Of a stretch of 64,000 nucleotides of DNA, positions 1 to 64,000 are shown one piece after another. The first letter of the stretch is position 1. Each line of letters opens with the position of its first letter. Location: IMG/VR virus record IMGVR_UViG_3300044797_000098, positions 1 through 64,000 of that record; one strand, 5' to 3'. The notes beneath the pieces are model-generated. The model saw only the letters and a program-made list of their open reading frames with translations. It made no database searches and had not been told where the DNA came from. The position numbers were made by a program, and so were the translations under genes.

Positions 1-5
1 GTCAA

Positions 6-1190
6 TTACCCCGACATAAATGTTCGGGGCTTGTTGCTCGTCCTGCGTTTAGCAGGATGTTGTTTTTGAACGGCAACAATAGGCTCATTGACAAGAGCCC
101 AAGATAGAACGGTTGTTATACCGTTCAAAAGATTGATTGCGGATACTGCACGGTTTTTGATATTGATTGAGGCATTGACGTCTGCGTTTGTGGCGAAGCC
201 ACATTGCAGGCAAAGAAAATCGCTCTGCGATTTTCGATTACCCTTTTCACAATGTCCGCAGTTGCTACACGTTCTGCTTGTATTACGAGGATCAACGAGT
301 GCTACTGGAACACCTGCTATCTGCGCCTTGTAAAGTATGAACTGCATCAGTTGATTGAATGCCCACTTACCGTGCTTGTCTCTATCCTTTTTTCTAACCG
401 TTTTCTTGAAAGATTGCAAATCTTCGATTGCAATTCCAACATTGTGCCTTTTCGCTTCCGAGACAACCCGTTTGCTTATGATATGATTCGTGTTTCTCTT
501 GAATTTTCCTTCCTTGTTAGATATTCGTTTGAGATGACGTTTTGCGGACTTCGTTCCGCGAGACTGTAATCGTTTGCGTAAATTATGATATCGTTGTCTG
601 ACTGTTTCTACTTCGTTGCCTACGAACTTGACACCGTTGTCCAGCGTGGCTAAATTGACAATACCAGAATCCATACCGATAAAATCGGTTGGCAGATATT
701 GTTCTGCTTCTGGAACTTCGACTACGGCTTGTAGAAAAAAATTACCATTATTGAAAACTAATGTAGCACCGTTTCTAATCTTTCTATTGTATAAGTTTGC
801 ATATGTTCCGAAAGCGATTGGTATCTTTTTCAATCTTCTATTGATAGAAGATATGGAAATCATATCAAGGTTCTTGCCGAAGGCAAGAACCCTTGCATCA
901 AAATCGATTGATGAGTGTTTTTGGAAACGATGTTGAACGGTCTTGTCGTTTTTATATGTTGCTGAAACGCGTGCTATTGCACGGATTACAAATTGAGATG
1001 GTAGAGATGGAAACTGTTTGCGAACTTGATGATAGATTGCCTTTTGCAGTTTGAATTTAGAAAAACAACGATTAGCAAAAGCATATTCCGAGATCGAATT
1101 ACAAGTAGAATTGAACACATACATCGTGTTCAATAACGATTGTTTTTCGTTTGCAGAAACTATTAGTTTGACTGGAACGGTTAGCAACAT
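6..1190 (-). CDS. tnpB: TnpB RNA-guided nuclease (IS200/IS605-type), copy 1
   Basis: 394 aa; RuvC motifs GMDSG, IEDL, NADVNA; CxxC-CxxC zinc finger (CSNCG...CLQCG); right-end hairpin overlaps the 3' end of the gene. Confidence 0.93.
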   Translation of the reverse strand: MLLTVPVKLIVSANEKQSLLNTMYVFNSTCNSISEYAFANRCFSKFKLQKAIYHQVRKQFPSLPSQFVIRAIARVSATYKNDKTVQHRFQKHSSIDFDARVLAFGKNLDMISISSINRRLKKIPIAFGTYANLYNRKIRNGATLVFNNGNFFLQAVVEVPEAEQYLPTDFIGMDSGIVNLATLDNGVKFVGNEVETVRQRYHNLRKRLQSRGTKSAKRHLKRISNKEGKFKRNTNHIISKRVVSEAKRHNVGIAIEDLQSFKKTVRKKDRDKHGKWAFNQLMQFILYKAQIAGVPVALVDPRNTSRTCSNCGHCEKGNRKSQSDFLCLQCGFATNADVNASINIKNRAVSAINLLNGITTVLSWALVNEPIVAVQKQHPAKRRTSNKPRTFMSG

Positions 1191-1198
1191 ATCCGTCT

Positions 1199-1226
1199 AA
1201 TATAACTCGGAATAATAAGTTGTCAA
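1199..1226 (-). promoter_or_regulatory. Sigma70-like promoter of tnpB copy 1
   Basis: TTGACA-16 nt-TATATT just upstream of the start codon. Confidence 0.55.
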
Positions 1227-1488
1227 GAACAGAAAAGAAAATGAATAAAAACGTATGCTATAAAAACATTGACGCAGTTCCTCCCCGGGCTAAAAGCACC
1301 GGGGCTTCCCTGCTATAAGATCCGTGAAGGAACATCAATTTTGACTTTGAATATTTGCTGATTATACTGGTTCAGTGTTTCTCTAATTTGAACTGTTGCA
1401 TTAGTATCAAACTTACGCAATCTAACGAGCACATCTTGTAATACAGAACTCATCTTCATATCTCTTTTCTACTGTATTAGATACAGTG

Positions 1489-1562
1489 TGGAACCGGCGA
1501 GCAACGATCTCGCAACCTATCGGTTAAAAGCCGATTGCTACTGCCAATTGAGCTACGGTTCC
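1489..1562 (-). tRNA. tRNA-Lys(UUU), atypical D and T arms, no encoded CCA
   Basis: Acceptor stem GGAACCG/CGGTTCC; anticodon stem ATCGG/CCGAT with loop CTTTTAA; T stem GCGAG/CTCGC. Confidence 0.85.
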
Positions 1563-2033
1563 ATTCCCCCGAATAAGGCATCGGGAGAACCGCCACATAA
1601 CAACACGTCATTGTGGAACGTGTTGATACGACCTAATACTTATCCCTTCCCAACCAATACACCAGATTATCTTCCCTATGCAAACTCGTCCGCCACTTAA
1701 TCAATCTTGCAATCTGACCTTTGCTCATACCATCTCGGATGTGAAGTCCGAGATACTTTGCAAGACGGATTAGATTAGGAAGACTGGCTTTTTTGAGCGT
1801 GCTGACTTTCACTTGCTTCTTGTTTTGCTTCTGCTTTCCTTGCACCAACACAAGCATAGCATTCACACATACAACTTGCCGGACGCACGGCATAACAAGT
1901 GCAAAAATCTGCACCACAACCATAGAATTTGCGCTCCTTATCCGTGAGTTCATTCCAATCGAAACGTTCAAACACGAAGTCTTGAACGTATGCGTCGTAT
2001 GCAATCTCCGCAAGGGATTTTAGTTGCGGTTCT

Positions 2034-2387
2034 TTACTCACTGACTTCTTCATTGGTTTCTTCCGTTGCTTCCACGACAGCACTATCATCCTTCACGTGA
2101 ATGCTCTTCAAAAACTTGGTTTTCTCTGCGCCTTCGAAGGGCATCGGACGACCCATAAGTTTCCATGCAAGGTTCCTCGCATGATAGTTCGGATGCGAAG
2201 ATCGCAGATGAGGATTTTTCACGTCCGGAAACCTATACGGATTTTCCATATCCAAAAACTGCTCAGGCGGACACCCCCCATTCTTCATTGCTTTAATGGC
2301 TTGTGCTCGCGAGTATCGTTTCGCTGACTTCTCTTTGCTACCTTTGCTATGATTACCCATTTGATCATCCTCCGGGCTTTTGCCCAT
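2034..2387 (-). CDS. Hypothetical protein
   Basis: 117 aa ORF, co-oriented with its neighbours, acidic C-terminus. Confidence 0.6.
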   Translation of the reverse strand: MGKSPEDDQMGNHSKGSKEKSAKRYSRAQAIKAMKNGGCPPEQFLDMENPYRFPDVKNPHLRSSHPNYHARNLAWKLMGRPMPFEGAEKTKFLKSIHVKDDSAVVEATEETNEEVSE

Positions 2388-2408
2388 TCTGAATTGACTT
2401 GATTTGAA

Positions 2409-2594
2409 TTACGACTTACGATTTGCTTTAATGATTAGCCTTACCCAATGAGTTGCTTGAACCGAACCCGCAACAATGAAAAACGCACCAAAACAATACC
2501 AAAACGGTGTTCGTGGCGGATACGCCATATCAAAAACACCAAGTGCGATTGTGCATAATGACAGGATCAAAAAGAACAACGGATTATTCATCAT
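2409..2594 (-). CDS. Small membrane protein
   Basis: Two hydrophobic segments in 61 aa. Confidence 0.55.
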   Translation of the reverse strand: MMNNPLFFLILSLCTIALGVFDMAYPPRTPFWYCFGAFFIVAGSVQATHWVRLIIKANRKS

Positions 2595-2599
2595 CTTGA

Positions 2600-3844
2600 C
2601 GCAGGGATACCCTTGGCTTCAGTCAAGGGATGAACTGCGCTCCGTGAATTATTTTTGTGTTGCATACGATTTTTCTCAACTTTCTACTACTAATGATATA
2701 TATACTTACGATGCGAAGAACTTTTTCTTTCTATATGCTTGCTCCAAACGGATTTTTAGACTATCTAAAAACTTGTTCGGATATTTTTACTCGTCATGTG
2801 GAATGGGCATTTTCTAATAAATCTACTAATAAGGTTCAAGCACACAAAGACTTGTATCAAGTTATTCGTTCCGAATATCCAAACATACCTTCCAACATTT
2901 TACAAGCAACACGAGATCAAGCATTGGAAGCAGTTAGAAGATTGAAGTTCAAAATCAAACCTAAAAAGAAACCACATTCAGCGGTTAGATACGATGCCAG
3001 AACAATTACTCTTCGCGGTAATCTTTTGACTTTTTCGTGGTCAGGCAAACGAATTAGAACACTAATCAATTTACCACAACATTTTCAACAATACAAAAAT
3101 TGGAAGATGCAATCAGGAACTATTGGTTATGACAAGGTCAAAAAGCAACTAAAAATTAGCCTTATTTTTGAGGCACCAGATACGATACCTATTCAAAACT
3201 CAACAAGAATAGTAGGCGTAGATCGCGGATTATATAATATCGTCTCGTTGTCAGACGGTCAATTGTATAATGCGCGAACGGTAAGAAAAAAGAAACGCGA
3301 GTTTCTTTATACGAAACGACAACTCCAAGCAAAAGGCACTCGATCTGCTAAACGAAAACTAAAAGCAAGATCAGGTCGAGAAAAGCGGTTCAGCACGGAT
3401 ACCAATCATGTAATTAGTAAATGGTTAGTAAATCAGTCATATGATACATTCGTTTTTGAAGACTTGAAAAACATTAGCAAGCAACGCAAAGGCAAGGTAT
3501 TGAATGGATGGCTTTCTAACTGGACATTTTTTCAATTAGAACAATTCGTTTTGTATAAAGCATCAACATTAGGCAAACAGGTTGTCAAGGTAGATGCAAG
3601 ATATACAAGTCAAAAATGCTCTAATTGTGGAATTGTTGAAAAATCTAATCGCAATAAATCAAGATATTGTTGCAGTAAATGCGGATATATAGAACACGCT
3701 GATATCAATGCTGCAAAAAATATCAAGATGAATTATACTCTCTCGTTAGCAGTAATGAATAACGAGCAGGCACCAGTCAATGTGCCATATGTGTCGATAG
3801 CAATATTAGATACAAGCCCTTGCCTTTAGGCAAGGGTACTTGAC
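2600..3844 (+). mobile_element. Non-autonomous IS200/IS605-like element carrying tnpB only
   Basis: Left hairpin CGCAGGGATACCCTTGG...CAAGGGATGAACTGCG at 2600-2639; right end CCCTTGCC-TTTA-GGCAAGGG-TACTTGAC ending at 3844. Confidence 0.75.
2711..3829 (+). CDS. tnpB: TnpB RNA-guided nuclease, copy 2 (start reassigned to MRRTFSF at 2711)
   Basis: RuvC motifs GVDRG, FEDL, HADINA; zinc finger CSNCG...CSKCG; N-terminus parallels copy 3 (MQRTISI). Confidence 0.93.
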   Translation: MRRTFSFYMLAPNGFLDYLKTCSDIFTRHVEWAFSNKSTNKVQAHKDLYQVIRSEYPNIPSNILQATRDQALEAVRRLKFKIKPKKKPHSAVRYDARTITLRGNLLTFSWSGKRIRTLINLPQHFQQYKNWKMQSGTIGYDKVKKQLKISLIFEAPDTIPIQNSTRIVGVDRGLYNIVSLSDGQLYNARTVRKKKREFLYTKRQLQAKGTRSAKRKLKARSGREKRFSTDTNHVISKWLVNQSYDTFVFEDLKNISKQRKGKVLNGWLSNWTFFQLEQFVLYKASTLGKQVVKVDARYTSQKCSNCGIVEKSNRNKSRYCCSKCGYIEHADINAAKNIKMNYTLSLAVMNNEQAPVNVPYVSIAILDTSPCL

Positions 3845-3846
3845 AA

Positions 3847-4980
3847 TCATCGAGCAAAAGGCTTGCACACGCGAGCCTTTATGTCCTGAAAACGAAGCCT
3901 AATGCTTTTGCGTTGAAGCGTTGCAACCGACAATGGCTTCTTATCATTCGAGCACAACAAGAGATCAACCTCTTCTTTGTCTTTATACCATTTCGTTGGA
4001 GGAGCAAGGAACTTATCCATTAGCGCATCGAACACTTCTCGGAAGGCGCCCGAAGCAAAAAACGCTACAATCAACAGAACCACTGCGATACATATAATCA
4101 TGGTCATAAGACCAACCATGATTACTGCAACTCTATGGTTCAAAACCATCATAACTATCAGTGTAAAAACGATTGGCATGAACGGAAGCAAGCATATCTT
4201 GCGAAGGACATACCAAGCAATCTCACCAGCAGAATACTCCTTAATGTGGTCTTTGTCTTCTGGCAACTTACGAATGAAGAATGTTCCCTCATCATATGTC
4301 AGTCTAACACTATCGCCAAGATCATATCCTGAAAATGGATTCAGGTATTCGAACTTGAAACCTCTCCAACCAAAAGCCAATGCACTAACACCGCACATAA
4401 CAAACCGAACAATGAAGCTCAACAAAACCATTGGAACTTGGATGGTATAAGCAAACAATCTACGCTTACGGAAGTCGCATTGATCAACTGCCTTATTGCT
4501 GAACATCCAATTCACATACGTCTTTTCCAACTCGGAAGGTTCCTTTGCGAAACATTCCTTTGGAATGTCAAGAGATAGAACTGGTGCTGCATTCGGTGGA
4601 GTATTCGTTTCCGACATTGATGATGGAATAGACCACTCATTGTTATCGACAACCGTAGTTTCGTATATACCGTTGTGGGTTGTTAGATATGTTGTCCTTG
4701 CTGACTTTCGATCTTGCGCAGAAACGAATGCAAAAACGTTATTCTTTCCGGGCTTCTTGAACGTGATGTATGTCATTAGTTCCGTAAGTGGAACAACATA
4801 TCGCGTTTCGTATAATGTATATTGCCCGCCAATATTTTCTGCTGCGACAACAATCACAACTTGCGGATCAACAACACCATTATCAGTGAGCGTTTTGATC
4901 AGGTCTTTATCTACGCACCAACTGATTGCAATGCTACCAGTTGATATATCTGCGTTAGGGTCAATATGAAGTTCAAACAT
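3847..4980 (-). CDS. Membrane protein of unknown function
   Basis: 377 aa with several hydrophobic helices in the C-terminal half. Confidence 0.75.
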   Translation of the reverse strand: MFELHIDPNADISTGSIAISWCVDKDLIKTLTDNGVVDPQVVIVVAAENIGGQYTLYETRYVVPLTELMTYITFKKPGKNNVFAFVSAQDRKSARTTYLTTHNGIYETTVVDNNEWSIPSSMSETNTPPNAAPVLSLDIPKECFAKEPSELEKTYVNWMFSNKAVDQCDFRKRRLFAYTIQVPMVLLSFIVRFVMCGVSALAFGWRGFKFEYLNPFSGYDLGDSVRLTYDEGTFFIRKLPEDKDHIKEYSAGEIAWYVLRKICLLPFMPIVFTLIVMMVLNHRVAVIMVGLMTMIICIAVVLLIVAFFASGAFREVFDALMDKFLAPPTKWYKDKEEVDLLLCSNDKKPLSVATLQRKSIRLRFQDIKARVCKPFAR

Positions 4981-4986
4981 TGGTAT

Positions 4987-5541
4987 CTACTTTCTGACAG
5001 ACAACGACAAGTCTGCGCTCATCATATACTGAACGTTGATGGCGGATGCTGGAATGCAAGTGCTCAGATCAACCGTGATCGTAGCAACGCCAGCAGCCAA
5101 TATATCCACGAGTGTGGCGTTGTCAAGGAGGATCGGAAGAGGAATAACTCCATTGATTGGAGTAAAATCCGTTTCCGATAGGAGTTGTTCTGGTTGATTG
5201 TCATTGTTGATGAAGATGCGTGCATGCTTGAACGACGACAGATCACCCGACAAGTTATTGCCAATGAAGGAAACAGTAAGCGTTCCTTGCTTCTTCAACT
5301 GCGTTAGAGGATCATGAATATCAATCGTTGTGCTTTGCGTTGTGGTGAAAACCGGCGCATCGGTAGTCCCACAGATAGGAGGACTATAACCACCAAGTGA
5401 TGGTGCAACGAATGACATATCCTCATTGACATTGATAGTGTCGGAAAGAGTTCCAGAGACACACGCACACACGCATGTGCATGCGAGAATAGATAGGAGA
5501 GTTGAAGCCTTCATTGTTCGTTGTCCTTTCAAAACAGCCAA
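4987..5541 (-). CDS. Putative secreted protein or lipoprotein
   Basis: Signal-like N-terminus ending CTCVCAC. Confidence 0.65.
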   Translation of the reverse strand: MAVLKGQRTMKASTLLSILACTCVCACVSGTLSDTINVNEDMSFVAPSLGGYSPPICGTTDAPVFTTTQSTTIDIHDPLTQLKKQGTLTVSFIGNNLSGDLSSFKHARIFINNDNQPEQLLSETDFTPINGVIPLPILLDNATLVDILAAGVATITVDLSTCIPASAINVQYMMSADLSLSVRK

Positions 5542-6182
5542 TCAAAACCGATCTGACCCGATGGTGCGATCAGATTAACATTGGGCGAACCAATCGAAAC
5601 GCCAGCAGGAAGCGTGAATGCATTACCGAAGTTAGAAACGTTCGCATCAACGTGAGTAATGCCACCACGCAGGAAGAAACGAACATGACGACGAGAACCA
5701 AACTCTACGCCTAATAGGGCACTCTCATACGTATAAGAAACGGTTGGACTATTGTGGATTGATGGAATGGTTGATGGGAAAAAACCACCTGCTTCGCCAG
5801 TCAATGTAAGACCAACAGACGAGTTGAACGGATCAATTGTTGCATGTCCGCCAAGACCGGCACCAACATAATTCCAATTAGCATCCGCACCAAGTTTCAA
5901 CCAAGGCAACCAAGGAGAAACAAGAACACCAACCGATCCGCCAGTTGGAAACCCAATTGACGCGGATATACCTGCATGAAACTTGTATGGATTTGAACTG
6001 CTAATATCAGGATGATATTCCGTTCGATAGTTCGGTTGAACGGGTTCGGGAGCAACAGGAACCGTTGGAACAACAGGCTCCGGCGCGGGAACAACCAATG
6101 GTGCTTCTTGTGCAAACGCAGAGGAAGCAACACCAACAATGCACAACGCAATCAACGAACTAACGATCTTCCTATTCATCAC
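5529..6182 (-). CDS. Putative outer-membrane beta-barrel protein
   Basis: Signal peptide (ASSAFA), Pro-rich linker, amphipathic Gly-rich strands, C-terminal aromatic beta-signal GFDWLF. Confidence 0.7.
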   Translation of the reverse strand: MMNRKIVSSLIALCIVGVASSAFAQEAPLVVPAPEPVVPTVPVAPEPVQPNYRTEYHPDISSSNPYKFHAGISASIGFPTGGSVGVLVSPWLPWLKLGADANWNYVGAGLGGHATIDPFNSSVGLTLTGEAGGFFPSTIPSIHNSPTVSYTYESALLGVEFGSRRHVRFFLRGGITHVDANVSNFGNAFTLPAGVSIGSPNVNLIAPSGQIGFDWLF

Positions 6183-6387
6183 TCACTCCTTATTTACAAG
6201 ACGGTTGAGAAACAACACAAGCGACACAACGAAACACGCGTAGTAAATTGCAGTCATACCAATAACCCACCAAGCATTGTTAAGTCCAATACTGATGTAT
6301 GTCATTAGGCACGATCCAAGAAACCACGCAATCGTAGTGATCGCAAAATCTAACGCAGACATATGCTTCATCATTGAATGATCCTTA

Positions 6388-6816
6388 TCATATTAGGATG
6401 AGGTATTTTTGAGCAACATCGAATGCTTTCTTATACTCGTTGTGGTAATTGTTCATCTCATCTATCAGGTAAGAGTAATCGCCCTCTTTATAGTCAGCAA
6501 CAATAATACCAAACGGATTAACTTCCATATCGTGTAATTGTTTTCCTGTAATAGGAATGGGCATCTTATTGATATCGAATCTAGTTATTGACAAGACACC
6601 GGTTAGCCATTTGCCGGGCTTATCGTGCCTATGGATGTAATCATTGCGTGTTCCATCGAAGTGCTGGCCGAGCAATAGGTAGAAACTGCTCCGCAGGAGC
6701 TTCGCTCTTCTACTTCCACTAAAATTGCCAAGGAAGATTGGCTCCCCAAACAATGGCTTTTCCATTGGCATCTCTATGCTACTGCTCCGCAGGAGCTTCG
6801 CTCTTCTTCTTCGCAA
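6388..6816 (-). CDS. Hypothetical protein containing a 24-nt insertion (true start probably near MPMEK)
   Basis: ORF track; the RAKLLRSS peptide comes from the inserted element. Confidence 0.55.
   Translation of the reverse strand: MRRRRAKLLRSSSIEMPMEKPLFGEPIFLGNFSGSRRAKLLRSSFYLLLGQHFDGTRNDYIHRHDKPGKWLTGVLSITRFDINKMPIPITGKQLHDMEVNPFGIIVADYKEGDYSYLIDEMNNYHNEYKKAFDVAQKYLILI
6686..6709. repeat. 24-nt dispersed hairpin element, copy A
   Basis: CTGCTCCGCAGGAGCTTCGCTCTT, identical at four loci. Confidence 0.95.
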
Positions 6817-7088
6817 TCAATATCGATATACGGGATTACCAACTCACCAGCACTATCCAATTCAGAATGAAGGAAGATCGTTCCGACAACTTTCTTCTTC
6901 GTTTTATTGCCTTGATCACCAATCTCGTATTCAGCATTGAACATTGCAGTCATTCTCTTGTGTTGATTGCCAACTTCGTAGAATGTAATCGTTGGCTCAC
7001 GCTTGAATGTTGAATGCAATGCCTGCCTCAATGCTTGCTTCACACCGAAGTTAGGCGCAATGAATACATGAACGTTGGAGATGCGCAC
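6774..7088 (-). CDS. Hypothetical protein
   Basis: 104 aa, co-oriented with flanking genes. Confidence 0.6.
   Translation of the reverse strand: MRISNVHVFIAPNFGVKQALRQALHSTFKREPTITFYEVGNQHKRMTAMFNAEYEIGDQGNKTKKKVVGTIFLHSELDSAGELVIPYIDIDCEEEERSSCGAVA
6782..6805. repeat. 24-nt dispersed hairpin element, copy B
   Basis: Identical copy, in frame at the 3' end of ORF 6774..7088 (ERSSCGAV). Confidence 0.95.
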
Positions 7089-7329
7089 TTGTTATACCGA
7101 GTAATTCAATGGAACGATGTTCTCTTTGCCGGACTTGTCAATGAGAATAAGCGTTGGCGTTTCGACGTGAAGGATTGCGGTTGGGAACACATCTCCAGCA
7201 CGCAACTGATTGCTGATATCCTTCTTCAATGCAACGTTGTGGAAGACCCAATGAGTTTCTTCCTTGTTCGTTGGATTACCATCTTTCCAATTGATCAACT
7301 TGCTAATTGCTTTCATGTGTGATTTTCCT

Positions 7330-7425
7330 TTACAGTATTTTCAATAGGACAATTACTGCTCCGCAGGAGCTTCGCTCTTCTACGATTATTGTGCCACATA
7401 TGAGTTCAAGATTTGTGGTGCTCAT
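7330..7425 (-). CDS. Small hydrophobic peptide interrupted in frame by the 24-nt element (not in ORF track)
   Basis: MSTTNLELICGTIIVEERSSCGAVIVLLKIL; removing the element restores a continuous hydrophobic helix IIVVIVLLKIL. Confidence 0.5.
   Translation of the reverse strand: MSTTNLELICGTIIVEERSSCGAVIVLLKIL
7356..7379. repeat. 24-nt dispersed hairpin element, copy C
   Basis: Identical copy. Confidence 0.95.
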
Positions 7426-7761
7426 TGGTTATGCTTTTCCTTCTTCGAACCAAACTTCTCTTTGAGTTCATGCACAGCCCAACGGGCAAGTTCGTTTCCA
7501 ATTGTTGTTAGAATTGCAGTTGCAGTCATAACAATGATGTAAGGGCGCCAACTATCTTTCCAGTCTTCTTGTGGATTGAACATCACTTATGTGATTCCAT
7601 TGTCTCTTTTGCCAATTCAATCAATCTAACTGGAACGCTTCCGTCCTCGGCATATAACCCGAGAAAATCACAAACTGCATCGGCAAGCAACTCTACATTA
7701 CCGTCAAAATTGTTGCAGTTAGCACGCAACCAACCCTTTGCTTTTCGTTCCTCAACTGGCT

Positions 7762-8793
7762 TCATTGATTACCTTTCTCAATTCTAAACTCAACATCCTT
7801 ATCATAACTGGCTTTTATGATTTCTTTAAGAGTCTTCTCTGCTTGTTCAAGCACGAAGCGTTCGACTTCAAAAGTGGATTGAAACCGAGCCCGGCTGACG
7901 TCGATGGCGCGGTCGCTGCGCAAAATGTTTGCATCAAAATCAAACCAACCATGAGTAGTGAGAACTTCTTTTGCACCACCTAATGGGTTTTTCGTGATGA
8001 TGTAATTTTTTGAAGATTCAGTCTTATCGCATGGACAATTTACATGCCAGACCTTCTTATCACAGACAGGAATGTCCTTTACCTTCTTTGCTGGCTTTGC
8101 TTTCTTCGTTCGCTTTGCGATATGAACTCGCCCATCGCTTGGAGGATTACGAAGACTCTTTACTACTTCGATTGCTTCATGACGATAGAACAATGTTGCA
8201 TCACTCTTCTTGAGTTGCCAAGCACCAAGATACTCGTTCCAGTATTCGAGTTGCATTACATTCTTGTCGTCCATAATCTCTTGGCGGACAACATAATCGC
8301 AACCATCAACGTCCAACTTTTGAGTTGCAGAATTCTTCGCAGAATATTCACTGGTATCTTCCCACGTTTTAGCAGCAATGGACGGGATATCATACGTATG
8401 ATCTTGTGCAACCTTCTTGTATGTATTAGTGTACAAATCAGCCAGATAATACTCATATCCATAATCAACGATCGAATTACGCAAGTCTTTAATGATCTCC
8501 CTGCGTTCAGTTTCGTTAGTCTCATTATACCATAGATTACACAGATCATAAATGCCAGCATCCCTAAGCGCGAGTTCAATTACATCATCAATGAAGCCTT
8601 CACTTAGACCATTTTCTTGCATAGCACGTTCAACATCATATAGCATTCCATGCTGATGTTTGTTAGTCTTGAATGGAATCTCTTGCGCGACCTTCTTGTA
8701 TGTGTCTCCGCCCCACACAATGGTATCCGCATCGAGCATTTCAATGCGTGGAAAATCCATATGAACATCTGGAATCAACTTATACTTTGTCAT
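7762..8793 (-). CDS. Hypothetical phage protein
   Basis: 343 aa ORF downstream of a consensus-like promoter. Confidence 0.75.
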   Translation of the reverse strand: MTKYKLIPDVHMDFPRIEMLDADTIVWGGDTYKKVAQEIPFKTNKHQHGMLYDVERAMQENGLSEGFIDDVIELALRDAGIYDLCNLWYNETNETERREIIKDLRNSIVDYGYEYYLADLYTNTYKKVAQDHTYDIPSIAAKTWEDTSEYSAKNSATQKLDVDGCDYVVRQEIMDDKNVMQLEYWNEYLGAWQLKKSDATLFYRHEAIEVVKSLRNPPSDGRVHIAKRTKKAKPAKKVKDIPVCDKKVWHVNCPCDKTESSKNYIITKNPLGGAKEVLTTHGWFDFDANILRSDRAIDVSRARFQSTFEVERFVLEQAEKTLKEIIKASYDKDVEFRIEKGNQ

Positions 8794-8825
8794 CTTCGTT
8801 CCTTTTTTTTGAATTCACGCTTACC

Positions 8826-8854
8826 AGTATAAGCACGCGCGCACGCACGCGCAA
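8826..8854 (-). promoter_or_regulatory. Sigma70-like early promoter
   Basis: TTGCGC-17 nt (GTGCGTGCGCGCGTGCT)-TATACT. Confidence 0.55.
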
Positions 8855-10519
8855 GTGTCCAGTGTAGGATACACTACTACATTAGTGTCATTCACTTACC
8901 AATCCCATCAATCACCCTGGGAATCGTTCGCGTCAACCACTCCGCTTGCTCAACTGTTAGAACCATCGACTGAATCATCTTACCAACGTCATCATACGAA
9001 CGAACTTCGATCAAACCCAGTCCATCAAAATCTTCGCTGGCTTGAAGATACTCGCCAGTATTATTACGATACAATCGATACATAATCTCTTCGTTATACG
9101 TTGCCATTGTCATTCTCCATCTACTGATTGTGGCTCATCATGGTAAGTGCCATCATCCCATCGATATACACCAGTGTATATAACGAGCTGTCCTTTGTTG
9201 TCTGTATCCAACTCGCATGGGGCTACACCACTAACCAGATCGATGATGCCGTCTTGAACTTCTGCTATGGTATATGTAGCCATGTTAATTCAACTCTCCA
9301 ACCATCACAACAACAGAAGTAATCGTAGTCGGAACAATTACATCACCAGCATCATATTGACCAAGCAATTGAACATCGTTCGTCCATACAATCAACACTG
9401 GTTGTCCGACAACAATCGGATTGCTGATCTCACGATACGTTTTCCAATTACCATCATTGCCAAGTCGTTCCGTGCCAGCACACAAACCTGACACTCGTCG
9501 AACTTGCTTATTAGTTTCATTGACTTCGTAGATACTACCTGACTTTGTTTCGAAACGCATTTGATTTATTCCTGTGGATATGGGGTATTCTTGAATGGAA
9601 CAACTTCGTGATGACCTACATCCTTCGAAGGAAAGATATACGTCTTTGGGTATGATTCTGTGTGTCCACACGTAGGACATGGGTGATGGGCGCCAATCAG
9701 AACATACGTAGCAGGCTTTTCTTCCAACTCTACATAGCCATCAATGCGATTACCATCGTCATCATGACTGCCATTCGTTTCATCTACTTGATTCCACCAT
9801 ACTGCAATATTGGAACACACGTGGCAGATGATGTCAGAGTAGTCGTATGCATCTCTGGTGAAGTAATGACCTTTGGCACATAGGTATTGTGTTGCCTTCG
9901 AAACTCAATTAGCACCTCCAATAACATTCAATGCATACCCATACGTATCAAGTGCTTGTCTTGCTTTCCTTGCAACATCACGATCCCCATCGATGATGCT
10001 CTCATTGAGATATGTCTCACGATGACGACTGGAAAGAATGCGAATGGTCTGAACGAGAATGGCTTTGGATTGGATTGTCGAATACATCGTTGATCCTTTA
10101 ATTGAAGGAGTTGTAGATTGCCAACAGACACATTGCGATCAGAACAAGGATTTCAAACGTTATGATTGCTTGGACTATTTTGTATGCCATGCGTATGTGC
10201 TCATTGATTGCTGGCATTGAATGGATTGCATTTGACAATACCATTGTTAGCACACCAATCATTTGGTGCCACTATCACAGTGTATCCTGCTGGACACTTC
10301 TTTGCCATACAAGCCACCCAATCAGTTTCGGAACATCTATATCTAGTGCTCTACGATTGATTGTAATCTCACATAGAGCGTTGCTAACTTTTTCCGGTTA
10401 GCATCGGACACCACACTAATTTTCGTCAGGTGGATTACCCCACGACTTCTTCTATGAAGAATGGTCGAACAAGCAAGAGGGATGCTACTATTTCATCCCT
10501 CCTGCTCATTCATTGTCTT

Positions 10520-10795
10520 TCAGAGTTCAACCGTTTCCTTGGCCTTCGGTTCATTCTGCCCACGCAGAATCCAACGGGTCTTACCGTTGATCGGACGCGA
10601 CAGAATGGTGAGGGTCTTTCCGTTGCGAGACACCCGACGAACCTCGCCGAGTTCAGCAGCAATCTTCTCAATGAGAGCGCTCTTGCGATCGGTCAGTTCC
10701 GCAAGTTGCGCTTTGAGATCCGCTTCGAGAGCAACGGTCTCATTGTCGAGGTTGTCAATCTGAGAGAAAAGGGCACTAACTGCTTGCTTGTTCAT
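10520..10795 (-). CDS. Coiled-coil hypothetical protein, paralog of 43520..43825
   Basis: Heptad-like N-terminus, then GKTLT...LRG...K..VEL shared with the paralog. Confidence 0.65.
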   Translation of the reverse strand: MNKQAVSALFSQIDNLDNETVALEADLKAQLAELTDRKSALIEKIAAELGEVRRVSRNGKTLTILSRPINGKTRWILRGQNEPKAKETVEL

Positions 10796-10941
10796 TGTTG
10801 TTTTCCTTTGTTGTTGTGTGTCTTCGTGTCAGTTTCGTTGTTGTTTGTTGCGGGGCGTTATTGCCTCGCGATGGGTAGAATATAGCAACGGTTCGAAAAC
10901 CGTCAAGTGCGCAAGCGAAGAAAAGATCGGGACGGAAGGTT

Positions 10942-11208
10942 TCATAGGACTGGCGAGCACTTATGCGTGCCCGACTTGTTAGAGCGGAAGCAAGACGGAC
11001 AGCACGCATAGGGGAACCACGTTGCAATCGGAGTGTCGCACCGAGCGCAAGCGTTCGTCTCTCCTCTATTGTCGGGCTGGACGTTCTCGCCTACATCGCA
11101 CACCGGACAATACAGTTCCTCACAGATTTCCAGCAAGGGTGAATTACAAGCATCGCACATACCACTACGAATATGGTTGCGTGTGTGGATGTAAGATACA
11201 GTGCCCAT
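10942..11208 (-). CDS. Small zinc-finger protein
   Basis: Four CxxC pairs. Confidence 0.55.
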   Translation of the reverse strand: MGTVSYIHTRNHIRSGMCDACNSPLLEICEELYCPVCDVGENVQPDNRGETNACARCDTPIATWFPYACCPSCFRSNKSGTHKCSPVL

Positions 11209-11210
11209 AA

Positions 11211-11429
11211 TTATTCCTTGCAGTGCTTAAGGCACAAGTTGTATTCTCTTTGAACAAACTCAACGCACTCTTGAACTTCTTTACAGTCTTGCAGTTTCGG
11301 GCTCCACGTTGAGATACACTTCTCTTGGCACGTCTGCTTGCCTGCTTCGACATTCGTAGATGCGAATGCAAACACGATGATACCAATGATCAATACGAAC
11401 GATGCGATGTTAGATTGTGTTTTAGTCAT
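11211..11429 (-). CDS. Small secreted or membrane-anchored Cys-rich protein
   Basis: N-terminal hydrophobic helix, CxxxC motifs. Confidence 0.55.
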   Translation of the reverse strand: MTKTQSNIASFVLIIGIIVFAFASTNVEAGKQTCQEKCISTWSPKLQDCKEVQECVEFVQREYNLCLKHCKE

Positions 11430-11773
11430 TGAATTGCTCCGAGGTCATCACCAAAATCAAGAGAGTTAGTGTCATCTGCTACTTCTGCAATCGTAGCATA
11501 ACCAGAATAGTATCCATTACTGGCATCTTATGTCCAACAAACTCGTTGAACATCTGATTATCGTTTTCACCATCACAAAAATCATCACGATCGAAGTCGG
11601 TGTATTTTGTGAAGTCAATTGGATTACTCATTGCAATTCCTTTCGATTATACCAACAACCTCTTTGCTGACATCTTACATACGTTGATTTAGTTGTTAAG
11701 ATTGTATTGGGATTGATTATGAGAACGTATTCGCCACAGTATGATATGTGTTGAAGCAGTTCGCTATATCCCA

Positions 11774-12079
11774 TTATACATCAAACTCCAACAAACAAGC
11801 CAATGCACCAGTCGTCAATCGTTCCATCATCGGAACGGTCGGACGGGAATGAACTTCTTCCAATAGACTATGATCGACAAGCAGATCAAATCCATTGATC
11901 TTCTTCACGAGATCGAATGGAGTATGATCATCCAACGAGATCTCGTCTTCAATCAACTCATCATCATTGACATCGATGAACGGATCGCTTTCGATCTTCG
12001 CAACTGCCTTGAACTCTTGCGTTCGCTTTGCAGGACGAGGGGGTGTTTTTACTGATAGCAACGTTGTCATCTTAACCAT
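11774..12079 (-). CDS. Small acidic protein directly downstream of the terminal CRISPR repeat (likely start MVKMTT)
   Basis: GGAG Shine-Dalgarno precedes the ATG at 12079; D/E-rich middle. Confidence 0.6.
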   Translation of the reverse strand: MVKMTTLLSVKTPPRPAKRTQEFKAVAKIESDPFIDVNDDELIEDEISLDDHTPFDLVKKINGFDLLVDHSLLEEVHSRPTVPMMERLTTGALACLLEFDV

Positions 12080-12129
12080 TTCTCCATTTCGTCTCAATCT
12101 TTAGGGTGTTGAGCAACCGTTATACCTAC

Positions 12130-12158
12130 AATATACTCACACTATACAATTTTGTCAA
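12130..12158 (-). promoter_or_regulatory. Sigma70-like promoter inside the array, upstream of the last repeat
   Basis: TTGACA (12153-12158)-17 nt-TATATT (12130-12135). Confidence 0.7.
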
Positions 12159-12164
12159 GACTCA

Positions 12165-12225
12165 CGTCATATAAACTTATGAGCCTGAGTTTCGATCTTA
12201 TAGGGCGTCGAACAACCATTACTAC
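12165..12225 (-). ncRNA. crRNA-like regulatory RNA (variant repeat plus a guide against the cas12 promoter)
   Basis: Variant repeat keeps its stem through compensatory changes; the first 11 guide nt TCAGGCTCATA equal 14465-14475, next to a TTG PAM. Confidence 0.8.
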
Positions 12226-12484
12226 TCCTCTCAATCTTTAGGGTGTTGAGCAACCATTACTACATGATGGCATTCATCTTTTAGTTGATGGAGGATTGTC
12301 AGTCTCAATCTTTAGGGTGTTGAGCAACCATTACTACCTGATAGTTCTCACTGCATCGGAGCCGGATAATGCCGTCTCAATCTTTAGGGTGTTGAGCAAC
12401 CATTACTACCAACTTGATAACAAACGTATCTATGGAAAAGAACGATTAGTCTCAATCTTTAGGGTGTTGAGCAACCATTACTAC

Positions 12485-12605
12485 CAGTGTCGAAAATTAC
12501 TTCGTGATTTCAACCACTTACGATAGCGTTTTCGAGCACCTCTTCCTGACCCGTCTCTTGGCAACTATACTAACCCAAGAGACGGGTTTGTCAAGTGGCA
12601 CCTAA
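12485..12605 (-). promoter_or_regulatory. CRISPR leader with promoter and inverted repeats
   Basis: TTGACA-16 nt-TAGTAT (12567-12594); perfect 13-bp inverted repeat 12549-12561/12575-12587; 7-bp inverted repeat TCGAAAA/TTTTCGA at 12490-12535. Confidence 0.65.
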
Positions 12606-14402
12606 CTATGCGACTTCCATAAGGGTTTCCTCATTGCGAGCACCCTCGGGGGTTTTGGCGTCGCCTGACCGCTCGCGCTCAAGTCCGCGGTCAAGGATAT
12701 TGTTTGATGCATTCTCATCTCGATCATGTTCAACACCACAACCTTGACAAAAATACTTCAACATACCTTTGATATCATCATTGTAATAATGACATATTCC
12801 GCATTCTTTTGAAGTGCCACGAGCATCAACTTCGATATATCCTTCTGTCTTTCCTCTGCTACGCAATGCGTTCTTACACGCATTACGAAACTCACTTGGT
12901 GCAGTCAGTTGCCTATTAGTGCTTCCAGCATTACCTCGTGCAAGGTTAGACAGATTGATGTCCTCGAAAACAATCGAACCGTATTGATCAGCAAGTTTTG
13001 CTGCCAACTTACGATACTCTTCGTTTCGATATCCAACTCCGCGATTGCGTTGCGAAGAAGCCCACTGCCATAGATGGTGATCATGATATCTCCATCCCGC
13101 AATACCAGTTCCTTTTGTTAGTGTTTTCGTTTCTTTATTCCACGAACCACTAATACCATAAATCTCTTCATCTCCCGCAAAACGATTGGTTGACCATTGT
13201 TTCACCAATCTTGCAAGACGACCTTGCGATCTCCACTTATCCAAGTGTTCACATTCTTTCGTGAGCCATTCGGGCAAGTTTTCTTTTCCAGTCATCCATT
13301 CAACTAATGATTTACGAACAGCATCGAACTCCTTATCTCGAATGCTTTCGATTTCGTTAGCCTTTGATAGTGCTGCAATGACACTTGATGGGACACGAAT
13401 ATCCCATTCCTTATTATCAGTTCCTTTACCATATCCAATGCGAACCGATCCGTCTTGCATATCGCGCCAACCAAGATCAATACCAACGCACGATTGATTG
13501 TTGTGTGCAATTGTATTTTGATTGTCATTGAACGTAATAGACACCGTCCAATGTTCTCGTGCTCCAATCTTATTGCAACATACCTGTACAACCTGAATAA
13601 CGCTTCCAGTAGGAATATCACGATGATATACCATTGGAAACTCTGCCCAGATAGGCTTACGATCATTGTCGGTTCCAATACGGAGACGGAACAATCGCAA
13701 GTCTTTCTTACCAACCTTACGCATCGTTCCATCTACCTTTACAATTGGAGCAGGCATAGGAATGATCCGAACCATCTTGCTTGATGCTTCAATGCCAATG
13801 ACCTTATCAATAGGTTCATTGGGTTGAAACTGCTGAATACCAACACGACCTTCACCAAGATATGAACGGAAACGAGGATCATTCGGTTCAACACCATCAT
13901 ACAATGGCATCTTACGAGTTTTCTGAAACGCATCCTCAATCAACATATACGTTCCATACCACGGAGCAATATCACTCTTGCGAACCTCTGCAATCTTTAG
14001 GTTCGCTTGCTGATCAATAGCAGTTCGTTTTGCTTTGATATCCTCATTGCTACGAAGCAATCTGCGTGCTTCAATAAGTTTCGAGTTGATTTCTTTGCGA
14101 GCCTTCTTTGCATCCCTCAGTTCTTGCTTCATCTCATCGGTTGCAACGCGAGTGCGAGCATCCGCATTAGCTCGTTTGTTCCTCTTGTCGAACGCAATAA
14201 CCTTATCATCCGCTTCCTTTACTGCGACTTCCAGTTCAGGAATATCACCTGCTTGTCGTTCAATGGTTCGGATTTCATTTCTCCTCCATCGTTCAATCTC
14301 AATAAGTTTGTTTTGGTAATTGTGTCCCTTTCTAATCTGCTCCATAACAAGATCATGGTTCAGTGTGGGTGCCAGAAGTCCTAACTTGAAGGTGCGTGTC
14401 AT
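12606..14402 (-). CDS. cas12m: Compact type V CRISPR effector, Cas12m-like (subtype V-M / V-U1)
   Basis: 598 aa next to the array; long coiled-coil REC insertion, WYGTY and GEGRVGIQ segments, RuvC-I GIDLGWR, KWRSQGRL, RuvC-II VFEDINL, TAPSEFR, zinc finger, RuvC-III DRDENA; collinear with the Cas12m proteins as I recall them. Confidence 0.8.
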   Translation of the reverse strand: MTRTFKLGLLAPTLNHDLVMEQIRKGHNYQNKLIEIERWRRNEIRTIERQAGDIPELEVAVKEADDKVIAFDKRNKRANADARTRVATDEMKQELRDAKKARKEINSKLIEARRLLRSNEDIKAKRTAIDQQANLKIAEVRKSDIAPWYGTYMLIEDAFQKTRKMPLYDGVEPNDPRFRSYLGEGRVGIQQFQPNEPIDKVIGIEASSKMVRIIPMPAPIVKVDGTMRKVGKKDLRLFRLRIGTDNDRKPIWAEFPMVYHRDIPTGSVIQVVQVCCNKIGAREHWTVSITFNDNQNTIAHNNQSCVGIDLGWRDMQDGSVRIGYGKGTDNKEWDIRVPSSVIAALSKANEIESIRDKEFDAVRKSLVEWMTGKENLPEWLTKECEHLDKWRSQGRLARLVKQWSTNRFAGDEEIYGISGSWNKETKTLTKGTGIAGWRYHDHHLWQWASSQRNRGVGYRNEEYRKLAAKLADQYGSIVFEDINLSNLARGNAGSTNRQLTAPSEFRNACKNALRSRGKTEGYIEVDARGTSKECGICHYYNDDIKGMLKYFCQGCGVEHDRDENASNNILDRGLERERSGDAKTPEGARNEETLMEVA

Positions 14403-14449
14403 TGGAGTTTTCTTTCGTAGTTGAGTGTTGTTGTCTCTTGCATACCACC

Positions 14450-14478
14450 AATATAATCACGCCCTATGAGCCTGACAA
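14450..14478 (-). promoter_or_regulatory. Sigma70-like promoter of the cas12 gene, overlapped by the regulatory target
   Basis: TTGTCA (14473-14478)-17 nt-TATATT (14450-14455). Confidence 0.75.
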
Positions 14479-14999
14479 GGGGTCGCATCAAAAAAAACTG
14501 ATTGTGGTAGCAGGTAGGAGATCATCGCACATCATCATGCCCCCATCCTTACTTGCGCGCAGACTTCACAAAAGAGAACCGTTGCGACTTGACCACTAAC
14601 ATTAGTGGTATCGAGATCAATACAAGACAGATCAATGAATGAGTTTGAGATATCGTTTCCACAATGTTTGCAGTTCATAACTATATCCTTTGTTTGTTTT
14701 TGATTTTCCCGCCCTTGTGCCAGAATGAACGGACACAATCGTCGAGCACAACCGCAGTTTTATAGGCGTTCAAGTGAATATGAATGAACGTCTTGATTGC
14801 AGTGATTATTGCGCTGAACATTTTGTGGGATTGATTGGTTGATGTTTTACGAACAACCTATCCGTGTTAGGATCGTAGAACGCCATCGCAATACCAGATA
14901 CAAGATTGCTATTGAGCATTTGATCTAATACCGCTTTCGCTTGCTTATCACCAGCGAGAATTAGGGCGTAGAGAGTGTTTTCTGAAAGACGCATTTGAA

Positions 15000-15752
15000 T
15001 TACCTATTGAGCATTCTCGAATTGCCAGCACCAAGACTGGCACCAAGATGCACGGATTTGCCTTGTTGTTGTCCCATGCCGAATGCATTACGATCTACTT
15101 GGCATTGCGAATTAGTCTTCGAGACACGAAGACCAGAATGCATCTTGAACATTGCATCCGTTGCTTCTTTCTCGCGCGCATTGATCTTGACAATCGCAGT
15201 GCTACTGGCTTGTTGCTGAACCTCTGCGCGACTTGCACTCAACTGCATACGCACACCGGACACGAAACCAATGCAGTATGATTGCACGAACACACGTCCC
15301 TTACCCTTGGCTTCAATGGCAGAGAGACGAGTGCATTCAGCAGAAAGATACGCGAACATATAACGCGTTATGCCGATGTCAGACCGTCGTCCAACAAGAC
15401 GATAGCGAGACACTTTGCGTCCATTAGAATACACAGCATTGGTGTCGAGATCAACCTTCATATCAACGGTCGTATCATTCCACACTGCGCATCCATAATG
15501 AGAAGCAAGAGCCATAATAAGAGACGATTTCCATTGTGTGATTTTCCCTGTCTCGTAGATATAGCCATCATCTTCTTCGATGGGCTCGGACACATTCCCA
15601 TCGGTTCCTTCCAACTCCGCAGTCGAAAGACGATATTGATCCATCAACTTGTTCGCCATTGCAGCAGCAACTGCTGCTTCATTGGCATTAGAACTCTGGC
15701 TCAATGCCAGCAGTTTCTTGACCTTCTCAATCACAGCATTGATATCAGACAT
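15000..15752 (-). CDS. DUF2786-family phage protein
   Basis: N-terminal IEKVKKLLALS...NEA..A..MA.KLM.QY.LS signature. Confidence 0.8.
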   Translation of the reverse strand: MSDINAVIEKVKKLLALSQSSNANEAAVAAAMANKLMDQYRLSTAELEGTDGNVSEPIEEDDGYIYETGKITQWKSSLIMALASHYGCAVWNDTTVDMKVDLDTNAVYSNGRKVSRYRLVGRRSDIGITRYMFAYLSAECTRLSAIEAKGKGRVFVQSYCIGFVSGVRMQLSASRAEVQQQASSTAIVKINAREKEATDAMFKMHSGLRVSKTNSQCQVDRNAFGMGQQQGKSVHLGASLGAGNSRMLNR

Positions 15753-17173
15753 TATTAATCTCCTATTTCAATATCATCGATCATATCGGTATCGGCTTGA
15801 ATATCCCACTGATTAAAATCCTCAACATCAAGCGCCTTCAAACCATTAAAAAAGGTTGAAGCGATCGATGCACTTCCAAGTTATTCAATGAACGCTCAAC
15901 CAACGAGCGGAATTGTTCTATCGTTAGGTTCTTGTTATTGCACGATACAGAGAACACAATCGGAACAGTAATCCGCATTACACGATTGTGTTGCGCAGTA
16001 AACCTACCTCTTGACCATTGTCATTCTCCCTTTGAATATGACACGCACTATATCCAATCACAACTCCACCAAGCAACGCAATCGCACAAGCGCATAGTGC
16101 GGTGCCGAGAGTGATTAGAGTTTCAAGTTGATTATACATTGTTAGTTCTTAAAATCCGGGCGTTTAATGAACAACACAATCGTCTCTTTGTTTCCGTGTT
16201 GTTCAAGCAGACTTTTCAGCCAACTCGACTTGAATGTTAGCACATGGCCATGAGACACGGTCGAACAAGCAACACCATTGCGATTAACAAGTTCCATCAT
16301 AAAATCCACGGCATCATTCTTCTTATCGTCGGACATTGACATTCTCCGTTATGAGATATTATGATTGGTCTTGGTGTAATTATACGATCCAATGTTGGAT
16401 GCATTCTTGTCTGCAATCGCAACGATTACTGCACGCGCAATCACAACAGAAACGGTATCGTTTTCCTTCTCTGCTTTCATTAGGACATTGAATGCGAGAC
16501 CGTATAATTCCTGATCTTTTGCTGACATCATTGCGATTTCTCCCGAAGACATTCCTCAACCTCTTCATTGGCAACTTTAACAAGATCGTGATCAACTTCG
16601 CTTACATCAACTCTCTTTCGAGTTATTGCTTCTTTTCGTTCTATTCGTTTTAGACCAGCATTCATTAGTTGCTCGCTTAATCCATTAAGCAGTGATAGCA
16701 TACATATCACAAGCGATACGGGCCATATAAAACATACTAATGACCAAGATGGATATCTCCTGTTATCATACTTCTGAAAAGTCTTGGGGTAAAAATACGC
16801 AGTTCCATAAAACATGCTAACCGCAATGCCAATATATGCTTCAATGTAATTCGCAATGCTCATAGCCATCTCCTACTGCTTTGCTCAATACGACACCATA
16901 TCTCTATGATGTCGGGAAGAACAAGTCAATTACTATTTGGAATTGCTTGGCTTACGCGCGTTCGTAAGACCTTCATTCGCCTTCGCGAGACCCGTCTGCA
17001 CACCGTCAAGCGCAACCGTGCTGGCGGTATCAACCTGCGTTCCAACGGTCTTATTGACCGACGCTTCCGTCTTTGCGTCCATCTTGCTATGGACAACGAG
17101 AGTAATAACTGCACCAACAACAACACCTGCAACAAACCTTAGCATTGTGATATTCCTTTGTTAGATTGTTTGA

Positions 17174-17485
17174 TTACAAGGCGAAACCAGACAAGAACAC
17201 ATTCGTGATAGGATCACGATCCGTGATTGCTTCGCTTTTGTCTTCCCACTTATACTCGGCGAAGCAACCCTTATACTCCTCAAAACCTTCCTCGGCAATC
17301 TCACCACTCTCGTCAAGAGCAGTGTTGAGAAAACGAAGTCCATCATTCATCTCATCTACATTGATGAACTTGTCCTGCGCCTGATGCAGATACTCGAATT
17401 GCTTCGCAGAGATTTTGTCATTCGGAATGTAATAGAGTTCAGTGCGCTCGGGAATACATTCGAAGATCAATAGCGTGTATGACAT
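17174..17485 (-). CDS. Hypothetical acidic protein
   Basis: 103 aa in the co-oriented small-gene array. Confidence 0.55.
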   Translation of the reverse strand: MSYTLLIFECIPERTELYYIPNDKISAKQFEYLHQAQDKFINVDEMNDGLRFLNTALDESGEIAEEGFEEYKGCFAEYKWEDKSEAITDRDPITNVFLSGFAL

Positions 17486-18087
17486 TTAGTTGCTCTCTTT
17501 CTTTGCAGATCGATAGTATGCACGCTTCGCATCAGGATGATACGAAACCTTATAGCACTTCTCACCGCGACGAGTAATGTGGAAAGGAAGACACTCGTAG
17601 CATTCAAGAGACGAACAATCCATCGAAACGATCACACATCCGTAATCGCGTGTGATTAGTTCGTTGATGATGATTGTTGGTTGAGGAATGATTTGGTTCA
17701 TTACGAACTCCGTTTTGCTTTTATCAGATATATCGCAAGACTACCGCACATTGCGGATATACACAACTCACACACCTGATTAAAACGAGACATTGGCACG
17801 AACAAGAAAAGCGCAAGTGCTTCAATGGAAGCGAACGCGTTCAAGGCAATAACGATTTTGGCTCCTCGGCTCAGGATACATCTCCATTCGTCTTCGTAAT
17901 ATATGCACGAAGAGCGCTAACACCAGCATCATTCGTTGTTAACAATTCGCCTTCTGCATCGATTGTCTTTGTGATTAGACCATCAGCAATCAGATCATTA
18001 GCCCACATGTTTTCATTACTAGACAAGTCGCATTCAACCGAATGTTTGAGACATCGCAACAAGACAACGGCTTCTTGCTCATTGATA

Positions 18088-18384
18088 TTACGTGGCATTG
18101 GTCGCATCCTTCTTCGCTCTGAATGCCTTAGCATCATCCGCAATCTTCGTCAAGCCACGAGCCTGAATGATCTTGCGAAGAGACTTTGCGGTGTCGGCAA
18201 CATCTTTGGCATACTTCACGAGCGTATCCATGTCTTCCATAAGGGAAGGAGTAGCATCAAGACCAGGTGCGCCAAGGATACCATTAACATCCTTAATACG
18301 CTCCAATGCTTTGTGCAACTTGGGGCGTTCGCCTTGGCATAAGGAAACGAACTCTTGTTTTTCGAGACGAGTTTGTGCTGGCAT
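18088..18384 (-). CDS. Hypothetical protein
   Basis: GGAG RBS, 98 aa, helical composition. Confidence 0.55.
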   Translation of the reverse strand: MPAQTRLEKQEFVSLCQGERPKLHKALERIKDVNGILGAPGLDATPSLMEDMDTLVKYAKDVADTAKSLRKIIQARGLTKIADDAKAFRAKKDATNAT

Positions 18385-18801
18385 TGTTTTTTGCTCCTAT
18401 TGAATTGTTATAGATTGGGTATGTGGGCTTGGTGCCCAGCATCGTTGTAGCAGTCGCGGGCGCAACGGTCAAGGACGTGAGCGCATTATGGTGGGACGGT
18501 GTAGGTCGGGAGGCAATGTTCCCGCTCCTATACAATTCTATAATTAGGCTTCACGCCATCTACCTTGTCGGAGGTCGTCCTACCGTGATTGAATTGTTAT
18601 AGAATGGATTGGAATATAACGCACCCAATCTTATTTATGATCTTATTCAGGGGGTTGCGCTATATTATTTCTATCAATAAGATTTCATCTGGGGAAAGGA
18701 AACCACGAGACCCAGAATGGGTATCGGGGAAGGATAGGGTCTTAACACTTGTTAACGTTAAGACAACGTTAAGTTAAAGACCATTCTTCCGACATAGAGT
18801 T

Positions 18802-19134
18802 ATGAGATACAATAAGCCTCCTATCCCTAAGGAAGCATTGGTAGTTTTCGAGTTATGTTATGCATTACGATCCAATAACATTCAATTCGATCTTGAATAC
18901 TCAGATCGAGTTGTTGATTGGAATGTAGGAAACCATAAGGTAAGATTTGATATCGTCATAATCAAAAACGATACAATCGTTTGCATAATTGAATGTAAGC
19001 GTATTAAACAACTCACATCAGGAAGAAACAATCAGATCGTTAAGTATTCAACCTTTGGTGTTCCGGTGTTGTTGTGTAGGGGGATGAATGACATTCCTGC
19101 TACGGTTGCGAAGGTTCAATCATACCTTCGTTAG
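18802..19134 (+). CDS. PD-(D/E)xK endonuclease (DUF559/Vsr-like)
   Basis: RFDIVI...IIECK motif; oriented opposite to all neighbours. Confidence 0.6.
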   Translation: MRYNKPPIPKEALVVFELCYALRSNNIQFDLEYSDRVVDWNVGNHKVRFDIVIIKNDTIVCIIECKRIKQLTSGRNNQIVKYSTFGVPVLLCRGMNDIPATVAKVQSYLR

Positions 19135-19853
19135 TCCATCTTTGCTGCCATTGCGTCTTCGGGGCTTTCATACACCCAGCCTCCAACCCAATCCTCATAC
19201 ACCAATCGAATTATACTCATCACCGGAGTCAATTTGTTCCCCGTCAAGAACCCTATCAACCAGAGCATCAAGTTTGACTGCTACGCTTTGTAGGTCTTCG
19301 GACAATCTCATTGCTTGTTGCACTTTGACTTGCAAGTTGCATCCCTGTTCGTAAGTTAGTTCACTCATTCGTCGATTTCCTCACCTTCTGGCACGAGTTC
19401 AATCAATCCCATAATCAATGCTTGCTCTGCACCGACAACGGTATCGTTTTCGCATCCTTCACAATGGCATTCTTCGGCGTCCGGTTCAACCTCATGCATT
19501 GTAAAATCACAACACTCTGTGCAGAACCCCATATAGTTCTCGGTCGCATACACATACTCATCTTCGGTAATCTGCGTGGTCATTATACCCTCTCCTGAAC
19601 CTCATAGTTCCATTGATGTGCAAGAGCCATAGCAGCCGTGCGTGCGCTTGCAATATCACAACACTTCTCAACCGTCAATCGTGTCGGGTTCAATCCAACA
19701 CCAATCGCTTTGGCATCGTGAAAGATTGACACGTAGTATGTGTGTCCGGTATTATTCTCTGGGAGCCAATTAACAACAATGCCCCCTCCGCTTCGCAATG
19801 AAACGGCATCCTTCACTCTGCTGGCAAAACGGATGATACCCTCGTTTTGCCTA

Positions 19854-20138
19854 TCATTCGTCATCTTCATTGTTGTCATCCTCAACGAACTCAACATCGG
19901 GGAAGTATGTGATGTCTCCTTTGCCGAGACTATCCGTCTTGGCGTTCAGGAAACAACTTGCAACCTCATCCGCTGCATTAATGTCGACATCATACGTCGA
20001 TGCAATTAGATCTGCTCCAATTTCTTGGAGAGAGCCTTCGATCATTAGGCAATACTGATTGCCCATTCCTCGTCCGCAATACGAACGACAATGGTATCCG
20101 GCGTCCTGCAAAATCTCTTGAATGATATGCTTATCCAT
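19854..20138 (-). CDS. Hypothetical protein
   Basis: 94 aa; shares a 38-bp segment with 20483..20704. Confidence 0.6.
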   Translation of the reverse strand: MDKHIIQEILQDAGYHCRSYCGRGMGNQYCLMIEGSLQEIGADLIASTYDVDINAADEVASCFLNAKTDSLGKGDITYFPDVEFVEDDNNEDDE

Positions 20139-21093
20139 TGTTCATCCTAACCTTTCGAAGGTTTGACTATCATACTTCTCAACGAAGTTGTTTCCTCGTT
20201 CTGACTTGTCAATCAGTTGGTGCATCTCAATCTTCGAAGTATTTGATTAGGAAGATTACATCAGCCACTACAACTGAGAAAACTGATTTCGGTTTCATCT
20301 CTTATCAATCACAACGAATGCTTTTCCGAAGCCATCAATGAACTCACCATCGTCATTGACACTTGTTTGCGTGTGATCATGCAATTGCCAATCAACGGCA
20401 TTGCACAAAAACTCATCTGCTTTCCCGCGTCCTTCTTGACGAACAAGTATAGTGCAACAAGACTTCGATGAGTGTCATTGTTTCAATCCTTCCACCCAAC
20501 AACGATCACATTGAACACCAATGTGATGACACCAATTGCAATGTAAAATCCTCCGAGGATATTCAAGTGCGTCGTGTGTGGAGGCGGGATGATAAAAATC
20601 AGCAGCCCAAACGTTATTGAGAGTAATCCCAATACCATTAGATCTGCTCCAATTTCTTGGAGAGAGCCTTCGATAATCATTGAAAACGCAATCCATTTAG
20701 TCATTAGAAACTCCTATGGTAATCGTAATAGGTTCCGATACGCCCTTCCGTTGGCGTGTATTCGTGTGGGAGCACCACTGTATCACCTTCCTGCGAACGC
20801 GCAACAACAATCGCGTCGTCCTCGGAAGAAAACACAATGGCATGGTTTATGCTTCCCACCGCAAGTCCTTGGAAGTTAAGGAACTCATTGGTGAGTTTCA
20901 GTTGAACAACATAGCCCTTCATAGCAACTCCTTTTGAGTGGATGTGTGAGGATGAGAGCAAGACGAGCATAGCAATAACATAGGATTGCTATTAGGATAG
21001 TGGAAAACGCATTGCAGGTTGCTGTGTATAGCACATATATGATGACACATATCTTGGCGATACGATGCATCTGTATATAGCGTTGTAGGTCTG

Positions 21094-21708
21094 TCATAGT
21101 TTGCTTTGACACCACCAGCAGTGGGTAATGGTAGGAGAGCAATCGTTCATCTTACCGCAAGTTGGATTTTTGCAAGGTGCTTCCAACGATCGCTTTGAGA
21201 TACCGTATTGCTTTTCTTGCTCCATCATCTCACCAAGTTTAAGCGTTTGATTGAGATTGTTTTGCGCGATTGCTTTATTGATATTATTGATTAGTGTGTT
21301 TTGCCAATTAGTTGGTGTCGGTGCAGCAACCGGAATTACTGGTTGCGTCGGTGCATTAGCAGCACCAGTGGCACCCATTGGCTGACTAACATGCACACAA
21401 GCAATCTCGATATTCCCATGCACCCAGCAATACCAGTCATAGTAATCAACATCCTTCGAGAATGAAGATTGAGCAAGTTGTGCTGCACCAACATACTTGT
21501 ATCCGGGCGATGAAAACATCTTGGATGGCGTAATCGTTCCTGTCCAAGCAAGCAACCAATCTGCATTCGTTCCCGTATGAACATACACTCCGACAACCTT
21601 GGATCGTAGAGTGAAGTTCTGAACCGTCATGCTGATATCACGATTGGCGTAGAGATAGATATCAATCTCGGAACCAAGCATCGGGCAATGAGAGTTTAGA
21701 GTTGCCAT
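21094..21708 (-). CDS. Hypothetical protein with C-terminal zinc ribbon
   Basis: 204 aa, CKNPTC...CWWC. Confidence 0.6.
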   Translation of the reverse strand: MATLNSHCPMLGSEIDIYLYANRDISMTVQNFTLRSKVVGVYVHTGTNADWLLAWTGTITPSKMFSSPGYKYVGAAQLAQSSFSKDVDYYDWYCWVHGNIEIACVHVSQPMGATGAANAPTQPVIPVAAPTPTNWQNTLINNINKAIAQNNLNQTLKLGEMMEQEKQYGISKRSLEAPCKNPTCGKMNDCSPTITHCWWCQSKL

Positions 21709-21893
21709 CGTTGTTATCCTTGTTTAGTTGAGATGATCGACGATCTGTTCAACCATATATCCGAATGGTTTGATCGGAAGGGTTTCGCACACCGCATCAT
21801 ACATCGCAAGAGCCTCTTGGAATGATTTCGCAGTGAAGACGTATTCCTTACCTTGGCAGACGCGAACGGTGAGTTTGTGAGTGTCTTTGGTGT

Positions 21894-22277
21894 TCATTTT
21901 CGTTCCTTTGTCTTTCCTGATCTTGTGTGAATAAAATCCGTGTAATTGTAATTGGAATACCAATGTGTATATGTATACGCTTTATACGTTCCACCGATTG
22001 AAACTACTGCGCGTCTCCATTCTTTTCCGTGATGATCAGCATTAGGATCAATTAGTAAGTGTGCTGCCTCATGGAGTAATGTGAGACGCTCTTTCAATAT
22101 GCCTTTGCGATCCAAGCATATCCATCCCTTGTATTCATCAGTATAAGTGTGAGCGTGTGCTGCACCATCAATCGTGTCAGTTTGATCTATACATCCACCT
22201 GCACATATACCAACAACCTCTTTGATATTGCGAAGACACGGAGGAAACTCCGATCTCCTTCTGATTATGAAACGCAT
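21894..22277 (-). CDS. SprT-like zinc metalloprotease
   Basis: LLHEAAH (HExxH) followed by HHGKEW. Confidence 0.65.
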   Translation of the reverse strand: MRFIIRRRSEFPPCLRNIKEVVGICAGGCIDQTDTIDGAAHAHTYTDEYKGWICLDRKGILKERLTLLHEAAHLLIDPNADHHGKEWRRAVVSIGGTYKAYTYTHWYSNYNYTDFIHTRSGKTKERK

Positions 22278-22279
22278 TG

Positions 22280-22774
22280 TTAGTTGTAGATTGCCTTGCA
22301 GGTTTTGATATCATCATTGCCCGCTACAACATTAGCAAGGCAATTACGATATCGCTCTCTCAATGTTGACTTCTTTGTAGGTCGGCAGAACGATGCTTTA
22401 CTACCACACTGACCTAAATAACACGAACCGTATTCACTCATCGTCGGCTTACGTCCAAGATGCTTCTCGCACATTGAAACGACTCCCTTGATTACATGCG
22501 CGCCCGCTTGGATATTCACAACGGGATTGAATAGCCACTCTGCTTTCCCTTTGAAGTATCGAGCGCGCACTTGCATCAGCCCAAAATCCTCACGATCAAA
22601 AGACTTGACATAAGGTCTAAATCTGCTTTCGTGTTCGATGATTGCAACGAAGTCAAGAGGATTGACTCCGGCAACTACCGCTTGTTGATCAATGCTCTGA
22701 GCATATTGTTGCAGGGTTCCTGCCGACATATTTGGATGTGATAGCTGAATAGCAATCAATATCTCTTGAAGCAT
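22280..22774 (-). CDS. Lytic transglycosylase (SLT domain)
   Basis: AIIEHESRF, DFGLMQV and NIQAGA motifs. Confidence 0.85.
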   Translation of the reverse strand: MLQEILIAIQLSHPNMSAGTLQQYAQSIDQQAVVAGVNPLDFVAIIEHESRFRPYVKSFDREDFGLMQVRARYFKGKAEWLFNPVVNIQAGAHVIKGVVSMCEKHLGRKPTMSEYGSCYLGQCGSKASFCRPTKKSTLRERYRNCLANVVAGNDDIKTCKAIYN

Positions 22775-22829
22775 TGTCTTTCTCCTATTGGTTTATGTAA
22801 TGGTATCTAATACCTTAGACCGACTTCTA

Positions 22830-23063
22830 TCAGAGACCAGCAGGGTTATACGGCTTTACAAGAATCGAAGTGCCAGGTTTGTAATACGGACTCCAATTGT
22901 AGTGCGTCCGTCCCACGCGCAACTTATCATTGATCTCCTGCTTGTCAAGCGATTTCTCAATCGTCGCATTCAGATTGCTGTTATGAACGTCGCTTGCACG
23001 CATCGGCGTGGATGCGCAGCCAGTTGCGGACACGAGAATACACATAACGATGATGGTCTTCAT
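22830..23063 (-). CDS. Lipoprotein
   Basis: Lipobox ATGC after a hydrophobic leader. Confidence 0.6.
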   Translation of the reverse strand: MKTIIVMCILVSATGCASTPMRASDVHNSNLNATIEKSLDKQEINDKLRVGRTHYNWSPYYKPGTSILVKPYNPAGL

Positions 23064-24368
23064 TTGATTTGTCTTTCAGTATGAGAGGTTTAATCGCCCC
23101 ATGTATCGCGACGTGGGGGCTGAGGTTTATCACCAGCAAGATAGTATCCAATTATTGCGAATATCCCGAAGAAAAAGCCAAGCACTGCTGCAAGTAATGG
23201 GTTGCGTTTTTCGATGTTAGCAATGTGCCAGCAGGCACATGTGCAAAAGACGGTGTATAGTAATCCGAATACATGATATAGGTTCATTTGAAACTCCTAC
23301 ATCAATGCAGGAATGTGCATTCAATCAACGAATACCACTTCCACGCCAATCTCGGCGAAGAAGTCAATCAAGTCTCTCTCACGAATCGCTTCTGATAGAT
23401 TCTGATTGTCATTGATATCCATCAGGTTCATACAAGTCTCGCTAAGAGTCGAACAACCTTCATACTCGAAGAATAGTCCTTCTGCTTCGGAAGCAAAACG
23501 AGCCCATTCTTCTCGATGGGATGCATCATATCCAATCGGAATATCCTCGGGAGAGGCAACATCCTTAATCCGCTCAGGTTCAAGACCGCATGCAAGTCCG
23601 AAAAACCCAAGACAACACATCTTGTTGTCAGCGGATCGTAATAGATAGGACTCGTTCCATCCTTCGCCCCGCAACCACTTACTGCGTTCAATAACGAGGT
23701 TCATTGTCTTTGTCCTTTCATCCATCCGAGTGAAAATCTTCACGGTAATAATGTCCACTATCTTCCAGTGCTTCGAACGGCTCATTGCAGTTCGGGCAAT
23801 CATCGGGGTAATCATATTCGAGATCAATCTCTTCGTAATTGAGACCTTCGGAACTGGTATTCAACACACTGACTTCAACTTCGTGATCGCATTCGATGCA
23901 CGTGAGAGTGATTGTTTTCATTGTGATATCCTATGCTGCAATGTCATCTTGTTGATGCGGTTGAGTTTCCATCCAATTCCTGATGTAGTCAAGACGGACA
24001 GTCCATTCGTGTCGAATGCGGTCAAGGTTCCATTTGACGAAGGCTGTGATGTAGATATCAGGACAGCCTTCGGGATTGTTCATCGGACGTCAATCCCATT
24101 CAATAGATTGGTTTCATACCAAGCAATCAATAGACACCCGTATATTAGATTGAATGACACGATGAAAGTGAGAATTGATTGAAGAATCATTTGAGTTGTT
24201 CCTTTCAAGAGTTTGCTCTCTATGTCTCCTAACTCTCAAGGCGAGTTAGTTATCCCTCCAAGACCAGCATAGAGAGCCAGTTTAGTTTTGCATTTTCCTA
24301 ATGCTTTGATTTGCCCCGACCTTACACCCGTGTGTTTGAATGCACGGATGTAAGAGCAGAGAGATCAA

Positions 24369-26732
24369 TTACTGACTGATCTTTCTTTGGTATTCCATAT
24401 GGTCTTGTTCTTCCAACGATCGGAAGCGCATAATACCTTGCGTAATTGCTTTCCGTTTCTCTGTGTTAGTTCCACTAAGGATCTTCTTCAAGCTACGTGC
24501 AGGTAATCCTGTTATAGTTCTGCACGCATGACTATTGTCCTGATCATCAAGTCCACTTACCAGACTATCAAAATCAACGTCTCCTGTCATTAGGAAGTAT
24601 AGTGGAACTGCTCTCAGCGCGATCTTTGCTCTCTCTTTCTTGGCTTCTAGTGATAGCTCTTCTTTGTCTTTGGCAGGGTCTTTATCTCCGCCATTGCTAT
24701 CGGTATTACCATCAGTATTACCATCAGCGCTATCATCTTCGTCATCACTATCATCGCTATTACCACTGTCATCTAGTCGCCTAGAGTTCTTGCCGTTCTT
24801 CACGTCGGACTTGTTTACTTCGATACCCTTGATCTTAGATCCATTCAGTTCGATATCATCAAGTCCTTCAACTAAGTCATCAAGGTTTATAGGAAGAAGA
24901 TCCTCGAACAATGATTGAAGTCCAACAAGACTGGTTGATCTGCCGAATCCCTCTTCCAGTTTAGCGATGAGTTCGTCGGCATTCATTGCTTTGAATTCCG
25001 TTCCCTCATAGCATAGAACGTTGAACACCTTCAACATCTCATTCAGAATTGGCTTCGGGTTAGCACCGTTAGCCGTAGCCTGAGCGAGCGTATACAAGTG
25101 TTCAAGCGTGCGATTGGGATTGAAGTCGAATACATAGCATTCGTGCTTCATTCCAACCCATGGTGTTTGTCCTCGGAATATAAGCTGAAAATACAACTGA
25201 GCGGATGTCATATCCGACAGAATAAATACCGATCCCCATTCGGGGATCGATACTCCGTGCCCTAGCTTTCCACATGAAAGAGTAATCGTTCCAATGTGTT
25301 TCTTGTTGCGACCACTCTCTACGTCTGCAATTCTGCTCTTGACGAGTTGAACAGTATCAGGTCCTTCATCACCATTAGCACCTGCTGCAATGATGATATC
25401 ATAATGCTTATAAACTCGGTGTTTTTTAAGCATAGCTGCGGTAAGTTCCACGGCTTTCACATTGCGAGGTAGATACCATAGAGCATGCCGAAGATTGATT
25501 TCGGAATACCTAGAGTGCTTTGAGTATGGCATCTCCAACTCATGAGACATCATATCAAGAAAAGATTTGACGGACTTTTCATTGATGAATGAGGGAACTC
25601 CTTTTACCTTTTCTTCAATCGAAAAGAGTTTTGTGAATGTGAAGCCCTCGTCTTCGGTGAAGACGTCGGCATCCTCATACAACTCTGGAGAGAGAAGAAT
25701 GGTATGTAATGTCATAGGGCAGAGCCAATAGTATTGCCCATCTTTCTCAGCATTAGCTTGTCCGAGTCGAGCAAGCTCTTCTGCGCGAACATATTGCTCG
25801 TTTAGATATGACCAAGAGAACATTGCGTCTGGTTCGAAACGCTCTTCCAATAGAGCACGGAAGGGCGTTCCACTAAGATTGAGAATGTGCTTACAGTTAA
25901 GCTTAGCAAGCGCCTCTTTCGTGTTCGGAGTATCGAATGCGAGATGACACTCATCTTTGATGAGAAGATCGAATACCATGTTTGGGAAGTTCTTGAACTT
26001 AGGCTTCAATAATCCTTCTTTGGTTAGACGAGCAAGATCCTGCAATGATGCGAATATGATTGTTCGCTTGTTAGGATCGACAACGATCGGATCACTAACC
26101 TTACTTGCATCAATGAAGTTATCCTTGCCGAAGTCAAAATCGACATGATCCATTGCGTCAATCCAAGATTGTTTCGTATCAGTAGGACGACCAGTCAAAA
26201 TAAGAACGAGACCGAAATCCATTCTCATAATGAGCTGGTATGCAGCGTGCGTCTTACCAAAACGCATCTTACAATCCCAGAGAAACTCTCTCGTAAGATT
26301 TTCATCCTTAGACATGAAGGCAATGGTAATCGCTAGGCATTCGTCTTGTTCAGAACGAAGAAGAAACGATAGCAACTTACGATTACCATGATTGGCTGCA
26401 TTGAAGTAGAGAGTGATCTGTTGGACAAGGAAGTTATAGTCAGACACTAGTAGAGAGATTACTTCTCTGCCCCTACCACGATTGGCTCCGAACTTCTTTG
26501 CGAACGTAGAACATAGATGCTTACGGACACCTGCATCACCAAGATTAGTAGGGAAGAAGCAATGTTCAATATCACCTGGACAATGACGCTGATGTTCTCC
26601 GAGACGTTGATCGCGAGCACCAGCATTGTTATCAGACAATCCAATCTTGAAGTTGACACGATCAGTTGGAAGAAGATTGGTTATGTTGGGCCCAGTAAGA
26701 TACACACCGCGAGTATGAATAGGAGCAGCCAT
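24369..26732 (-). CDS. Restriction-type enzyme: N-terminal GIY-YIG/T5orf172-like nuclease plus SF2 helicase
   Basis: KIGLS...RL.EH N-terminal motif; Walker A CKMRFGKT, DECH, LSGTPF, and motif VI QLIFRGQTP. Confidence 0.8.
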   Translation of the reverse strand: MAAPIHTRGVYLTGPNITNLLPTDRVNFKIGLSDNNAGARDQRLGEHQRHCPGDIEHCFFPTNLGDAGVRKHLCSTFAKKFGANRGRGREVISLLVSDYNFLVQQITLYFNAANHGNRKLLSFLLRSEQDECLAITIAFMSKDENLTREFLWDCKMRFGKTHAAYQLIMRMDFGLVLILTGRPTDTKQSWIDAMDHVDFDFGKDNFIDASKVSDPIVVDPNKRTIIFASLQDLARLTKEGLLKPKFKNFPNMVFDLLIKDECHLAFDTPNTKEALAKLNCKHILNLSGTPFRALLEERFEPDAMFSWSYLNEQYVRAEELARLGQANAEKDGQYYWLCPMTLHTILLSPELYEDADVFTEDEGFTFTKLFSIEEKVKGVPSFINEKSVKSFLDMMSHELEMPYSKHSRYSEINLRHALWYLPRNVKAVELTAAMLKKHRVYKHYDIIIAAGANGDEGPDTVQLVKSRIADVESGRNKKHIGTITLSCGKLGHGVSIPEWGSVFILSDMTSAQLYFQLIFRGQTPWVGMKHECYVFDFNPNRTLEHLYTLAQATANGANPKPILNEMLKVFNVLCYEGTEFKAMNADELIAKLEEGFGRSTSLVGLQSLFEDLLPINLDDLVEGLDDIELNGSKIKGIEVNKSDVKNGKNSRRLDDSGNSDDSDDEDDSADGNTDGNTDSNGGDKDPAKDKEELSLEAKKERAKIALRAVPLYFLMTGDVDFDSLVSGLDDQDNSHACRTITGLPARSLKKILSGTNTEKRKAITQGIMRFRSLEEQDHMEYQRKISQ

Positions 26733-26750
26733 TGTGATTGTCTTTCGTTG

Positions 26751-28283
26751 TTATACGTCGTCTAGATTGATTACATTGGCAAGACGATCGAAGTCTCTCG
26801 ACGTCTTTGGTTGTCGTTGCTTCTTTTCTGCTTTGGCTTTGGGGGCTTTGGCAGGCTTGTTTCCCTTACTGCGAAACACGATATAATTTCGTGTAGTTTT
26901 TTCCACATGTTCAATCTCTTCCTTAGAGAGATCAAACATCGCATAGAGATCTTCGTTCGAATACGAACGAGTGAAGTCGAGATACGGAACGAATTTGAAT
27001 GTCTTGGATGAAGTATTCTTTACCTTCAGAAGTGAAACAAGATACTGTACGAGATAGGTATTGATGAATGCTTCCGCGTTCTTTACCTCTTCATTGGTAT
27101 CAAAAACACCAATCACGAGATACGTTTCACTAACGATGTTGCCAGGCTTCACAATGAATGTCTTGCCGGTCGAACCACGTTCCGCTCCATACGCCTTTGG
27201 AATACAGAGTTTCCACTTATCAATAGTATCTAAGTTTTTGGCGATATGTTTCTTGTTAACAAGCTTAGTCATCTCTCCACCGCCACTACCGCCTTTAACA
27301 TGGCATACATATGACGTTTCAAAATCGTCTGACCAATCCGAATAATTGCTTCGCAATCCATATGGATTGGAGAGTAGCATCTTAGATTCAAAAAACGTAT
27401 CGCACTTTGCTACCACCTTATCACGAATTGTTACTCCCACAACAAGAATAACCTCCTGTCCCTCAAGATTCATATCTTTACCATTGATCTTTACGACATG
27501 ATCGTTCTTGGAAGCTTCCCACATAAAATACATCACACCACCAGGAATAAGCACACCAGGAAACCAGTCTTCCGATTTTTCCGTAGAAACTATGTTCGTA
27601 AGCTTCTTACACGAGAGCATCATTTTCAAAAATGATGACGTGCTTTTTCCATTACCAGTCATCCACGGAGCAGGAATAACCATACTAAGATAGCTTGGAT
27701 TACACTCAGTTGCTTTTTGCACGAAGTCAGGATACAATGCACCAGCCGACGCACCTCCTCCACCAGCACCATCACTCAATTGGTAAGGCGGATTGCCAAC
27801 AATACAATCAAACTTCACATACGTTTCTTTCCCATTAGCTTCCTTCTTCACCATAACTTCTCCGTTCTTACCTAGTCTTGCTTTCAGGAAGTCTCGCGTC
27901 TGAACATTCCCTTTCAGCGTCAGAAACCCCCTCATATTATTCCACACTTTGCCTAGATAGTTCCTACGAACAATTAGCTCGCAAGCAGGCGTAGGAGCGA
28001 ATGAATAAATCATCTCATTGACAATCCAGTTTCGTCTCTCTTCGTAATCTGGAATAGCAACAATCAATCCCATCATCAATCGTCGAAACAACTCCAACTC
28101 AAACTCACCGTTCTTGCTAACAGGCACAAGCCACTTCAATCGAGGATTACTCCACACATCTTTAGGAAACGACTCACACATATTGAAAACCAACGGTGCG
28201 GGCGTCTTCACCATCTGATTCTCATTCTTCTTTTGAACGGGATTAGGAAGTCGGGCATGAAACGCAGCAGTCATTGTAGTCAA
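26751..28283 (-). CDS. N6-adenine DNA methyltransferase, Eco57I-like, with target-recognition domain
   Basis: FDCIVGNPPYQ catalytic motif IV; its SAM-binding motif I looks degenerate (WLVPVSKNGEF). Confidence 0.85.
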   Translation of the reverse strand: MTTMTAAFHARLPNPVQKKNENQMVKTPAPLVFNMCESFPKDVWSNPRLKWLVPVSKNGEFELELFRRLMMGLIVAIPDYEERRNWIVNEMIYSFAPTPACELIVRRNYLGKVWNNMRGFLTLKGNVQTRDFLKARLGKNGEVMVKKEANGKETYVKFDCIVGNPPYQLSDGAGGGGASAGALYPDFVQKATECNPSYLSMVIPAPWMTGNGKSTSSFLKMMLSCKKLTNIVSTEKSEDWFPGVLIPGGVMYFMWEASKNDHVVKINGKDMNLEGQEVILVVGVTIRDKVVAKCDTFFESKMLLSNPYGLRSNYSDWSDDFETSYVCHVKGGSGGGEMTKLVNKKHIAKNLDTIDKWKLCIPKAYGAERGSTGKTFIVKPGNIVSETYLVIGVFDTNEEVKNAEAFINTYLVQYLVSLLKVKNTSSKTFKFVPYLDFTRSYSNEDLYAMFDLSKEEIEHVEKTTRNYIVFRSKGNKPAKAPKAKAEKKQRQPKTSRDFDRLANVINLDDV

Positions 28284-28855
28284 TCCTTTTTCAGGTGCAG
28301 GAGTTCTTCATACAAACGCTTGTTAGTCCTACCGTTAGGACATTCTTCGTTGTTGTCTATGGCGGATAGTATCTTGTCGATCTTGGTTAGAGCTTCAGTC
28401 TTATTCCTATTAGGAAGACTATCGAAGTGCTTCCACTTTAGATTGTCTTTTAATGTATCCTTGGTCGGGCGTATATTGTTCTCGACAATACACGCAACAC
28501 GTTTTCTTATAGCGAACCAGGCAGCTCCTTTATACCCGTGTTGTATAGCATATGGAATAACAACGTTGGCATAGATACGCATATGACATTCACGAACATT
28601 GTCGATCATAATGTCGACACCGAACGTCGTATTGAGTGCAGCCATTAGATCATGCCCGTATGCCAACTTACGCCGTAAAATACCGAGAATGAATTGACCA
28701 TTACCGCACGTAGGTTCGAGCCAGTTTTTCTCCTCTTGCCATGCATCTTCTGGAAACTGATTGAGCATCTGCTCAACAAGGAAGTCTGGCGTAAATACTT
28801 CACCAACATCCTTTACTCGTTCCTTAGATTTGATTAGTGATACCGACATATACAA
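28280..28855 (-). CDS. SAM-binding DNA methyltransferase subunit
   Basis: KSKERVK..GEVFTP and LEPTCGNGQF motifs; no NPPY; 4-nt overlap with the next gene. Confidence 0.8.
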   Translation of the reverse strand: MYMSVSLIKSKERVKDVGEVFTPDFLVEQMLNQFPEDAWQEEKNWLEPTCGNGQFILGILRRKLAYGHDLMAALNTTFGVDIMIDNVRECHMRIYANVVIPYAIQHGYKGAAWFAIRKRVACIVENNIRPTKDTLKDNLKWKHFDSLPNRNKTEALTKIDKILSAIDNNEECPNGRTNKRLYEELLHLKKD

Positions 28856-29242
28856 CTCCCTATATACTATATCATATGATTTTATTTATGGCAATGAAAA
28901 CGCATGATGGTATGAATACTTTTAACTTTTCACCAATGCCAGTCCCGCGCATACAACACGACTTTCAACAATCGTCATTAGTATGGGATTCAATTGCTTT
29001 ATCGCTTATTAGTTCCTTGAACGGACATACCTATACAAGGTGTATCAAGTGCGGATGTTATCGACGAGAAACCATTGTAAAATCATCATCTTACGGAAAC
29101 ATCTCTGTATCATACGGACAATCTACTTCAATAGTAAGTATGGTATCTGATTGGAATCAATCAGTTCCTAATTGTCTCTAATCATACTTTGACTTCCCCA
29201 CCCTTACATTCGCTCGCACGAACGCAAGAGTAGAAACTTCAA

Positions 29243-29437
29243 TTATCGACAATCACCCGTGCAAGTAGTGGTGCAAGGAGCACACTTTCCTCCACACCCA
29301 TAACAATAAGTAGTGCACGTACAAAACGACGGATGAATGCCTTCCGACGCTTGCACGGTCGCCTCTGCACCGAAGATACAGAGACCGAAAAGACCAAGAC
29401 CAATAGCAGTAAGAACAACCGTTGCAACCTTCTTCAT
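29243..29437 (-). CDS. Small secreted Cys-rich peptide
   Basis: Signal peptide then CTCTTYCYGCGGKCAPCTTTCTGDC. Confidence 0.55.
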   Translation of the reverse strand: MKKVATVVLTAIGLGLFGLCIFGAEATVQASEGIHPSFCTCTTYCYGCGGKCAPCTTTCTGDCR

Positions 29438-29516
29438 GACCTATTCTCCTTCATGTCGGACTGAATTGTCCGCCACCACACCCATACACATATGCACGGA
29501 TGCGGTAGCAGAAACT

Positions 29517-29942
29517 TCAATTATTGAATGGATTGGCGTCCAGGATAGGACGTGATAGAATGGGAGAGGATGAGAGAGCAGTGGAGGAACTATGTTCAAT
29601 AGTGATAGTGAGATTCATTGTCTGATTGTTTTCTTTACATCTGAACATAATTGCTTCAGTAGAAGAAGTTGACGACTTCCAAGAACCGACGCCGTGAAAT
29701 GCGAAACCACGACTATCTGATACGGTATCTTTGTTATCGCTTGCGATCTCATATCCTCTTTCAGCGCAATAATCCCCCATCGCTACGAGACAACCAGCAT
29801 GATCATCATAGCATGTGGCAATGTGCCAACGTTTTCCGTCTGGTCCCATAATCCAATGTGGATTCTGCGCATTATTGATCTTGCCGGCACAACCCGTCAT
29901 CATTGACAGTCCAACAATAACCATTAGCATCTTCATTATCAT
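29517..29942 (-). CDS. Lipoprotein
   Basis: Lipobox MTGC. Confidence 0.6.
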   Translation of the reverse strand: MIMKMLMVIVGLSMMTGCAGKINNAQNPHWIMGPDGKRWHIATCYDDHAGCLVAMGDYCAERGYEIASDNKDTVSDSRGFAFHGVGSWKSSTSSTEAIMFRCKENNQTMNLTITIEHSSSTALSSSPILSRPILDANPFNN

Positions 29943-29948
29943 TACCTC

Positions 29949-30293
29949 TCAGTTGCAGCACCAAGTGTCCCATTCCACACCCTTCACAACAACCGTCGGA
30001 CTCGGATGCACACATCCCGATTGAGGAGCAACACCACCATCCACAGGACTACTACATAGATACAATCCCTTCGCGCACACATAGATTTGATCACTCGTGG
30101 GCTGACCCTGATCCAATGTGCAACTGATATGAGCACTACCAGCGTCGGGAGTTTTTGCTTCTTGCACAACCATATCAACCGATTCACCAACAGTATCAAC
30201 TGGGCTCGAACAAGCAACAACCGAACCAAACAACACACTCATCACAATGAACTTCATTTCGCTCTCCTTCAATTCACAAAACAGTAAATACAA
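29949..30293 (-). CDS. Cys-rich lipoprotein
   Basis: Lipobox VVAC, PDAG and VDGG motifs, paired cysteines. Confidence 0.6.
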   Translation of the reverse strand: MYLLFCELKESEMKFIVMSVLFGSVVACSSPVDTVGESVDMVVQEAKTPDAGSAHISCTLDQGQPTSDQIYVCAKGLYLCSSPVDGGVAPQSGCVHPSPTVVVKGVEWDTWCCN

Positions 30294-30742
30294 AACAACA
30301 TAAGCCCAAACAAAAACGATACAATCATATCCTCCTTCAATGCAGGAGGAATTAGTGTATCATGCTCAGACTCATCTATCAATCTCTCAAACACAACCGT
30401 ATCAGTATTGGCTGGAATGCTAACCGCTTCCGTCAATGTCGCTGGGGGTAGAATTAGATTGCTCATTTACATTGTCCTTTCATGTGTGTGTATAATTGAA
30501 TTACATGCCATGACACCCAGTGAAGGATGCCATAGCATATACGTCAATCAATCTTGCTGAGATCAACAATCTCAGTCGAGAACCCAAGCAACTTATAATC
30601 GCTGGCTTGACTTTGTGCCAATTCAAGATAGTGCCATACGTAAGCCTTCTTGATGTCAAGAGTCCAAGTTATTTCACAACTGTCATTTCTTTCGTACTTA
30701 TTACCATGCTTGATGACAAAACCCTTCATGAGTATCTCCTAA

Positions 30743-31681
30743 TCAGTTGTCATCCAAGTTGATTACAACCGCGTCCGTCTTCTCTTTCTTCGTTCGCTTG
30801 CCTTTGACAGTAGGCTCAACTACCAACGGCTTCCTATACTCCTCTTCACTTATCACGCGCGCCTTAGTTGGTCGCTTGAAGAATGCGAAGTGTGCTTCTC
30901 TTCCCGGCACCAACATCGCTTCGAATTGCACGAAGCATCCAATCAACACATCACCATTAGTAGCAGACAACTCATTAGGACAAGTTCCCCAGCACAACCA
31001 ATTACCAGCAGGCGTTTCTACCTTCACCGTCATACGAAGAACAATTCCGAAGTCGCTCTCTTGCACCTTGCGACTAATCATCCGACCTCTAATAACAACT
31101 CTGTCATTAGATACCGGCGCAGGAATCATAACCTCTGCCGGCATACTCGCACGCTCCAACACTTCCTTTGCAAGTTTCATTGCGAATGCTACTTGCTTCT
31201 CGCTCAATGCATGATATCGATTCAACTTGTCATTCATGTCTCTAAGGATATCATGATCAACTTCCAATGCTTCTGCTAAGCCCGGATTAGCAGCAAGGAA
31301 GTTCGCACGAATGATGCGATTGTGTTCCGCTTGAATGACTGCTGCACGCCTACGCTTGATTGACTCCAATGCAGCATTGAAGTCGTCTCTGTCTGCAAGC
31401 ATTGCATACTTGTCAGCACAATCATGACCGACATGGATCAGGTGCCCAGTGGGAATGTGTTGCCAGATATCACCGTATCTGTAATTAGCGCCACATATTC
31501 CACACTTGCCCATTGAGCCCCACATTTTTCCTTCTCGGTGCCAACCCACACCTTCACATAACTCCCGTGCTTCTTTGATACCGTAGCAATCATCGTAGCC
31601 ATTCGGCATAGCGTATGACATAACGTAATTGTAATCGACTGGAACAATTGCTCCGGGTCTATGTATATCTGTGCGCGCCAT
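30743..31681 (-). CDS. Conserved-looking phage hypothetical protein with zinc-binding motifs
   Basis: 312 aa, CGICG...HVGHDC, good RBS. Confidence 0.7.
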   Translation of the reverse strand: MARTDIHRPGAIVPVDYNYVMSYAMPNGYDDCYGIKEARELCEGVGWHREGKMWGSMGKCGICGANYRYGDIWQHIPTGHLIHVGHDCADKYAMLADRDDFNAALESIKRRRAAVIQAEHNRIIRANFLAANPGLAEALEVDHDILRDMNDKLNRYHALSEKQVAFAMKLAKEVLERASMPAEVMIPAPVSNDRVVIRGRMISRKVQESDFGIVLRMTVKVETPAGNWLCWGTCPNELSATNGDVLIGCFVQFEAMLVPGREAHFAFFKRPTKARVISEEEYRKPLVVEPTVKGKRTKKEKTDAVVINLDDN

Positions 31682-33745
31682 TGTTTGTTTCCTTTGTTAT
31701 TGCACCACGCAAGCACGCGCATGTGCGTATGCTTGCATAGAACACTAACACATATCAACCAGCGCGAATGAAATACCGAACACCCTGATATTCGATTTCG
31801 TTATAGTCGCTTTCACAATCATCACTCACAGCGCGCCAATCGATATTGCTTCTGATTACTTCGGGCAGGTGAGAAAGATCGGGATGCATCTCCTCCATCT
31901 GATCCTCAATGTAGTCCTCAAAATCACCTTCTTCGATCAAGCAATCATCGATATTTTTGCTATACACATGCAAGTCGCCAAGCGTATCCTCAATGGCAAT
32001 CAACTCGTTATACTTCGCTTCTTCGTCTTCGTCAAAAGATTGACCGTCAGTACCAAAACAACCTGCTTTCTCGCGCAAGTCATCCAATTCATTCGCAAGG
32101 TCTTTGAGAGATAGAGTATTCATTGTGTCCTCCTAATAGAGACTGTCAGCGTTATCGTTGTTGCCCTTGTAATAGGACACGTCGCCGTCCTTGTCAAGTT
32201 TCACGCACATGGCAGACTGGAATATCCGACATACATTATGACCGGGCGTTTCCATCTTCGCAAGCCACTTCACCTTCTTCTTTACTGCATCGAGGTTCTT
32301 GCAATAGTAATACACTTGCGGATTGACGAATACGATGTAGTTCATTAGAGTCGTCCTTTCAGTGCGTCGTCAATAGCGTTCAACTTCTGCGCCATCACAT
32401 GGAGATCAAGATCACTATTCTCAATCTCATCAGCAATGGTATTGATTGCTTGTGCTTGCATACGAAACAAGTGAGCAAGCGCCTCTCGATTATACCTTGG
32501 GCATGAATGTTCTTGTGTGTTATCCATCATGCTAACACAACCCTGACACATTATGCGAAGCATCTTACGCCTCTGCCATGTTGATCAATGCCAGCAAGTT
32601 CCCAGCATTCAACTTCTCAATCTGCTCCGCAATGTGTCCAGCATACTTATCTACCAACTGCTCTTCTCTACCGGACTGTGAGTGTTGATATGCAACTTCG
32701 TTCGCACGCCTGCGAAGCCACCAGTATGTATCATCGACGAGCATAGTATCCCCTTCCATAGACGGCAATCAACTTACCATTGTTCGTTAGCATCACGGTA
32801 TCATCACTACCGACATATGCTTCGTATTCTTTGCGTGCTTCGTTCTCATCATTGCCGAAGTTTATGTGATGGCTTTCTTCTATGCCCGGACAACATTCAT
32901 CATCCGACAATGCAACGAACACTTCCCACTTATCCATATCGGACGACTCGTCTTTATCCACATTGTCGGATGGGCAACATTGATTAGGGTTGTCTCGCAT
33001 GAATGACTTTCGCAAGTCATGAAGATTGAGTGATTGCTTCAAGATCGTCATACGATAGGCAATCGACTTAAAATAACTGGTCAGTTCTTTACGCATATGC
33101 TTCATTGTATTTGGTCTTTCCTGTATATGTCTGTTTGTATTTGATTTCCCCACCACCACACTCGCTTGCACGAATGTGGTAGTCGAGAGGTCAATCTCTA
33201 CTTACACACTACTAATTGATGTAGTTTTCGTTCCATTCCCAAGTCCATCACACCCAACAATCAAGTCAGATGTGATAGCAGAAACTTCAACCTACTTACA
33301 TCACCCACTCCACTTTACAATCCTCACACCGATATGTCTTACATGGAATACTCGTACCATCTAAGTATGCTTCATCCGGTATGCTATGACACTCCGGGCA
33401 ACGATGAGGCTTGTCAGTATTAGAATCTACCTTCTTGTATTCCACTGCATGGAATAGTCTGTTGCTCCACTGGAAGTCAAGTGATCCATCTTCCATGTCA
33501 TCCCACAACACCATCACAGATAGCGTATTGTCTTCCACGACTTTGATGGTGCCATATCGGAATGGCTCCTTATCGTGCGCTACTCTGTCGTTTACCTTCC
33601 AGCCTTCAAGCCCCGTTGCTACATTACCACGCATTGTTATCTCCTACATAGGTAGAAACACACACGCAACCATACACTCCAAACCACAACGAGCGCTGTA
33701 AGGAATGCAATCGTCTTTCCTGCGATGTTATCAAACATATGATGT

Positions 33746-34249
33746 CTAAACATAGTGTGATAGTTCCTTACCAACAATTGCTTTGATTAGTTGCAAGCGC
33801 TCAACCTCGTAGATATTCTCATAGTCTGGTTCAAATATACCTTCACCATTGCAGTTATCGCACTTGATCTCGTCGCCTTCGTCATTGACGATCATACCAG
33901 ACTTATCGCATACCGGGCAATCTTCATATTGCGGTTCTGAATCAGAATAGTCCTCGCACATGACATCGATATACAACTTCGATGGCAAGTCTTCCAATGC
34001 TTCTTTGATTGCAATACAGGCTTCCTCAAAACTAAACCCGCTCCACTCATTCTCATTGCCATGCTCGTCAGTCGCTGGCGCACAACAATCACTCGCACAT
34101 GGCGGACCGAAGTGTAAATCATAATTAGCAAGACGAACCGCTTTTGCAACTTCTGCATCGAAGTGCTGTTTGCGATAGTCTTTTGCGAATGTCTCCAATA
34201 CTCTGTCGTATGCTTTATTCATTGTTCTAAAACCTCCAATCCAGCACAC
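33746..34249 (-). CDS. Hypothetical protein with DnaJ-like zinc finger
   Basis: CPVCDKSG...CDNCNGEG. Confidence 0.6.
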   Translation of the reverse strand: MCWIGGFRTMNKAYDRVLETFAKDYRKQHFDAEVAKAVRLANYDLHFGPPCASDCCAPATDEHGNENEWSGFSFEEACIAIKEALEDLPSKLYIDVMCEDYSDSEPQYEDCPVCDKSGMIVNDEGDEIKCDNCNGEGIFEPDYENIYEVERLQLIKAIVGKELSHYV

Positions 34250-34276
34250 ACGTGTGTATGTGCTGGCGCAGAGACG

Positions 34277-34669
34277 TTAGACTTCCGTATTCAATGCAAT
34301 ATCAAAACTCTCGTAGATGTAGTCTTTGATGCCGTTCCTGTTTCTACCAGAAACCGTCATATGAACACCGTGGAATGACGGAGATACTCTGACAACATGC
34401 TCTGTCCAACCATCATATGATCCGTTCTCATCCATATGATGATATGCCGTACAAAAGACAAGCCTGTTATTACTAACCTCTAAATCAATTTTAGTACCAC
34501 TATCAAAACCCGACCCCGAGGGAAGATGATTACGAACAAGTTCTTCAATCTTTTCCTCGAGCTTCAACTTCCACTCGGAATTGAACCCATCAATGCAATT
34601 CAATCTCGCCTGAACCAACATTGCAAGTTTAGCGTATAGTTTCATCATTACTTCCTTTCCGGCTTGCAT
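34277..34669 (-). CDS. Hypothetical phage protein
   Basis: 130 aa, co-oriented. Confidence 0.6.
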   Translation of the reverse strand: MQAGKEVMMKLYAKLAMLVQARLNCIDGFNSEWKLKLEEKIEELVRNHLPSGSGFDSGTKIDLEVSNNRLVFCTAYHHMDENGSYDGWTEHVVRVSPSFHGVHMTVSGRNRNGIKDYIYESFDIALNTEV

Positions 34670-35254
34670 GCTTTGCGGAAACGATCCTCATCGAAGTTAG
34701 GATTGTCCGATTGAAAGAATAGAACGAATGCATTCTCAACGGCAATGGGCGCTCGACAATCATACACCGTTTCACCATCCTGATGCCTTATCGCGAATAC
34801 ATCAGTCATGTAGAGATCTTGCACCATCTTCGCTGCCTTATTGTAATTCTTCTTCATCATCATGATACTTTCTCCTTTGCCAACATAACGCTGAAACCAA
34901 TAGTGGTGATTATAACAATACCAACCCAGAACCCAGCGAATCCATATGAATGCTCGCTAATATCCAAGCCGGTATTGATACAGCCAATTAGAATCAATGT
35001 CATATCAACCGTGGCGAATAGATGCTTCATTGCTAATTCCTATTGATGATTGTAATATTATACTCCGCTGATCTCTTTGCCTTCTTGTATCTCACATTCA
35101 AGTAGAATGCAACTGATGCAACCTTGTCTCTACACATGTAGAGTGCGAACTTGCTTCTGTATTCTGGAAGAATCGTATATGTGTTCATAGCTCTTTCCTC
35201 GTTTCAGAATGCTCATTACCGCCCATGCATATACACGGGCGGGATATGAACACA

Positions 35255-35689
35255 CTAAATGTAGATCATTCCATTGTCGCCAACATAACAATCAACTTCA
35301 CCATACGCTTGTGCGTTAGTATGCAGGCGATCCCTAACATCTTCATCGATGTAGTCCCTATCTTGGAAGCCTACTCCGTGCCTGTTTCTCGTCAAAAACA
35401 AGTCGTGCCCACACTGCTCTTTCCCACTCCAATTACCATCATTCGTGCGCCGATACGGAATCGTTGCAATATCAGACGCATTCTCCTCTTGGAACTTCTT
35501 GCAGTCCGCAACGATCTTGATCATAGCAGACTCCGCAATGTCGTCAATCGAATAATTCTTGTCGAGGGGAACGTCATCGTCATCGCAGGATGCCCATAGC
35601 ATGGCGTCCACGTAGGCTTGTGTAAAACTGTCAATCTCATTCCATACGCTCATTGTTCCACCTTGTATTGGAAGTGTTGTTCTCCCCAA
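35255..35689 (-). CDS. Hypothetical phage protein
   Basis: About 130-144 aa acidic protein, GHD...TRNRHG.GF motif. Confidence 0.6.
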   Translation of the reverse strand: MGRTTLPIQGGTMSVWNEIDSFTQAYVDAMLWASCDDDDVPLDKNYSIDDIAESAMIKIVADCKKFQEENASDIATIPYRRTNDGNWSGKEQCGHDLFLTRNRHGVGFQDRDYIDEDVRDRLHTNAQAYGEVDCYVGDNGMIYI

Positions 35690-36042
35690 CCATTGATGTC
35701 AGCATCATCCCACTTCAATATTAGGATGCCATTCTTGATAGCAAGAACCTCACCAACTCCATTGTATCTAATCATCAATCGATCGCCAACCTCTGCGGGG
35801 CTATCTTTGAACACAATGATCTTATGACCATTACCAGCAGTGTGCATCTCGCATCTAATCGTTTTTGCTTCTCTCTTCATGGGAGATTGCATGAGAAACT
35901 CAATGGCACGTTCAAGTTTTAGACATGCCTCTCTTGCGTCCTGAACATTCTTGACATCAATATCCAATTCTGGATACTTATTACAAGGATGCCCGTTATC
36001 ATCCAATACTTCAATTGGAATCTTAATTCTGAACGTTGCCAT
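35650..36042 (-). CDS. Hypothetical protein
   Basis: GGAG RBS; its upstream region is split by the tnpB copy 3 insertion. Confidence 0.6.
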   Translation of the reverse strand: MATFRIKIPIEVLDDNGHPCNKYPELDIDVKNVQDAREACLKLERAIEFLMQSPMKREAKTIRCEMHTAGNGHKIIVFKDSPAEVGDRLMIRYNGVGEVLAIKNGILILKWDDADINGWGEQHFQYKVEQ

Positions 36043-36155
36043 TGCAATCTCCCTTGTTATTAGAATTGTTGCTATTATAAGGCGTCCCAGAAAAAATCGA
36101 CATCTAACCGAAAAATACTTGACATTTTCTACTACTATCGTTATATATAAGAGTA

Positions 36156-37364
36156 ATGCAACGAACGATCTCTATCAAAATTGACGCACCAGCAGAGTTT
36201 TTAGATTACCTAAAAGCTTGCAACGAGCTATACAGCAGGTATGTTGAATGGTGTTTCGAGACCAAGAGCTACAATAAGAATAAATCTCATACCGAGCTAT
36301 ATGAAAAGTTTCGTCAGGAGTTTCCAAGTATCAATTCTGCCACCATTCAGTGTATTAGAGATAATGCACTTGAAAGCGTCAAGGCATTGAAATTCAAATT
36401 CAAGCCGAAAAAGAAGCCACATTCTCATATTCGTTTTGATAAGAGAACGATCGCTCTTCGAGGTGATCAACTATCGTTTGCATGGTCAGGTGATCGTATC
36501 AAACAGATCATAAAGATACCAGAGTTTTTCAAAAAACGATATGGATCTTGGAAGTTTCAGGCAGCAACAATAGGCTATAATAAGCATAAGAAGCAATTCG
36601 TTGCTAATCTGATTTTTCAATCAACTGCTCCGCAGGAGCTTCGCTCTTCTGCTCCGCAGGAGCTTCGCTCTTCTGCTCCGCAGGAGCTTCGCTCTTCTTC
36701 ACCTGAAAAGAAAGGTGATCGTGTAGTTGGTATCGATCGTGGACTGTATAACATAGTGTCTCTATCTGATGGTTTCAAGTATGCTTCCAATCAGGTCAGA
36801 AAAGTGAAACGAGAAGTCTTGTTTCTCAAAAAGCAACTTCAAACAAAAGGCACCCATAGTGCTAAACGCAAATTGAAAGCGTTGTCTTGCTATGAGAAGC
36901 GGTTTAGTTTGAATGTCAATCATATCATCAGTAAATTGTTAGTTTCGTTGCCATACGATATTTTTGTTCTCGAAGACTTGAAAGGTATTCGTAAGCAAAA
37001 ATCAAAAGGCAAACGACTAAACAAGTGGCTTGCTAACTGGTCATTTTGGCAATTAGAGGCTCTTCTGGGATATAAGGCAGAGATATTTTGCAAGCAAATT
37101 GTCAAAGTCGATGCTCGATATACCAGTCAAAAGTGCTGCAATTGCGGTCAAGTAGAAAAAGCCAATCGTGATGGCTCACATTACCACTGTGAGCGTTGTG
37201 GATTTAGGTGTCATTCGGATACGAATGCTGCTAAAAATATCCGCAATAACTATCTCATCTCTGCTGCTGAAAAACAGAAGGCAGAGCAGGCTATGTGTCA
37301 ATTAGCCGAATGCTTCGTATCGAAAGATACAGAAACAAGCCCCGTTGCTTTTAGCACGGGGTAA
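36156..37364 (+). CDS. tnpB: TnpB RNA-guided nuclease, copy 3, with a 3x APQELRSS insertion
   Basis: GIDRG, LEDL, HSDTNA RuvC motifs and zinc finger; right end CAAGCCCCGTTGCTTTTAGCACGGGGTAATTGA. Confidence 0.93.
   Translation: MQRTISIKIDAPAEFLDYLKACNELYSRYVEWCFETKSYNKNKSHTELYEKFRQEFPSINSATIQCIRDNALESVKALKFKFKPKKKPHSHIRFDKRTIALRGDQLSFAWSGDRIKQIIKIPEFFKKRYGSWKFQAATIGYNKHKKQFVANLIFQSTAPQELRSSAPQELRSSAPQELRSSSPEKKGDRVVGIDRGLYNIVSLSDGFKYASNQVRKVKREVLFLKKQLQTKGTHSAKRKLKALSCYEKRFSLNVNHIISKLLVSLPYDIFVLEDLKGIRKQKSKGKRLNKWLANWSFWQLEALLGYKAEIFCKQIVKVDARYTSQKCCNCGQVEKANRDGSHYHCERCGFRCHSDTNAAKNIRNNYLISAAEKQKAEQAMCQLAECFVSKDTETSPVAFSTG
36625..36696. repeat. Three tandem copies of the 24-nt hairpin element
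   Basis: (CTGCTCCGCAGGAGCTTCGCTCTT)x3. Confidence 0.95.
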
Positions 37365-37643
37365 TTGATTAGAATGCTTTCTACCGCACACATGCGTTTG
37401 CACATATGCATGCGGAGGAAAGAATGCTAACGGTTATTACTTCCCCATCCATAGTCTTTATCAAGACCAAACGAACACTCTGCCTCTGCAACTGCGCCAT
37501 GCGCGATGCCAGCAATCTCCCTATAACTATATCCAAGTGCAGAATACTTCTTGATGACAGCGAGAACGGCATTGAATACTTCGCCAGAAACATTCAATGC
37601 GTCTTGTTCATACTTGTCATTCTTATTGAATAATGACTTACGT

Positions 37644-38465
37644 TCACTCATCTTCGTTCTCCTCATATTCATCTACGTTAACACCGCATTCAATACAGCA
37701 TGTACCGTTCGGCGTATCCTGTAAGTCTTTCGATCCGCAGTGAGGACAACTGCTACTATCTTCCTCTTGTTCGCCATTGAAGATTGGCATCTCCTCTTTC
37801 GCAATGAAGACACTCCACGTAGAATAGAACTGGCTATTCTCATCGAGATTGAATAGGAATCTCGTGATACCTTTCTCCTGCAATTCCTTTGCGATCTTCT
37901 TTGGATCCGCAGTCTGACCAGAATGCCAACCGCTCTCTAATCTCTCTTGCGCGCACACATACCCATGGTCAGCGGGATTGATTGATTCAATCGTATTACA
38001 CCTATTCGGATCTCCTTCAAGATCCTCCAAGTGTTTCTCGGGATCATTCGAGATACAAACACAACACAAGATCTCACCATCTCCCACAACGAAGTTCGGC
38101 TGCCACGAATAACTATCGGGCGACGTGCGAATCATCTTTCCGCAATCGCTGCAACTGCTAACTTCATCCGACCATTCCACATTGACGCCCATCTTCTCGA
38201 AGATATTACATAGACGGGAAGGAAGATCGGATATGACAACACGGCTATTACTCGCACGATCATACACGTCTACGTTATTCCAGTTCGCCACAATATATAT
38301 ACAGTCATCGTCGCCCGGCTCACTGCTTTCCGTGTAGATTTGAATACCGTCAATATGATCGCTAACTTGGTATGTGCCAAGTTCCTTGTCCTTCTTCTCT
38401 GCCATCACACGGGCAATCTCCAAGATACGTTCCACACGTGCAAACAACTTCTTGGTATCAGTCAT
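37644..38465 (-). CDS. Hypothetical acidic protein with zinc-ribbon motifs
   Basis: 273 aa, CSDCG, CCVC, CPHCG...CIECG. Confidence 0.7.
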   Translation of the reverse strand: MTDTKKLFARVERILEIARVMAEKKDKELGTYQVSDHIDGIQIYTESSEPGDDDCIYIVANWNNVDVYDRASNSRVVISDLPSRLCNIFEKMGVNVEWSDEVSSCSDCGKMIRTSPDSYSWQPNFVVGDGEILCCVCISNDPEKHLEDLEGDPNRCNTIESINPADHGYVCAQERLESGWHSGQTADPKKIAKELQEKGITRFLFNLDENSQFYSTWSVFIAKEEMPIFNGEQEEDSSSCPHCGSKDLQDTPNGTCCIECGVNVDEYEENEDE

Positions 38466-39634
38466 TGTAGATCTCCTTCTTTCGTCTTGCGTCTTTCATA
38501 CGTCGCTCGCGCCTATCACGAAAGACTTGCTTCTTGCCGGTATTAGCAAGAATCATTCCACGTGCTACATTCGATTGCTTTTTCATGATTGTTTCCTTAT
38601 TCCTGCACACACTTGCATGTATGCAGGGTAGAAAGAATCAATCCTTATTAGTCTTCCAGTCCAAGTGCATCGCGCATCTTCCATTGCACTTCTTGCTTCC
38701 CAGCAGCATATCCTTTGCTATGTGCATCATCCACAATACGACTGATGAACTTCGTTGCAGACATATGGGAAAACTTTGCTTTCTCTTCCTCTGTTTCTCC
38801 ATCGGCAACGGCGTCTTGCTATCAACCCATACCAACGAAGACTTGCAAGCGGTTATTGAAGTGTGGCACATTATCCTTCCTTAAGCGAGCGGAGCGTATA
38901 TCCACACATTCCGCTGTTGTGTATTCCAGTGTGCGACCAAGTCGTAAAACTCTGACTTTGTCATATACACACGTGTCTCCTTATCGCCTCTCCTACCACT
39001 CGGTAGGTGCAACCACATGTATCGGAATGTATTCATGGACTTACCTCAATGAATGATCTGATACGGATGCCCGTCGGGATTGTGTAGATTCGTTTGCTCA
39101 TCGGCTTCGATGTCATATTCGCCAGACACTTCCCACGTTGCAACAATCTTGAATATCTTGGTCATTGTTATTCTCCGATGTGTGTTGTGTTGAATGCTTA
39201 TTGCTGCACACGCATTACCATGTGCAGACATAAGAATGCAACTAACTTACTTACCGTATGCGACTTTCAGACTCAATGCCAGAAACACCAAACACAACAA
39301 CATCGTTCCATTGACATACATAACACTCGTATGAATGCCAACCGTGCTAAGGAACGGAAGGAAGATACAGGCAATCCAAGTCAAGGCGAACGCACATACA
39401 CATGCGAAGACGAACTTCATTGTCATACTCCTTCGATTGGATCAAGCCATGCAGCATGTTCAATCAGCAACATAGCAAGATGTCTCGCTTCGCTGGGAGA
39501 CATATGCACATGTGCTGCGTTTTGCAAGTAGTTGGAAGACGTGAATGTCGCTACAACATTCTTGGTCTCACGGCTTGTAGAAACAACATTATGTCCATGA
39601 CTAAGTGTCATCTCACCGAATGTAATCGTTCTCA

Positions 39635-39961
39635 TCAGTGTTCCAGTCCTTTCATTTCCTCCATACCTCGCCACACACAGATATGCTCATGTCGTGGCAT
39701 AAACTCATCTTCGCCACATGCATAGCCGTCTGCGCAGCAGTTGTATTCGCCGTTCTCACCAATCTTACCTTGTGGGTCTTTCTGATGACAACGATGCCAA
39801 CCGACAACGAATCCCGTTTGCTTGGCATTGGCGCAAGGGATCTCCGGTGCTTCCTCACGATCGCCAGCCGAATTGAACACCGGATGGCTTTGGCTCGCAC
39901 ATGCAAGCATGCACACCGGAATGATGACAGAAAGAATGGTCTTGATTGCTTTGGTATTCAT
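39635..39961 (-). CDS. Cys-rich lipoprotein
   Basis: Lipobox MLAC. Confidence 0.55.
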   Translation of the reverse strand: MNTKAIKTILSVIIPVCMLACASQSHPVFNSAGDREEAPEIPCANAKQTGFVVGWHRCHQKDPQGKIGENGEYNCCADGYACGEDEFMPRHEHICVWRGMEEMKGLEH

Positions 39962-40374
39962 TGTTATATCTCCTATGTTGTTATCTGTTGTTGCTTGGCG
40001 GATATGGCGCTAAGATGTATAGCGCACACATAATGGCAATTCCGTGTCCCCCACTTTGATGTAGGAGAGCGTAATACGCCACTCATCGCACAACTGCCTA
40101 TTGTCTCCACCAGTATCCCATGTGGTCAAGCCAATATGCTTGCTTTGGCTTGTCGGGCGTTTCCATACTCGTGTTTTCCACACTCCACTTACCCACACGG
40201 TTTCCATTGACGTCTTGGATACCACGAGTAATCATCTCACCACACTCATCCTCACACGTCTCCACATACTCGTTGTCTTGAATACGTTGTGCGACCTTCC
40301 GCAATGCGGAAGCAAGATCATCACTTCCACACATACTAGAGTTTCCCAATTCGATTGTCAGTTTGAATATCATG

Positions 40375-40635
40375 TTATCCTACCTCTGCGTGGACTTCCT
40401 CACATTCACTCTTCGGCTCTCGCTTTGGCTTTGGCGACCATTCCTCATAGACAACACGTTTCGTCATAAGAGACATTGGATCACCGCAACAAGTGAATAC
40501 ATGCTCTTTCGGATATAGGAAGTAGTCTCCGCTATTCGCACTAAACGTACAACCACATTCACCCGTGCACATAAGGAATGGCTCAGGATAAATCCTATTA
40601 CTTGTAAGGTCAGGTAAGTCTTTGACTTTCACCAT
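40375..40635 (-). CDS. Zinc-finger hypothetical protein, paralog of 41999..42451
   Basis: MV.VK.LPDL...CGECG..SANSGDYF shared. Confidence 0.6.
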   Translation of the reverse strand: MVKVKDLPDLTSNRIYPEPFLMCTGECGCTFSANSGDYFLYPKEHVFTCCGDPMSLMTKRVVYEEWSPKPKREPKSECEEVHAEVG

Positions 40636-41234
40636 ATTAGTATCCTTTCACATACTCGACCATATCTTGATCGGTTTTAGCGTTGTATGTACTGCCATTC
40701 GGAAGCATCACACACCATCCAATGGCTTGTGAGTTTTTGCGTACAGTCAAGTCTTTCGTGCGCGCTTGAATGATTGCAACCTTAATCCTTTTAGGATCCA
40801 TTGTCTTACTCCTCAATCGAGAAGGTGTAGATACTTACTTCCTCGCCATCATCCTTAAGGACGTCTACAACATCCCACGACCGGCTTCCTACTTCTTCTA
40901 GTAGAATGCCGGAGAATGCCGGATATGTAAGTCCTTTCCCGGGCTTGCTTGTGCGCGCTCTCACACTGACACGATAGAATCTTTCAAGGAACACGTAATC
41001 ATGATCATACTCATCATATTCATTGTGCTCAACCATCTTACATACTCCTCTCGTGAACCTGCTGTACCATCATTGCATGCGCGTACATGTTAGCAAGCAA
41101 TGGCTCCAAGTACATACCAAGCGCAACACCACACACAAAAACGAGAAACGTCTTCATTATATCCTCCTTGCTTTTCCAACATTGCACACGTATCCCTACA
41201 TGTGCAATAGCAGAATATCAAGGCTCTTACAGTT

Positions 41235-41813
41235 TTAGAAAGCGATCATACACATTGGAGAACCCACGCTATTAGGGGTGTATGACTGATATGGGAACAC
41301 AAGTCCGTTCTTAGCGAAGTACTCATCACCAATACCGACACTGGTGGTAATGTAGTCAATGTTATCCTTTCCTTTCATACCACCTTTCCTGTTAGGACGG
41401 AAGAAGGTGAAGAAGATGGCTCCCTTGTACTTGTTAGCCTCACATGTGCTGAATACGTCTGCTAGAATCTCCGTACCTTTCTCCACACCAGCGCACAAGT
41501 CTACATTGATGCTTGCAATGTTCGCTTTGCCATACGTTTGGAACGCCCATCGTACCGTCTCTTCGATGGTATTCTTAGGTGAGAGAGTAGCACCGAGTCT
41601 ACTTGCCATAGCCCGCGCAACATAGTCCACGTCGCAAGCAATGATGTTAGAAGGTTTGATGCCGTGGTCAATTAGGTGCCTAATATCTCCGCACTTACGA
41701 CTTGCAATGACAATGTGTTTGCCAGTGAGAAACTGGCGCCGTTGTACTCGGCTGTATGCAAGTGCACGTGCAGCAGTCTTTTGAGGCGACATATCGGTTT
41801 TATATAATGCCAT
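41235..41813 (-). CDS. Putative class I SAM-dependent methyltransferase-fold protein (start MALYKTD)
   Basis: IVIASRKCGD...IIACDVD...INVDLC pattern resembles Rossmann motifs I, II and IV. Confidence 0.45.
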   Translation of the reverse strand: MALYKTDMSPQKTAARALAYSRVQRRQFLTGKHIVIASRKCGDIRHLIDHGIKPSNIIACDVDYVARAMASRLGATLSPKNTIEETVRWAFQTYGKANIASINVDLCAGVEKGTEILADVFSTCEANKYKGAIFFTFFRPNRKGGMKGKDNIDYITTSVGIGDEYFAKNGLVFPYQSYTPNSVGSPMCMIAF

Positions 41814-41829
41814 GTGCAATTCCTCCTGA

Positions 41830-41884
41830 GGTTTCAATCCCCACGACAATACCTCATGTGAGATATTGTCATAGACACGGAAAC
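41830..41884 (-). repeat. 55-nt intergenic hairpin, copy 1
   Basis: Near-identical to 44413-44467; 14-bp stem; starts GTTTC and ends ATTGAAAC(C). Confidence 0.85.
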
Positions 41885-41998
41885 AACGCAATGATCAAGG
41901 CTTCCTAAGATATGCTCGTGCTTCCTTCAATGTATCAAAAGACTTCCACACATGCTTACCTTGTACGTCCAACCCCACCACATGGTACACACCATGCC

Positions 41999-42451
41999 TC
42001 ATTGAAAGAGTCTTGCCCCTATTCCTCTGTATATACCCACATGAGAACGCATACCGCGTGAGACTTGTATCAGCATTAAAGTACATACACTTACGTCCCA
42101 CCCCTCCGACGTTCCGGCATCTTCCAGCAGAACACCGGAGAATGACGGATATGTAAGACCTTCTCCAACACGAGGAGGAGTAGTTCCGAACTGTCTAACT
42201 TGCACACGATCGCCCTTGTGTAGTTCTTTGGGTTCCGGTGTAGTCTTCTTCGGTTCCCATTCCTCATACACAACACGTTTCGTCATAAGCACCATCGGTT
42301 CACTACAACACATGAATACATACTCATGTGGGTAATTGAAGTAATCTCCACTATTGGCAGAATACTCTGCACCACATTCACCGCATGATAGAAACGGTTG
42401 TGGGAAGATGTTCGTGCCAGTAAGGTCAGGTAGATTCTTTACTCGCACCAT
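41999..42451 (-). CDS. Fusion paralog of 40375..40635 and 40806..41036
   Basis: N-terminal half matches the first, GLTYP.FSG.LLE matches the second. Confidence 0.6.
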   Translation of the reverse strand: MVRVKNLPDLTGTNIFPQPFLSCGECGAEYSANSGDYFNYPHEYVFMCCSEPMVLMTKRVVYEEWEPKKTTPEPKELHKGDRVQVRQFGTTPPRVGEGLTYPSFSGVLLEDAGTSEGWDVSVCTLMLIQVSRGMRSHVGIYRGIGARLFQ

Positions 42452-43519
42452 CTTACAGGCTCCTTGTCAGGTTCAATAATGCGAATGCTGCGCGCATTAT
42501 CTGACAGTTCGGGATAGTTTCACTTATTGGGAACACCTCATCCCCAACGTAGATCCTTGCGTCTTTTTGATTCTTACTCCAAGCGCTACCATCCCAATAC
42601 TGCCATGGCATACCTTGTGTCAGGATGACATACTCGGTAGTATTCGCTGGGCGTTTGCCTCTTGCAGTCTTACGGTTCGTCATCTTTATAGGCTCCTTTC
42701 GGTAATCTGCCCGACTTGTCCCATCATTGCATGCGCGTAGGCGTTCGCAAGTAGGGGTTCGAGATACATTCCAATAGCAATGCCACATACGAATACAATG
42801 AAGGTTTTCACTTGATGATCCCCTTTGCCACGGAAAATGGTGCGTTGTAAGTGATTGTGCTGCACTTGTCGCAGTCGTGCGCATACTTGGGCTTACCAAC
42901 GCTTTTCATCTTACCCTCTCCAACGTCATATTACATTCCCCTTCTTTGGAGTGCCTCTCCCATCATTATGATTGCATGTAGGAGAATTGCGGTTTCTTGG
43001 ATACGTTGTCGGAGGTTATCAATCTCCGGATTAGTTGGAAGTGTCTGCGTTGCATTGTAGTTCTCCCTATTGAAACAACCTACCACCGATTCGACGTGGT
43101 GGGATGTGTGATGTTTGACGCACAATGAGATTGCTGCTGTCAATGTATGCGTCTTTTCCACCAGTACGCCTGTATGCGCCAACGGCAACGGGAGCGCCTC
43201 TTGAACGCTTATTGTTTCCGGCGGGGTTCAATCCTAATGCCGTTTGCTGAGCCGTAATTGGCTTGTGGCTCGTTTTTGACGCATCAAGGAAGTTTAGCGC
43301 CAAGTCAATGAAAGTCGTTTTATAGAGGCAATTAGACGCATCCGTTGGCGCGGTCTCGGAAAGAACAACATCACCCGTAGTCGTATCTTTGATTATGTAG
43401 AACCACATTGTCGTACCTTTGTGATATTGGGGAGATAGTTCCCCACCCCCGTATCCAAACACCTACATGCTTAGACACGGGAGTAGAACCTTATCTCTTT
43501 ACTTACAGAGACTTACTTT

Positions 43520-43825
43520 TCACGCATCGGAATCGAGGTCGAGCACTTCCACGGCCTTCTTGGCGGTCTTCTCCGACTTCGGAGCATACCCACGCAGGAA
43601 GTTGCTGTTTCCCGACTTGCCCCCACCAACTACGGGCGTTAAGGTTTTTCCTTCCGCCTTGAAGTTAGTGGTACCCTCGGGCAGACTTGACGACATCGTG
43701 GCGACAAGCTCGCCCATCTCCGTACCAATGGCGTCGATCTCCGACTCCAATTCAGCTCGGCGATCGGCAAGCGACTTGTAAGCATTGAACGCGGTCTTAA
43801 GGGCAATGACGTTGACAGTAGACAT
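43520..43825 (-). CDS. Coiled-coil hypothetical protein (start MSTVNV), downstream of a hammerhead
   Basis: Paralog of 10520..10795. Confidence 0.65.
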   Translation of the reverse strand: MSTVNVIALKTAFNAYKSLADRRAELESEIDAIGTEMGELVATMSSSLPEGTTNFKAEGKTLTPVVGGGKSGNSNFLRGYAPKSEKTAKKAVEVLDLDSDA

Positions 43826-43865
43826 GTGTGTATCCAACTTTCTTGTATGACGTTTCAAGACAACT

Positions 43866-43929
43866 GGTCTCATCAGGACGTGAATTATTACACGTCTACG
43901 CATATGCTTTTGACATATGCGTTTCGACC
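43866..43929 (-). ncRNA. Hammerhead ribozyme, type II (HHR-1)
   Basis: GGUC-GAAA-CGCAUAUG..CAUAUGCG-UA|GACGUG..CACGUC-CUGAUGA-GACC: complete core and three stems. Confidence 0.92.
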
Positions 43930-43937
43930 TTGAAAGT

Positions 43938-43965
43938 GTTATAGCAAGCGTTTAGATTCGTGCAA
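43938..43965 (-). promoter_or_regulatory. Sigma70-like promoter directly upstream of HHR-1
   Basis: TTGCAC-16 nt-TATAAC with an extended -10 TG. Confidence 0.55.
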
Positions 43966-43972
43966 GCAGTTT

Positions 43973-44374
43973 TTAGATGGCTCGCGAACGATACCGTCCG
44001 CACGCAACGTTATCCCACAACTTCTCCACCTTCACACCATAAGCGCCATTGCCGGTATTGTGTCTAGAAAGCAATGACACAATGTAGTTAGGCGAGTATC
44101 TTCCAGCGAAGTGTTTGATTAGATCTTGCGGAGTGGTATAACTGATACCCTGGCTTTCACGTGCACACATGAAAGCGTGCATCTCCTTCTCAACTGCCTT
44201 AGGAGGACTCATGTCAGAGACGTTCACATTCGGAAACGTTTCCTCCTGTTCTACCACATTAGCCACCGACACCTTACTCGTGCCAATACTCTGGATGAAG
44301 GTACGAGCAAGATCCTTATGCCCACCACTGAGGAGAAGAGTAAGAATCTGTAGGTTTGCGTCGTTGAGATTCAT
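43973..44374 (-). CDS. Hypothetical protein, possibly winged-helix
   Basis: 133 aa; C-terminus TTPQDL...YIVSLLSR...GRY. Confidence 0.5.
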   Translation of the reverse strand: MNLNDANLQILTLLLSGGHKDLARTFIQSIGTSKVSVANVVEQEETFPNVNVSDMSPPKAVEKEMHAFMCARESQGISYTTPQDLIKHFAGRYSPNYIVSLLSRHNTGNGAYGVKVEKLWDNVACGRYRSRAI

Positions 44375-44412
44375 TGGTATGTGTGTCCTTGTATGTTGTT
44401 CGTTGTATATTG

Positions 44413-44467
44413 GGTTTCAATACCCACGACAATACCTCACATGAGATATTGTCATAGAGACGGAAAC
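44413..44467 (-). repeat. 55-nt intergenic hairpin, copy 2
   Basis: Near-identical to 41830-41884. Confidence 0.85.
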
Positions 44468-45542
44468 CTTTCCCTTACAGCGTATGCGTATACCTTCCAA
44501 CATCCTTCACATACTCACTAATCGTATACGCACGCACATTGCTTTCGCCTAACTCCTTTGTCCAGAAACTGATTACCTTATCCAAGGTATGACCACTGTT
44601 GTCATGAACGGTGCTATTCAGCACCGAATGTGCTCCGTTCTCCTCAACATCACACACAAGCGTATGATGGCATCCGTTGAACCGATCCCAATATATCGTC
44701 GCTACTGTTCGCATATGATATCCTCTTCTCCCACAATGTCGTATGACTCGATTATGTCGTTATCAGATAGAGCAAACGCAACGGCGTCTCTCCAATCTGC
44801 AACTACGGAATCCTCCTTCACTTTCGCATCTTGTAAGTTTAGGAGCCTAAGATGCAACAACATCATATCAGATGCTACATCCTGCGCTTTCTCCCACGCT
44901 TCCAACGTTCGCTTACAAGGGTTCTCCTTGTAGGTTTGCATGTATGCTTGCACGCGAAGCCTGCTTACTTCCAAGGCTTCAAGCGTCGTTTGACCCGTGT
45001 GTAGTGTGATAGCATTCATTGGCTCACCAGCCAATAGCAGAGAAACAACCAGCCACCCCATGCACACACATGAGGCGCGTAGTATGCAATCTTGGAATAC
45101 ATTGTGATCCTTTCGGGCAATGACTGAATTACCCAACAATATCCTACACATACGTATGCATAGGATATTAGTAGATACGTCAGTTCTTACTTACACCGTC
45201 TCCCAGCGCACATCCTTGACCCTCTGTTGTAGGCTGGTATCGTACATGTACGCCTCTTCGTCTTGGCTCCAATCGGTCAATTGTAGGAGACGTGGAAGAG
45301 CTTTGCGCGCTTGTGCGAGCTTGGGATACTGCTTATCAATACTCCTACCCGACATGACGTGTGTGATGGCATACCCCGGCTTATTGAACGCGCGGGTTAT
45401 GATGAGATGTCGCATCTTGGAGTACCGTGTGGTCTTTTCCCACACGAATTCCCCGCTGTCGGACTTCTCGTTAGTGATCACGGTAAAGGTGAGAGGGCGT
45501 CGTTTCATGTAGGTTTCTCCGTGTTGTGCATTCGTTGTGCAT

Positions 45543-45648
45543 GGTCTCATCAAGCGAGACTTACAGTCTCGCCCAATGCCTACCTTTCGGTAGTCATCAG
45601 TTAGGGCATAACCCTAATACATACAGGGACTTACCTGTATGTTTCGAC
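45543..45648 (-). ncRNA. Hammerhead ribozyme, type II, interrupted by a 47-nt insert (HHR-2)
   Basis: GGUC-GAAA-CAUACAGG..CCUGUAUG-UA|UUAGGG..CCCUAA-CUGAUGA-[insert]-UGAUGA-GACC. Confidence 0.7.
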
Positions 45649-45662
45649 CTTGTCTTGTAGTA

Positions 45663-46211
45663 TTAGAGCGTGACGGGGATGGTAATGTGCGACACCGCCT
45701 TCCGTGCGATTGACCGACCGTCAATCTTGAACCCTAGATCCTGTAGTTTTTTCACCTGCACGGCAGTATTGCTCGTTTCGAGAATACCTTGTAGGTCATT
45801 CACCGACACCTTGATACTCGAATCGAAGGCACCCATACGCGCCTTCAAGCTCGCAGAAAGACCGTCATACTCCGCCTTTTCCTTACGAAGTGCAATGATG
45901 TGGGTTTCGAGCACAACGTTGAGTGCTTGTCGCACCTTCTGCTCGGCTTCATTCTTCGCGCGTTGCTGTACCGTTGCAAGTGCGTTGATTGCCCGCACAC
46001 ACACCGTCCCGATGTCGTCGAATGTAAGCTTGTCGAACGATGGGTTAAGATTGCCACCTTTCCCCGCATCCCAGCACAAGGCATGCAATGCGCGGAAGTG
46101 TGCGGTAATCTCCGCGATCTGCTCACCGTTGAACTGTTTCGGCGCTTTCTTTTCTTCCTTTTCGGCAGAGGGAACGACAGTGGCAACCGTGGTGGTATTG
46201 TTCGTGGTCAT
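45663..46211 (-). CDS. Hypothetical helical protein (likely start MTTNNT)
   Basis: GGAG RBS before MTT; coiled-coil composition. Confidence 0.65.
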   Translation of the reverse strand: MTTNNTTTVATVVPSAEKEEKKAPKQFNGEQIAEITAHFRALHALCWDAGKGGNLNPSFDKLTFDDIGTVCVRAINALATVQQRAKNEAEQKVRQALNVVLETHIIALRKEKAEYDGLSASLKARMGAFDSSIKVSVNDLQGILETSNTAVQVKKLQDLGFKIDGRSIARKAVSHITIPVTL

Positions 46212-46500
46212 GTGAGTGTATCTCCTATGTTGTGTTGTTTGACTTTCGAGCTTATTGCCCGACAATGTATGCAAGACTATGATCTTACACACATTAGCAG
46301 ACACTCAAGCCTTACAGGATGAAGTTCTTTTCAGTGTATTCTTTCGTCTTAGCTCGTTTCCCGCTAAGTCTCTTGGTAGCCTTGCTGCTCATTCCTACCC
46401 TATGCGTCATATGGTAGCGGATATCCCGTATCTGCTTACTTGTGAGCGTTTTGCACTTATCGCATAGACAATTGCTTGATTGTAGGATTAGACACTTCAT

Positions 46501-46629
46501 TCATCCACCCTTGTGCAGCCATCGGCTACTTGTAAACGTATGCCGTAGTTTCTTGCTCGGGCGCACACCACCTTTCCAGTGTGCTACATGTGCTCTCTTG
46601 AAGGTTAGCCGTTTCTTCTTTATCACCAT
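46501..46629 (-). CDS. 42-aa basic peptide (not in ORF track)
   Basis: MVIKKKRLTFKRAHVAHWKGGVRPSKKLRHTFTSSRWLHKGG; SD GAGGAG 7 nt upstream; stop abuts the next ATG. Confidence 0.55.
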   Translation of the reverse strand: MVIKKKRLTFKRAHVAHWKGGVRPSKKLRHTFTSSRWLHKGG

Positions 46630-46633
46630 TCCC

Positions 46634-46695
46634 GATCTCCTCAGTGTGCGCCTAACGCACATACCGCCCTAACAGTGTTAGGAGCGGTTTCGATC
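46634..46695 (-). ncRNA. Hammerhead ribozyme, type II (HHR-3)
   Basis: GAUC-GAAA-CCGC..GCGG-UA|UGUGCG..CGCACA-CUGAGGA-GAUC. Confidence 0.88.
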
Positions 46696-46869
46696 TTGCC
46701 GACATTGTTAGCGTCTAGCCGGTATAGGCTACTTGTGATAGCCGTATGGTATAGTATTAGATTGTGGTATTATCTGCTTTCTTTGCACTCGCGCCTAGCG
46801 TTTCTTACTTCCCTATCTCGTCGCGCTTTGGCTTACAATATCACTTTCCGCTATCAGAGCCGATAATGT

Positions 46870-47328
46870 AGTCTAGTTGCTTCCCTTGGGAATACAACGA
46901 CAACATTGTGGCATAAGCGGGGACCATGTAAGACAATCGCCGAACCGTAGAATTAACCTTCTAGGTGCGATATGTCGTATCGTTAGAATAGAGACTGTCT
47001 ACTAGGTACACTTCCGATATTAGCGACTTTGCCTTACCTATCTTACCTACAGCGACTAGACCTTACAAGGTCATACCCCAAGGGGTATTGGTCGGCACTG
47101 TAGCGGGATAAGGCTTTCAGACTGCTTGCCAGTCTTCGCCCTGCTAAAACGGGTATTCCGTCGTATGCTCTACCTTAGGCGACATGTGGCAGACCCACAC
47201 CGTTCTAAGGTTTCTAACGCTAGTGTAGGAGCTACCTACTTGTTCCGTTTCCCCACTAGCTACTGCGGGGTGCTATCTAGAGAGAACGGCGGGCGGTTGA
47301 ATTACTTTAGGCCTCGCGGGGCTTTTTT
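46870..47328 (+). ncRNA. Candidate structured non-coding RNA
   Basis: Nested stems ending in a perfect Y junction (47031-47114), further hairpins, and a terminator-like end. Confidence 0.45.
47311..47328 (+). terminator. Putative intrinsic terminator
   Basis: GCCTCGCGGGGC followed by TTTTTT. Confidence 0.45.
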
Positions 47329-47419
47329 CTTCGCCCCTACCGTTCCGCTCTCGACAGATAGACTATATTGCAGACGTTGTGCCATGGCATATGGATCGGA
47401 TAAGTATATGATATTATTG

Positions 47420-48470
47420 ATGTAGGGAAAAGACTTAGTATGATCTTGCTGTCTCGGTTTTAAGAAAAACCAATGAGATCATAACGTTGGACGATCATAG
47501 GGTATGCAAAGATTGCGGTGTGATAATGTGGGATAGTGTTGCTTCGGTCTAGGAAGCGTTCGGAGCGCTCGGGATATCTCGGCAAGGGTAGCAGGGGGAA
47601 AACGCTTCCTAGCTGGCACCTAGCGCCAGCAAACGGCAATGCTCGAAGGCAGGGTGCGGGCGCTCGACGTTGGCTGGAATGTAGTTGCTGGTAGGGAGCT
47701 CCGTCAGGATGTAGTACAATGTAGGGAAAGGTGGGTGGTTCCGTTCTTGCAATGATGCACAAGTTATGCCAAGTCGACGGCTCGTTTCTTGCAATAGGTT
47801 CAGGTGGGATAACGGAATACATACGATACAGACTTCCCTACATACTGAACGGTTGGCACTGGCTGAACCGTTGAACGTATAGTGTAGGGTGAGCAGTGTC
47901 GTATGTAGGAGATCAGTGGATGATGTAGTATGATTGTTGCGAGGTCAAGTATAGGTCAAGTGCTTATCACGTATTGGTCAACAACAACTCACTGATAACG
48001 CAATGTAGGATAACAGGAGAGATGTAGCCGTCTCAACACCATTGGATTACCTGAACAAGATGTAGGAGAATAGGGAGAAAGGTAGGTAGAGGTAGGGAGG
48101 AATTACAGCGATACGGTTGGCACGGTTCTTGGGGGTTGGCGGGAAAGGTAGCCAGAGGTGGGATGAATGCTGACAGGGGAAAGGTGGGATGATGTGAGAT
48201 GTTCAGGTGGTGTGATGTAGGGGAGACGGGGAGATGTGGCAGCTTGGTGCCTAGTGTAGGGGGAACGCAGGGCGTATAGCCGGAGTAGCGGGTTGGAAGA
48301 CAATGTATGATATGTAGTGAAAAGAAAGGAAATGTAGTGGAATGTAGAATGATGTAATAGTTGTAAAGAAGTGGAATGAAATGGAGGGAAAGGTGGGAGA
48401 CGGTGGGAGGAATGGAGGGGATGTGGTGAGGTATCGCGTAAGGTGTGGCGGTGTGGGGTAATGTGGGCCT
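47420..48470. other. Purine/G-skewed non-coding tract at the GC-content junction
   Basis: 50 of 60 bases are purines at 48361-48420; 11 co-oriented GTAGG. Confidence 0.7.
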
Positions 48471-48845
48471 CGTTAAATAATAGAACGGTACCAAAACGAA
48501 TCAATACAATACTATCAAACGGTAGCAAACAATATAAAACAAAATAATCTGAATACAACATCAAACAATAGCAACAATTAATAATAACCAATAAAACGGT
48601 TGTAATAAATATAACAACTACATCAATAACAATAGTTTATCTAATCGTTCCTCTGTTATATCCTCTGGCAATAAATAATCAAGAAATACACTAGGCTTGT
48701 CATCATCAGCATATTCAATAAGGGTTGATTTACTATCAATAAACGATGTAATGCAACTATCGAATTCAGCAACTGCGATTGAATCATTATATAATATATC
48801 CTGTACTATATGTAATGGTATATTAGTTAAATATATCTTTATCAA

Positions 48846-49214
48846 TCATTTTGATGCCCAGTTCTTATATACCAAAATTACCCATTCTTTAAACTCTTTT
48901 ATTGTTTTATTATGTTTAGCATAATTACAAAACTTACAACAAGGAACAAGATTGCTCTTTGTATGTGGTAAATTGCTATCCACTCTATCTAATCCATTAT
49001 ATATAAATGTCCCATTAGATCTTGAATTTTCCGATGATTCTGAACTTGAAAGAAACTTGTTGTACTTTTGTTTTGGTTTAATTCCACAATAATAACATTG
49101 TTGTTGAGACAGAGTATAAAAATCATCAAAAGACAAATCATCATCTTTATATCTATCATAATAGATCTTTTTTGCACTAGAAATAATAGGTGAAAATACC
49201 TTTTTCTTTACCAT
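48846..49214 (-). CDS. HNH-type endonuclease
   Basis: CYYCG...GLDRVDS...H..SN.VPCCKFCN. Confidence 0.75.
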   Translation of the reverse strand: MVKKKVFSPIISSAKKIYYDRYKDDDLSFDDFYTLSQQQCYYCGIKPKQKYNKFLSSSESSENSRSNGTFIYNGLDRVDSNLPHTKSNLVPCCKFCNYAKHNKTIKEFKEWVILVYKNWASK

Positions 49215-49296
49215 AAATACCCTTAAATTGTTAAAATTATTAGAATGGTACCAAAATAATACGATTGGATCTCTATTATTCTTTAATATAAAAACC

Positions 49297-49953
49297 CTAT
49301 AATCCCACAGCCTTAGAAAACTCTGCCACAGCCTTACGATATTTATTGGGATTATATTGCTTTAATACATTAAACATATTCTTCATATTTAACATATCAG
49401 TTGCAGGACTAGATTGATCGATGATATTATCCCACTCCATAGCTTTCTGTTCTTTGGTTTTAAGAGATTTAGTTTTAATATTATTTTTAAAAATTGGTAT
49501 AATTTTTTGTTCCATTAAATCAAAAAACCTTTGCACCGGAACATGTCTTACCCAAGATAACATATAATCTCTATGAAGGGAAACCGGTATAAATTTTTTA
49601 TATCTATTAAAATCATTAACCGAATCCGTAAGATTAGTATAGAACTCATGATCATCAAGAACATGCGCTTCATTGGAAACTCCAACATTACTATAATTTT
49701 CTTGATCATATTCTAAATCACGAATTTTATTGGATGGTAATCCACCATGCTTACCAGTAATATGTTTTATGAATGATTGCATAAAATGTTGCAACTCATG
49801 TCTCGCAATATCTTTTATATTTTCAATCGTATATTGTAAAATTTCCAATGTTCTGGCTAACTGGAAGTTCTTTTTGATATCTGCCTTGATTATTATCCTG
49901 CCAATTACGAACTCATTCTTAGCATTGGTAACTCTTGGCCACTCCTGCCACAT
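49297..49953 (-). CDS. Hypothetical protein
   Basis: 218 aa AT-rich ORF. Confidence 0.65.
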   Translation of the reverse strand: MWQEWPRVTNAKNEFVIGRIIIKADIKKNFQLARTLEILQYTIENIKDIARHELQHFMQSFIKHITGKHGGLPSNKIRDLEYDQENYSNVGVSNEAHVLDDHEFYTNLTDSVNDFNRYKKFIPVSLHRDYMLSWVRHVPVQRFFDLMEQKIIPIFKNNIKTKSLKTKEQKAMEWDNIIDQSSPATDMLNMKNMFNVLKQYNPNKYRKAVAEFSKAVGL

Positions 49954-50230
49954 CCCACCCCAATTGAGATCTTTTGTAAGTTAAATCAGTAACATAATTG
50001 TGTTATATAAATTAATATATTGGGGGAAATGATATAAAATTGCGATATGGCAGTATTCTATTTTATCATTATATTTAGAAGATAAGCATTTCATAATATA
50101 AGACTTAATTTGTGAATTGGAATGACAATAAGATATTTCATCCGTTGATAGAATAATATAACACGTTGCTGAATAGGGATTGTTATAGAGAGCAGTATTA
50201 GCGTCGTTGAGCCAGCATGAATTACAGGGT

Positions 50231-50953
50231 TTAGACGGACTGAAGTCCTTGCAAGTTTTCATTATTGTATTGGTTAAATACTTTAATGAATGCTAGACTA
50301 ATAGTAAGGAGTTTCTTTTTATTAGATTTGGATAACTTGAAATTGTTATCTTGGAGGAAAGGCATGCCTGTTGCGAGATAGGCTTGAATCTCATCTGTAT
50401 ATACTTTTGGCGTATAACCTTTGGTTTTTAACCAATGTGTGATTGATAATTTAATATCTTTTGGAATAGATTTTACGAGAGAAATCATAGCAGATTTATA
50501 GATCTTATTCGTATAGAAAAATCCGTGAGCCAACTCATGATTTATAGTTATATTATCTTTTTTTATGGAACCAATAAGATAAAAATCTTGGGAGGATTTT
50601 TTACAATGTTTATAGATATTAAGCAATTCATAATCATATATATTACGATCTGGAATCATAAGATTATGAACTTTTGGAATTATATCACCCGGAATATTAA
50701 ATCCATTCCAATCAGATGGATATGTAAATGATCCATTACCATATTTTTTTGAATACCAGCGCATAAAAGAAAGAATCGTGAAAGATTTATTGCGAAACTT
50801 CGGAGAGGACGATTCATAAAACTCTTGATAACGAAGAAAATACATGCAAAGATCATAACGATCTTGAAATGTTAAATGAAATATATTTGGTTTAATTTCT
50901 TTTAAGGTGTAATTTGCGGTTTTCATATCAGGACAATTACCTTTTCTAACCAT
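50231..50953 (-). CDS. Hypothetical protein with HExxH motif
   Basis: INHELAHGFF. Confidence 0.6.
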   Translation of the reverse strand: MVRKGNCPDMKTANYTLKEIKPNIFHLTFQDRYDLCMYFLRYQEFYESSSPKFRNKSFTILSFMRWYSKKYGNGSFTYPSDWNGFNIPGDIIPKVHNLMIPDRNIYDYELLNIYKHCKKSSQDFYLIGSIKKDNITINHELAHGFFYTNKIYKSAMISLVKSIPKDIKLSITHWLKTKGYTPKVYTDEIQAYLATGMPFLQDNNFKLSKSNKKKLLTISLAFIKVFNQYNNENLQGLQSV

Positions 50954-51211
50954 TCTATGTATTCTGGATAATATAATTTTATTGCTTCTTTTAGATATAT
51001 GAAATAATCACCTTCGAATCCCTCGGTTTTTATTATGGTTTTAATATAACTTTTCATATTATTTTTATCTTTTAAATCGAACTCATCCTTCCACCATTCA
51101 ATCCAGCATTTAGATTGAACCAGAGTGGATATGTCATGGTTTTTTTGCCATGTACATACGAAACATAATGGTATATTTAAAGATTTACAAAACATTGTTA
51201 TATATTAGTGT

Positions 51212-51508
51212 ATGAGAAAAGTTGTTATTGAGTATGTGAAAAAAAGTTTGAGGAGAGTTTGGGGGCGGAGCAAGCAAAGGAATGGTGCATTGAAGAGCGC
51301 TAAGGTTGAGAGAGGAAAGTATAGATGCGCTTGCTGCGGGAAAGTGTTCAGGCGAAAAGATATCGAAGTTGATCATAAAATTGCCGTGGGGCGGTTTGTT
51401 GATTTCGATACGTACATTGAAAGGTTGTTCGTGGATACGAAAGGGCTCCAAGTATTATGCAAAGGATGCCATAAAATTAAAACTAAAAAAGATGTAAAAT
51501 CATTTTAG
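51212..51508 (+). CDS. HNH endonuclease
   Basis: CACCG...EVDHKI...LQVLCKGCH. Confidence 0.8.
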   Translation: MRKVVIEYVKKSLRRVWGRSKQRNGALKSAKVERGKYRCACCGKVFRRKDIEVDHKIAVGRFVDFDTYIERLFVDTKGLQVLCKGCHKIKTKKDVKSF

Positions 51509-52314
51509 GATTCTAAATTTATCCGCTTCCTCCTCCGTAATCATTGTGAATGTAATACCGGCGATTGAAAAATATGGCATATCATCTTTTGTCCTACCCG
51601 AAATTGCACATCGTATTATATTATTGGGACTTCTGGCATAAGCATCATTAACCAATCTAATATAATCTTTTGCTGGTAAAAGAAAGTCATATTCGCCAGT
51701 TGTTTCAGCATAATACATTATAACGTATAATGAATATCCATCATTCGTATATACTGATTTTGCCAGTAATGTTTTGGCAACAATATCTTCATCTATATAT
51801 TTTTTCATAGCAACACGAGTAATTTATCGAGATCGTTTTTTAGATGAGGAAAATCTCTGTTAATAACTTCAATCGCATATTCGATCATAGGAACGCCCTG
51901 CTCCTGACCAATCATATTGAATGTTGAGATCATTACATTCATTGCTTTTTTTTGTTCTTCAATACCTTCAACCTCATACATAATTTGACAAATTGATTTC
52001 TTAAAGTTTTTTACGAGCCTTTGGATTTTTTTGTTCGTCATGTTAATATGATACTTTCCATTTAATTTATTCGTAGTAGGGCCAAAATTATATTAATATA
52101 ATATATTTTCTAAAAGATTCTTCTAAATGTGGGTAATAGTAAATTGCGATAGATAGTAAATCATTTGAAATTAATGCATCATTGTAGATTTTGTTATAAT
52201 TTATGAAAGTTTTAATTCTATCCTTATCATCGATGCAATCGATTAAATCAGTAGCAAGTTTGTAGAAAATAACATTATTCCATTGACCAATAATTTTATT
52301 CATTGTAAATCGTT

Positions 52315-52857
52315 TCATCTCAATAATAAGATTGAATTTATTTTAGAAAACAACTTATCTTTATCTTGGAAATTGAGTTTTTCAAATGGGATATATTGTA
52401 TATCTATTTTTTTGTCATCGCATACAATAAATGATGTTTTATTGGAAAAATTATTTACGACTGTATAATATTTATTATTGTAATAAAATTTAAAATATTC
52501 TAAAAGAGACTGTGTGTTGAATGCACTATAAGGTCTATCATAAAAAATATTAATAGATCTTGAAAATGTTTCGAGTGGTTGATTGCAGTTTTTACAAGTT
52601 TTTTCTAAAATGATATCTAATTCATACAGAGACGTAAATACATCGGTCGAACTATCATGCATTATACGGCCGTCAATAATAGAAATAGAAAACTGATGTA
52701 TATCGGTTTTTGAATCTATAAAATAATCAGTTTTATATCTGATAGTCAATTTATTATTTGATATTATGATTTTATCTGCTTGGGTGGATGTTATTAATAA
52801 ATCATTATCACACAATGGACAACGCTGATATTCATATATGAACTGTTTTAGATCCAT
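52315..52857 (-). CDS. Tandem paralog family member 1 (N-terminal CPLC)
   Basis: CPxC start and K.F.KI.SI.LL end shared with the two adjacent genes. Confidence 0.7.
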   Translation of the reverse strand: MDLKQFIYEYQRCPLCDNDLLITSTQADKIIISNNKLTIRYKTDYFIDSKTDIHQFSISIIDGRIMHDSSTDVFTSLYELDIILEKTCKNCNQPLETFSRSINIFYDRPYSAFNTQSLLEYFKFYYNNKYYTVVNNFSNKTSFIVCDDKKIDIQYIPFEKLNFQDKDKLFSKINSILLLR

Positions 52858-52862
52858 TTAAA

Positions 52863-53555
52863 TTATTTATCCATCAAAAGAAAAATTGAATCAATTCTAG
52901 AAAATATTTTTTTAGGATTTTCAAATTTAAAATAATCATCATCTACAAGATTAAGTCTTTTTTCTTTGTAAAAATTATGTGCATTGGAGCCATCGATACT
53001 CATTTCTGCAAGAGCAAATGATGTTTTAAATATGTTATAGTCATTTATAATTTTAATTTGCTTACCTATGCCTTTATCTATGGTATATAATTTATATATT
53101 TCGTGATAGATTTGGAGTTCAACTATACCAAAAACATAACTTCCATCATCATTTTTCCTTATATCTGAATCTGTTGCTATAAAATCGCCCTTTGCTTCGT
53201 ATTCGCAAATATTTGTGAGTTCATTAATACAAGAGATTTTTAAATTGAAGAAAGATAGACTACCATCAAAACTTGCAGTTAAACTATTATCGGCTATATT
53301 TATTTGAGTTTGCAATTTTTCTATATTGATTATTTGAGTTTCGCCCGGTTTGAATTTAACAGATATGGTTTCAGACATATTATCCAATCCATCAAAAATA
53401 TTATCAAATCGATTTTTTAATTTTGATGCTTCATTAGTTTTATGATCAATATAAATCGTGGTATATATATCGTATTCTAATACATTGGAACAAATAGGGC
53501 AAGTACTACGATATTCTATTAATTTTGGAAATGAATCGAACTCTCGTGCTGTCAT
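52863..53555 (-). CDS. Tandem paralog family member 2
   Basis: CPIC...KKIFSRIDSIFLL. Confidence 0.7.
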   Translation of the reverse strand: MTAREFDSFPKLIEYRSTCPICSNVLEYDIYTTIYIDHKTNEASKLKNRFDNIFDGLDNMSETISVKFKPGETQIINIEKLQTQINIADNSLTASFDGSLSFFNLKISCINELTNICEYEAKGDFIATDSDIRKNDDGSYVFGIVELQIYHEIYKLYTIDKGIGKQIKIINDYNIFKTSFALAEMSIDGSNAHNFYKEKRLNLVDDDYFKFENPKKIFSRIDSIFLLMDK

Positions 53556-53556
53556 T

Positions 53557-54084
53557 TTAACCTAATAATTGAATAATTTTTAGTTTTTTGTCTATAAGTT
53601 TTTTTGACGAAAAATCAAAATCGATTAATGGCATTGTTATTGTTTTTGTCAAATAATTTGATGTTATATGAATTGTTGAAATAGAGTTATTAAAATCGTT
53701 ATTAACGATGAAATGAACCGAATCTGCTAGCATTCTTACGATATGATTTTTTTCCAGTATTATATTGTCTATAAGTAATTTATCTTTTAATAAATCACAA
53801 GTCCCAGAATAATAAAAATGATATTTATTACACTGACGGCCAATAATTAATTTAGGCACATCAGGACTAATAAATTGTAAATAATTTTCTATTATATTAT
53901 TATTGAATAGATCGATTAATATTTTTTTATTTGAGTCTTGTTGAAAAACTGTTAAATAACTATTGTTTAGCTCACAGCCAGACATTCCGGATAATGTTAT
54001 TATTGGTTCGGTTCTCTTTTTGCACAACGGGCAAAATTCAATAAAATTAAAAAAATCAAATAAATTATTAAATTGTTGAGCCAC
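53557..54084 (-). CDS. Tandem paralog family member 3
   Basis: CPLC...KLKIIQLLG. Confidence 0.7.
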   Translation of the reverse strand: MAQQFNNLFDFFNFIEFCPLCKKRTEPIITLSGMSGCELNNSYLTVFQQDSNKKILIDLFNNNIIENYLQFISPDVPKLIIGRQCNKYHFYYSGTCDLLKDKLLIDNIILEKNHIVRMLADSVHFIVNNDFNNSISTIHITSNYLTKTITMPLIDFDFSSKKLIDKKLKIIQLLG

Positions 54085-54108
54085 TACCTATTATATATCA
54101 ATTAAAAA

Positions 54109-54780
54109 TTATTTTGGTATTTCGTGCTCTCGAACTCTTTGGATAAGTTGTGGCAACGATGAATTTTCAAAATTATACTTAGCCTTAAATATATTTAATG
54201 CTTTTTGTGTTTCAGGCCCTAACGAACCATCTTCTTTAATTGGAAGCATATCGCCAAATGGAACTAAGATTTGGTTTAATTTAGTTTGAATATCTTTCGA
54301 TATCGATGGATATTTTGATGGCGTGATTTTAATTTCTGGAACCTTAACTGTGGATTCTTCCGAAGATATAGGAGATGCTGGTTGTTTAGCTACCTGTGAT
54401 TTTAATGAATCTATATACGGGAATAGATTTTTAGTAGCGAAATTTAAAGTGTTTTGATCTTTTGATTTCATTAGAGATTGATATATTTGCGTTGCAATAT
54501 TTGCTAAATCTTGAAAAGATAATTCGCCTTGTGGATATCTTAGTGAGCTGTATAAATTGCGTGCTTCAATGGGGAAATTAGCCTGATCGGCAGTCCAACG
54601 ATCAGTAAGGAGTTTTACCAACGCTTTTCTGGCTGGTTCTGTTGAGTGTGTAGCTTGAGCTGCTTTATTGAATTTTTTTTCAAATTTATTTGCTAATTCA
54701 ATGGACTTGGAAAAATCATATTTTTTATGACTAGAATTAACTAATTGTTCAAATTTTTTGACTTTATCAAATAAATCCAT
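54109..54780 (-). CDS. Protein with C-terminal peptidoglycan-binding-like motif
   Basis: DGSLGPETQKAL resembles the PG_binding_1 signature. Confidence 0.5.
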   Translation of the reverse strand: MDLFDKVKKFEQLVNSSHKKYDFSKSIELANKFEKKFNKAAQATHSTEPARKALVKLLTDRWTADQANFPIEARNLYSSLRYPQGELSFQDLANIATQIYQSLMKSKDQNTLNFATKNLFPYIDSLKSQVAKQPASPISSEESTVKVPEIKITPSKYPSISKDIQTKLNQILVPFGDMLPIKEDGSLGPETQKALNIFKAKYNFENSSLPQLIQRVREHEIPK

Positions 54781-54907
54781 AATTTAGCTCCATTGACTTA
54801 ATATAAGTCTATTATTAAAATATTCCATTATTGCCAGCGGTAAATATAAATATTTTGTCTCATTGACTGTTATTATTGTGTGCTTAAATTTAAGCGAGAG
54901 GTAAGAA

Positions 54908-55888
54908 ATGAACAATTATTCGTTTGAAAATTATATAATGCAATGCTGTAAATCACGAGAATGGAACTTGCGTAAGTTTCTAAAAAAGAAACTAATTGAC
55001 GCCGGTTTTAGAATTATAGAAGATGATTATTCTTCATATAGAAAAGGAAAATATCAACAAGTACATAATATGTTGGCTATAAGGGGTACTCCAAGAATAT
55101 GTTTGGTGGCTCACACCGACGTGTGTAGAGATCATGGTGATGATATACCGGATGTTAATCCTACAATAAAAAATATGGAAATTGATGGAGAGTTTAAAAA
55201 AATTATACAAGATAAGAATTGTGAGGTACAAGTTGGCGGGGATGATAGACTCGGTGTAGCCATAAATAGCTGGATAGCATTAAATACTGGATACGATTTA
55301 GGTTTATTATTTACTACCGATGAGGAAGTAGGAGTCGTTAGCGCGGAATATGTTCATTTCCCTGAACTATTAGATTTTGATTTATTACTACAAGTAGACA
55401 GGGGAAATCGCTCTCATCAGTTAGTTAGCAGTATTGGTGGAGAATTATTATGCTCATATACAACGGCTAATAGATTGATACAGATATCCAAAAACATAGA
55501 TCATCCAAGATATATTGTTGATGGTATGTTAACAGATGTGCTGGCATTGAAAATAAATCATATGTGTAAAGAAGCGGTTAATATGACATGCGGATATCAT
55601 AACTCAATCGGAGCTCAAATGAATGAGTATATAGATATTCAGGAAGCAAAAGATACTATGCAGTATGTGTCCAGTATAATTCAATATTATGATTTAGAAG
55701 AAGATAAAAATGAACATAGTGAAGAAACTATCTGGCAAGAGTCATACGAGCGCACAAAGTTTCCATCTGGCAGAACATACTCAAATACATTGAGAGGTAG
55801 AGCTTCGGTGTCCCGAAGACGATATTACGATGATGATTTATTTAGCGATGATGAATACGAAAAAGATAAAAATAGCTGGGAATATTAA
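54908..55888 (+). CDS. M20/M28-family metallopeptidase-like protein
   Basis: LVAHTD, GGDDRLG, TTDEEVG, VDR and GYHN ligand motifs. Confidence 0.8.
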   Translation: MNNYSFENYIMQCCKSREWNLRKFLKKKLIDAGFRIIEDDYSSYRKGKYQQVHNMLAIRGTPRICLVAHTDVCRDHGDDIPDVNPTIKNMEIDGEFKKIIQDKNCEVQVGGDDRLGVAINSWIALNTGYDLGLLFTTDEEVGVVSAEYVHFPELLDFDLLLQVDRGNRSHQLVSSIGGELLCSYTTANRLIQISKNIDHPRYIVDGMLTDVLALKINHMCKEAVNMTCGYHNSIGAQMNEYIDIQEAKDTMQYVSSIIQYYDLEEDKNEHSEETIWQESYERTKFPSGRTYSNTLRGRASVSRRRYYDDDLFSDDEYEKDKNSWEY

Positions 55889-56364
55889 GGATTATTTGGC
55901 TCTACCTTACGAATCCATGGTGGATCCAAATGATATGGATTAAAATCATCAGTCACACATTCACCAACGAATTGATTTTCCCAATTTTTGGGTCTTCGAC
56001 AAGGATATGGCCTAGCACGTTGTAGATAAATTAACGCTGTAAGATACACTTGGTTAATTTGCAGAGTAATATTTGGAGGCCCAACCTTATTTTGTTCAAC
56101 TGAAACTAATCCATCTTTTGCAAATAATACAATATCTGCCAAATCTCGATTAGTTTGATCCCAAAGATCTCGTAGTACTAAAATACGATACCCATCATAT
56201 AACTGATCAGAAACCCAATATCCATCGGCTGCGACATAACCATCGAATTGTGCTGCGGTTAAAACTTCGGTAATAAATAATTGACGAACAAAAACACTTA
56301 ACACCTGACTTGACAAATCATTATTAATGAATATGATAGCTGGTGGAGAAGTGATAATTGCCAT
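55885..56364 (-). CDS. Hypothetical protein with three DGY motifs
   Basis: 159 aa ORF. Confidence 0.6.
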   Translation of the reverse strand: MAIITSPPAIIFINNDLSSQVLSVFVRQLFITEVLTAAQFDGYVAADGYWVSDQLYDGYRILVLRDLWDQTNRDLADIVLFAKDGLVSVEQNKVGPPNITLQINQVYLTALIYLQRARPYPCRRPKNWENQFVGECVTDDFNPYHLDPPWIRKVEPNNP

Positions 56365-56412
56365 ATAAATATAACGTATAATGCCAACAAAACCAGAAAG
56401 GAATTAATAAAA

Positions 56413-56928
56413 ATGAACGAAATTAAAGATCCTCATCCAACATTTAAATTCGCATTGAGAGAAGATTTGAAAAATGACAAAAGATTTTTACCAACCAGAT
56501 CAACCCCGGTAAGTACCGGCTGGGATGTTTGTTGCGCGCAAGAAAATAGAAAACAAATTATTCTCAGACCCGGACAATTTGTAAAGATCCCATTGGGATT
56601 TAGAATGATAGCACCAGAAGGATGGTGGCTGCAACTAGCACCAAGGTCATCAACATTCGCTAAAAAATCATTACATTGTTTATATGGAGTATTAGACAAT
56701 GATTGGATGGGATACACCGCGCTAGCAGCACAATATATACCAGATGTTAATTCATTAGGTAAAGATCTAAAATTAGAGTTCGGGGAACCTATCGGACAAC
56801 TAATACCGTTCGAACTAAAAAATATGAATGTAGATCAAATTGATAACGAACAATTTGAGGAAATGATGAAAAATAAAAAAAGTGTGAGAGGGGTTCAGGG
56901 ATTTGGTGAAACACGAGGATTAAAATAA
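56413..56928 (+). CDS. dut: dUTPase (trimeric)
   Basis: GWDV, APRSS, GVLDNDW.G, QLI and RG..GFG.T motifs. Confidence 0.9.
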   Translation: MNEIKDPHPTFKFALREDLKNDKRFLPTRSTPVSTGWDVCCAQENRKQIILRPGQFVKIPLGFRMIAPEGWWLQLAPRSSTFAKKSLHCLYGVLDNDWMGYTALAAQYIPDVNSLGKDLKLEFGEPIGQLIPFELKNMNVDQIDNEQFEEMMKNKKSVRGVQGFGETRGLK

Positions 56929-57474
56929 GTGTCGTATATAGATCCAACAGGATGGATTCAGACTTACACAGGAAAGAAGTTTTTTCCAATGAATCCAAAG
57001 CCAGAAGATATATGTATAGAGGATATTGCACATAGTCTTTCTATGATATGTAGATTTACTGGACATTCAAAAGAGTTTTATTCCGTGGCACAACATTCAA
57101 TATATGTTAGTGAATTATGCAGCGAAAAATGGGCACTACATGGGCTCTTACATGATGCAGAAGAAGCATATACAAATGATCTTGCTCGTCCAGTAAAACG
57201 ATTGAAAGAGTTTGAGTTTTTCAGAAGAGCTGGTGAAAACATACAATTAGTAATTCGTCAGAAATTTAAAATGTATTGGGTAGAGCCAGAAGAAATACAT
57301 ATGATAGATGCTAAAATGCTTGCAACGGAAGCAAGAGATTTAATGTCTCCATTGCATCCTGATTGGAAACAGCCAACTGAATCATATAGTTTCAATATTA
57401 AACCAGTACAACCAAAAGAAGCAGAAGAAATGTTTTTGAAAAGATTTTATGAATTAACTAAGGAAATCAAATAA
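56929..57474 (+). CDS. HD-domain 5'-deoxynucleotidase (YfbR-like)
   Basis: DIAHSLS..CRF.GH...YSVAQHS...LLHDA.EAY..D. Confidence 0.85.
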   Translation: MSYIDPTGWIQTYTGKKFFPMNPKPEDICIEDIAHSLSMICRFTGHSKEFYSVAQHSIYVSELCSEKWALHGLLHDAEEAYTNDLARPVKRLKEFEFFRRAGENIQLVIRQKFKMYWVEPEEIHMIDAKMLATEARDLMSPLHPDWKQPTESYSFNIKPVQPKEAEEMFLKRFYELTKEIK

Positions 57475-57812
57475 TGTCTAAAATAGTAGTTCAGGGACGT
57501 GAACCTCATGAAATAAAAGCCATGGAGGAAAAACATAAAAAAGAAGCAGAGGCAAAAAAGAAAACTGCTGCTCCAAAAATAAAATCATATTATGATGTTA
57601 AAGTGGAATGTTTGATTCCGACAACAATGATATATAGAGTATTCGCTGATGATGAACGCGAGGCTATGGAGTTATTTAATAAAATGTCAAAAGAATATAA
57701 AGCACCTACGCAAGTAAAGCCAAATTATTCATTAAAAAAAATAATCAAAGCAACTGTGTATGCGTCTGGTAGTAGTGTAATAAAACTAGTTAAAAACTAT
57801 ATGGTTAGATAA
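57474..57812 (+). CDS. Hypothetical protein
   Basis: Translationally coupled within the operon. Confidence 0.65.
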   Translation: MSKIVVQGREPHEIKAMEEKHKKEAEAKKKTAAPKIKSYYDVKVECLIPTTMIYRVFADDEREAMELFNKMSKEYKAPTQVKPNYSLKKIIKATVYASGSSVIKLVKNYMVR

Positions 57813-58405
57813 TGTCTGGTATAATATATTATATTTGTGATTTAGAAACTAACGGATTAGTTTATAGAAATAATTTCCACGAAATAACTGAACTATCTAT
57901 TCTACGGGCAGATGAACGAGTACAACTATCTAGAAAAATTAAAATCAATCATCCTGAAAATAGTTCCATTGATGCATTACGCATAACCGGAAAAACGATA
58001 GAAGATTTAAAAACAGGAATATCCACACCACAATTAATAAATGATGTTGAGATTTTTTTACATGAGGACGATGCAACGCCTGAACATAGATGTATTGTCG
58101 GGCATAATATTATTAATTTTGATAGGAACTTTTTATTTAGTACTTGGGAAAAGTATGGAAAATTATTTCCAGCTAATTTATGGTTAGATACTATGTTTAT
58201 GGTTAAAAGTATAAATAAAAAAAACGGTGATAAAAAAGCCAAATCAAATTTGAAGGACTCATTAACGAAGTTTGGTATATATAATAATTTTAAATTACAT
58301 TCTGCCAAAGGTGATTCTCAGGCAACATATTTTTTATGGCAAAAATTAATGCAAGAAACTGATCATCTTGAACATTTAAAACGTATTCCACACGAAGAAA
58401 AATAA
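57812..58405 (+). CDS. DEDDh 3'-5' exonuclease (Pol III epsilon-like)
   Basis: DLET, GHN...FD and HSA..D motifs. Confidence 0.88.
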   Translation: MSGIIYYICDLETNGLVYRNNFHEITELSILRADERVQLSRKIKINHPENSSIDALRITGKTIEDLKTGISTPQLINDVEIFLHEDDATPEHRCIVGHNIINFDRNFLFSTWEKYGKLFPANLWLDTMFMVKSINKKNGDKKAKSNLKDSLTKFGIYNNFKLHSAKGDSQATYFLWQKLMQETDHLEHLKRIPHEEK

Positions 58406-59022
58406 TGATCAAAAATACAGATATAGAAACGCTCTATAATAAAATAGATGGTCGTATAAATTTAATCGGTAGTTATATTGGTGATCCCGAATTGCTTCCA
58501 AAAATTATTAAAAGTTGCAGATTGAAACCATATTCTATATTTTCCGGGAATCATCAATCAAAAACGGTATTTGAGCACCATTGGGTTGATGAGTTTGGTA
58601 ATTCATTAAAAATAGAAGATAAAACTTTAAAAATCGTAATGAATGACATACAGATAAATAAAAATACTAAGATAAGCACGGATTTGTTTTTCGGTTATTC
58701 TATTGATAGGGTTGCAAAAAATAGTAAATGCGTATTAGTAATAAATGGTGAGTTTTTTGATGAACCGTGTTATTGTGCAGTATTTTATGGTAAGGACGAG
58801 TTTTTACGAAGTTTTTTCTGGTATAAAGAATTAACAAAGATTTCACCTCTCTTATTAGGAATAAATACATTACGAGAGTTTTTTAAAAATATTCATAATT
58901 TAATTAAATCTGATATTGATAAAAATAAAATAGACATGTCAATAAAATTTAATGTCTTAGATTGTATCGTATGCTGGGAACCAGCTGGCTGGAAAGATCA
59001 TATAAAAGGAGAATGCAAATAG
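58405..59022 (+). CDS. Hypothetical protein
   Basis: 205 aa, coupled within the operon. Confidence 0.65.
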   Translation: MIKNTDIETLYNKIDGRINLIGSYIGDPELLPKIIKSCRLKPYSIFSGNHQSKTVFEHHWVDEFGNSLKIEDKTLKIVMNDIQINKNTKISTDLFFGYSIDRVAKNSKCVLVINGEFFDEPCYCAVFYGKDEFLRSFFWYKELTKISPLLLGINTLREFFKNIHNLIKSDIDKNKIDMSIKFNVLDCIVCWEPAGWKDHIKGECK

Positions 59023-59241
59023 ATGGTAGATAAAGATGGCGTATTAGAGTTTGAGGGCACAGTGGAAAACTTAGTTAGAGATAAAGTGTTTGTAAAAATA
59101 AATGATAATTATACTGTTATATGTACCGTATCTGGTAAAATTAGACAAAGCGGAATTAAGTTATTGCCGGGTGATAGAGTACGCGCTGAGGTTAGCGTGT
59201 ATGACACAAGTAAAGGCCGAGTTGTTTATAGAATGAAATGA
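59023..59241 (+). CDS. infA: Translation initiation factor IF-1
   Basis: 72 aa; EFEG.V...F.V......VIC.VSGKIR...I.LLPGDRV..EVS.YD.SKGRVVYR. Confidence 0.93.
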   Translation: MVDKDGVLEFEGTVENLVRDKVFVKINDNYTVICTVSGKIRQSGIKLLPGDRVRAEVSVYDTSKGRVVYRMK

Positions 59242-59248
59242 GGAACAC

Positions 59249-60271
59249 ATGAGATTTGAAGAAACGTTAACTTTTAATGATGTTCTAATAAAACCCTCCT
59301 ACAGTGAAATACGAAGTCGTTCAGAAATAGATTTATCCATAAATCTATCAAAAGGACTTAATTTTTCTATTCCGATATTTCCAGCAAATATGAAAACCAT
59401 AGTCAATCTGCAAGTTGCGGAAGAGTTTTACAAACTCGGTGGTATGTGTTTGCTACATAGATTTTGTTCGATAGATGAACAGATAAGTATATTGAAAACA
59501 TTAAATGGTAAATACAAAGATGTTTTTGATTATATTGGAGTATCTGTTGGAGTAAAAGAAGAAGATTATAAAAATATAAAAATATTTTATGATCTCGGCG
59601 TTAGAATAATTTGTATTGATGTAGCACACGGGCATTCAAAAAATTGTACTGATATGACAACATTTATTGCTAATAATTTTTCTGATGTATTTTTGATTGC
59701 AGGAAATGTTGCTACTGGACAGGGAGCGTTTGATTTATGGAACGCTGGAGCTGACGCATGTAAAATTAATGTTGGCGCTGGTAGCATTTGTACAACAAGG
59801 ATTCAAGCAGGTGTCGGAGTACCACAACTATCTGCTTTAATAGATGTATATGAGACACGAAATTATCATCCGATTTTTCATGATAAGTTTATAATTGCGG
59901 ATGGCGGTTGTTCAAAAGTTGGTGATTTGGTTAAAAGTTTATGTTTTTCCGATATGGTAATGACAGGCAATATGTTTGCTGGGGTTCCAGAATCATCAGG
60001 TGAAATAATTGAAATTGATGGTAAAAAATATAAACAGTACGACGGAAGCTCAACACATAAATCAGATTATATCGAAGGGGTTAAAGCAATGGTTCCATTA
60101 AAAGATAATATAAAAAATATAGTGAAAACTATGATGGAAGGTATATCAAGTGGTTGCTCATACGTTGGTGCTCGCTCACTAAATGAATTAAAAACAAATG
60201 CTGAGTTTATAAAAATAACGAACGCCAGTATTGTAGAGAGCCATGCACATGATGTGGTGATAAGATGTTAG
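59249..60271 (+). CDS. IMP dehydrogenase / GMP reductase family enzyme (no CBS domain)
   Basis: DVAHGH, GNVAT, catalytic GAGSICTTR and IADGG; guaB versus guaC cannot be resolved by eye. Confidence 0.9.
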   Translation: MRFEETLTFNDVLIKPSYSEIRSRSEIDLSINLSKGLNFSIPIFPANMKTIVNLQVAEEFYKLGGMCLLHRFCSIDEQISILKTLNGKYKDVFDYIGVSVGVKEEDYKNIKIFYDLGVRIICIDVAHGHSKNCTDMTTFIANNFSDVFLIAGNVATGQGAFDLWNAGADACKINVGAGSICTTRIQAGVGVPQLSALIDVYETRNYHPIFHDKFIIADGGCSKVGDLVKSLCFSDMVMTGNMFAGVPESSGEIIEIDGKKYKQYDGSSTHKSDYIEGVKAMVPLKDNIKNIVKTMMEGISSGCSYVGARSLNELKTNAEFIKITNASIVESHAHDVVIRC

Positions 60272-60534
60272 AGTTTTTATTTGAAAATTATTTAGTTTGT
60301 TTTCCAGCGGATGTATCATATAAAACATATGACGATAAATATTGCTATGGTATAAAGTTTGCGGACAATAATGATAGTTATGAATTGATACATAACAGAG
60401 AAGTAAATTGGAGTAGGATTTATGTTACAAAAAATAATGTTATTAAAGATATTCCATTTAAAGAATCAGCATTTGGCGTGTTACCCGGCTTTATAATATT
60501 AACATCAATAGAGGAACAGAATGCACGAAAATAA
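60265..60534 (+). CDS. Hypothetical protein
   Basis: Overlaps both neighbours within the operon. Confidence 0.55.
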   Translation: MLEFLFENYLVCFPADVSYKTYDDKYCYGIKFADNNDSYELIHNREVNWSRIYVTKNNVIKDIPFKESAFGVLPGFIILTSIEEQNARK

Positions 60535-61141
60535 GGTAGAATTAATTGGAACATACGGCGGTGACGAGACGCATGCACTAAGTGCTTGGACTTCAACATC
60601 GAGAGATTTGACGGATGAGAAGCGCGGTAGGATGGGAAAATTGTTAAAGATGTTAGGAGATGATGGTCATGGAACTCCGTTCGAAAAGTCATCGTTGCAT
60701 TTCTTAGTTACTACCGAAATTGCCACACATATACAAATAATAAAACATAGGATTGGTGTTAGTTTCAATGGCGAGAGCGCGCGATACAAAGAATTAAAAG
60801 ATGACAAGTTCTACATACCAAGAGACTGGATGCCAGAGGAACAGGCATTATTAATTGAACATTGTGAGGAATCAATTCGTAGGTATCATGAATGTTTAGC
60901 TAGATTAGTATCAGCTGGCGTACCAAAAAAAAGAGCAAAAGAGAGTGCGCGTTTTTATTTACCTTACGCTAATCAAATAACAGCTGATGTAATGTTCAAT
61001 TTTAGAAGTTTCATGCATTTTATGCAATTAAGAAATAGCGAACATGCTCAATTAGAAATTAGAGAAATTGCACAAAAAATGTTAGAATTGATAAAAGAAA
61101 CAGGAAAATTTAATCTTTCATTAGAAGCATTTGGTTACTAA
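60521..61141 (+). CDS. thyX: Flavin-dependent thymidylate synthase
   Basis: H.TPFE, KHR..SFNGESARY, AR..LP, N.RS..HF..LR...HAQ.EIR. Confidence 0.92.
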   Translation: MHENKVELIGTYGGDETHALSAWTSTSRDLTDEKRGRMGKLLKMLGDDGHGTPFEKSSLHFLVTTEIATHIQIIKHRIGVSFNGESARYKELKDDKFYIPRDWMPEEQALLIEHCEESIRRYHECLARLVSAGVPKKRAKESARFYLPYANQITADVMFNFRSFMHFMQLRNSEHAQLEIREIAQKMLELIKETGKFNLSLEAFGY

Positions 61142-61168
61142 CTCATCGCAATAATTCGCTATTGTGTT

Positions 61169-64000
61169 ATGACGACACAATTTGTGATGCGCGCTTTTAA
61201 AACAACCGTTCCTACGGGTCATGTTTATTGGGCAGTTTTAAACACGCCAGATTACACTGGCGCTGAATCTGGCTACAATCCAGCAGATCTAACTAATATA
61301 GTAGTAGATTATTCATTCGAAGTTCCTATAAATGGTTCAGGTGGGGCAATACCACCCGGATTAGCAGGAGGAGATCTTACTGGCACATATCCAGATCCAA
61401 GTGTTGCAAAAATAGCAGGAACACCAGTATCGACAACTACACCAACCAACGGTCAAGTACTTACATATGTTTCCGCAGATGGAAAATGGGAACCACAACC
61501 ATCTGTTGCTGGTGGAGGTCCTGCCGGTGGTGATTTATCGGGGACCTATCCTGATCCAACCGTATCAAAAATACATGCAGCAACCGTTCCAGCAGCCGGA
61601 AGTCTTACACCTGGCAATGTACTTCAAGTAAGTGGCGCATCAGCATTATCCTATGGTCCAGTTAATTTAGCAGGCGGTCCAGCATTTGTGTCTGGACAAT
61701 TGCCGACAGGTAATCAAGTTCCGCAGACAGTAGGTGGAGACTTGTCTGGAACAACAGCAAGCGCTACCGTGGCAAAATTAGATGGATATGTGCTATCTGC
61801 ACCAAACCCTCAGATAGGACAGTTCTTAGAATTTAATGGAAGTACTTGGTCACCAACAACAATTTCGTCATCATTTCCGCCAAGCGGAGCTGCCGGTGGA
61901 GATCTTGGTGGAACGTATCCTAATCCAAATGTAGTGAAATTACAAGGCAGACCAGTAGCATCAACTACCCCACAAAACGGTTATGTTCTAACTTGGAATA
62001 CAACAAATAGTGATTGGGAACCAACGAGGACATTTGCTTTTGAGGTTCAACCAAATCCTTCATGGTCTCAGACAATTTGGTATATTGATCCACAGAGCAC
62101 ATTTGGCGGTAATGACGCTAATGATGGACTGACTGCCAGCACACCAGTAAAAACCTGGGCACAAGTTATTTTACGATTTGGAACTTATTCTCCGCTATTA
62201 AATCAAAATACCACATTTATATTTTTATCTAATCATACAGATAATAGTGATCCTGTTATATTTACGCCATATCTTGGTGGCAATGGAATCAATGTTGTAA
62301 TAACAGGTGTATTGAATTCATCTAATCAAGTTTCAACCGGTGCATTTTCTGGATTGATCGCAAAAAATCGTAATACTGGGACATTACTGACCACAACATT
62401 AACGAATGCGCCAGTTTCTGGATGGTTCGTGCATGACACAACTAATGATGGTTATTGCTGGGTATACAAAAACCCCAGTTCAAATGTTGCCGTTTTATCT
62501 CAACCAATGGAATCTTCGGTTAGTGCTATTGGAATTGGTAATGCTTTCCCGTCAGAAATTAATAATACCGATGGTTATGATATCTACATAGCTTATGAAC
62601 CTGTACACGTTAATATTACACAAATTACAACTCAATCTTCTGCTTCAGAAGAAAGTTATACTGCTGGTAGAGTAATCATACAAAATCTAGTTATTTTTGA
62701 TCCTGGTAGTGATGATAATGATAGTGTCATACTTGGAAATTATGTAGCCCTTGTAGAAACAAGAATAGATAGATATTCCGTAATATATCAAACTGAATTA
62801 TCAAGCGAGCTTCCAATTTTAAATTGTTTCATAGGAAATGCCGTAATAAGTGCGACAGCACTATTGCAAGGTGGTATCTTAGGAAGAGCATACGATGCAG
62901 TTGCAGTAGAAATAACTCAGGGGTTTTATCCACAACTTGATGCAGATATTATATTAGCATATGATTTAGTTGCACTTTGTAATCTATATGTAGGATATTA
63001 TTATATTGAGCAGGGCGCAAATCTATTTGCATACCCTACAAGTAAGATAGAATGTATTGATTCATATGTTGATGGCTATGGAGCTGTGTGGGGGCCAGGT
63101 AATATAAATGTTGAATCTATTTACAGATACAATAATCCAATAGATAATACAGCAGTAGGATATTTTAAAAATACCGGTGGTATTACAATAAACAGTAAAT
63201 CAACAGCATATTCTTTTGACCCAAGCGGCAATGGTATATGGCGAAACAGAATACCAATTACTCCAGCACAATTGGATGCGTCATTATCAAGTGGTGGCTT
63301 TGCTGGGACAGCATCGATACCTGGCGGCGGAATAATTACTGCTTTTGGTAATGATGCACACGGATATAACTATGCTCCAAACGATGCATTAATGGTATCC
63401 AATTGGTGCATAGATCCACAATTCGGTAATGATTCGAATGATGGCAAAACATCCTTAACTCCAATTCGTACTTGGGCAGAGTTAGTTAGACGATGGGGAA
63501 CATCATCTCCAGTATTCAATGTACCGGTTATAATTACTTTCTTATCTGATCAGCTAACCAATACCGATCCGGTATATCTTAATCCTGCTTTCGGTGTAAA
63601 TGGCAGTCTAACTTTAATAGGTACACTACAACATCAATTTAATGTCAACTTAACTGGCGTTATACCTAAAAATCCTTCTGCCACTGGACCTAATCCAGCC
63701 GGTTTATTGCAAGCTAATTTAACAACCGCTGCCGATGGTTATGCCGGGTATTTGCTAATCAATAATACTCAGGGCGGAGCCGTTTGCTGGATTGATAGTA
63801 TCTCAAGTGGAATGGCAGTGTTGACCAATCCATACGTTCCTAATTACCCAACATATAATGCTTTACCTAATCAGGTCAATACCTTTACCAATGGTGATGC
63901 GATTTCCATTTATCAGCCCACCAAGATTTATGTCAGCGGATTTACCCAAGGTATTGGCGCTGGAACTATTCTTTTCGTTCATTTGTGGTTAGTTGATCCA
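61169..64000 (+). CDS. Large tail-fibre / virion structural protein, 3' end beyond the window (absent from ORF track)
   Basis: Open from ATG 61169 to the window end (944 codons, translated by hand); four (A)GGDL.GTYP.P-type repeats and two W.IDPQ...GND.NDG.T..TP..TWA domains. Confidence 0.85.
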   Translation, partial: MTTQFVMRAFKTTVPTGHVYWAVLNTPDYTGAESGYNPADLTNIVVDYSFEVPINGSGGAIPPGLAGGDLTGTYPDPSVAKIAGTPVSTTTPTNGQVLTYVSADGKWEPQPSVAGGGPAGGDLSGTYPDPTVSKIHAATVPAAGSLTPGNVLQVSGASALSYGPVNLAGGPAFVSGQLPTGNQVPQTVGGDLSGTTASATVAKLDGYVLSAPNPQIGQFLEFNGSTWSPTTISSSFPPSGAAGGDLGGTYPNPNVVKLQGRPVASTTPQNGYVLTWNTTNSDWEPTRTFAFEVQPNPSWSQTIWYIDPQSTFGGNDANDGLTASTPVKTWAQVILRFGTYSPLLNQNTTFIFLSNHTDNSDPVIFTPYLGGNGINVVITGVLNSSNQVSTGAFSGLIAKNRNTGTLLTTTLTNAPVSGWFVHDTTNDGYCWVYKNPSSNVAVLSQPMESSVSAIGIGNAFPSEINNTDGYDIYIAYEPVHVNITQITTQSSASEESYTAGRVIIQNLVIFDPGSDDNDSVILGNYVALVETRIDRYSVIYQTELSSELPILNCFIGNAVISATALLQGGILGRAYDAVAVEITQGFYPQLDADIILAYDLVALCNLYVGYYYIEQGANLFAYPTSKIECIDSYVDGYGAVWGPGNINVESIYRYNNPIDNTAVGYFKNTGGITINSKSTAYSFDPSGNGIWRNRIPITPAQLDASLSSGGFAGTASIPGGGIITAFGNDAHGYNYAPNDALMVSNWCIDPQFGNDSNDGKTSLTPIRTWAELVRRWGTSSPVFNVPVIITFLSDQLTNTDPVYLNPAFGVNGSLTLIGTLQHQFNVNLTGVIPKNPSATGPNPAGLLQANLTTAADGYAGYLLINNTQGGAVCWIDSISSGMAVLTNPYVPNYPTYNALPNQVNTFTNGDAISIYQPTKIYVSGFTQGIGAGTILFVHLWLVDP

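What the first reader, a model, noticed from the sequence alone, without database searches (positions are those of the whole stretch)
6685..36700. 24-nt frame-preserving mini-element inserted at ACTWC sites, including inside TnpB
Seen in sequence: CTGCTCCGCAGGAGCTTCGCTCTT is identical at 6686, 6782, 7356 and three times in tandem at 36625-36696. Removing it restores ACTAC, ACTTC, ACTAC and ACTTC (consensus ACTWC, equivalent to a CT duplication). It has no stop codon in any of six frames and sits in coding sequence in three different frames (RAKLLRSS, ERSSCGAV, APQELRSS). It carries overlapping triloop hairpins, GCTCC-GCA-GGAGC on one strand and GAGC-GAA-GCTC on the other. Established: GNA-triloop DNA mini-hairpins are exceptionally stable. 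Inference: a recently active, target-specific, REP-like selfish micro-element with an unknown mobiliser.
Basis: partly seen in the sequence, partly recalled or inferred. Interest (0 to 1): 0.75.

Follow-up and report, generated by a model that had tools for sequence, protein, structure and literature searches.

The report
24-nt hairpin mobile element in phage
A 24-base DNA hairpin unit has recently and precisely inserted itself at A|CTW sites, including in frame inside three conserved genes, in a 406-kb peat phage and at least two other genomes, making it one of the smallest mobile DNA elements seen, with no known transposase in the phage.

Summary
CTGCTCCGCAGGAGCTTCGCTCTT occurs six times (four sites), all exact and all on the + strand, and nowhere else in the 406,470-bp genome even at 5 mismatches.

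It is a real insertion. TnpB homologues carry the same flanks (46/48 nt) without the 72 nt. Homologues of two other genes lack exactly the 8 codons. A second peat sample holds two of the copies. A second phage contig has two exact copies, and an unidentified contig in the source sample has one.

All seven independent sites read A|element|CTW. Three G000 sites are in conserved ORFs in three frames; the 7356 copy is intergenic.

The genome is a huge tailed phage. I found no Y1, Y2, reverse transcriptase, serine, tyrosine or IS110 recombinase, only four TnpB genes and a Cas12-like gene.

The best model is ssDNA cut-and-paste at C|T by a trans-acting HUH (RAYT/IS200-like) nuclease. The junctions allow C|T cleavage. 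On the + strand GCAG sits directly 5' of a hairpin, like the REP GTAG tag. The unit size matches 23-nt REPs. A related 27-nt unit forms a REPIN-like inverted doublet in a bacterial contig.

The insertion is well supported (about 0.9). The mobiliser is inferred (about 0.4).

The parts
6686..6709 (+). Copy 1. In frame inside the conserved 127-aa gene (6388-6771, - strand), where it adds RRAKLLRS.
   Evidence: Exact copy. Homologues P0122 and P0123 lack exactly these 8 residues. At DNA level the window reads AGT AG|24 nt|T TTC against AAT AGT TTC in L028.
6782..6805 (+). Copy 2. In frame in the 104-aa gene (6774-7088, - strand), two codons before the stop, where it adds ERSSCGAV. It also lies 11-17 nt upstream of the start of the 127-aa gene.
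   Evidence: Without the unit the C-terminus reads CEEVA*, against FEEIA* in the orthologue of related phage G002. A contig from independent sample X2 spans it with no differences.
7356..7379 (+). Copy 3. Intergenic, 40 nt upstream of the 74-aa gene (7092-7316, - strand).
   Evidence: An X2 contig covering 7201-7425 spans it with no differences. It lies in the break between the 98.5% and roughly 80% identity blocks shared with G002.
36625..36696 (+). Copies 4-6. Three head-to-tail units in frame in TnpB, adding APQELRSS three times in the loop just before the RuvC-I GIDRG motif.
   Evidence: TnpB homologues in L022-L026 have the same flanks (46/48 nt) and read CAATCAACTTCACC with nothing inserted. 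None of the 16 closest homologues has the 24 residues.
36156..37364 (+). TnpB gene (402 aa; typical relatives are 377-378 aa) that hosts the triple insertion. The ORF is intact.
   Evidence: Pfam PF07282, E = 1.5e-17; alignments.
6388..6771 (-). 127-aa gene of unknown function with an invariant YIHRH(D/N)K ... YKKA motif. It hosts copy 1.
   Evidence: The model has pLDDT 74 and no structural match.
6774..7088 (-). 104-aa gene that hosts copy 2 near its C-terminus.
   Evidence: Orthologue of 97 aa in L001/G002.

Best explanation
This is a real, recently active, ultra-small mobile DNA unit. It is 24 nt without target duplication, or equally 22 nt plus a duplicated CT. It inserts at A|CTW with little further sequence requirement. 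Its length is a multiple of three and it carries no stop codon in any frame, so insertions into the densely packed genes of a huge phage leave the reading frames open. The most likely mechanism (inferred, not shown) is single-strand cut-and-paste or copy-and-paste by a trans-acting HUH Y1 nuclease of the RAYT/IS200 type. In this model the enzyme binds the mini-hairpin. On the + strand it uses the AG of the GCAG tag, which lies directly 5' of the hairpin GAGC-TTC-GCTC, to select C|T dinucleotides. It cleaves at the two C|T that bound the unit (AC|TG...TTC|T) and transfers the 24-nt strand into another C|T on exposed ssDNA. A unit already in place recruits the enzyme to nearby C|T sites. That would account for the 3x tandem array and for three copies lying within 700 bp. 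The enzyme is not encoded by this phage; it would come from the host or a co-infecting element.
For: Shown:
- Precise empty sites exist at three coding insertions (16, 28; 75, 78, 83).
- All copies are identical, including two in a different phage contig, G001, at 43% GC.
- One further copy lies in an unidentified contig of the source sample.
- Independent sample X2 spans two of the copies.
- All 7 sites read A|CTW, against a chance match of about 0.01 per site.
- All four sites in this genome are on one strand and fall inside one 48-kb compartment.

Compatible with the HUH model:
- The junction register is ambiguous over three positions, which permits cleavage between C and T.
- TnpAREP cleaves C|T, requires little more than that dinucleotide, and selects it through A3G4 of the GTAG tag 5' of the hairpin foot (PMC3333891, PMC8266576).
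- It also cuts C|T sites over more than 400 nt around a bound REP (PMC3333891).
- One REP class is 23 nt long with a 3-nt loop (PMC8266576).
- The - strand carries two GCGNAGC mini-hairpins, which are known to be unusually stable (PMC13037366).
- A unit with the same 20-nt core forms a 27+29+27-nt inverted doublet, REPIN-like, in a bacterial contig. The same 25 nt occurs as a singlet between convergent genes in another contig.
- Full IS605 elements with a Y1 TnpA occur in related contigs.
- G001 and this phage share tail-fibre genes, which suggests a common host.
Against: - No Y1_Tnp match in this genome at E <= 1, nor in the 25-kb G001 fragment.
- The tag is GCAG, not GTAG, and the stems are only 4-5 bp.
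- The element is low-copy and mostly genic, unlike REPs.
- No high-copy family with this core was found in 185,579 reference genomes. The five 20-mer hits are single-copy and at chance level.
- The hairpins differ from the LE/RE hairpins of the resident and related IS605 elements.
- The two G001 copies lie on opposite strands only 1.3 kb apart, which weakens the strand-specific argument.
- No excision intermediate or within-sample empty allele could be examined, because only contigs were available, not reads.
Confidence: 0.42

Rival explanations
1. The element is mobile, but it is moved by an enzyme of an unrecognised or different class. Candidates are a phage protein of unknown family, a rolling-circle Y2 enzyme, or something linked to the abundant TnpB/Cas12 nucleases, rather than a Y1 HUH nuclease.
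For: No known transposase or recombinase family other than TnpB and a Cas12-like gene was found in the 406-kb genome. Three copies cluster around a rare 127-aa gene with an invariant HxH...Y-type motif. The unit does not meet the REP definition.
Against: The 127-aa protein model (pLDDT 74) matches no HUH or other nuclease fold: best Z was 4.6 and the best Foldseek E was 0.36. Its homologues have no unit nearby. TnpB is an RNA-guided nuclease with no known strand-transfer activity (established knowledge).
Confidence: 0.27
2. The element is a 22-bp unit that recombines through a conserved CT core dinucleotide by a site-specific recombinase, either a serine recombinase of the IS607 type or an IS110-type bridge-RNA recombinase. 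The CT at both junctions would then be the crossover core.
For: CT is present at both junctions and only once in the empty site. The internal junctions of a tandem array recreate a donor-like site. TnpB genes are often partnered with IS607 serine recombinases (established knowledge).
Against: Neither Resolvase nor the IS110 DEDD family was found. The flanks beyond A|CTW are not conserved, whereas these enzymes read about 11-14 nt or multiple binding sites. A 22-bp unit is too short to carry such sites.
Confidence: 0.08
3. The unit is primarily a regulatory or replication hairpin, for example a single-strand hairpin promoter like those of phage N4 or a priming signal. It would be spread between phages as a cassette by recombination at module boundaries, as PeSL elements are in T4-type phages.
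For: GCGGAGC is the mini-hairpin contacted by N4 virion RNA polymerase, and GCGNAGC motifs occur at phage origins (PMC13037366). Copies 2 and 3 lie just upstream of genes and at breaks in similarity to G002.
Against: Three insertions are inside conserved ORFs with exact 24- or 72-nt differences and no flanking homology. The orientation relative to genes is inconsistent. A triple copy inside TnpB has no regulatory logic. A function of this kind could still coexist with mobility.
Confidence: 0.08
4. The copies are a sequencing, adapter or assembly artefact.
For: All copies are identical, and Logan unitigs break at them.
Against: A contig at an even depth of about 50 runs through two copies. A second sample and a separate IMG/VR assembly from another metagenome carry exact copies. 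The sites share a target motif and keep the reading frames of conserved genes.
Confidence: 0.02

Closest known systems
REP / REPIN elements and their RAYT (TnpAREP) Y1 HUH nucleases
   Same: Both are short hairpin units; one REP class is 23 nt with a 3-nt loop. A tetranucleotide ending in AG lies directly 5' of the hairpin foot. The junctions are compatible with C|T cleavage. Target specificity is low. Both show local and tandem clustering. A related unit occurs as an inverted doublet in a bacterial contig (PMC3333891, PMC8266576, PMC3116915).
   Different: The tag is GCAG rather than GTAG. The stems are 4-5 bp. There are six copies rather than hundreds, and most are inside genes. No RAYT is present in the genome. 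A single unit appears to move here, whereas REPIN theory treats singlets as immobile.
IS200/IS605 elements and their non-autonomous derivatives (PATEs)
   Same: Both show hairpin-bearing ends, insertion next to a short specific sequence without a clear duplication, strand bias within a replicon, and tandem reinsertion at a target that is retained. The phage lineage carries IS605 elements.
   Different: The 24 nt is far below the known minimal ends. The hairpins are unrelated to the resident LE/RE hairpins, and the target is not the TTGAC/TTGAT-like sequence next to those IS ends.
Small dispersed repeats (SDR, 21-27 nt) of Nostocaceae (Elhai et al. 2008, Genome Res 18:1484). Known to me from memory and from the mention in PMC5861425; the paper itself was not readable here.
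   Same: Both are mobile-looking repeats in the 21-27 nt size range. The mobiliser of the SDRs is, as far as I recall, also unknown.
   Different: SDRs are confined to cyanobacterial chromosomes and, as I recall, are numerous. This unit is in phages from peat, has very few copies, and has a defined A|CTW target. Sequence relatedness was not tested.
Rickettsia palindromic elements (RPE)
   Same: Both are palindromic selfish repeats that insert in frame into protein-coding genes and are tolerated there (established knowledge; reviewed in PMC10969869).
   Different: RPEs are about 100-150 bp and old and diverged. Here the unit is 24 nt and all copies are identical.

Membership tests
REP/REPIN-RAYT system | Short (20-40 nt) palindromic unit that forms a hairpin in ssDNA | tested here: met
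   Two alternative 4-5 bp / 3-nt-loop hairpins form on each strand. DNA fold energy is -4.9 kcal/mol, z = -2.2. The - strand carries GCGAAGC and GCGGAGC.
REP/REPIN-RAYT system | Conserved GTAG (or GTGG) tag at the 5' foot of the hairpin | tested here: not met
   The + strand has GCAG directly 5' of GAGC-TTC-GCTC. Only the last two positions (AG) agree with GTAG (sequence). On the - strand the GWAG lies in the target, not in the unit.
REP/REPIN-RAYT system | High copy number, extragenic location | tested here: not met
   Six copies at four sites in 406 kb, three of the sites inside ORFs.
REP/REPIN-RAYT system | Cognate RAYT (Y1_Tnp) gene in the same genome, flanked by the repeat | tested here: not met
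   A six-frame PF01797 search of the whole genome found no candidate at E <= 1, while the controls matched. The host genome is unknown.
REP/REPIN-RAYT system | Cleavage and strand transfer at a C|T dinucleotide on single-stranded DNA | not testable with these tools
   The junction register (A-C-T ... T-T-C-T) allows C|T at both ends, but no enzyme assay or intermediate reads were available.
IS200/IS605 non-autonomous derivative (PATE) | Ends resemble the LE/RE hairpins of an autonomous IS of the family | tested here: not met
   The resident and related IS605 ends carry 8-bp stems such as CCCTTGCC or CCGCCAGC with 4-5 nt loops, unlike the unit.
IS200/IS605 non-autonomous derivative (PATE) | Insertion 3' of a fixed tetra- or pentanucleotide without duplication | tested here: inconclusive
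   All 7 sites have A|CTW (WAG| on the - strand). The empty site has a single CT, so either no duplication or a 2-bp duplication is possible.
IS200/IS605 non-autonomous derivative (PATE) | Y1 transposase available | tested here: inconclusive
   Absent from this genome. Present next to TnpB in relative G003 and in L025/L026.
Classical MITE (DDE transposase) | Terminal inverted repeats plus a fixed-length target duplication | tested here: not met
   The ends CTGCTCC and AAGAGCG are not inverted repeats, and there is at most an ambiguous 2-nt CT.
IS110-type (bridge RNA) or serine-recombinase element | Recombinase gene, and extended conserved target around the core dinucleotide | tested here: not met
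   PF01548 and PF00239 were not found. The flanks beyond A|CTW vary.
Nostocaceae small dispersed repeats (SDR1-8) | Sequence belongs to one of the described SDR families | not tested
   The paper (PMC2527708) is not held. Only size and behaviour could be compared.

The most novel reading that the evidence does not exclude
A single 24-nt REP-like hairpin unit, with no transposase of its own and none in its phage host genome, is an active transposon that hops between phages and bacteria in peat. Because nucleotide-exact empty sites exist, it would be the first natural case showing that one REP-sized unit, rather than a REPIN doublet or an IS, is enough for mobility. Alternatively, it would reveal a new mobilising enzyme.
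Probability: 0.3. Interest if true: 0.85.

Novelty: new variant of a known kind. Interest (0 to 1): 0.68.

Why it matters
How REPs and other very short repeats spread is a long-standing open question. TnpAREP cuts and joins REP DNA in vitro, but precise natural insertion events of a single unit with matched empty sites are hard to come by.

Here all copies are identical, the copies are few, and exact empty sites exist. That makes the insertion chemistry directly testable: the target is A|CTW and cleavage is possibly at C|T.

The finding also shows that huge phages can be colonised by frame-neutral micro-elements that add 8-residue peptides to proteins, including a TnpB nuclease. That is a source of protein variation in its own right, and such units could be mistaken for ordinary sequence repeats during annotation.

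Tried and rejected
1. GenBank phages and PLSDB plasmids: there is no similarity to the loci, and only chance-level partial matches to the unit.
2. Exact 24-mer in 185,579 reference genomes: none. The 20-nt core gave 5 hits (two Streptomyces, Paenibacillus, a Bacillota MAG and an Acidobacteriaceae MAG). All are single-copy in their genomes, so they are chance matches.
3. Loop-degenerate pattern in IMG/VR: it found only the known G001 contig.
4. Larger element leaving a footprint: no half-sites or split copies occur in this genome or in three relatives.
5. Derivation from IS605 ends: the hairpins are unrelated.
6. The 127-aa YIHRH...YKKA protein as a hidden HUH nuclease: there is no Pfam hit. 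Only two homologues turned up in searches of collections of 5.8 and 1.84 billion protein sequences. The model is four strands plus two helices with no significant PDB or Atlas match. The idea is not supported.
7. Homologues of the 69-aa G001 gene that carries a copy: none found, so there is no empty site for that insertion.
8. Link to the phage CRISPR array: no spacer matches the unit.
9. Rfam and promoter/terminator scans: nothing at the copies.
10. Identifying the organism of contig L006 through Acidobacteriaceae genomes: only a distant match at 36% identity. An exact-protein lookup returned the same contig.
11. The Elhai 2008 SDR paper could not be read.
Full report
**Observation**

The 24-mer CTGCTCCGCAGGAGCTTCGCTCTT occurs exactly six times in the window, at 6686, 6782 and 7356 and three times head to tail at 36625-36696. 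All copies are on the + strand, and none was expected in shuffles.

The window is the first 64 kb of a single 406,470-bp IMG/VR virus record (35.6% GC, CheckV completeness 95%). The whole genome holds no other copy at up to five mismatches, no half-sites, no other dispersed short repeat of this kind and no other twin mini-hairpin unit.

The genome belongs to a huge tailed phage. It encodes baseplate J, a tail sheath and a DnaE-type polymerase. I found no NCLDV-capsid match, but that search's control genomes did not match either, so it says little.

**Is it an insertion?**

Yes, at nucleotide resolution.

- **TnpB (36156-37364).** This TnpB is 402 aa, against 377-378 aa for its relatives. None of the 16 closest homologues has the 24 extra residues. 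Homologues encoded in L022-L026 share the flanks (46 of 48 nt) and read ...CAATCAACTTCACC..., where the window has 72 nt between CAA and CTTC.
- **104-aa gene (6774-7088, - strand).** Removing the unit gives a C-terminus CEEVA*, against FEEIA* in the orthologue of the related phage contig G002.
- **127-aa gene (6388-6771, - strand).** It has two homologues in searches of collections of 5.8 and 1.84 billion protein sequences. Both lack exactly the 8 residues. The DNA reads AGT AG|unit|T TTC against AAT AGT TTC.
- **Copy at 7356.** This copy is intergenic.

So three insertions lie in conserved genes, in three different frames relative to the unit, and one lies between genes.

**Is it an artefact?**

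No.

- In the likely source run, a contig at a depth of about 50 runs from 5400 to 7381 through two copies.
- An independent peat sample holds contigs across the 6782 and 7356 copies with no differences.
- The source run also carries the unit with two other sets of flanks. One set is that of a different phage contig, G001 (25 kb, 43% GC, from another metagenome), which has two exact copies. The other set matches none of the genomes in hand.
- G001 shares only tail-fibre genes (67-78% aa identity), one cold-shock-like gene and an IS end with this phage. The tail-fibre genes suggest a common host.

**Target**

All seven independent sites read A|unit|CTW. The chance of a random site matching is about 0.01.

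The unit starts with CT and is followed by CT, so the cut could lie at any of three positions. The event is therefore either a 24-nt insertion without duplication or a 22-nt insertion with a CT duplication.

The four sites in this phage all fall within the 42-45% GC compartment at 1-48 kb, which is 12% of the genome. Three of them lie within 700 bp, although A|CTW sites are equally frequent elsewhere in the genome.

**Structure**

- The + strand folds as two adjacent 4-bp / 3-nt-loop hairpins.
- The - strand reads AA-GAGC GAA GCTC-CTGC GGA GCAG. This is two consecutive GCGNAGC mini-hairpins, a motif known for exceptional stability and nuclease resistance and found at phage origins and in the N4 early promoter (PMC13037366).
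- The unit is stop-free in all six frames. This largely follows from its having only 2 A in 24 nt.

**Mobiliser**

Six-frame family searches of the whole genome found none of the following, and control genomes matched in each of these searches:

- Y1_Tnp
- Y2_Tnp
- reverse transcriptase
- serine recombinase
- IS110 DEDD transposase
- tyrosine recombinase

The phage has four TnpB genes and a 598-aa Cas12-like gene.

Full IS605 elements with a Y1 TnpA sit next to close TnpB homologues in relative G003 and in contigs L025/L026. Their end hairpins are unrelated to the unit.

The 127-aa protein has an invariant HxH and a C-terminal tyrosine, which looked suggestive. Its model (pLDDT 74) matches no HUH or other nuclease fold.

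**Mechanism (inferred)**

The pattern fits what is known of RAYT/TnpAREP enzymes better than any other class.

- These enzymes act on ssDNA and bind a REP hairpin.
- They cleave between C and T with little further specificity.
- They select the CT through the last two bases (AG) of the tetranucleotide at the 5' foot of the hairpin.
- They cut C|T sites over hundreds of nucleotides around a bound REP.
- They perform strand transfer in vitro. One class of REP is 23 nt with a 3-nt loop (PMC3333891, PMC8266576).

On the + strand the unit reads C|T-GCTCC-GCAG-(GAGC TTC GCTC)-TT-C|T. That is a tag ending in AG at the hairpin foot, bounded by two C|T.

This model accounts for the junction register, the weak target motif, the tandem array (each copy brings a new C|T and a binding site), the local cluster and the single-strand orientation within this genome.

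**A supporting lead**

The 20-nt core of the unit occurs in two bacterial metagenome contigs, which share 25 identical nucleotides with each other.

- In L004 it is a singlet between convergent genes.
- In L006 it forms a 27+29+27-nt inverted doublet, the REPIN format. The doublet lies inside an open GlpD-like ORF, at the point where alignment to solved GlpD structures stops.

I could not show that the L006 doublet is an insertion, and I could not identify the organism.

**Against the model**

- The tag is GCAG, not GTAG.
- The stems are short.
- No RAYT is in hand.
- No reference genome carries the core as a repeat family.
- The two G001 copies are in opposite orientation.

I therefore put the insertion and mobility at about 0.9 and the HUH mechanism at about 0.4. 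An unrecognised enzyme is the main rival. Site-specific recombination at a CT core, a recombination-spread regulatory hairpin and an artefact are minor rivals.

**Comparison with known elements and novelty**

The unit works like a REP or a minimal IS200/IS605-type element, but it fails the defining tests of both families (tag, copy number, cognate enzyme, end similarity).

The nearest precedents in behaviour are two:

- the 21-27-nt small dispersed repeats of Nostocaceae, which I know from memory and from PMC5861425
- the in-frame Rickettsia palindromic elements

I know of no report of such a unit in phages. I class it as a new variant of a known kind. It could become more if a single unit is proven sufficient for mobility or if the enzyme turns out to be new.

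Noticed in passing
window 12092-12489 and 12606-14402 (- strand): A phage-borne CRISPR array with five clear 36-nt repeats (GTCTCAATCTTTAGGGTGTTGAGCAACCATTACTAC, one diverged at 4 positions), a sixth more degenerate copy, and 36-39-nt spacers. It lies next to a 598-aa Cas12-like protein (PF07282). Spacer 12410-12448 matches 33/33 nt at two sites, and 30-32/33 at many more, in small MORN-repeat genes of the related phage contig G002. It matches this phage's own copy only 28/32 (384649-384680). This looks like phage-against-phage targeting.
   Followed up: partly
window 153-1190 (-), 2711-3820 (+), 36156-37364 (+); genome 305630-306673 (+): There are four TnpB genes. A 62-nt segment upstream of the second one (2584-2645) is 95-98% identical to the ends of contigs G001 and G003, so it is probably a shared IS left end at which those assemblies broke.
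   Followed up: partly
window 1-48000 versus the rest of the genome: A compositional compartment: 42-45% GC in the first 48 kb against 31-39% elsewhere, with the GC skew changing sign near 47 kb. This compartment holds three TnpB genes, the CRISPR system and restriction-modification-like genes. It is shared with relative G002, so it is not an assembly chimera.
   Followed up: partly
window 7089-7094 and 7317-7421; L001 1517-1927 and 2171-2584: Related phage G002 has two MORN-repeat genes inserted exactly where this phage has only a TAA plus 3 nt between the 74-aa and 104-aa ORFs (which are in the same frame) and a 105-nt spacer. The MORN genes therefore behave like mobile cassettes.
   Followed up: partly
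L006 556-638; L004 836-862: Bacterial metagenome contigs carry a related unit (25 nt shared, 20-nt core identical to the phage unit). In L006 it is a REPIN-like inverted doublet inside an open GlpD-like ORF; in L004 it is a singlet between convergent FloA and ABC-transporter genes.
   Followed up: partly
window 6388-6771 (- strand): A rare 120-138-aa protein family (three members found) with invariant YIHRH(D/N)K and YKKA motifs. The predicted fold is four strands plus two helices, with no structural match.
   Followed up: partly
window 24369-26732 and 26751-28283 (- strand): An adjacent ResIII-type helicase/nuclease and an Eco57I-like methylase, which is a restriction-modification-like pair in the phage.
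   Followed up: no
L003 about 770-810: Contig G001 carries one sequence closely resembling the CRISPR repeat of this phage, about 330 nt from its copy of the 24-nt unit, in a GC-rich non-coding stretch that starts with a TnpB-type 3' hairpin.
   Followed up: no
window 1488-1562 (-) and 59249-60271 (+): A tRNA-Lys (UUU) gene and an IMP dehydrogenase / GMP reductase family gene in the phage.
   Followed up: no

Follow-up and report, generated by a model that had tools for sequence, protein, structure and literature searches.

Cas12m descends from TnpB, and C-rich PAMs are used by some Cas12m enzymes. In TnpB systems of the IS200/IS605 type, the omega-RNA scaffold ends at the border of the element and the flanking DNA serves as the guide. 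The RNA-protein architecture of TnpB has been described (PMC10097598). The Cas12m enzymes studied so far bind DNA beside a PAM, TTN in these cases, and do not cut it, even with a DED triad (PMC11013384, PMC10442227); DED-type orthologues were likewise found to be non-cutting (PMC11013384). Cas12m silences transcription from promoter sites and processes its own pre-crRNA, and pairing with the target involves a 12-bp intermediate and a full duplex of 17 bp (PMC11013384, PMC10442227). The scaffold of Cas12m2 is 36 nt long and its first 7 nt are disordered (PMC10442227).

CreR and related crRNA-like regulators have been shown for types I-B, I-E and V-A (10.1101/2023.03.10.532045; PMC10120712). CreR is guided by partial matches that adjoin the -35 element, also when Cas12a is the effector (10.1101/2023.03.10.532045). 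CreTA, as far as it is cited in the same CreR report, combines a small gene of a CRISPR locus with an adjoining crRNA-like RNA. Racr, the RNA anti-CRISPRs, are solitary repeat units that phage genomes carry under a promoter (PMC10651486), and hijacking of host Cas proteins by crRNA-like RNAs of viruses has been described (10.1101/2024.10.29.618823). The papers searched contained no description of a CreR-like unit for type V-M.

The phage Cas12m module and its borders

The window analyzed here is a stretch of 64,000 nt, positions 1 to 64,000 of the IMG/VR virus record IMGVR_UViG_3300044797_000098. The record is 406 kb long, 95% complete and present in peat and bog metagenomes. Close DNA relatives were found neither in the phage collection nor, by single-protein search, in IMG/VR. 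The genes and repeats considered all lie on the minus strand, in the 5' to 3' order cas12m, leader promoter, R1-R4, R5, pseudo-spacer, R6 and an open reading frame (ORF) of 98 aa.

The cas12m gene (12606-14402, minus strand) encodes a type V-M effector of 598 aa, which was aligned with 48 relatives (alignment A1). In a PDB sequence search, Cas12m chains matched the effector at full length, over residues 6-570 (23vw, E 1e-47), and further solved Cas12m structures matched with E 1e-30 and, for Cas12m2 (8hio), E 1e-21. The Pfam domain of the protein is Cas12f1-like_TNB, and a RuvC-like triad, D309/E480/D562 (DED), is kept across the subfamily. By homology the effector is a Cas12m, of the DNA-binding type V-M family. 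The preliminary description of this DNA had spoken of a Cas12, which was right as to the kind of effector and is corrected to Cas12m by the PDB chains and the TNB domain. PAM-dependent DNA binding without cleavage would be expected of the phage enzyme from its family.

About 100 related loci were gathered, and the array lies downstream of the gene in nearly all of them. The phage locus resembles the described type V-M systems in its homologous effector, in the array downstream of the gene, in a repeat of ~36 nt that ends in GAC and forms a pseudoknot scaffold with a dispensable 5' end, and in the TTN that adjoins the single inferred target. It differs from them in that the effector belongs to a phage-borne subfamily with 25-35% identity to the studied enzymes and a DED triad, and in the absence of adaptation genes. 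No Cas1 was found in the 406-kb phage genome.

The canonical array (12228-12484, minus strand) consists of four repeats of 36 nt, R1 (12484-12449), R2 (12409-12374), R3 (12337-12302) and R4 (12263-12228), the last base of R4 being altered. The three spacers between them, S1-S3, are 39, 36 and 38 nt long. The leader promoter was placed by a promoter scan at 12567-12594 (minus strand), ~80 nt before R1 and inside a 12-bp inverted repeat. Its position is shared with two relatives, L041 and L049, and the leaders were aligned (A3). The repeats of the family end in GAC and have a 28-nt core in common. When a two-helix pseudoknot was laid over 42 distinct family repeats, 97.9% of the cells were paired, with 99 double-sided changes, compared with at most 43.5% paired in controls with slid positions. 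The ~36-nt repeats adjoining the phage gene form this pseudoknot scaffold, as is typical of a type V-M array.

The borders of the module were located by two comparisons. DNA homology to a CRISPR-less relative, L010, stops near 14735 and resumes at 12064. In a module variant of 90-95% identity from a bog run, X3, coverage is limited to about 14.7-12.12 kb and the flanks are different, with 255 nt of unrelated sequence behind the terminal repeat. Because the L010 and X3 comparisons independently give the same borders, the module is, on these alignments, a discrete type V-M unit of ~2.65 kb, extending from about 14735 to 12091 and having the end of R6 as its right border. Between the two borders L010 has 124 nt and a 71-aa gene, so that it does not offer a clean empty site, and a module-free joint was found in none of the assembled contigs of four runs. 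A truncated homologue of a 76-aa gene of the relative (14690-14821, minus strand) marks the left border, where the L010 homology stops. The left part of the module holds a 47-aa ORF with a CxxC...CxxC pattern (14535-14678, minus strand), inside the stretch shared with the X3 variant.

The module has replaced part of a conserved small-gene operon in the 406-kb peat phage. Its contents are the tiny zinc-ribbon-like ORF, the cas12m promoter, cas12m, the leader promoter, four repeats with three spacers, and R5, pseudo-spacer and R6. The borders show that whole Cas12m units, together with a putative regulatory guide and an outward promoter, move between phage backbones.

The gene beyond the right border had been predicted to encode an acidic protein of ~100 aa, and the ORF (11774-12070, minus strand) indeed encodes 98 aa with a pI of 4.5. 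Only two relatives of the protein were detectable among 1.8 billion representatives, P0049 (77% identical) and P0050 (44%). The protein gave no Pfam family, PHROG family or Atlas lead, and its AlphaFold model was poor (pLDDT 57, pTM 0.16). A 206-nt RNA contig of low depth from a peat metatranscriptome (11840-12045) lies inside the ORF and shows presence in an RNA library only.

The contigs of the 77% homologue (L010) carry a DUF2786/DUF7168 gene, three small genes, the homologue and further shared genes in the same order, without cas12m and without an array. The homologue overlaps the stop of the preceding gene, to which it is translationally coupled. By this comparison the 98-aa ORF is a phage backbone gene, and because the homologue sits in the same gene order without CRISPR, the link between ORF and repeat arose by insertion of the module. 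This argues against the earlier suggestion that the protein is a toxin, a dedicated anti-CRISPR or an accessory factor. Conservation of the gene neighborhood had been named as a check on the same proposal, and it came out unfavorably, the order around the ORF being kept in the CRISPR-less relative and the module variant lying in other flanks.

The end of the array

Repeat alignment and pseudoknot covariation revealed a variant repeat, R5 (12189-12225, minus strand), 2 nt past R4. R5 differs from the array repeat by 5 substitutions and 1 inserted base. Four of the substitutions compensate each other in two stem pairs, and the fifth leaves a G-U pair in place, a pattern with a chance probability of ~3e-4. 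Judged by this pattern, R5 is a selected variant with an intact Cas12m handle and not a decayed copy. The preliminary description had taken R6 for a lone terminal repeat. This has to be revised, since R5 and a 62-nt pseudo-spacer bearing a promoter separate R6 from R1-R4; R5, the match of the pseudo-spacer to the cas12m promoter and the borders of the module had all been missed.

The pseudo-spacer (12127-12188, minus strand; 62 nt) comprises a seed, TCAGGCTCATA (12188-12178), a hairpin-prone stretch and an internal promoter. Its positions 1-11 are identical to 11 nt of the cas12m promoter, where they are preceded by TTG and overlap the -35 element. The cas12m promoter, TTGTCA-17-TATATT (14450-14478, minus strand), was the second-best site of the promoter scan with 10/12 consensus positions. 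The operator proposed from this prefix match consists of the PAM TTG at 14478-14476 and the protospacer seed TCAGGCTCATA at 14475-14465, also on the minus strand.

The match was compared with those of other spacers. None among 437 spacers of relatives matched the sequence upstream of its own cas12m with a prefix of this kind, and in cross-locus controls 1 of 16124 comparisons reached 11 nt. A TTN PAM together with a prefix of at least 11 nt within the own locus was found, among 500 spacers, only for the phage pseudo-spacer and for one spacer of L007; the chance expectation, by our own estimate, is ~0.1. When mismatches were allowed, 3/443 in own loci reached at least 10/12 as against 2/3444 in the controls, and the sole 11/12 match was that of this window.

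Conservation of guide and target was evaluated as for CreR. In L006, whose Cas12m is 57% identical, the promoter region is only about half identical overall, yet the exact block CCCCTTGTCAGGCTCATA of the target is kept, and the identity with the phage promoter stops exactly at the end of the seed. L115, L116 and the other relatives showed no promoter match of the R5 type. The pattern of repeat end plus seed is absent from the rest of IMG/VR, and a scan of IMG/VR with the operator 15-mer gave chance matches only, none of them near a Cas12m-type repeat. The guide/operator pair is known from one genome; the L006 contig stops inside its first repeat, and L233 is a contig without upstream sequence.

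Some related structures were seen in passing. The first 30 nt of the pseudo-spacer (window 12158-12188, minus strand) can fold, the seed pairing with TATGACGTGAG. L116 has a terminal variant repeat (3914-3949) after a 45-nt gap, with a compensatory stem change from CTCTA/TAGAG to CTCG/CGAG; it resembles R5, without the promoter match. In L007 the sequence that follows the last repeat, TATCTAATCATA, recurs in inverted orientation (7403-7460) with a PAM of TTA, directly before the ATG (7461) of a Kelch-like gene. The inverted copy surrounds an inner 8-bp hairpin and may be a Cas12m roadblock site or an RNA/terminator hairpin. The candidate PAMs come from inferred targets only, TTG in the phage module and TTA in L007.

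The last repeat, R6 (12091-12126, minus strand), forms the right border of the module, and repeat alignment showed that both pseudoknot helices are kept. Over the last 28 nt it agrees with the array repeat at every position (28/28), and its four differences all fall within the first 8 nt (P = 0.0012). The observation that this repeat is intact in its hairpin and 3' end was confirmed by the identity of the 28-nt scaffold. The degeneracy ascribed to its 5' end is real as far as the four differences go, but GGTAT there matches the start region of the cas12m promoter, and the true repeat part of R6 begins at AACGG. GGTAT, which follows the -10 element, has a counterpart in L006, GGTGT. The first nucleotides of R6 are dispensable: the first 7 nt are disordered in Cas12m2 (PMC10442227), and in several relatives conservation of the repeat is limited to 28-33 nt. 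Since the helices are kept, in R5 by compensatory changes, both R5 and R6 are intact Cas12m handles.

The internal promoter, TTGACA-17-TATATT, was found on the minus strand at 12130-12158, where it had been described before, with its -35 element at 12158-12153 and its -10 element at 12135-12130 in the promoter scan. It ends 3 nt before R6, and the predicted start of transcription (~12125-12121) falls within the first nucleotides of R6, in agreement with the claim that transcription would begin at the start of the last repeat. With 11/12 consensus positions it outranks every other sigma-70-like site between 10.5 and 16 kb and is the only one of at least 11/12 in this interval; shuffled sequences gave 0.155 such sites, and the 406-kb genome has 44. 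The cas12m promoter, the leader promoter and the internal promoter are the three best promoter-like sites of the region. No terminator-like sites were found on the minus strand inside the module.

The best local alignment of the internal promoter within the region is with the cas12m promoter (26/38 identical), CTTGTCAGG...GTGATTATATTGGTGGTAT of the former aligning with CTTGACAAA...GTGAGTATATTGTAGGTAT of the latter. Outside the hexamers the identity is 15/31; 167 other promoter-like sites averaged 7.9 here, and only one of them reached so high a value. The positions of the internal promoter that correspond to the operator match the seed at 5/11. The internal promoter looks like a copy of the cas12m promoter that lacks the operator and may re-drive the backbone genes cut off by the insertion. 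An internal promoter before repeats is not a family trait, as none of at least 10/12 was found in the relatives, this window excepted; L016 has a weaker look-alike.

R6 is directly followed by GAAATGGAGAAATGG. The leader of the ORF, which is also the would-be guide of R6, is GAAATGGAGAAATGGTTAAG (12071-12090, minus strand) and consists of backbone sequence. As had been reported, a Shine-Dalgarno sequence (SD; GGAG, 12085-12082) and the ATG (12070) stand in place of a spacer. In guide numbering after R6, the SD occupies +6 to +9 and the ATG begins at +21, 20 nt past R6. There are two in-frame ATGs, at 12079 and at 12070, and the second is homologous to the start of the relatives. A six-codon upstream frame, MEKWLR (window 12087-12067, minus strand), ends in a TGA that overlaps the ATG of the ORF (ATGA).

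Explanations for the R5-R6 unit

The explanation to which we give an about even chance is that R5, pseudo-spacer and R6 constitute a CreR-like self-repressing mini-array at the end of the Cas12m module, combined with an outward promoter copy. R5 and the first nucleotides of the pseudo-spacer would yield a crRNA-like RNA. This RNA would bring Cas12m, a binder and not a cutter, to TTG+TCAGGCTCATA on the -35 element of its own promoter, and the result would be a CreR-type negative feedback on cas12m in which real crRNAs could compete. The second half of the pseudo-spacer would read outward and restore transcription of the interrupted backbone operon. The match that starts exactly at position 1 of the pseudo-spacer, has TTG as its PAM and overlaps the -35 element argues for this explanation, as do the operator block kept in L006 with identity ending at the end of the seed, the compensatory changes of R5 and the intact helices of R6. 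On the other hand, 11 bp is less than the 17 bp that give robust binding of Cas12m2, the PAM is an inferred one for this orthologue and some Cas12m use C-rich PAMs, and the DED triad of the phage enzyme would be compatible with DNA cutting. Moreover, a duplication of the promoter region could have left the seed and the promoter copy behind without any selection for a guide, the guide/operator pair was seen in a single genome, and the sole RNA evidence is the low-depth contig inside the ORF.

The unit shares with CreR a repeat that diverged from its cognate and still folds, the handle structure of R5 being kept by two compensatory pairs and one wobble. In both, a spacer-like part with a short PAM-flanked match beside the -35 element of the effector promoter follows, here the 11-nt prefix with TTG on the -35 of cas12m, and a second repeat closes the unit. 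The length of the match is that of the tracr-L autorepression of Cas9, where it is 11 bp; it is 11 nt in the phage module. Unlike in CreR, the effector binds without cutting, so that a partial match would not be needed against self-cleavage. The phage unit also differs in its position, being fused to the trailer end of the array with no separate promoter whereas CreR lies upstream of cas, in being carried by a phage system, and in its 62-nt pseudo-spacer that houses a promoter. An assignment to CreTA, as far as CreTA is cited in the CreR report, was rejected: the pseudo-spacer matches the cas12m promoter and not the promoter of the ORF, the internal promoter agreeing with the seed at the 5/11 positions given above, and the ORF is also present in a relative without CRISPR.

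If the self-repression were true, a guide of R5 that represses cas12m would extend crRNA-like self-regulation to the binding-only type V-M and to phage-carried CRISPR systems; the papers searched contained no case of this kind. It would also represent a compact natural feedback circuit, made of a promoter with an 11-nt operator and an operator-less copy of it. Cas12m is already under development for such circuits.

As a further part of the same explanation, R6 would act on the mRNA that it precedes. The downstream mRNA would carry the whole Cas12m scaffold at its 5' end, with the SD behind it, either because the promoter fires at the start of R6 or because Cas12m cuts read-through RNA at R6. 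Free, abundant Cas12m would be expected to bind this leader and to damp translation of the first backbone gene. Capture of the mRNA leader by Cas12m, burying the SD, is plausible; that the bound scaffold would hold the first ~17 nt, including the SD, is an inference from Cas12m structures (PMC10442227). In our view such an effect would be a side product of how the border is built, which may since have gained a use, and a coupling of the ORF to Cas12m through the R6 leader would not make the ORF a part of the CRISPR system. The leader is a simple case for asking whether a crRNA scaffold in the 5' UTR allows a Cas effector to control an mRNA in cis. It is doubtful that R6 evolved as a cis-acting Cas12m-binding leader in order to couple translation of the 98-aa protein, as a toxin, anti-CRISPR or accessory factor, to the level of Cas12m. 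An intact scaffold immediately after a strong promoter, an SD at +6 to +9 of the guide and the restriction of all R6 changes to dispensable 5' nucleotides are consistent with this idea, and in L008, L009, L116 and L007 the next gene also lies 10-60 nt past the last repeat. However, short intergenic gaps are normal in phage genomes, the homologue of the ORF occurs in the same gene order without CRISPR and coupled to its upstream gene, the module variant sits in other flanks, and the protein has neither a family nor a good model.

That R5, the long gap and R6 are debris of an old array end without special function, the promoter match being fortuitous or serving downstream genes, is unlikely. Recombination, spacer loss or a duplicated promoter piece could have produced such debris, units with no spacer, a short spacer or a long gap are common in the arrays of the family, and arrays probably change by recombination in this genome since it has no Cas1. 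The uniqueness of the seed match to this genome also fits. Decay, however, leaves unexplained the two compensatory pairs of R5, the 28/28 core of R6 beyond the diverged R5, the PAM-flanked match on the -35 that starts at position 1, and the operator block kept in L006. A different role for R6 is suggested by TnpB, which likewise has an RNA scaffold at the element border with flanking DNA as its guide: R6 would take the flanking backbone as guide, and Cas12m would bind and silence siblings that lack the module. In both the L010 and the X3 comparison R6 ends at the right border of the module, R6 has its own promoter, the genome contains five further TnpB-like genes in addition to a Cas12m that descends from TnpB, and the RBS of the 71-aa gene in L010 reads cTTG|GAAATGGAGAA, where a TTG PAM stands before the first 11 nt of the R6 guide. 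The target in module-free phages would be TTG+GAAATGGAGAAATGGTT; the carrier would be immune, the repeat having replaced the PAM, and siblings would carry TTG before the same sequence. This is a single comparison in which TTN would precede the site by chance in 1 of 16 cases, the 11-nt identity is plain flank homology, and this one possible PAM-bearing site is not a clean empty site. Unlike TnpB, the phage Cas12m belongs to a non-cutting family, and a binding-only enzyme could not drive homing by cutting. The border-guide explanation is accordingly rated as very unlikely, and it is just as improbable that R6 is an omega-RNA-like weapon between phages, silencing siblings at the operon RBS and also tying the operon of the carrier to Cas12m. 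Finally, a decoy of the Racr kind, in which the promoter-driven solitary repeat soaks up Cas12m from the host or a rival phage, has hardly any probability. Racr has the same layout, a phage-borne repeat under its own promoter, and viral RNAs that hijack host Cas proteins set a precedent, but the R6 scaffold is the repeat of the phage's own array, 0.5 kb from its own cas12m, and the own effector would be drained too. The locus was not assigned to Racr, as the cognate cas gene and array lie in the same module and the repeat precedes an mRNA; the solitary-repeat decoy of the preliminary description is weakened in the same way.

Array content and genomic surroundings

In runs X1 and X3, contigs were seen that carry other spacers next to the same repeats (window 12372-12442), and array content therefore varies within and between peat and bog samples, without adaptation genes. 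Spacer-less tandem repeats or very short spacers (5-28 nt) occur in many arrays of the family (L008 2043-2104; L052 1542-1590; L061, L075, L080, L057 and L025). L008 has two 5'-truncated repeats only, with no spacer, and its next gene begins 10 nt on.

Elsewhere in the phage genome, neither S1-S3 nor the two pseudo-spacers are matched in full or nearly in full. For S1, prefix matches of 9-11 nt preceded by TTT were seen at genome positions 221061, 368515 and 102935 (plus strand), all in coding regions; the several prefix matches of S1, 9-13 nt long and in coding regions, are taken as composition or chance. No protospacers for S1-S3 were found in IMG/VR. A 20-mer of S2 matches one Sideroxydans MAG (L232 5614-5634) with a 21-nt prefix, antisense to a TPR protein gene and with a PAM of CCC. 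An assignment of the host from this match was dropped, as ~1 such match is expected by chance in 596 Gb. Sideroxydans is a genus of iron-rich wetlands.

The inverted repeat of the leader promoter (window 12545-12600, minus strand) has a 12-bp stem and holds the -10 box in its loop. The leader promoter of L115 (2000-2040) likewise lies in an inverted repeat, with a 10-bp stem of different sequence. Additionally, the leaders of four loci, including L006 (6755-6815), share GCTCGAAAAC...CGCAAGT, which resembles half a repeat.

The five TnpB-like ORFs that the phage genome carries besides cas12m are ~390-415 aa long and have the Cas12f1-like TNB domain. They are located at window 6-1190 (minus strand), 2657-3829 (plus strand) and about 37050-37241 (plus strand), and at genome positions 306464-306661 and 329069-329260. 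A tRNA-Lys (UUU) was found at window 1488-1562 (minus strand). The G+C content at window 9000-18000 is 43-44%, in flanks and module alike, compared with 35.6% for the whole genome.

Follow-up and report, generated by a model that had tools for sequence, protein, structure and literature searches.

The virus-borne Cas12m locus described here probably encodes a regulatory RNA of the CreR/crlRNA type, with which Cas12m would repress its own promoter. The candidate is a variant repeat (R5) at the tail of the immune array, followed by a guide whose first 11 nt occur again in the predicted cas12m promoter, next to a plausible PAM. Feedback of this type is known for other CRISPR types, but none has been described for Cas12m in the literature that we searched. 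The first-pass annotation of this DNA, which proposed the circuit, took repression of cas promoters by crRNA-like RNAs as established, rightly so since it has been shown experimentally in types I-B, I-E and V-A (10.1101/2023.03.10.532045). If our reading of the sequence is correct, the locus would join the CreR/crlRNA systems of autorepression as their first type V-M representative in the literature searched, where it would also be the first instance of a virus that controls its own CRISPR effector by such feedback.

The Cas12m effector and its immune array

The stretch of DNA that was analysed (hereafter the window) is 64 kb long and belongs to a viral contig of 406 kb in IMG/VR, that is, to a giant phage. 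All the features discussed below lie on its minus strand. The cas12m gene (12606..14402) is an ORF of 598 aa, whose product is, by homology, Cas12m. A single-sequence PDB search retrieved Cas12m (23vw, E=1e-47) and Cas12m2 (8hhl, 1e-21), while a profile search with the window effector (E=8e-84) gave best PDB matches that were all Cas12m. The size of ~600 aa, the RuvC fold and a C-terminal TNB zinc-ribbon domain (PF07282) are also those of a type V-M effector, so that the annotation had correctly identified both the subtype and the phage-borne nature of the system. The RuvC-position residues D309, E480 and D562 are invariant across 19 relatives and form a D-E-D triad, as opposed to H-D-D in Cas12m2, which is why cleavage of target DNA by the window Cas12m may be possible. 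The residues with which Cas12m2 reads its PAM could be mapped in part: W152 is aligned with W148 and there is a Gln-rich strand, whereas Y141 and N156 lack conserved counterparts.

A domain search of the flanking ORFs revealed no cas1, cas2, cas4 or any other Cas domain, and no tracrRNA anti-repeat was found on either strand of the 64-kb window. Megablast of the locus against GenBank phages produced no match, a profile scan across GTDB genomes yielded no relatives, and a profile scan of metagenomes added three short loci and nothing more.

The immune array (12228..12484), organised as R1-S1-R2-S2-R3-S3-R4, consists of four 36-nt repeats, R1 (12449-12484), R2 (12374-12409), R3 (12302-12337) and R4 (12228-12263), separated by spacers of 39, 36 and 38 nt. 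R4, in which the final base is G, not C, is of the terminal type. The predicted array promoter, P_array (12567..12594, TTGACA-16-TAGTAT), has its -10 in the loop between the arms of a perfect inverted repeat of 13 nt (12549-12561 / 12575-12587), and a similar inverted repeat surrounds the -10 in one of the related loci (L003). The repeats would form a handle of two interleaved helices totalling 8 base pairs, which has covariation support from 14 related repeats (97.3% of cells paired, with compensatory changes in 5 of the 8 pairs). This two-helix handle, a stem plus a pseudoknot, agrees with the description of Cas12m2, and repeats of ~36 nt operating without a tracrRNA are what is expected in type V-M. 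Minimum-free-energy folding of single units returned z-scores near zero, the pseudoknot being beyond the reach of such folding.

The targets of the array proved elusive. An IMG/VR scan with S1-S3 matched nothing except the array itself, no protospacers for the arrays of the window, L143 and L003 were found in GenBank phages, and cross-matching of 168 spacers to all the fetched loci returned only shared arrays and the self-targets of L121. The PAM could therefore not be derived from protospacers.

The variant repeat, its guide and the cas12m promoter

R5 (12189..12225), the fifth repeat, starts 2 nt (GA) after R4. Alignment to the consensus repeat confirmed that 5 bases are substituted and one is inserted (C>T, A>G, A>G, inserted T, T>C, G>A), and that four of the substitutions make up two compensatory pairs keeping the stem (CTCAA/TTGAG becomes TTCGA/TCGAA). 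What had escaped the annotation is that the fifth substitution only turns U-A into U-G in the other helix, so that all 8 handle pairs are kept (the 5' part of 13 nt is unaltered), and that three of these 'changes' agree with the clade consensus and may thus be older states that have been retained, not new mutations. R5 is therefore a repeat-like unit that retains the handle while being distinct from the immune repeats, which is the first hallmark of CreR/crlRNA autorepression.

The pseudo-spacer that follows (12130..12188) is 59 nt long and has a promoter-like sequence inside it, P_R6 (12130..12158, TTGACA-17-TATATT), which had not been annotated. Its first 11 nt (12188-12178) form the guide seed TCAGGCTCATA, beyond which no match was found. 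This 11-mer has one other exact copy in the 64-kb window, at 14475-14465, flanked by TTG, and that copy falls on P_cas (14450..14478), the predicted cas12m promoter, which has a -35 TTGTCA (14478-14473), a 17-nt spacer and a -10 TATATT (14455-14450). P_R6 (11/12) and P_cas (10/12) are the best and second-best promoter-like matches of the region, on scores that count consensus matches only.

The putative operator (14465..14482) is made of CCCC, TTG (the predicted PAM, 14478-14476) and TCAGGCTCATA (14475-14465). The -35 hexamer is split, with its first three bases as the predicted PAM and its other three as the start of the 11-nt protospacer, which extends 8 nt into the promoter spacer. The guide has its match on the non-template strand of P_cas, from the first base 3' of the TTG onwards, with pairing of 11/11 nt from guide +1 that is broken at position 12. 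The first-pass annotation had placed the two copies, the TTG, the end of the match and the promoter exactly where we find them, base for base. Such PAM-proximal partial complementarity to the cognate cas promoter is the second hallmark of CreR/crlRNA RNAs.

Published properties of Cas12m fit this arrangement. The TTN PAM, on which the original proposal relied, has been reported for Cas12m2 together with an R-loop intermediate of 12 bp and a full R-loop of 17 bp (PMC10442227). Other orthologs have YTN, YTTS or TTV as PAMs, and the CTTG flank of the operator satisfies all of them and hence every published Cas12m PAM; the three cis matches found in the clade (see below) are likewise all TTN-flanked. 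The reported mismatch-intolerant seed of MmCas12m is 11 nt, equal to the match of the R5 guide. Placing Cas12m operators between -35 and -10 led to repression of up to 167-fold, and the TTG of the -35 was noted as a possible PAM for Cas12m in the same study (10.64898/2026.10.26.761838).

Downstream, the R5 mini-array is closed by a sixth repeat also absent from the annotation, R6 (12091..12129), whose 3' 28 nt are the consensus handle and whose 5' part has diverged. The -10 of P_R6 ends one base before R6. Next comes ORF98 (11774..12070), which encodes an acidic protein of 98 aa and is a conserved phage gene, not cas; both its start codon and its ribosome-binding site fall in the 23 nt that follow R6. 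Its homologs (72-76% identity) led to related phage contigs that have the gene but not the cas12m cassette, which defines the insertion. CreTA (CRISPR-repressed toxin-antitoxin), in which a crRNA-like RNA silences a small toxin gene beside it, was rejected as an explanation for this region, the sole guide match in the window being P_cas and ORF98 being present in cassette-free phages too.

R6 would, from its position, form the 5' end of the transcript of the next gene, giving the ORF98 mRNA a Cas12m handle and, since R6 directly follows a near-consensus promoter, a primary transcript that would start at approximately the 5' end of a mature crRNA. Similar juxtapositions exist elsewhere in the clade: L141 has two identical variant units ahead of genes, one of them between two clpP genes, in L146 a phage RNase P RNA is preceded by a repeat at a distance of 12 nt, and in L142 and L145 start codons lie 8-11 nt past the last repeat. 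Repeats in this clade may therefore double as 5' handles on non-CRISPR transcripts, by which Cas12m would process, cap or silence ordinary phage RNAs in addition to binding DNA, although we regard this as unlikely. In such a scenario, the ribosome-binding site and start codon of ORF98 would fill the 'guide' channel and, if Cas12m cut as PmCas12m does, at guide position 17-18 of the RNA, the two would be parted.

Relatives and alternative explanations

The most informative relative is L001, whose Cas12m is 57% identical to that of the window. A single long identical run is shared by the two promoters, an 18-nt block (CCCC + TTG + the 11 nt) whose last base corresponds exactly to guide position 11 and whose flanks have diverged. 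The L001 contig stops in its first repeat, any regulatory guide being beyond its end, and the contigs of L140, L144, L146 and L148 are broken at the same point, their array tails unseen. In the close clade, cis matches of 9-12 nt flanked by TTN were found for 3 of ~14 non-canonical units vs 0 of ~44 ordinary spacers. The three units are R5 (11 nt, TTG), the terminal unit of L002 (12 nt, TTA), whose match is also explicable as a plain hairpin, and a solo unit in L143, located upstream, whose match (9 nt, TTC) abuts the -35 ahead of the cas operon and is shorter than the 11-nt seed. There is no guide/promoter pair in L003, L141, L142 and L145, and the circuit is therefore not general in the clade. 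The search for guide/promoter covariation suggested in the first-pass annotation showed that the site is conserved in L001, where the guide is out of view, but no relative that was examined has guide and promoter both changed together, L143 having a different pair with a match of 9 nt.

That several relatives have no such pair is one reason to ask whether R5 could be a decaying terminal repeat, its 11-nt identity with the promoter being due to chance or a relic of recombination, with no regulation involved. Terminal repeats often degenerate, and their final bases are altered in R4 and in the last units of L003 and L141; moreover, 7.9% of the 11-mers in the window have a second copy. We consider this explanation quite unlikely, because base pairing survives all the changes in R5 and because the match starts exactly at guide +1, is flanked by TTN and lies on the cas12m promoter. 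Empirically, only 0.7% of window 11-mers have a TTN-flanked second copy, and the chance of finding one within ~150 nt upstream of cas12m is ~2e-5 per guide (arithmetic from the empirical rates). The preservation of the site as an island in L001 also argues against chance. As for a relic, the 11-mer is 19 nt upstream of the P_R6 -35 in the pseudo-spacer and overlaps the -35 and spacer in P_cas, two contexts that are not collinear, which rules out promoter duplication. The window has a single one-mismatch site for the guide, at 23422, with a CCA flank, not TTN. In IMG/VR, a 17-mer operator scan matched the window's own contig alone, and a 15-mer scan returned chance matches only among the matches listed.

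A different possibility is that the R5 RNA is mainly an inter-phage weapon (a 'Cracr' anti-CRISPR crlRNA) silencing the cas12m promoter of a rival or host, self-repression being a side effect. There are reports of phage crlRNAs that turn host Cas proteins into repressors of their own genes (10.1101/2024.10.29.618823), L001 is another element with an identical PAM and seed site in its cas12m promoter, and the cassette is mobile, since it is missing from a related phage and has different neighbours in L001. This reading has, in our opinion, a low probability, because target and cognate cas12m belong to one cassette, in cis at a distance of 2.3 kb, the R5 unit would be co-transcribed with the phage's own array, and the R5 handle is no nearer to the L001 repeat than the window's own repeats are. 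A viral solitary repeat or a Cracr anti-CRISPR RNA in the strict sense was rejected as a classification, effector and target sharing one viral cassette.

Finally, it is very unlikely that the 18-nt block serves as an operator for a protein or as part of the core promoter, with R5-R6 serving for example in RNA processing for the downstream operon and the 11-mer being incidental: the block does contain the -35 hexamer, conserved in any case, and R6 and, in several loci, handles like it stand directly ahead of genes or of an RNA gene, but eight of the conserved bases are in the promoter spacer, where sigma-70 needs no specific sequence, conservation stops precisely where guide complementarity stops, and no regulator gene was detected adjoining the locus.

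The proposed circuit and known systems

In the autorepression circuit that we favour, P_array can drive R1-R4 and then R5 with its guide as one transcript, R6 acting as the boundary of the mini-array. Cas12m loaded with the R5 RNA would engage P_cas through the seed only, in a short R-loop covering the -35 box and the spacer, and would thereby exclude RNA polymerase and reduce cas12m transcription. Since pairing ends at 11 bp, near the 12-bp intermediate of Cas12m2 and not its 17 bp, binding should be weaker and reversible, which could make the feedback graded. The regulatory RNA, coming from the same transcript as three immune crRNAs, would compete with them for Cas12m, and the circuit would therefore track free Cas12m, as has been shown for CreR. 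The promoter in the pseudo-spacer would, for its part, bring back into expression the phage genes that insertion of the cassette separated from their operon.

Two properties of characterised orthologs count against this scheme. Robust binding by Cas12m2 and PmCas12m uses 17 bp, vs the 11 bp of pairing here, and a PmCas12m-like cut at guide position 17-18 by R4-bound Cas12m would fall inside R5.

Cas12m is a natural 'dCas', under development as a compact repressor and epigenome editor. If true, the circuit would (i) show how Cas12m is natively tuned, with seed-only binding as a graded and reversible operator, (ii) extend crRNA-like autoregulation to a subtype in which avoiding cleavage may not explain partial pairing and (iii) provide, ready to use, a design for Cas12m expression cassettes that limit their own output.

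Short complementarity to a cas promoter also exists in the tracr-L of the S. pyogenes II-A system, where it reportedly amounts to ~11 nt. This natural single guide, by which the Cas9 operon is autorepressed (Workman et al. 2021), resembles the proposed RNA in binding without cleavage and in negative feedback, and differs from it in being a long isoform of tracrRNA, not a crRNA-like unit, and in its effector and PAM.

Like CreR loci, this one has a repeat-like unit in which the handle is conserved, a pseudo-spacer whose complementarity is PAM-proximal only, and a target, flanked here by a predicted PAM, that overlaps or adjoins the -35 of the effector promoter; competition with immune crRNAs is likewise expected. 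The Cas12a CreR of Moraxella bovoculi (V-A) is, in addition, part of a single-effector type V system, and its target adjoins the -35 (Liu et al., 10.1101/2023.03.10.532045). Unlike CreR, which is upstream of cas, the window unit is at the tail of the immune array, just past the terminal repeat, the -35 TTG itself is the predicted PAM, and the system is of subtype V-M, whose characterised orthologs are already non-cleaving repressors. It is also virus-encoded.

Three other comparisons are instructive. The mini-arrays and standalone repeat-like elements of Shmakov et al. (10.1101/2023.03.03.530964) similarly have a repeat-like sequence beside a cas locus and a spacer partly matching that locus, V-M being mentioned there solely when partial complementarity is discussed. 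Cracr crlRNAs (10.1101/2024.10.29.618823) are virus-encoded crRNA-like RNAs that steer a Cas effector to a cas promoter, but those viruses have no cognate cas gene and target a host promoter, whereas here effector, RNA and target are in one cassette. Cas12m NOT gates (10.64898/2026.10.26.761838) have a site between -35 and -10, a decisive role for the first 11 nt and a -35 TTG that could act as PAM, all of which would have counterparts in the window, the difference being that the engineered gates use full matches of 17 nt, whereas the natural site pairs over 11 nt.

A viral Cas12m locus and its array

The locus lies on a 406,470-bp IMG/VR viral contig, whose first 64 kb make up the window, so the system is indeed virus-borne, and all its features are on the minus strand. 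The 598-aa ORF at 12606-14402, taken for Cas12m in the first-pass annotation, is just that: its best solved-structure matches are Cas12m without exception (E=1e-47 with the single sequence, strengthening to 8e-84 with a profile of 19 relatives). It has a TNB domain, and its RuvC positions D309, E480 and D562 are invariant among the relatives aligned; this D-E-D triad differs from the H-D-D of Cas12m2. No cas1, cas2 or cas4 was found among the flanking ORFs near cas12m, and no anti-repeat in the window. Cas12m descends from TnpB, and three TnpB-like ORFs occur in the 64-kb window, at 6-1190 (minus), 2657-3829 (plus) and 36156-37364 (plus), matching phrog_506 'transposase' with E=1e-41 to 1e-47. 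There is also a tRNA-Lys gene (anticodon TTT, 1488-1562, minus strand).

Since seventeen further IMG/VR viral contigs (L120-L136) encode Cas12m-like proteins next to arrays, virus-borne Cas12m is not rare, contrary to a 2026 preprint claiming the first report of phage Cas12m. In L121, a distant viral locus (30% identity), two full-length spacers (5161-5347) match overlapping opposite-strand sites at 2097-2169 of the same contig, ~870 nt upstream of cas12m, with flanks TGC and AGG. Another locus, L143, has an ORF upstream of cas12m, in which a duplicated Cas12m N-terminal segment follows Asn/Asp-rich repeats, and an array whose repeats fall into two subtypes, GGC..GCC and GGT..ACC, with covariation in helix 1 (3396-4083 and 6113-7104).

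Downstream of cas12m, the immune array comprises four 36-nt repeats (R1-R4) separated by spacers of 39, 36 and 38 nt. It is taken to end at R4, because the last base of this repeat is changed, as in the terminal repeats of two related loci (L003 and L141). A perfect 13-nt inverted repeat (12549-12587) brackets the -10 predicted for the array promoter. It could serve the cas12m transcript as a read-through terminator or processing hairpin, or be an operator bound by a protein; in L003, too, the -10 is enclosed by an inverted repeat of this sort. A short leader motif, GCTCGAAAA / GCTCGCAA, lies between cas12m and the array (12528-12539, minus strand), recurs in the leaders of L001, L003, L137, L140, L144 and L145, and also turns up late in the cas12m coding sequence, close to its 3' end.

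A variant repeat and its match at the cas12m promoter

The variant repeat R5 (12189-12225) starts two bases past R4 and, by alignment, differs from the consensus by five substitutions and one inserted T. In an alignment of 14 repeat units drawn from nine clade loci, two interleaved helices emerged, with 97.3% of cells paired and compensatory changes at five of the eight pairs, shuffles and slid registers all scoring far lower; these helices correspond to the published stem and pseudoknot of Cas12m2. R5 retains all eight pairs, one of them turned into U-G, and the compensatory changes noticed at first pass are real, two pairs being altered on both sides with pairing retained. Because three of its five substituted positions agree with the clade consensus, the array repeats of the window and the sixth repeat (R6) sharing the other state, R5 looks like an older unit spared homogenisation with the array rather than a freshly decaying repeat. 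Only 2 nt separate R5 from R4 (R4 and gap together at 12226-12263), and in L142 two handles stand in direct tandem, with no spacer between and no other array; Cas12m bound to one of such closely spaced units may exclude or cut the other.

The R5 guide starts TCAGGCTCATA, whose sole other exact copy in the window lies at 14475-14465, after a TTG. As first proposed, this site sits on the -35 box and spacer of the predicted cas12m promoter (TTGTCA-17-TATATT), its TTG opening the -35, and the match begins exactly at guide position +1. Ranked on consensus matches only, this predicted promoter is among the three best promoter-like sites of the region, together with the array promoter (12594-12567) and one in the R5 pseudo-spacer (12158-12130). 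While 7.9% of 11-mers have a second copy in the window and 0.7% a TTN-flanked one, the chance falls to ~2e-5 per guide when the copy must also lie within ~150 nt upstream of cas12m. Promoter duplication as the origin of the 11-mer was rejected, its two contexts not being collinear: in the pseudo-spacer 19 nt separate the copy from the -35 that follows it, and the other copy covers the last 3 nt of a -35, then 8 nt of promoter spacer.

About 30 loci were fetched for comparison. In L001, whose Cas12m is 57% identical and whose neighbouring genes differ, the promoter aligns poorly save for 18 consecutive identical nt (CCCC, then TTG, then the 11-mer), a run that stops exactly at guide position 11. 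Eight bases of this run fall in the promoter spacer, where polymerase requires no specific sequence, and such conservation is as predicted for an operator of the R5 RNA. The L001 contig stops within the first repeat, before any regulatory unit would be reached, and no relative has both guide and operator changed together. L143 (51% identical Cas12m) has a solo variant repeat upstream of the cas operon, with a 9-nt guide match that is flanked by TTC and directly adjoins the -35 of the last promoter in a predicted tandem of three. In L002, the guide of the terminal unit has a 12-nt match (TTA flank, other strand) immediately ahead of the next gene, which is equally a plain hairpin. Across the close clade, 3 of ~14 non-canonical units have a cis match of at least 9 nt with TTN, vs 0 of ~44 ordinary spacers. 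Since no guide/promoter pair of the R5 kind was found in L003, L141, L142 or L145, the circuit would be sporadic in the clade.

Repeat handles ahead of genes

Related phage contigs (L150, L151 and L152) keep the flanking genes without a cas12m cassette, synteny breaking between 14735 and 12064 (compared with L150 5648-6004), which makes the cassette an insert in a conserved small-gene operon. In R6 (12091-12129) the last 28 nt, at the 3' side, match the consensus handle throughout and the 5' part has diverged; the repeat begins one base past the -10 of the pseudo-spacer promoter, the strongest predicted in the region (11/12 consensus), which plausibly restores expression of a 98-aa phage gene (ORF98) and the genes after it. 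ORF98 mRNA from this predicted promoter would open with a Cas12m handle, and the 23 'guide' nucleotides next to it would hold both the ribosome-binding site and the start codon. Pre-crRNA is cleaved by PmCas12m behind repeat nucleotide 2-3 and again at guide position 17-18; if similar cutting holds here, Cas12m could, speculatively, process or silence this mRNA.

Similar layouts occur ahead of genes in L141, L142 and L145 and, in L146, ahead of an RNase P RNA. Upstream of cas12m, the L146 sequence (3470-4000) runs from a promoter through a truncated handle and a 31-nt spacer to a full repeat, and 12 nt further on lies an entire RNase P RNA of bacterial type (Rfam RF00010, 289 bits, 3631-3977), near which are two tRNA genes. 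L141 carries a 52-nt module, in which 12 nt precede a variant repeat of altered stem and AATA closes the unit, in two copies with one mismatch, one after the array and the other 1.3 kb away between two clpP genes (3900-3951 and 5274-5325); no cis target was found for the guide of either.

A putative autorepression circuit

The intact R5 handle, its guide match at the predicted promoter and the site kept in L001 support the first-pass reading, in which cas12m would be repressed through the R5 guide. In the most likely mechanism suggested by the sequence, (i) the array and the R5 unit would be transcribed together, from the array promoter plus read-through from the cas12m promoter, (ii) Cas12m would bind the R5 handle, (iii) the complex would recognise TTG, then form 11 bp spanning the -35 box and the promoter spacer, and (iv) it would block polymerase. 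Pairing over the seed alone would make this feedback reversible and dose-dependent, and immune crRNAs taking up Cas12m would relieve it.

Published properties of Cas12m can be set beside this scheme. The TTN PAM cited at first pass is that reported for MmCas12m2, in which a 12-bp intermediate R-loop precedes the full 17 bp (PMC10442227), and the CTTG of the window is compatible with it as well as with the YTN, YTTS or TTV of other orthologs (10.64898/2026.03.26.714355). Cas12m represses strongly from synthetic operators between -35 and -10, the authors noting that the -35 TTG might itself be a PAM (10.64898/2026.10.26.761838). Autorepression of cas genes by a crRNA-like RNA with partial pairing, also invoked at first pass, has been demonstrated for Cas12a, at a site adjoining the -35, and includes competition with crRNAs (10.1101/2023.03.10.532045). 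Nothing in the literature searched ties Cas12m or type V-M to CreR/crlRNA regulation, which would thus be new both for this type and for a virus-encoded effector. The candidate circuit belongs in kind to CreR/crlRNA autorepression, and its sporadic presence in the Cas12m clade would be a further likeness, CreR being sporadic in V-A loci too.

What the first reader, a model, noticed from the sequence alone, without database searches (positions are those of the whole stretch)
12606..14402. Cas12m-like effector with an intact D-E-D RuvC triad and no adaptation genes
Seen in sequence: RuvC-I GIDLGWR, RuvC-II VFEDINL and RuvC-III DRDENA all keep their acidic residues. No cas1, cas2 or cas4 is nearby. 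Established: the characterised Cas12m proteins (MmCas12m, GoCas12m) have a non-canonical RuvC (His at the first position) and silence DNA rather than cut it. Inference: this may be a nuclease-active or ancestral V-M variant of only 598 aa, used by the phage against competitors or the host.
Basis: partly seen in the sequence, partly recalled or inferred. Interest (0 to 1): 0.8.

Follow-up and report, generated by a model that had tools for sequence, protein, structure and literature searches.

The report
Jumbo-phage Cas12m with mini CRISPR array
This is a genuine 598-aa Cas12m (type V-M) CRISPR effector with its own small CRISPR array on a 406-kb phage contig, but its intact D-E-D RuvC motif and missing cas1/cas2/cas4 are normal for this family, whose tested D-E-D members bind DNA without cutting it.

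Summary
ORF 12606-14402 (-) encodes 598 aa with RuvC D309/E480/D562 and a CxxC...CxxC zinc finger, and no cas1/2/4 lies nearby. The protein is a clear Cas12m: PADLOC Cas12u1 model 2e-86, solved Cas12m structures down to 1e-47, and predicted fold TM 0.78 to Cas12m2 and GoCas12m. It has four 36-nt repeats, three spacers, a divergent fifth repeat, and a promoter-driven lone sixth repeat. Its pseudoknot scaffold covaries across relatives and is homologous to the MsCas12m repeat.

D-E-D is the majority state (150 of 183 nearest cluster representatives) and defines published Cas12m clades 3 and 4. D-E-D Cas12m proteins, including purified MsCas12m, showed no DNA cleavage (Bigelyte 2024). Missing adaptation genes are typical of V-U1/V-M and of phage CRISPR systems. 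A phage Cas12m with D-E-D was reported in a 2026 preprint, and GenBank virus Rctr197k carries one. No protospacers were found.

Verdict: a new member of a known kind, most likely a crRNA-guided DNA binder.

Side lead: the same promoter-plus-solitary-repeat cassette sits in a related phage, inserted into a gene whose 3' end is duplicated.

The parts
12606..14402 (-). cas12m gene, 598 aa. RuvC D309/E480/D562; zinc finger C534/C537/C552/C555; long helical REC insertion (helices at about residues 16-142).
14450..14478 (-). sigma-70-like promoter match (TTGTCA-17-TATATT, 10/12) upstream of cas12m. Consensus match only.
   Evidence: sequence
12550..12594 (-). Leader between the gene and the array. 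It holds a promoter-like TTGACA-16-TAGTAT (12567-12594) overlapped by a 12-bp inverted repeat or hairpin (12550-12586; -26 kcal/mol, z -4.3).
12228..12484 (-). CRISPR array proper. Four 36-nt repeats, GTAGTAATGGTTGCTCAACACCCTAAAGATTGAGAC, lie at 12449-12484, 12374-12409, 12302-12337 and 12228-12263 (the last ends in G). Three spacers lie at 12410-12448 (39 nt), 12338-12373 (36 nt) and 12264-12301 (38 nt).
12189..12225 (-). Divergent fifth repeat (37 nt), 2 nt after repeat 4 with no spacer between. All five of its substitutions preserve the two pseudoknot stems (CTCAA/TTGAG becomes TTCGA/TCGAA; U-A becomes U-G).
   Evidence: 42.6 bits
12130..12158 (-). Best sigma-70-like match in the region (TTGACA-17-TATATT, 11/12). 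The predicted transcription start falls at the first bases of the lone sixth repeat.
   Evidence: sequence
12091..12126 (-). Lone sixth repeat (GTATAACGGTTGCTCAACACCCTAAAGATTGAGAC). It is followed directly by the GGAG ribosome-binding site and the start of the next ORF.
   Evidence: 42.4 bits; homologous promoter-plus-repeat cassette in L015-L018
11774..12079 (-). Small ORF of about 100 aa with no family match. Its 5' end is the would-be guide of the lone repeat. The likely start is the ATG at 12079 or 12070.

Best explanation
The locus is a self-contained type V-M (formerly V-U1) CRISPR-Cas12m module carried by a jumbo phage. It consists of cas12m, a short leader with its own promoter, and a mini-array.

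Shown by computation: the protein is a full-length Cas12m. The repeats form the Cas12m-type pseudoknot handle that ends in ...GAGAC. The array is transcribed in the gene's direction. No tracrRNA-like anti-repeat and no adaptation genes are present. Gene plus array travel together as a two-part module in at least seven related large-phage-like contigs whose flanking genes are unrelated to one another.

Inferred from characterised relatives: Cas12m processes the transcript itself and loads crRNAs of about 50 nt. It then binds PAM-flanked double-stranded DNA tightly enough to block transcription or replication, without cutting it. The conserved D-E-D pocket would most likely serve Mg2+-mediated gripping of the displaced strand, as H-D-D does in Cas12m2, rather than cleavage.

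Inferred from the huge-phage literature: the three spacers are aimed at competing mobile elements or host genes, and new spacers are acquired in trans or by recombination.
For: Family membership:
- PADLOC Cas12u1 model 2e-86, full length.
- PDB phmmer hits: 23vw 'CRISPR-associated DNA-binding protein Cas12m' 1e-47, UnCas12m4a 4e-30, Cas12m2 1e-21, 8pm4 2e-14 (labels 8pm4 a Cas12m-crRNA-target DNA complex, taken here to be GoCas12m).
- AlphaFold model with pLDDT 89.5. Foldseek TM 0.78 to Cas12m2 and GoCas12m, against 0.43 or less for Cas12f, TnpB and other type V effectors.
- Tree: all Cas12m separate from TnpB with 100% support, and the query lies in a 19-member subclade with 100% support.

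Array and crRNA:
- define the array.
- Homologous arrays lie directly after the gene in L003, L004, L005, L006, L013 and L014.
- The repeat is homologous to the MsCas12m and Rctr197k repeats.
- Pseudoknot covariation: 96% of cells paired, 8 of 8 pairs with changes on both sides, 0 of 500 shuffles reach this.
- The repeat model finds no copy on the opposite strand, so there is no anti-repeat.

Binding rather than cutting:
- The closest named relative is MsCas12m (30.5% identity, 4e-52), a D-E-D protein.
- Purified MsCas12m cleaves neither target DNA nor RNA and shows no collateral activity. All four D-E-D variants tested lacked dsDNA cleavage (PMC11013384).
- Converting H-D-D back to D-E-D did not restore cleavage in Cas12m2 (PMC10442227).

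Phage context:
- The contig is a 406-kb IMG/VR contig.
- Relatives sit among jumbo-phage-type genes.
- Huge-phage CRISPR systems typically lack Cas1/2/4 and have compact arrays (PMC7162821).
Against: - No experiment exists for this protein or its 19-member subclade. The nearest tested protein is only about 30% identical.
- The triad is under strong purifying selection: 10 losses over about 53 substitutions per site of tree, and 19 of 19 intact in the subclade. So the pocket does something, and slow nicking, ssDNA cutting or crRNA 3' trimming were not excluded for this clade.
- No protospacer was found for any spacer, so neither a target nor a PAM is known.
- The array is odd: a spacerless repeat 4/repeat 5 junction and a promoter-driven lone repeat.
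- The promoters are consensus matches only.
- The contig shows an abrupt GC change at about 48.5 kb. Its integrity as one phage genome is therefore unverified.
Confidence: 0.68

Rival explanations
1. Nuclease-active Cas12m. In this phage subclade the intact D-E-D RuvC cuts or nicks target DNA, as CasPhi or Cas12f do, so the system destroys competitor or host DNA rather than silencing it.
For: - The triad is intact in 19 of 19 subclade members and under strong purifying selection.
- The three TnpB proteins in the same window, which belong to a nuclease family, share the same triad context.
- Omura et al. note that other Cas12m clades 'could interfere ... through mechanisms distinct'.
- Al-Shayeb et al. 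read conserved catalytic residues in phage effectors as a sign of function.
- No member of this subclade has been tested.
Against: - Every D-E-D Cas12m tested so far failed to cleave, including purified MsCas12m.
- Restoring D-E-D in Cas12m2 did not restore cutting.
- The closest solved structure, also D-E-D, was deposited as a 'DNA-binding protein'.
- Zero losses in the subclade is not significantly different from the family-wide loss rate: 2.7 expected, P about 0.07.
Confidence: 0.2
2. Self- or cross-regulatory use. The divergent fifth repeat and the promoter-driven sixth repeat make crRNA-like RNAs whose 'guides' are adjacent phage sequence. Cas12m would then act mainly as a programmable repressor, or as an RNA-binding regulator of the downstream gene. 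Alternatively, the lone repeat acts as a decoy that titrates Cas12m.
For: - The strongest promoter match lies exactly in front of repeat 6, and repeat 6 directly abuts the next gene's ribosome-binding site.
- In L006, two spacerless minimal repeats lie 8 nt before the next gene's ATG.
- The substitutions in repeat 5 all preserve the structure.
- crRNA-like regulators and promoter-driven solitary repeats are known (PMC10651486; 10.1101/2024.10.29.618823).
Against: - The genes downstream of the arrays are unrelated between loci, so there is no conserved regulated partner.
- A terminal repeat next to the following gene is expected anyway in a tightly packed phage genome.
- The guides of repeats 5 and 6 have no other match in the window or in IMG/VR.
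Confidence: 0.1
3. The gene is a TnpB/IS200-IS605-type transposon nuclease, or a decaying remnant, rather than a CRISPR effector.
For: - The only Pfam hit is the Cas12f1-like TNB domain. NCBIfam TnpB models match the C-terminus weakly.
- Three TnpB genes are in the window.
Against: - TnpB model scores are far below their cutoffs: 51 bits against 350-425.
- The protein is full-length, uninterrupted and highly conserved.
- It separates from TnpB with 100% support.
- It has the Cas12m REC insertion and fold.
- It is always followed by a covarying CRISPR array.
Confidence: 0.02

Closest known systems
MsCas12m (Allomeiothermus/Meiothermus silvanus plasmid pMESIL02, WP_013159911; Bigelyte et al. 2024)
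   Same: - It is the closest named relative: 30.5% identity, E 4e-52.
- It has a D-E-D triad and lacks adaptation genes.
- It has a downstream array whose repeat, GTAGCAACGCCTAGCTCAG...CTGAGAC, is homologous and folds into the same pseudoknot.
   Different: - It is plasmid-borne in a bacterium, not phage-borne.
- It is 536 aa, against 598 aa here.
- It lies outside the 41-member clade that holds the query.
- It has been shown experimentally to bind and not cut; this protein is untested.
MmCas12m/Cas12m2 and GoCas12m (PDB 8hhl, 8hio, 8pm4)
   Same: - Same fold and domain order: WED, REC with a coiled-coil insertion, RuvC, and a zinc-finger TNB domain (TM 0.78).
- About 600 aa.
- Single crRNA with a pseudoknot handle ending in A(-2)C(-1).
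   Different: - Their RuvC triad is H-D-D; here it is D-E-D.
- Only about 19% identity in the structural alignment.
- They come from actinobacterial plasmids.
MvCas12m of myxophage MV-1 (bioRxiv 10.64898/2026.09.14.751636)
   Same: - Phage-encoded Cas12m of 610 aa.
- Conserved D-E-D (D305/E463/D555).
- Adjacent array and no cas1/2/4.
- No protospacers found.
   Different: It has eight spacers, against three here, and a different host lineage.
Virus Rctr197k (GenBank KX853510), gene Rctr197k_108 plus annotated CRISPR
   Same: - A large virus (197 kb) with a full-length D-E-D Cas12m homologue: 29% identity, 96% coverage.
- The gene is followed at once by a 1.5-kb CRISPR array with a related repeat ending in CTGAGAC.
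   Different: - It is annotated only as 'similar to transposase'.
- It has about 20 repeats.
- It lies outside the query's subclade.
Huge-phage type V systems (CasPhi/Cas12j and V-U variants; Al-Shayeb et al. 2020)
   Same: A compact single effector, a small array and no Cas1/2/4, on phage genomes above 200 kb.
   Different: CasPhi is a different Cas12 lineage (TM about 0.3) and an active nuclease.
Phage solitary repeat units / RNA anti-CRISPRs (Racr; Camara-Wilpert et al. 2023)
   Same: The lone repeat 6 and its copy in L015-L018 are single CRISPR-like repeats immediately downstream of a promoter.
   Different: - Repeat 6 sits beside its own cas gene and array.
- No type V-M Racr has been described in what I read.
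- Function is untested.

Membership tests
Cas12m / CRISPR-Cas type V-M (V-U1) | Full-length sequence similarity to Cas12m (V-U1) effectors | tested here: met
   PADLOC Cas12u1 model 2e-86, residues 2-574 against 3-531 of 533. PDB Cas12m chains 1e-47 to 2e-14, end to end. The protein falls within the Cas12m clade, which separates from TnpB with 100% support.
Cas12m / CRISPR-Cas type V-M (V-U1) | Cas12m fold: bilobed, with a coiled-coil REC insertion ('Roof'/REC2), RuvC, and a zinc-finger TNB domain | tested here: met
   AlphaFold model with pLDDT 89.5, long helices at residues 16-142, and CxxC...CxxC at 534-555. Foldseek top hits are Cas12m2 and GoCas12m at TM 0.78, with the next class at 0.43 or less.
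Cas12m / CRISPR-Cas type V-M (V-U1) | Adjacent CRISPR array with repeats of about 36 nt that fold into a pseudoknot handle | tested here: met
   The array lies 121 nt after the stop codon. The repeat is homologous to that of MsCas12m. Covariation supports both stems.
Cas12m / CRISPR-Cas type V-M (V-U1) | Single crRNA guide, no tracrRNA | tested here: inconclusive
   The repeat covariance model finds no opposite-strand (anti-repeat) copy in the 64 kb at E of 1 or less. No RNA data are available.
Cas12m / CRISPR-Cas type V-M (V-U1) | No adaptation module (cas1/cas2/cas4) in the locus | tested here: met
   for the window. The gene tables of L003-L006, L013 and L014 show none either.
Cas12m / CRISPR-Cas type V-M (V-U1) | PAM-dependent dsDNA binding and silencing without dsDNA cleavage | not testable with these tools
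   Needs biochemistry or in vivo assays. No protospacers were found, so not even a PAM can be inferred.
Cas12m clade with non-canonical RuvC (H-D-D, as in Mm/GoCas12m) | His at RuvC-I and Asp at RuvC-II | tested here: not met
   The triad here is D309/E480/D562. The protein therefore belongs with the published D-E-D clades 3 and 4, not clade 2.
TnpB (IS200/IS605, IS607) | About 400 aa, passing the TnpB family models, and lying within an IS element with an omega-RNA instead of a CRISPR array | tested here: not met
   NCBIfam TnpB models score 44-51 bits, against cutoffs of 100-425. The protein is 598 aa with a REC insertion, is followed by a CRISPR array, and falls in a clade separate from TnpB.
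Cas12f (type V-F) | Cas12f fold and size (400-550 aa), tracrRNA-dependent | tested here: not met
   Only the shared TNB domain matches. Foldseek TM to Cas12f is 0.41 or less. No anti-repeat was found.
Solitary repeat unit / RNA anti-CRISPR (for repeat 6 and the L015-L018 copy) | [quoted passage not shown] | tested here: inconclusive
   Promoter plus single repeat is met for both copies. Repeat 6 lies next to cas12m, so 'not associated' fails for it. For L015-L018, tblastn finds no cas12m in the fetched stretches, and no homologue above 60% identity is in the databases. The full contigs could not be read. Inhibitory activity cannot be tested here.

The most novel reading that the evidence does not exclude
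The promoter-driven solitary repeat (repeat 6) may be a mobile guide-RNA cassette that works with Cas12m in trans during conflicts between related jumbo phages.

A related phage (L015-L018) shows no detectable cas12m in the stretches that could be read. It carries the same promoter-plus-repeat unit, inserted into a small nuclease-like gene. A replacement 3' end keeps that gene intact, and the displaced original 3' end becomes the 'guide'.

The cassette could be the first RNA anti-CRISPR aimed at a phage-borne type V-M system. Alternatively it could be a TnpB-like homing or marker-exclusion element whose spread would require the conserved D-E-D RuvC to cut unoccupied alleles.
Probability: 0.12. 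Interest if true: 0.8.

Novelty: new member of a known kind. Interest (0 to 1): 0.3.

Why it matters
The headline claim, a Cas12m that is unusual because it keeps D-E-D and lacks adaptation genes, does not stand. Both traits are the rule in the published D-E-D clades, and phage-borne examples are already on record. The locus adds one well-supported member.

It also defines a coherent D-E-D subclade of 19 sequences, all from metagenomes. Every member whose genomic context I examined lies on a large phage-like contig. The family itself is much larger than published surveys suggest: 1,502 clusters at 50% identity, against 134 variants in Bigelyte et al.

Practical value is modest. It is another compact candidate DNA binder whose repeat and handle are now defined. 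It would also be a suitable test case for the open question of why non-cutting Cas12m proteins keep a perfect catalytic triad.

The solitary-repeat cassette shared between related phages is the only element that could lead somewhere new.

Tried and rejected
Protospacer searches, all negative:
- The array against GenBank phages gave only chance hits, E 0.1-6.
- Each spacer against the window matched only itself.
- All 25 spacers and guides against all fetched loci matched only themselves.
- 20-mers of spacers 1-3 and of the repeat 5 and repeat 6 guides in IMG/VR matched only the source contig.
- A 22-mer of spacer 2 in GTDB genomes gave nothing.
- Exact-seed scans would miss mismatched targets.

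Other searches that gave nothing:
- The homologue search in GTDB genomes found none.
- Megablast of 12 kb around the gene against GenBank phages found no match.
- Rfam found no CRISPR-DR or other family at the locus, only one tRNA at 1489-1562.

Analyses that did not discriminate:
- Thermodynamic folding of single repeats gives no signal (z about 0), so the structure rests on covariation.
- I tested whether the subclade's 19 of 19 D-E-D is special. It is not significant: 2.7 losses expected, P about 0.07.
- The genes downstream of the arrays are not homologous between loci. I therefore dropped the idea of a conserved regulated partner gene.

Steps that failed:
- I could not extend the related-phage contigs to look for cas12m. 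One protein was not on record, and the other was found only on contigs of about 1-1.6 kb.
- Wu et al. 2022 (Mol Cell) is not held.
- No paper was found for the PDB entries 23vw and 23vu.
- The DNA of P0002's contig was unavailable.
Full report
OBSERVATION.

The ORF at 12606-14402 (- strand) is real and encodes 598 aa.
A CxxC...CxxC zinc finger lies at 534-555.
- The public gene call for this contig starts 19 codons later (579 aa, P0001). The longer form is better supported, because G8 and P12 are at least 90% conserved among 47 homologues and residues 6-19 align to a solved Cas12m.
- The window is the first 64 kb of IMGVR_UViG_3300044797_000098, a 406,470-bp viral contig, in the same orientation.
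- No Cas1, Cas2 or Cas4 family was hit by 20 neighbouring ORFs within about 10 kb on either side, nor by the 37 ORFs of at least 150 aa in the window. Only 25 of the 36 matched PADLOC families were displayed, and the rest of the contig was not seen.

WHAT THE PROTEIN IS.

Pfam sees only the Cas12f1-like TNB domain, and NCBIfam TnpB models match the C-terminus far below their cutoffs. Dedicated resources are unambiguous:
- The PADLOC Cas12u1 (V-U1) model matches end to end at 2e-86.
- phmmer against PDB sequences gives full-length hits to 23vw 'CRISPR-associated DNA-binding protein Cas12m' (1e-47), UnCas12m4a (4e-30), Cas12m2 (1e-21) and 8pm4, taken here to be GoCas12m (2e-14).
- An AlphaFold model built on 47 homologues has mean pLDDT 89.5. 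Its best structural matches are Cas12m2 and GoCas12m at TM 0.78. Cas12f, TnpB, CasPhi and the others score 0.43 or less.
- I built a maximum-likelihood tree of the query, 46 metagenomic homologues, six named references and the window's three TnpB proteins. The references were fetched from annotated plasmids and phages. All Cas12m separate from TnpB with 100% support, and the query falls in a 19-member subclade with 100% support.

The protein is a Cas12m.

THE ARRAY THE FINDING LEFT OUT.

A CRISPR array begins 121 nt after the stop codon, on the same strand.
- It has four 36-nt repeats (GTAGTAATGGTTGCTCAACACCCTAAAGATTGAGAC) separated by spacers of 39, 36 and 38 nt.
- A fifth, divergent repeat starts 2 nt after the fourth, with no spacer between them.
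- A sixth repeat lies 63 nt further on, directly behind the best sigma-70-like match in the region (TTGACA-17-TATATT, 11/12). It directly precedes the ribosome-binding site of the next ORF.
- The other top promoter matches lie upstream of cas12m and in the leader. The leader match is overlapped by a strong 12-bp hairpin (-26 kcal/mol, z -4.3).
- Every relative whose downstream DNA could be read has a homologous array in the same place: L004 (8 repeats), L005 (14), L013 (9), L014 (9), L006 (two spacerless minimal repeats) and L003 (first repeat at the contig end).
- The repeats of the experimentally studied MsCas12m locus and of virus Rctr197k belong to the same repeat family.
- Across 17 distinct repeat variants, a two-stem pseudoknot is 96% paired. 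All eight pairs show changes on both sides. None of 500 shuffles reaches this, and pairing falls to 23-47% when the partners are slid.
- The handle ends in ...GAGAC, matching the A(-2)C(-1) arrangement described for Cas12m2.
- A covariance model of the repeat finds only these six copies in the window, all on the - strand, so there is no anti-repeat.
- The flanking genes differ completely between loci. Gene plus array is therefore a self-contained mobile module.

THE TRIAD IN CONTEXT.

- Omura et al. 2023 summarise four Cas12m clades. Clades 3 and 4 are D-E-D with some NED and DND variants. They also report that converting H-D-D to D-E-D in Cas12m2 did not restore cleavage.
- Bigelyte et al. 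2024 chose eight variants, four of them D-E-D, and detected no dsDNA cleavage for any. Purified D-E-D MsCas12m cleaved neither target DNA nor RNA and showed no collateral activity. The D274A mutant still processed pre-crRNA.
- MsCas12m is the closest named relative of the window protein (30.5% identity, 4e-52).
- In my own data D-E-D is the majority state: 37 of 47 homologues, and 150 of 183 of the nearest representatives from an exhaustive search. That search found 1,502 clusters at 50% identity with E of 1e-30 or better.
- Losses (NED, NND, NAD, DEE, DRH, HDD, NDD, DKD, NTD) are scattered outside the query's subclade. Parsimony needs at least 10 changes over 41.5 substitutions per site. There are none within the subclade's 11.2 units. 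At the outside rate only 2.7 would be expected, so P(0) is about 0.07.
- The triad is thus strongly conserved family-wide, and the pocket clearly has a function. That conservation cannot separate catalysis from the Mg2+-mediated gripping of the non-target strand shown for Cas12m2.

PHAGE CONTEXT AND PRIOR REPORTS.

- Relatives sit among jumbo-phage-type genes such as NAMPT, NUDIX, a tRNA synthetase, DNA ligase, PNKP/RNA ligase and Acb5, on contigs up to 238 kb.
- Al-Shayeb et al. 2020 already reported new type V-U variants in huge phages. [quoted passage not shown]
- A 2024 review (PMC11656645) states that V-M is enriched on plasmids and is encoded by some prophages.
- A September 2026 preprint describes MvCas12m from a myxophage: 610 aa, D305/E463/D555, an array, no cas1/2/4 and no protospacers. 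The authors call it the first phage Cas12m.
- GenBank virus Rctr197k carries a full-length D-E-D homologue followed by an annotated CRISPR array. It is labelled only 'similar to transposase'.
- V-U1 systems typically lack adaptation genes.

TARGETS.

None of the three spacers, nor the sequences following repeats 5 and 6, matches anything beyond the source contig. I searched GenBank phages, the window, all fetched loci, IMG/VR and (for spacer 2) GTDB genomes. Indirect signs that relatives' arrays are aimed at foreign DNA:
- The L004 spacers are about 62% GC while that locus is 43% GC.
- L005 carries two near-identical spacers, as if taken from two variants of one target.

'Against competitors or the host' remains a reasonable but untested inference.

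MECHANISM (best estimate).

The cas12m promoter and the leader promoter drive the effector and the pre-crRNA. Cas12m would process the transcript and load pseudoknot-handled crRNAs. It would then bind PAM-flanked dsDNA and block transcription or replication of the target without cutting it. Membership, array, handle and module structure are shown by computation. Processing, binding and non-cleavage are inferred from relatives that are about 20-30% identical. I put about 0.68 on this, about 0.2 on a catalytically active variant, and about 0.1 on a mainly regulatory or decoy role for the odd repeats.

AN UNEXPECTED SIDE OBSERVATION.

The one metagenome scan with the repeat core returned four contigs (L015-L018) from a related phage. 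They are syntenic with window 14.7-30.8 kb at 70-93% nucleotide identity.
- Each contig carries exactly one repeat. It is preceded by the same promoter-like element as the window's repeat 6, with 85% identity over the 73-nt unit.
- The unit sits at a different locus and on the opposite strand.
- It lies directly after a complete homologue of the window's small PD-(D/E)XK-like gene (18802-19134). It is followed by a second, diverged copy of that gene's last 75 nt or so. In places this copy resembles the window allele more than the local intact copy does.
- tblastn finds no cas12m in the fetched stretches. No homologue above 60% identity exists in the protein databases. The full contigs could not be read.
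- A promoter-driven solitary repeat without a cas gene fits the published description of viral solitary repeat units, some of which act as RNA anti-CRISPRs.
- The duplicated gene end also recalls homing-type insertion, where the adjacent sequence becomes the guide.

This is a lead, not a finding.

VERDICT.

The argument for novelty, that D-E-D plus no adaptation genes implies an unusual, active or ancestral variant, does not hold. This is a new member of a known kind, of modest interest.

Noticed in passing
L015:3746-3815, L016:3093-3330, L017, L018 (compare window 12089-12159 and 18802-19134): A related phage carries a single promoter-plus-repeat cassette homologous to the window's repeat 6 unit. 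It is inserted right after a complete homologue of the window's small PD-(D/E)XK-like gene and is followed by a diverged duplicate of that gene's last 75 nt or so. No cas12m is visible in the fetched stretches. It could be an RNA anti-CRISPR or a homing-type guide cassette.
   Followed up: partly
window 12189-12263 (- strand): The divergent fifth repeat starts 2 nt after the fourth with no spacer. Its five substitutions all preserve the pseudoknot (two compensatory pairs plus one U-A to U-G change). That argues it is a selected variant rather than a decaying terminal repeat.
   Followed up: partly
L006:2038-2115: A 49%-identical Cas12m is followed by two abutting 31-nt minimal repeats with no spacer at all. 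The next gene's ATG lies 8 nt after the second repeat.
   Followed up: no
L005:10113-11104 and L004:9848-10402: The L005 array mixes two repeat variants that differ by a compensatory pair (GGCA/TGCC against GGTA/TACC). It also holds two near-identical spacers. The L004 spacers are about 62% GC in a 43% GC locus, which suggests GC-rich foreign targets.
   Followed up: no
window 12550-12594 (- strand): A 12-bp perfect inverted repeat (hairpin of -26 kcal/mol, z -4.3) overlaps the -10 of the promoter-like site in the array leader. It could be an operator, or a terminator without a U-tract.
   Followed up: no
window 47900-48700: GC falls abruptly from about 0.49 to about 0.27 at about 48.5 kb. Just before the break lies a 500-nt purine-rich stretch full of GATGTAG / GGTGGGA-like motifs (GC skew up to +0.63). 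This may be a genome terminus, a module boundary or a chimeric assembly joint. It bears on whether the 406-kb contig is a single phage genome.
   Followed up: partly
window 6-1190 (-), 2657-3829 (+), 36156-37364 (+); tRNA at 1489-1562 (-): Three TnpB-type (IS200/IS605 OrfB) genes with intact D-E-D triads lie in the same 64 kb. One tRNA gene sits between the first two.
   Followed up: no
L008 (GenBank KX853510, 110803-114219): Virus Rctr197k has a full-length D-E-D Cas12m homologue, annotated only as 'similar to transposase', next to an annotated 1.5-kb CRISPR array. A 2026 preprint claims the first phage-encoded Cas12m.
   Followed up: partly
protein searches: The Cas12m-like family is far larger than published surveys indicate. 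There are 1,502 cluster representatives at 50% identity with E of 1e-30 or better, mostly full-length, against 134 variants in Bigelyte 2024. D-E-D is found in 82% of the nearest 183.
   Followed up: partly
window 24369-28855 (-): A helicase-like 787-aa ORF is followed by two methyltransferase-like ORFs that match type II and type IIG restriction-modification models.
   Followed up: no
window 57812-61141 (+): The low-GC part of the window encodes a DEDDh/RNase T-like exonuclease, an IMPDH/GMP-reductase-family protein and ThyX. These are nucleotide-metabolism genes typical of large phages.
   Followed up: no
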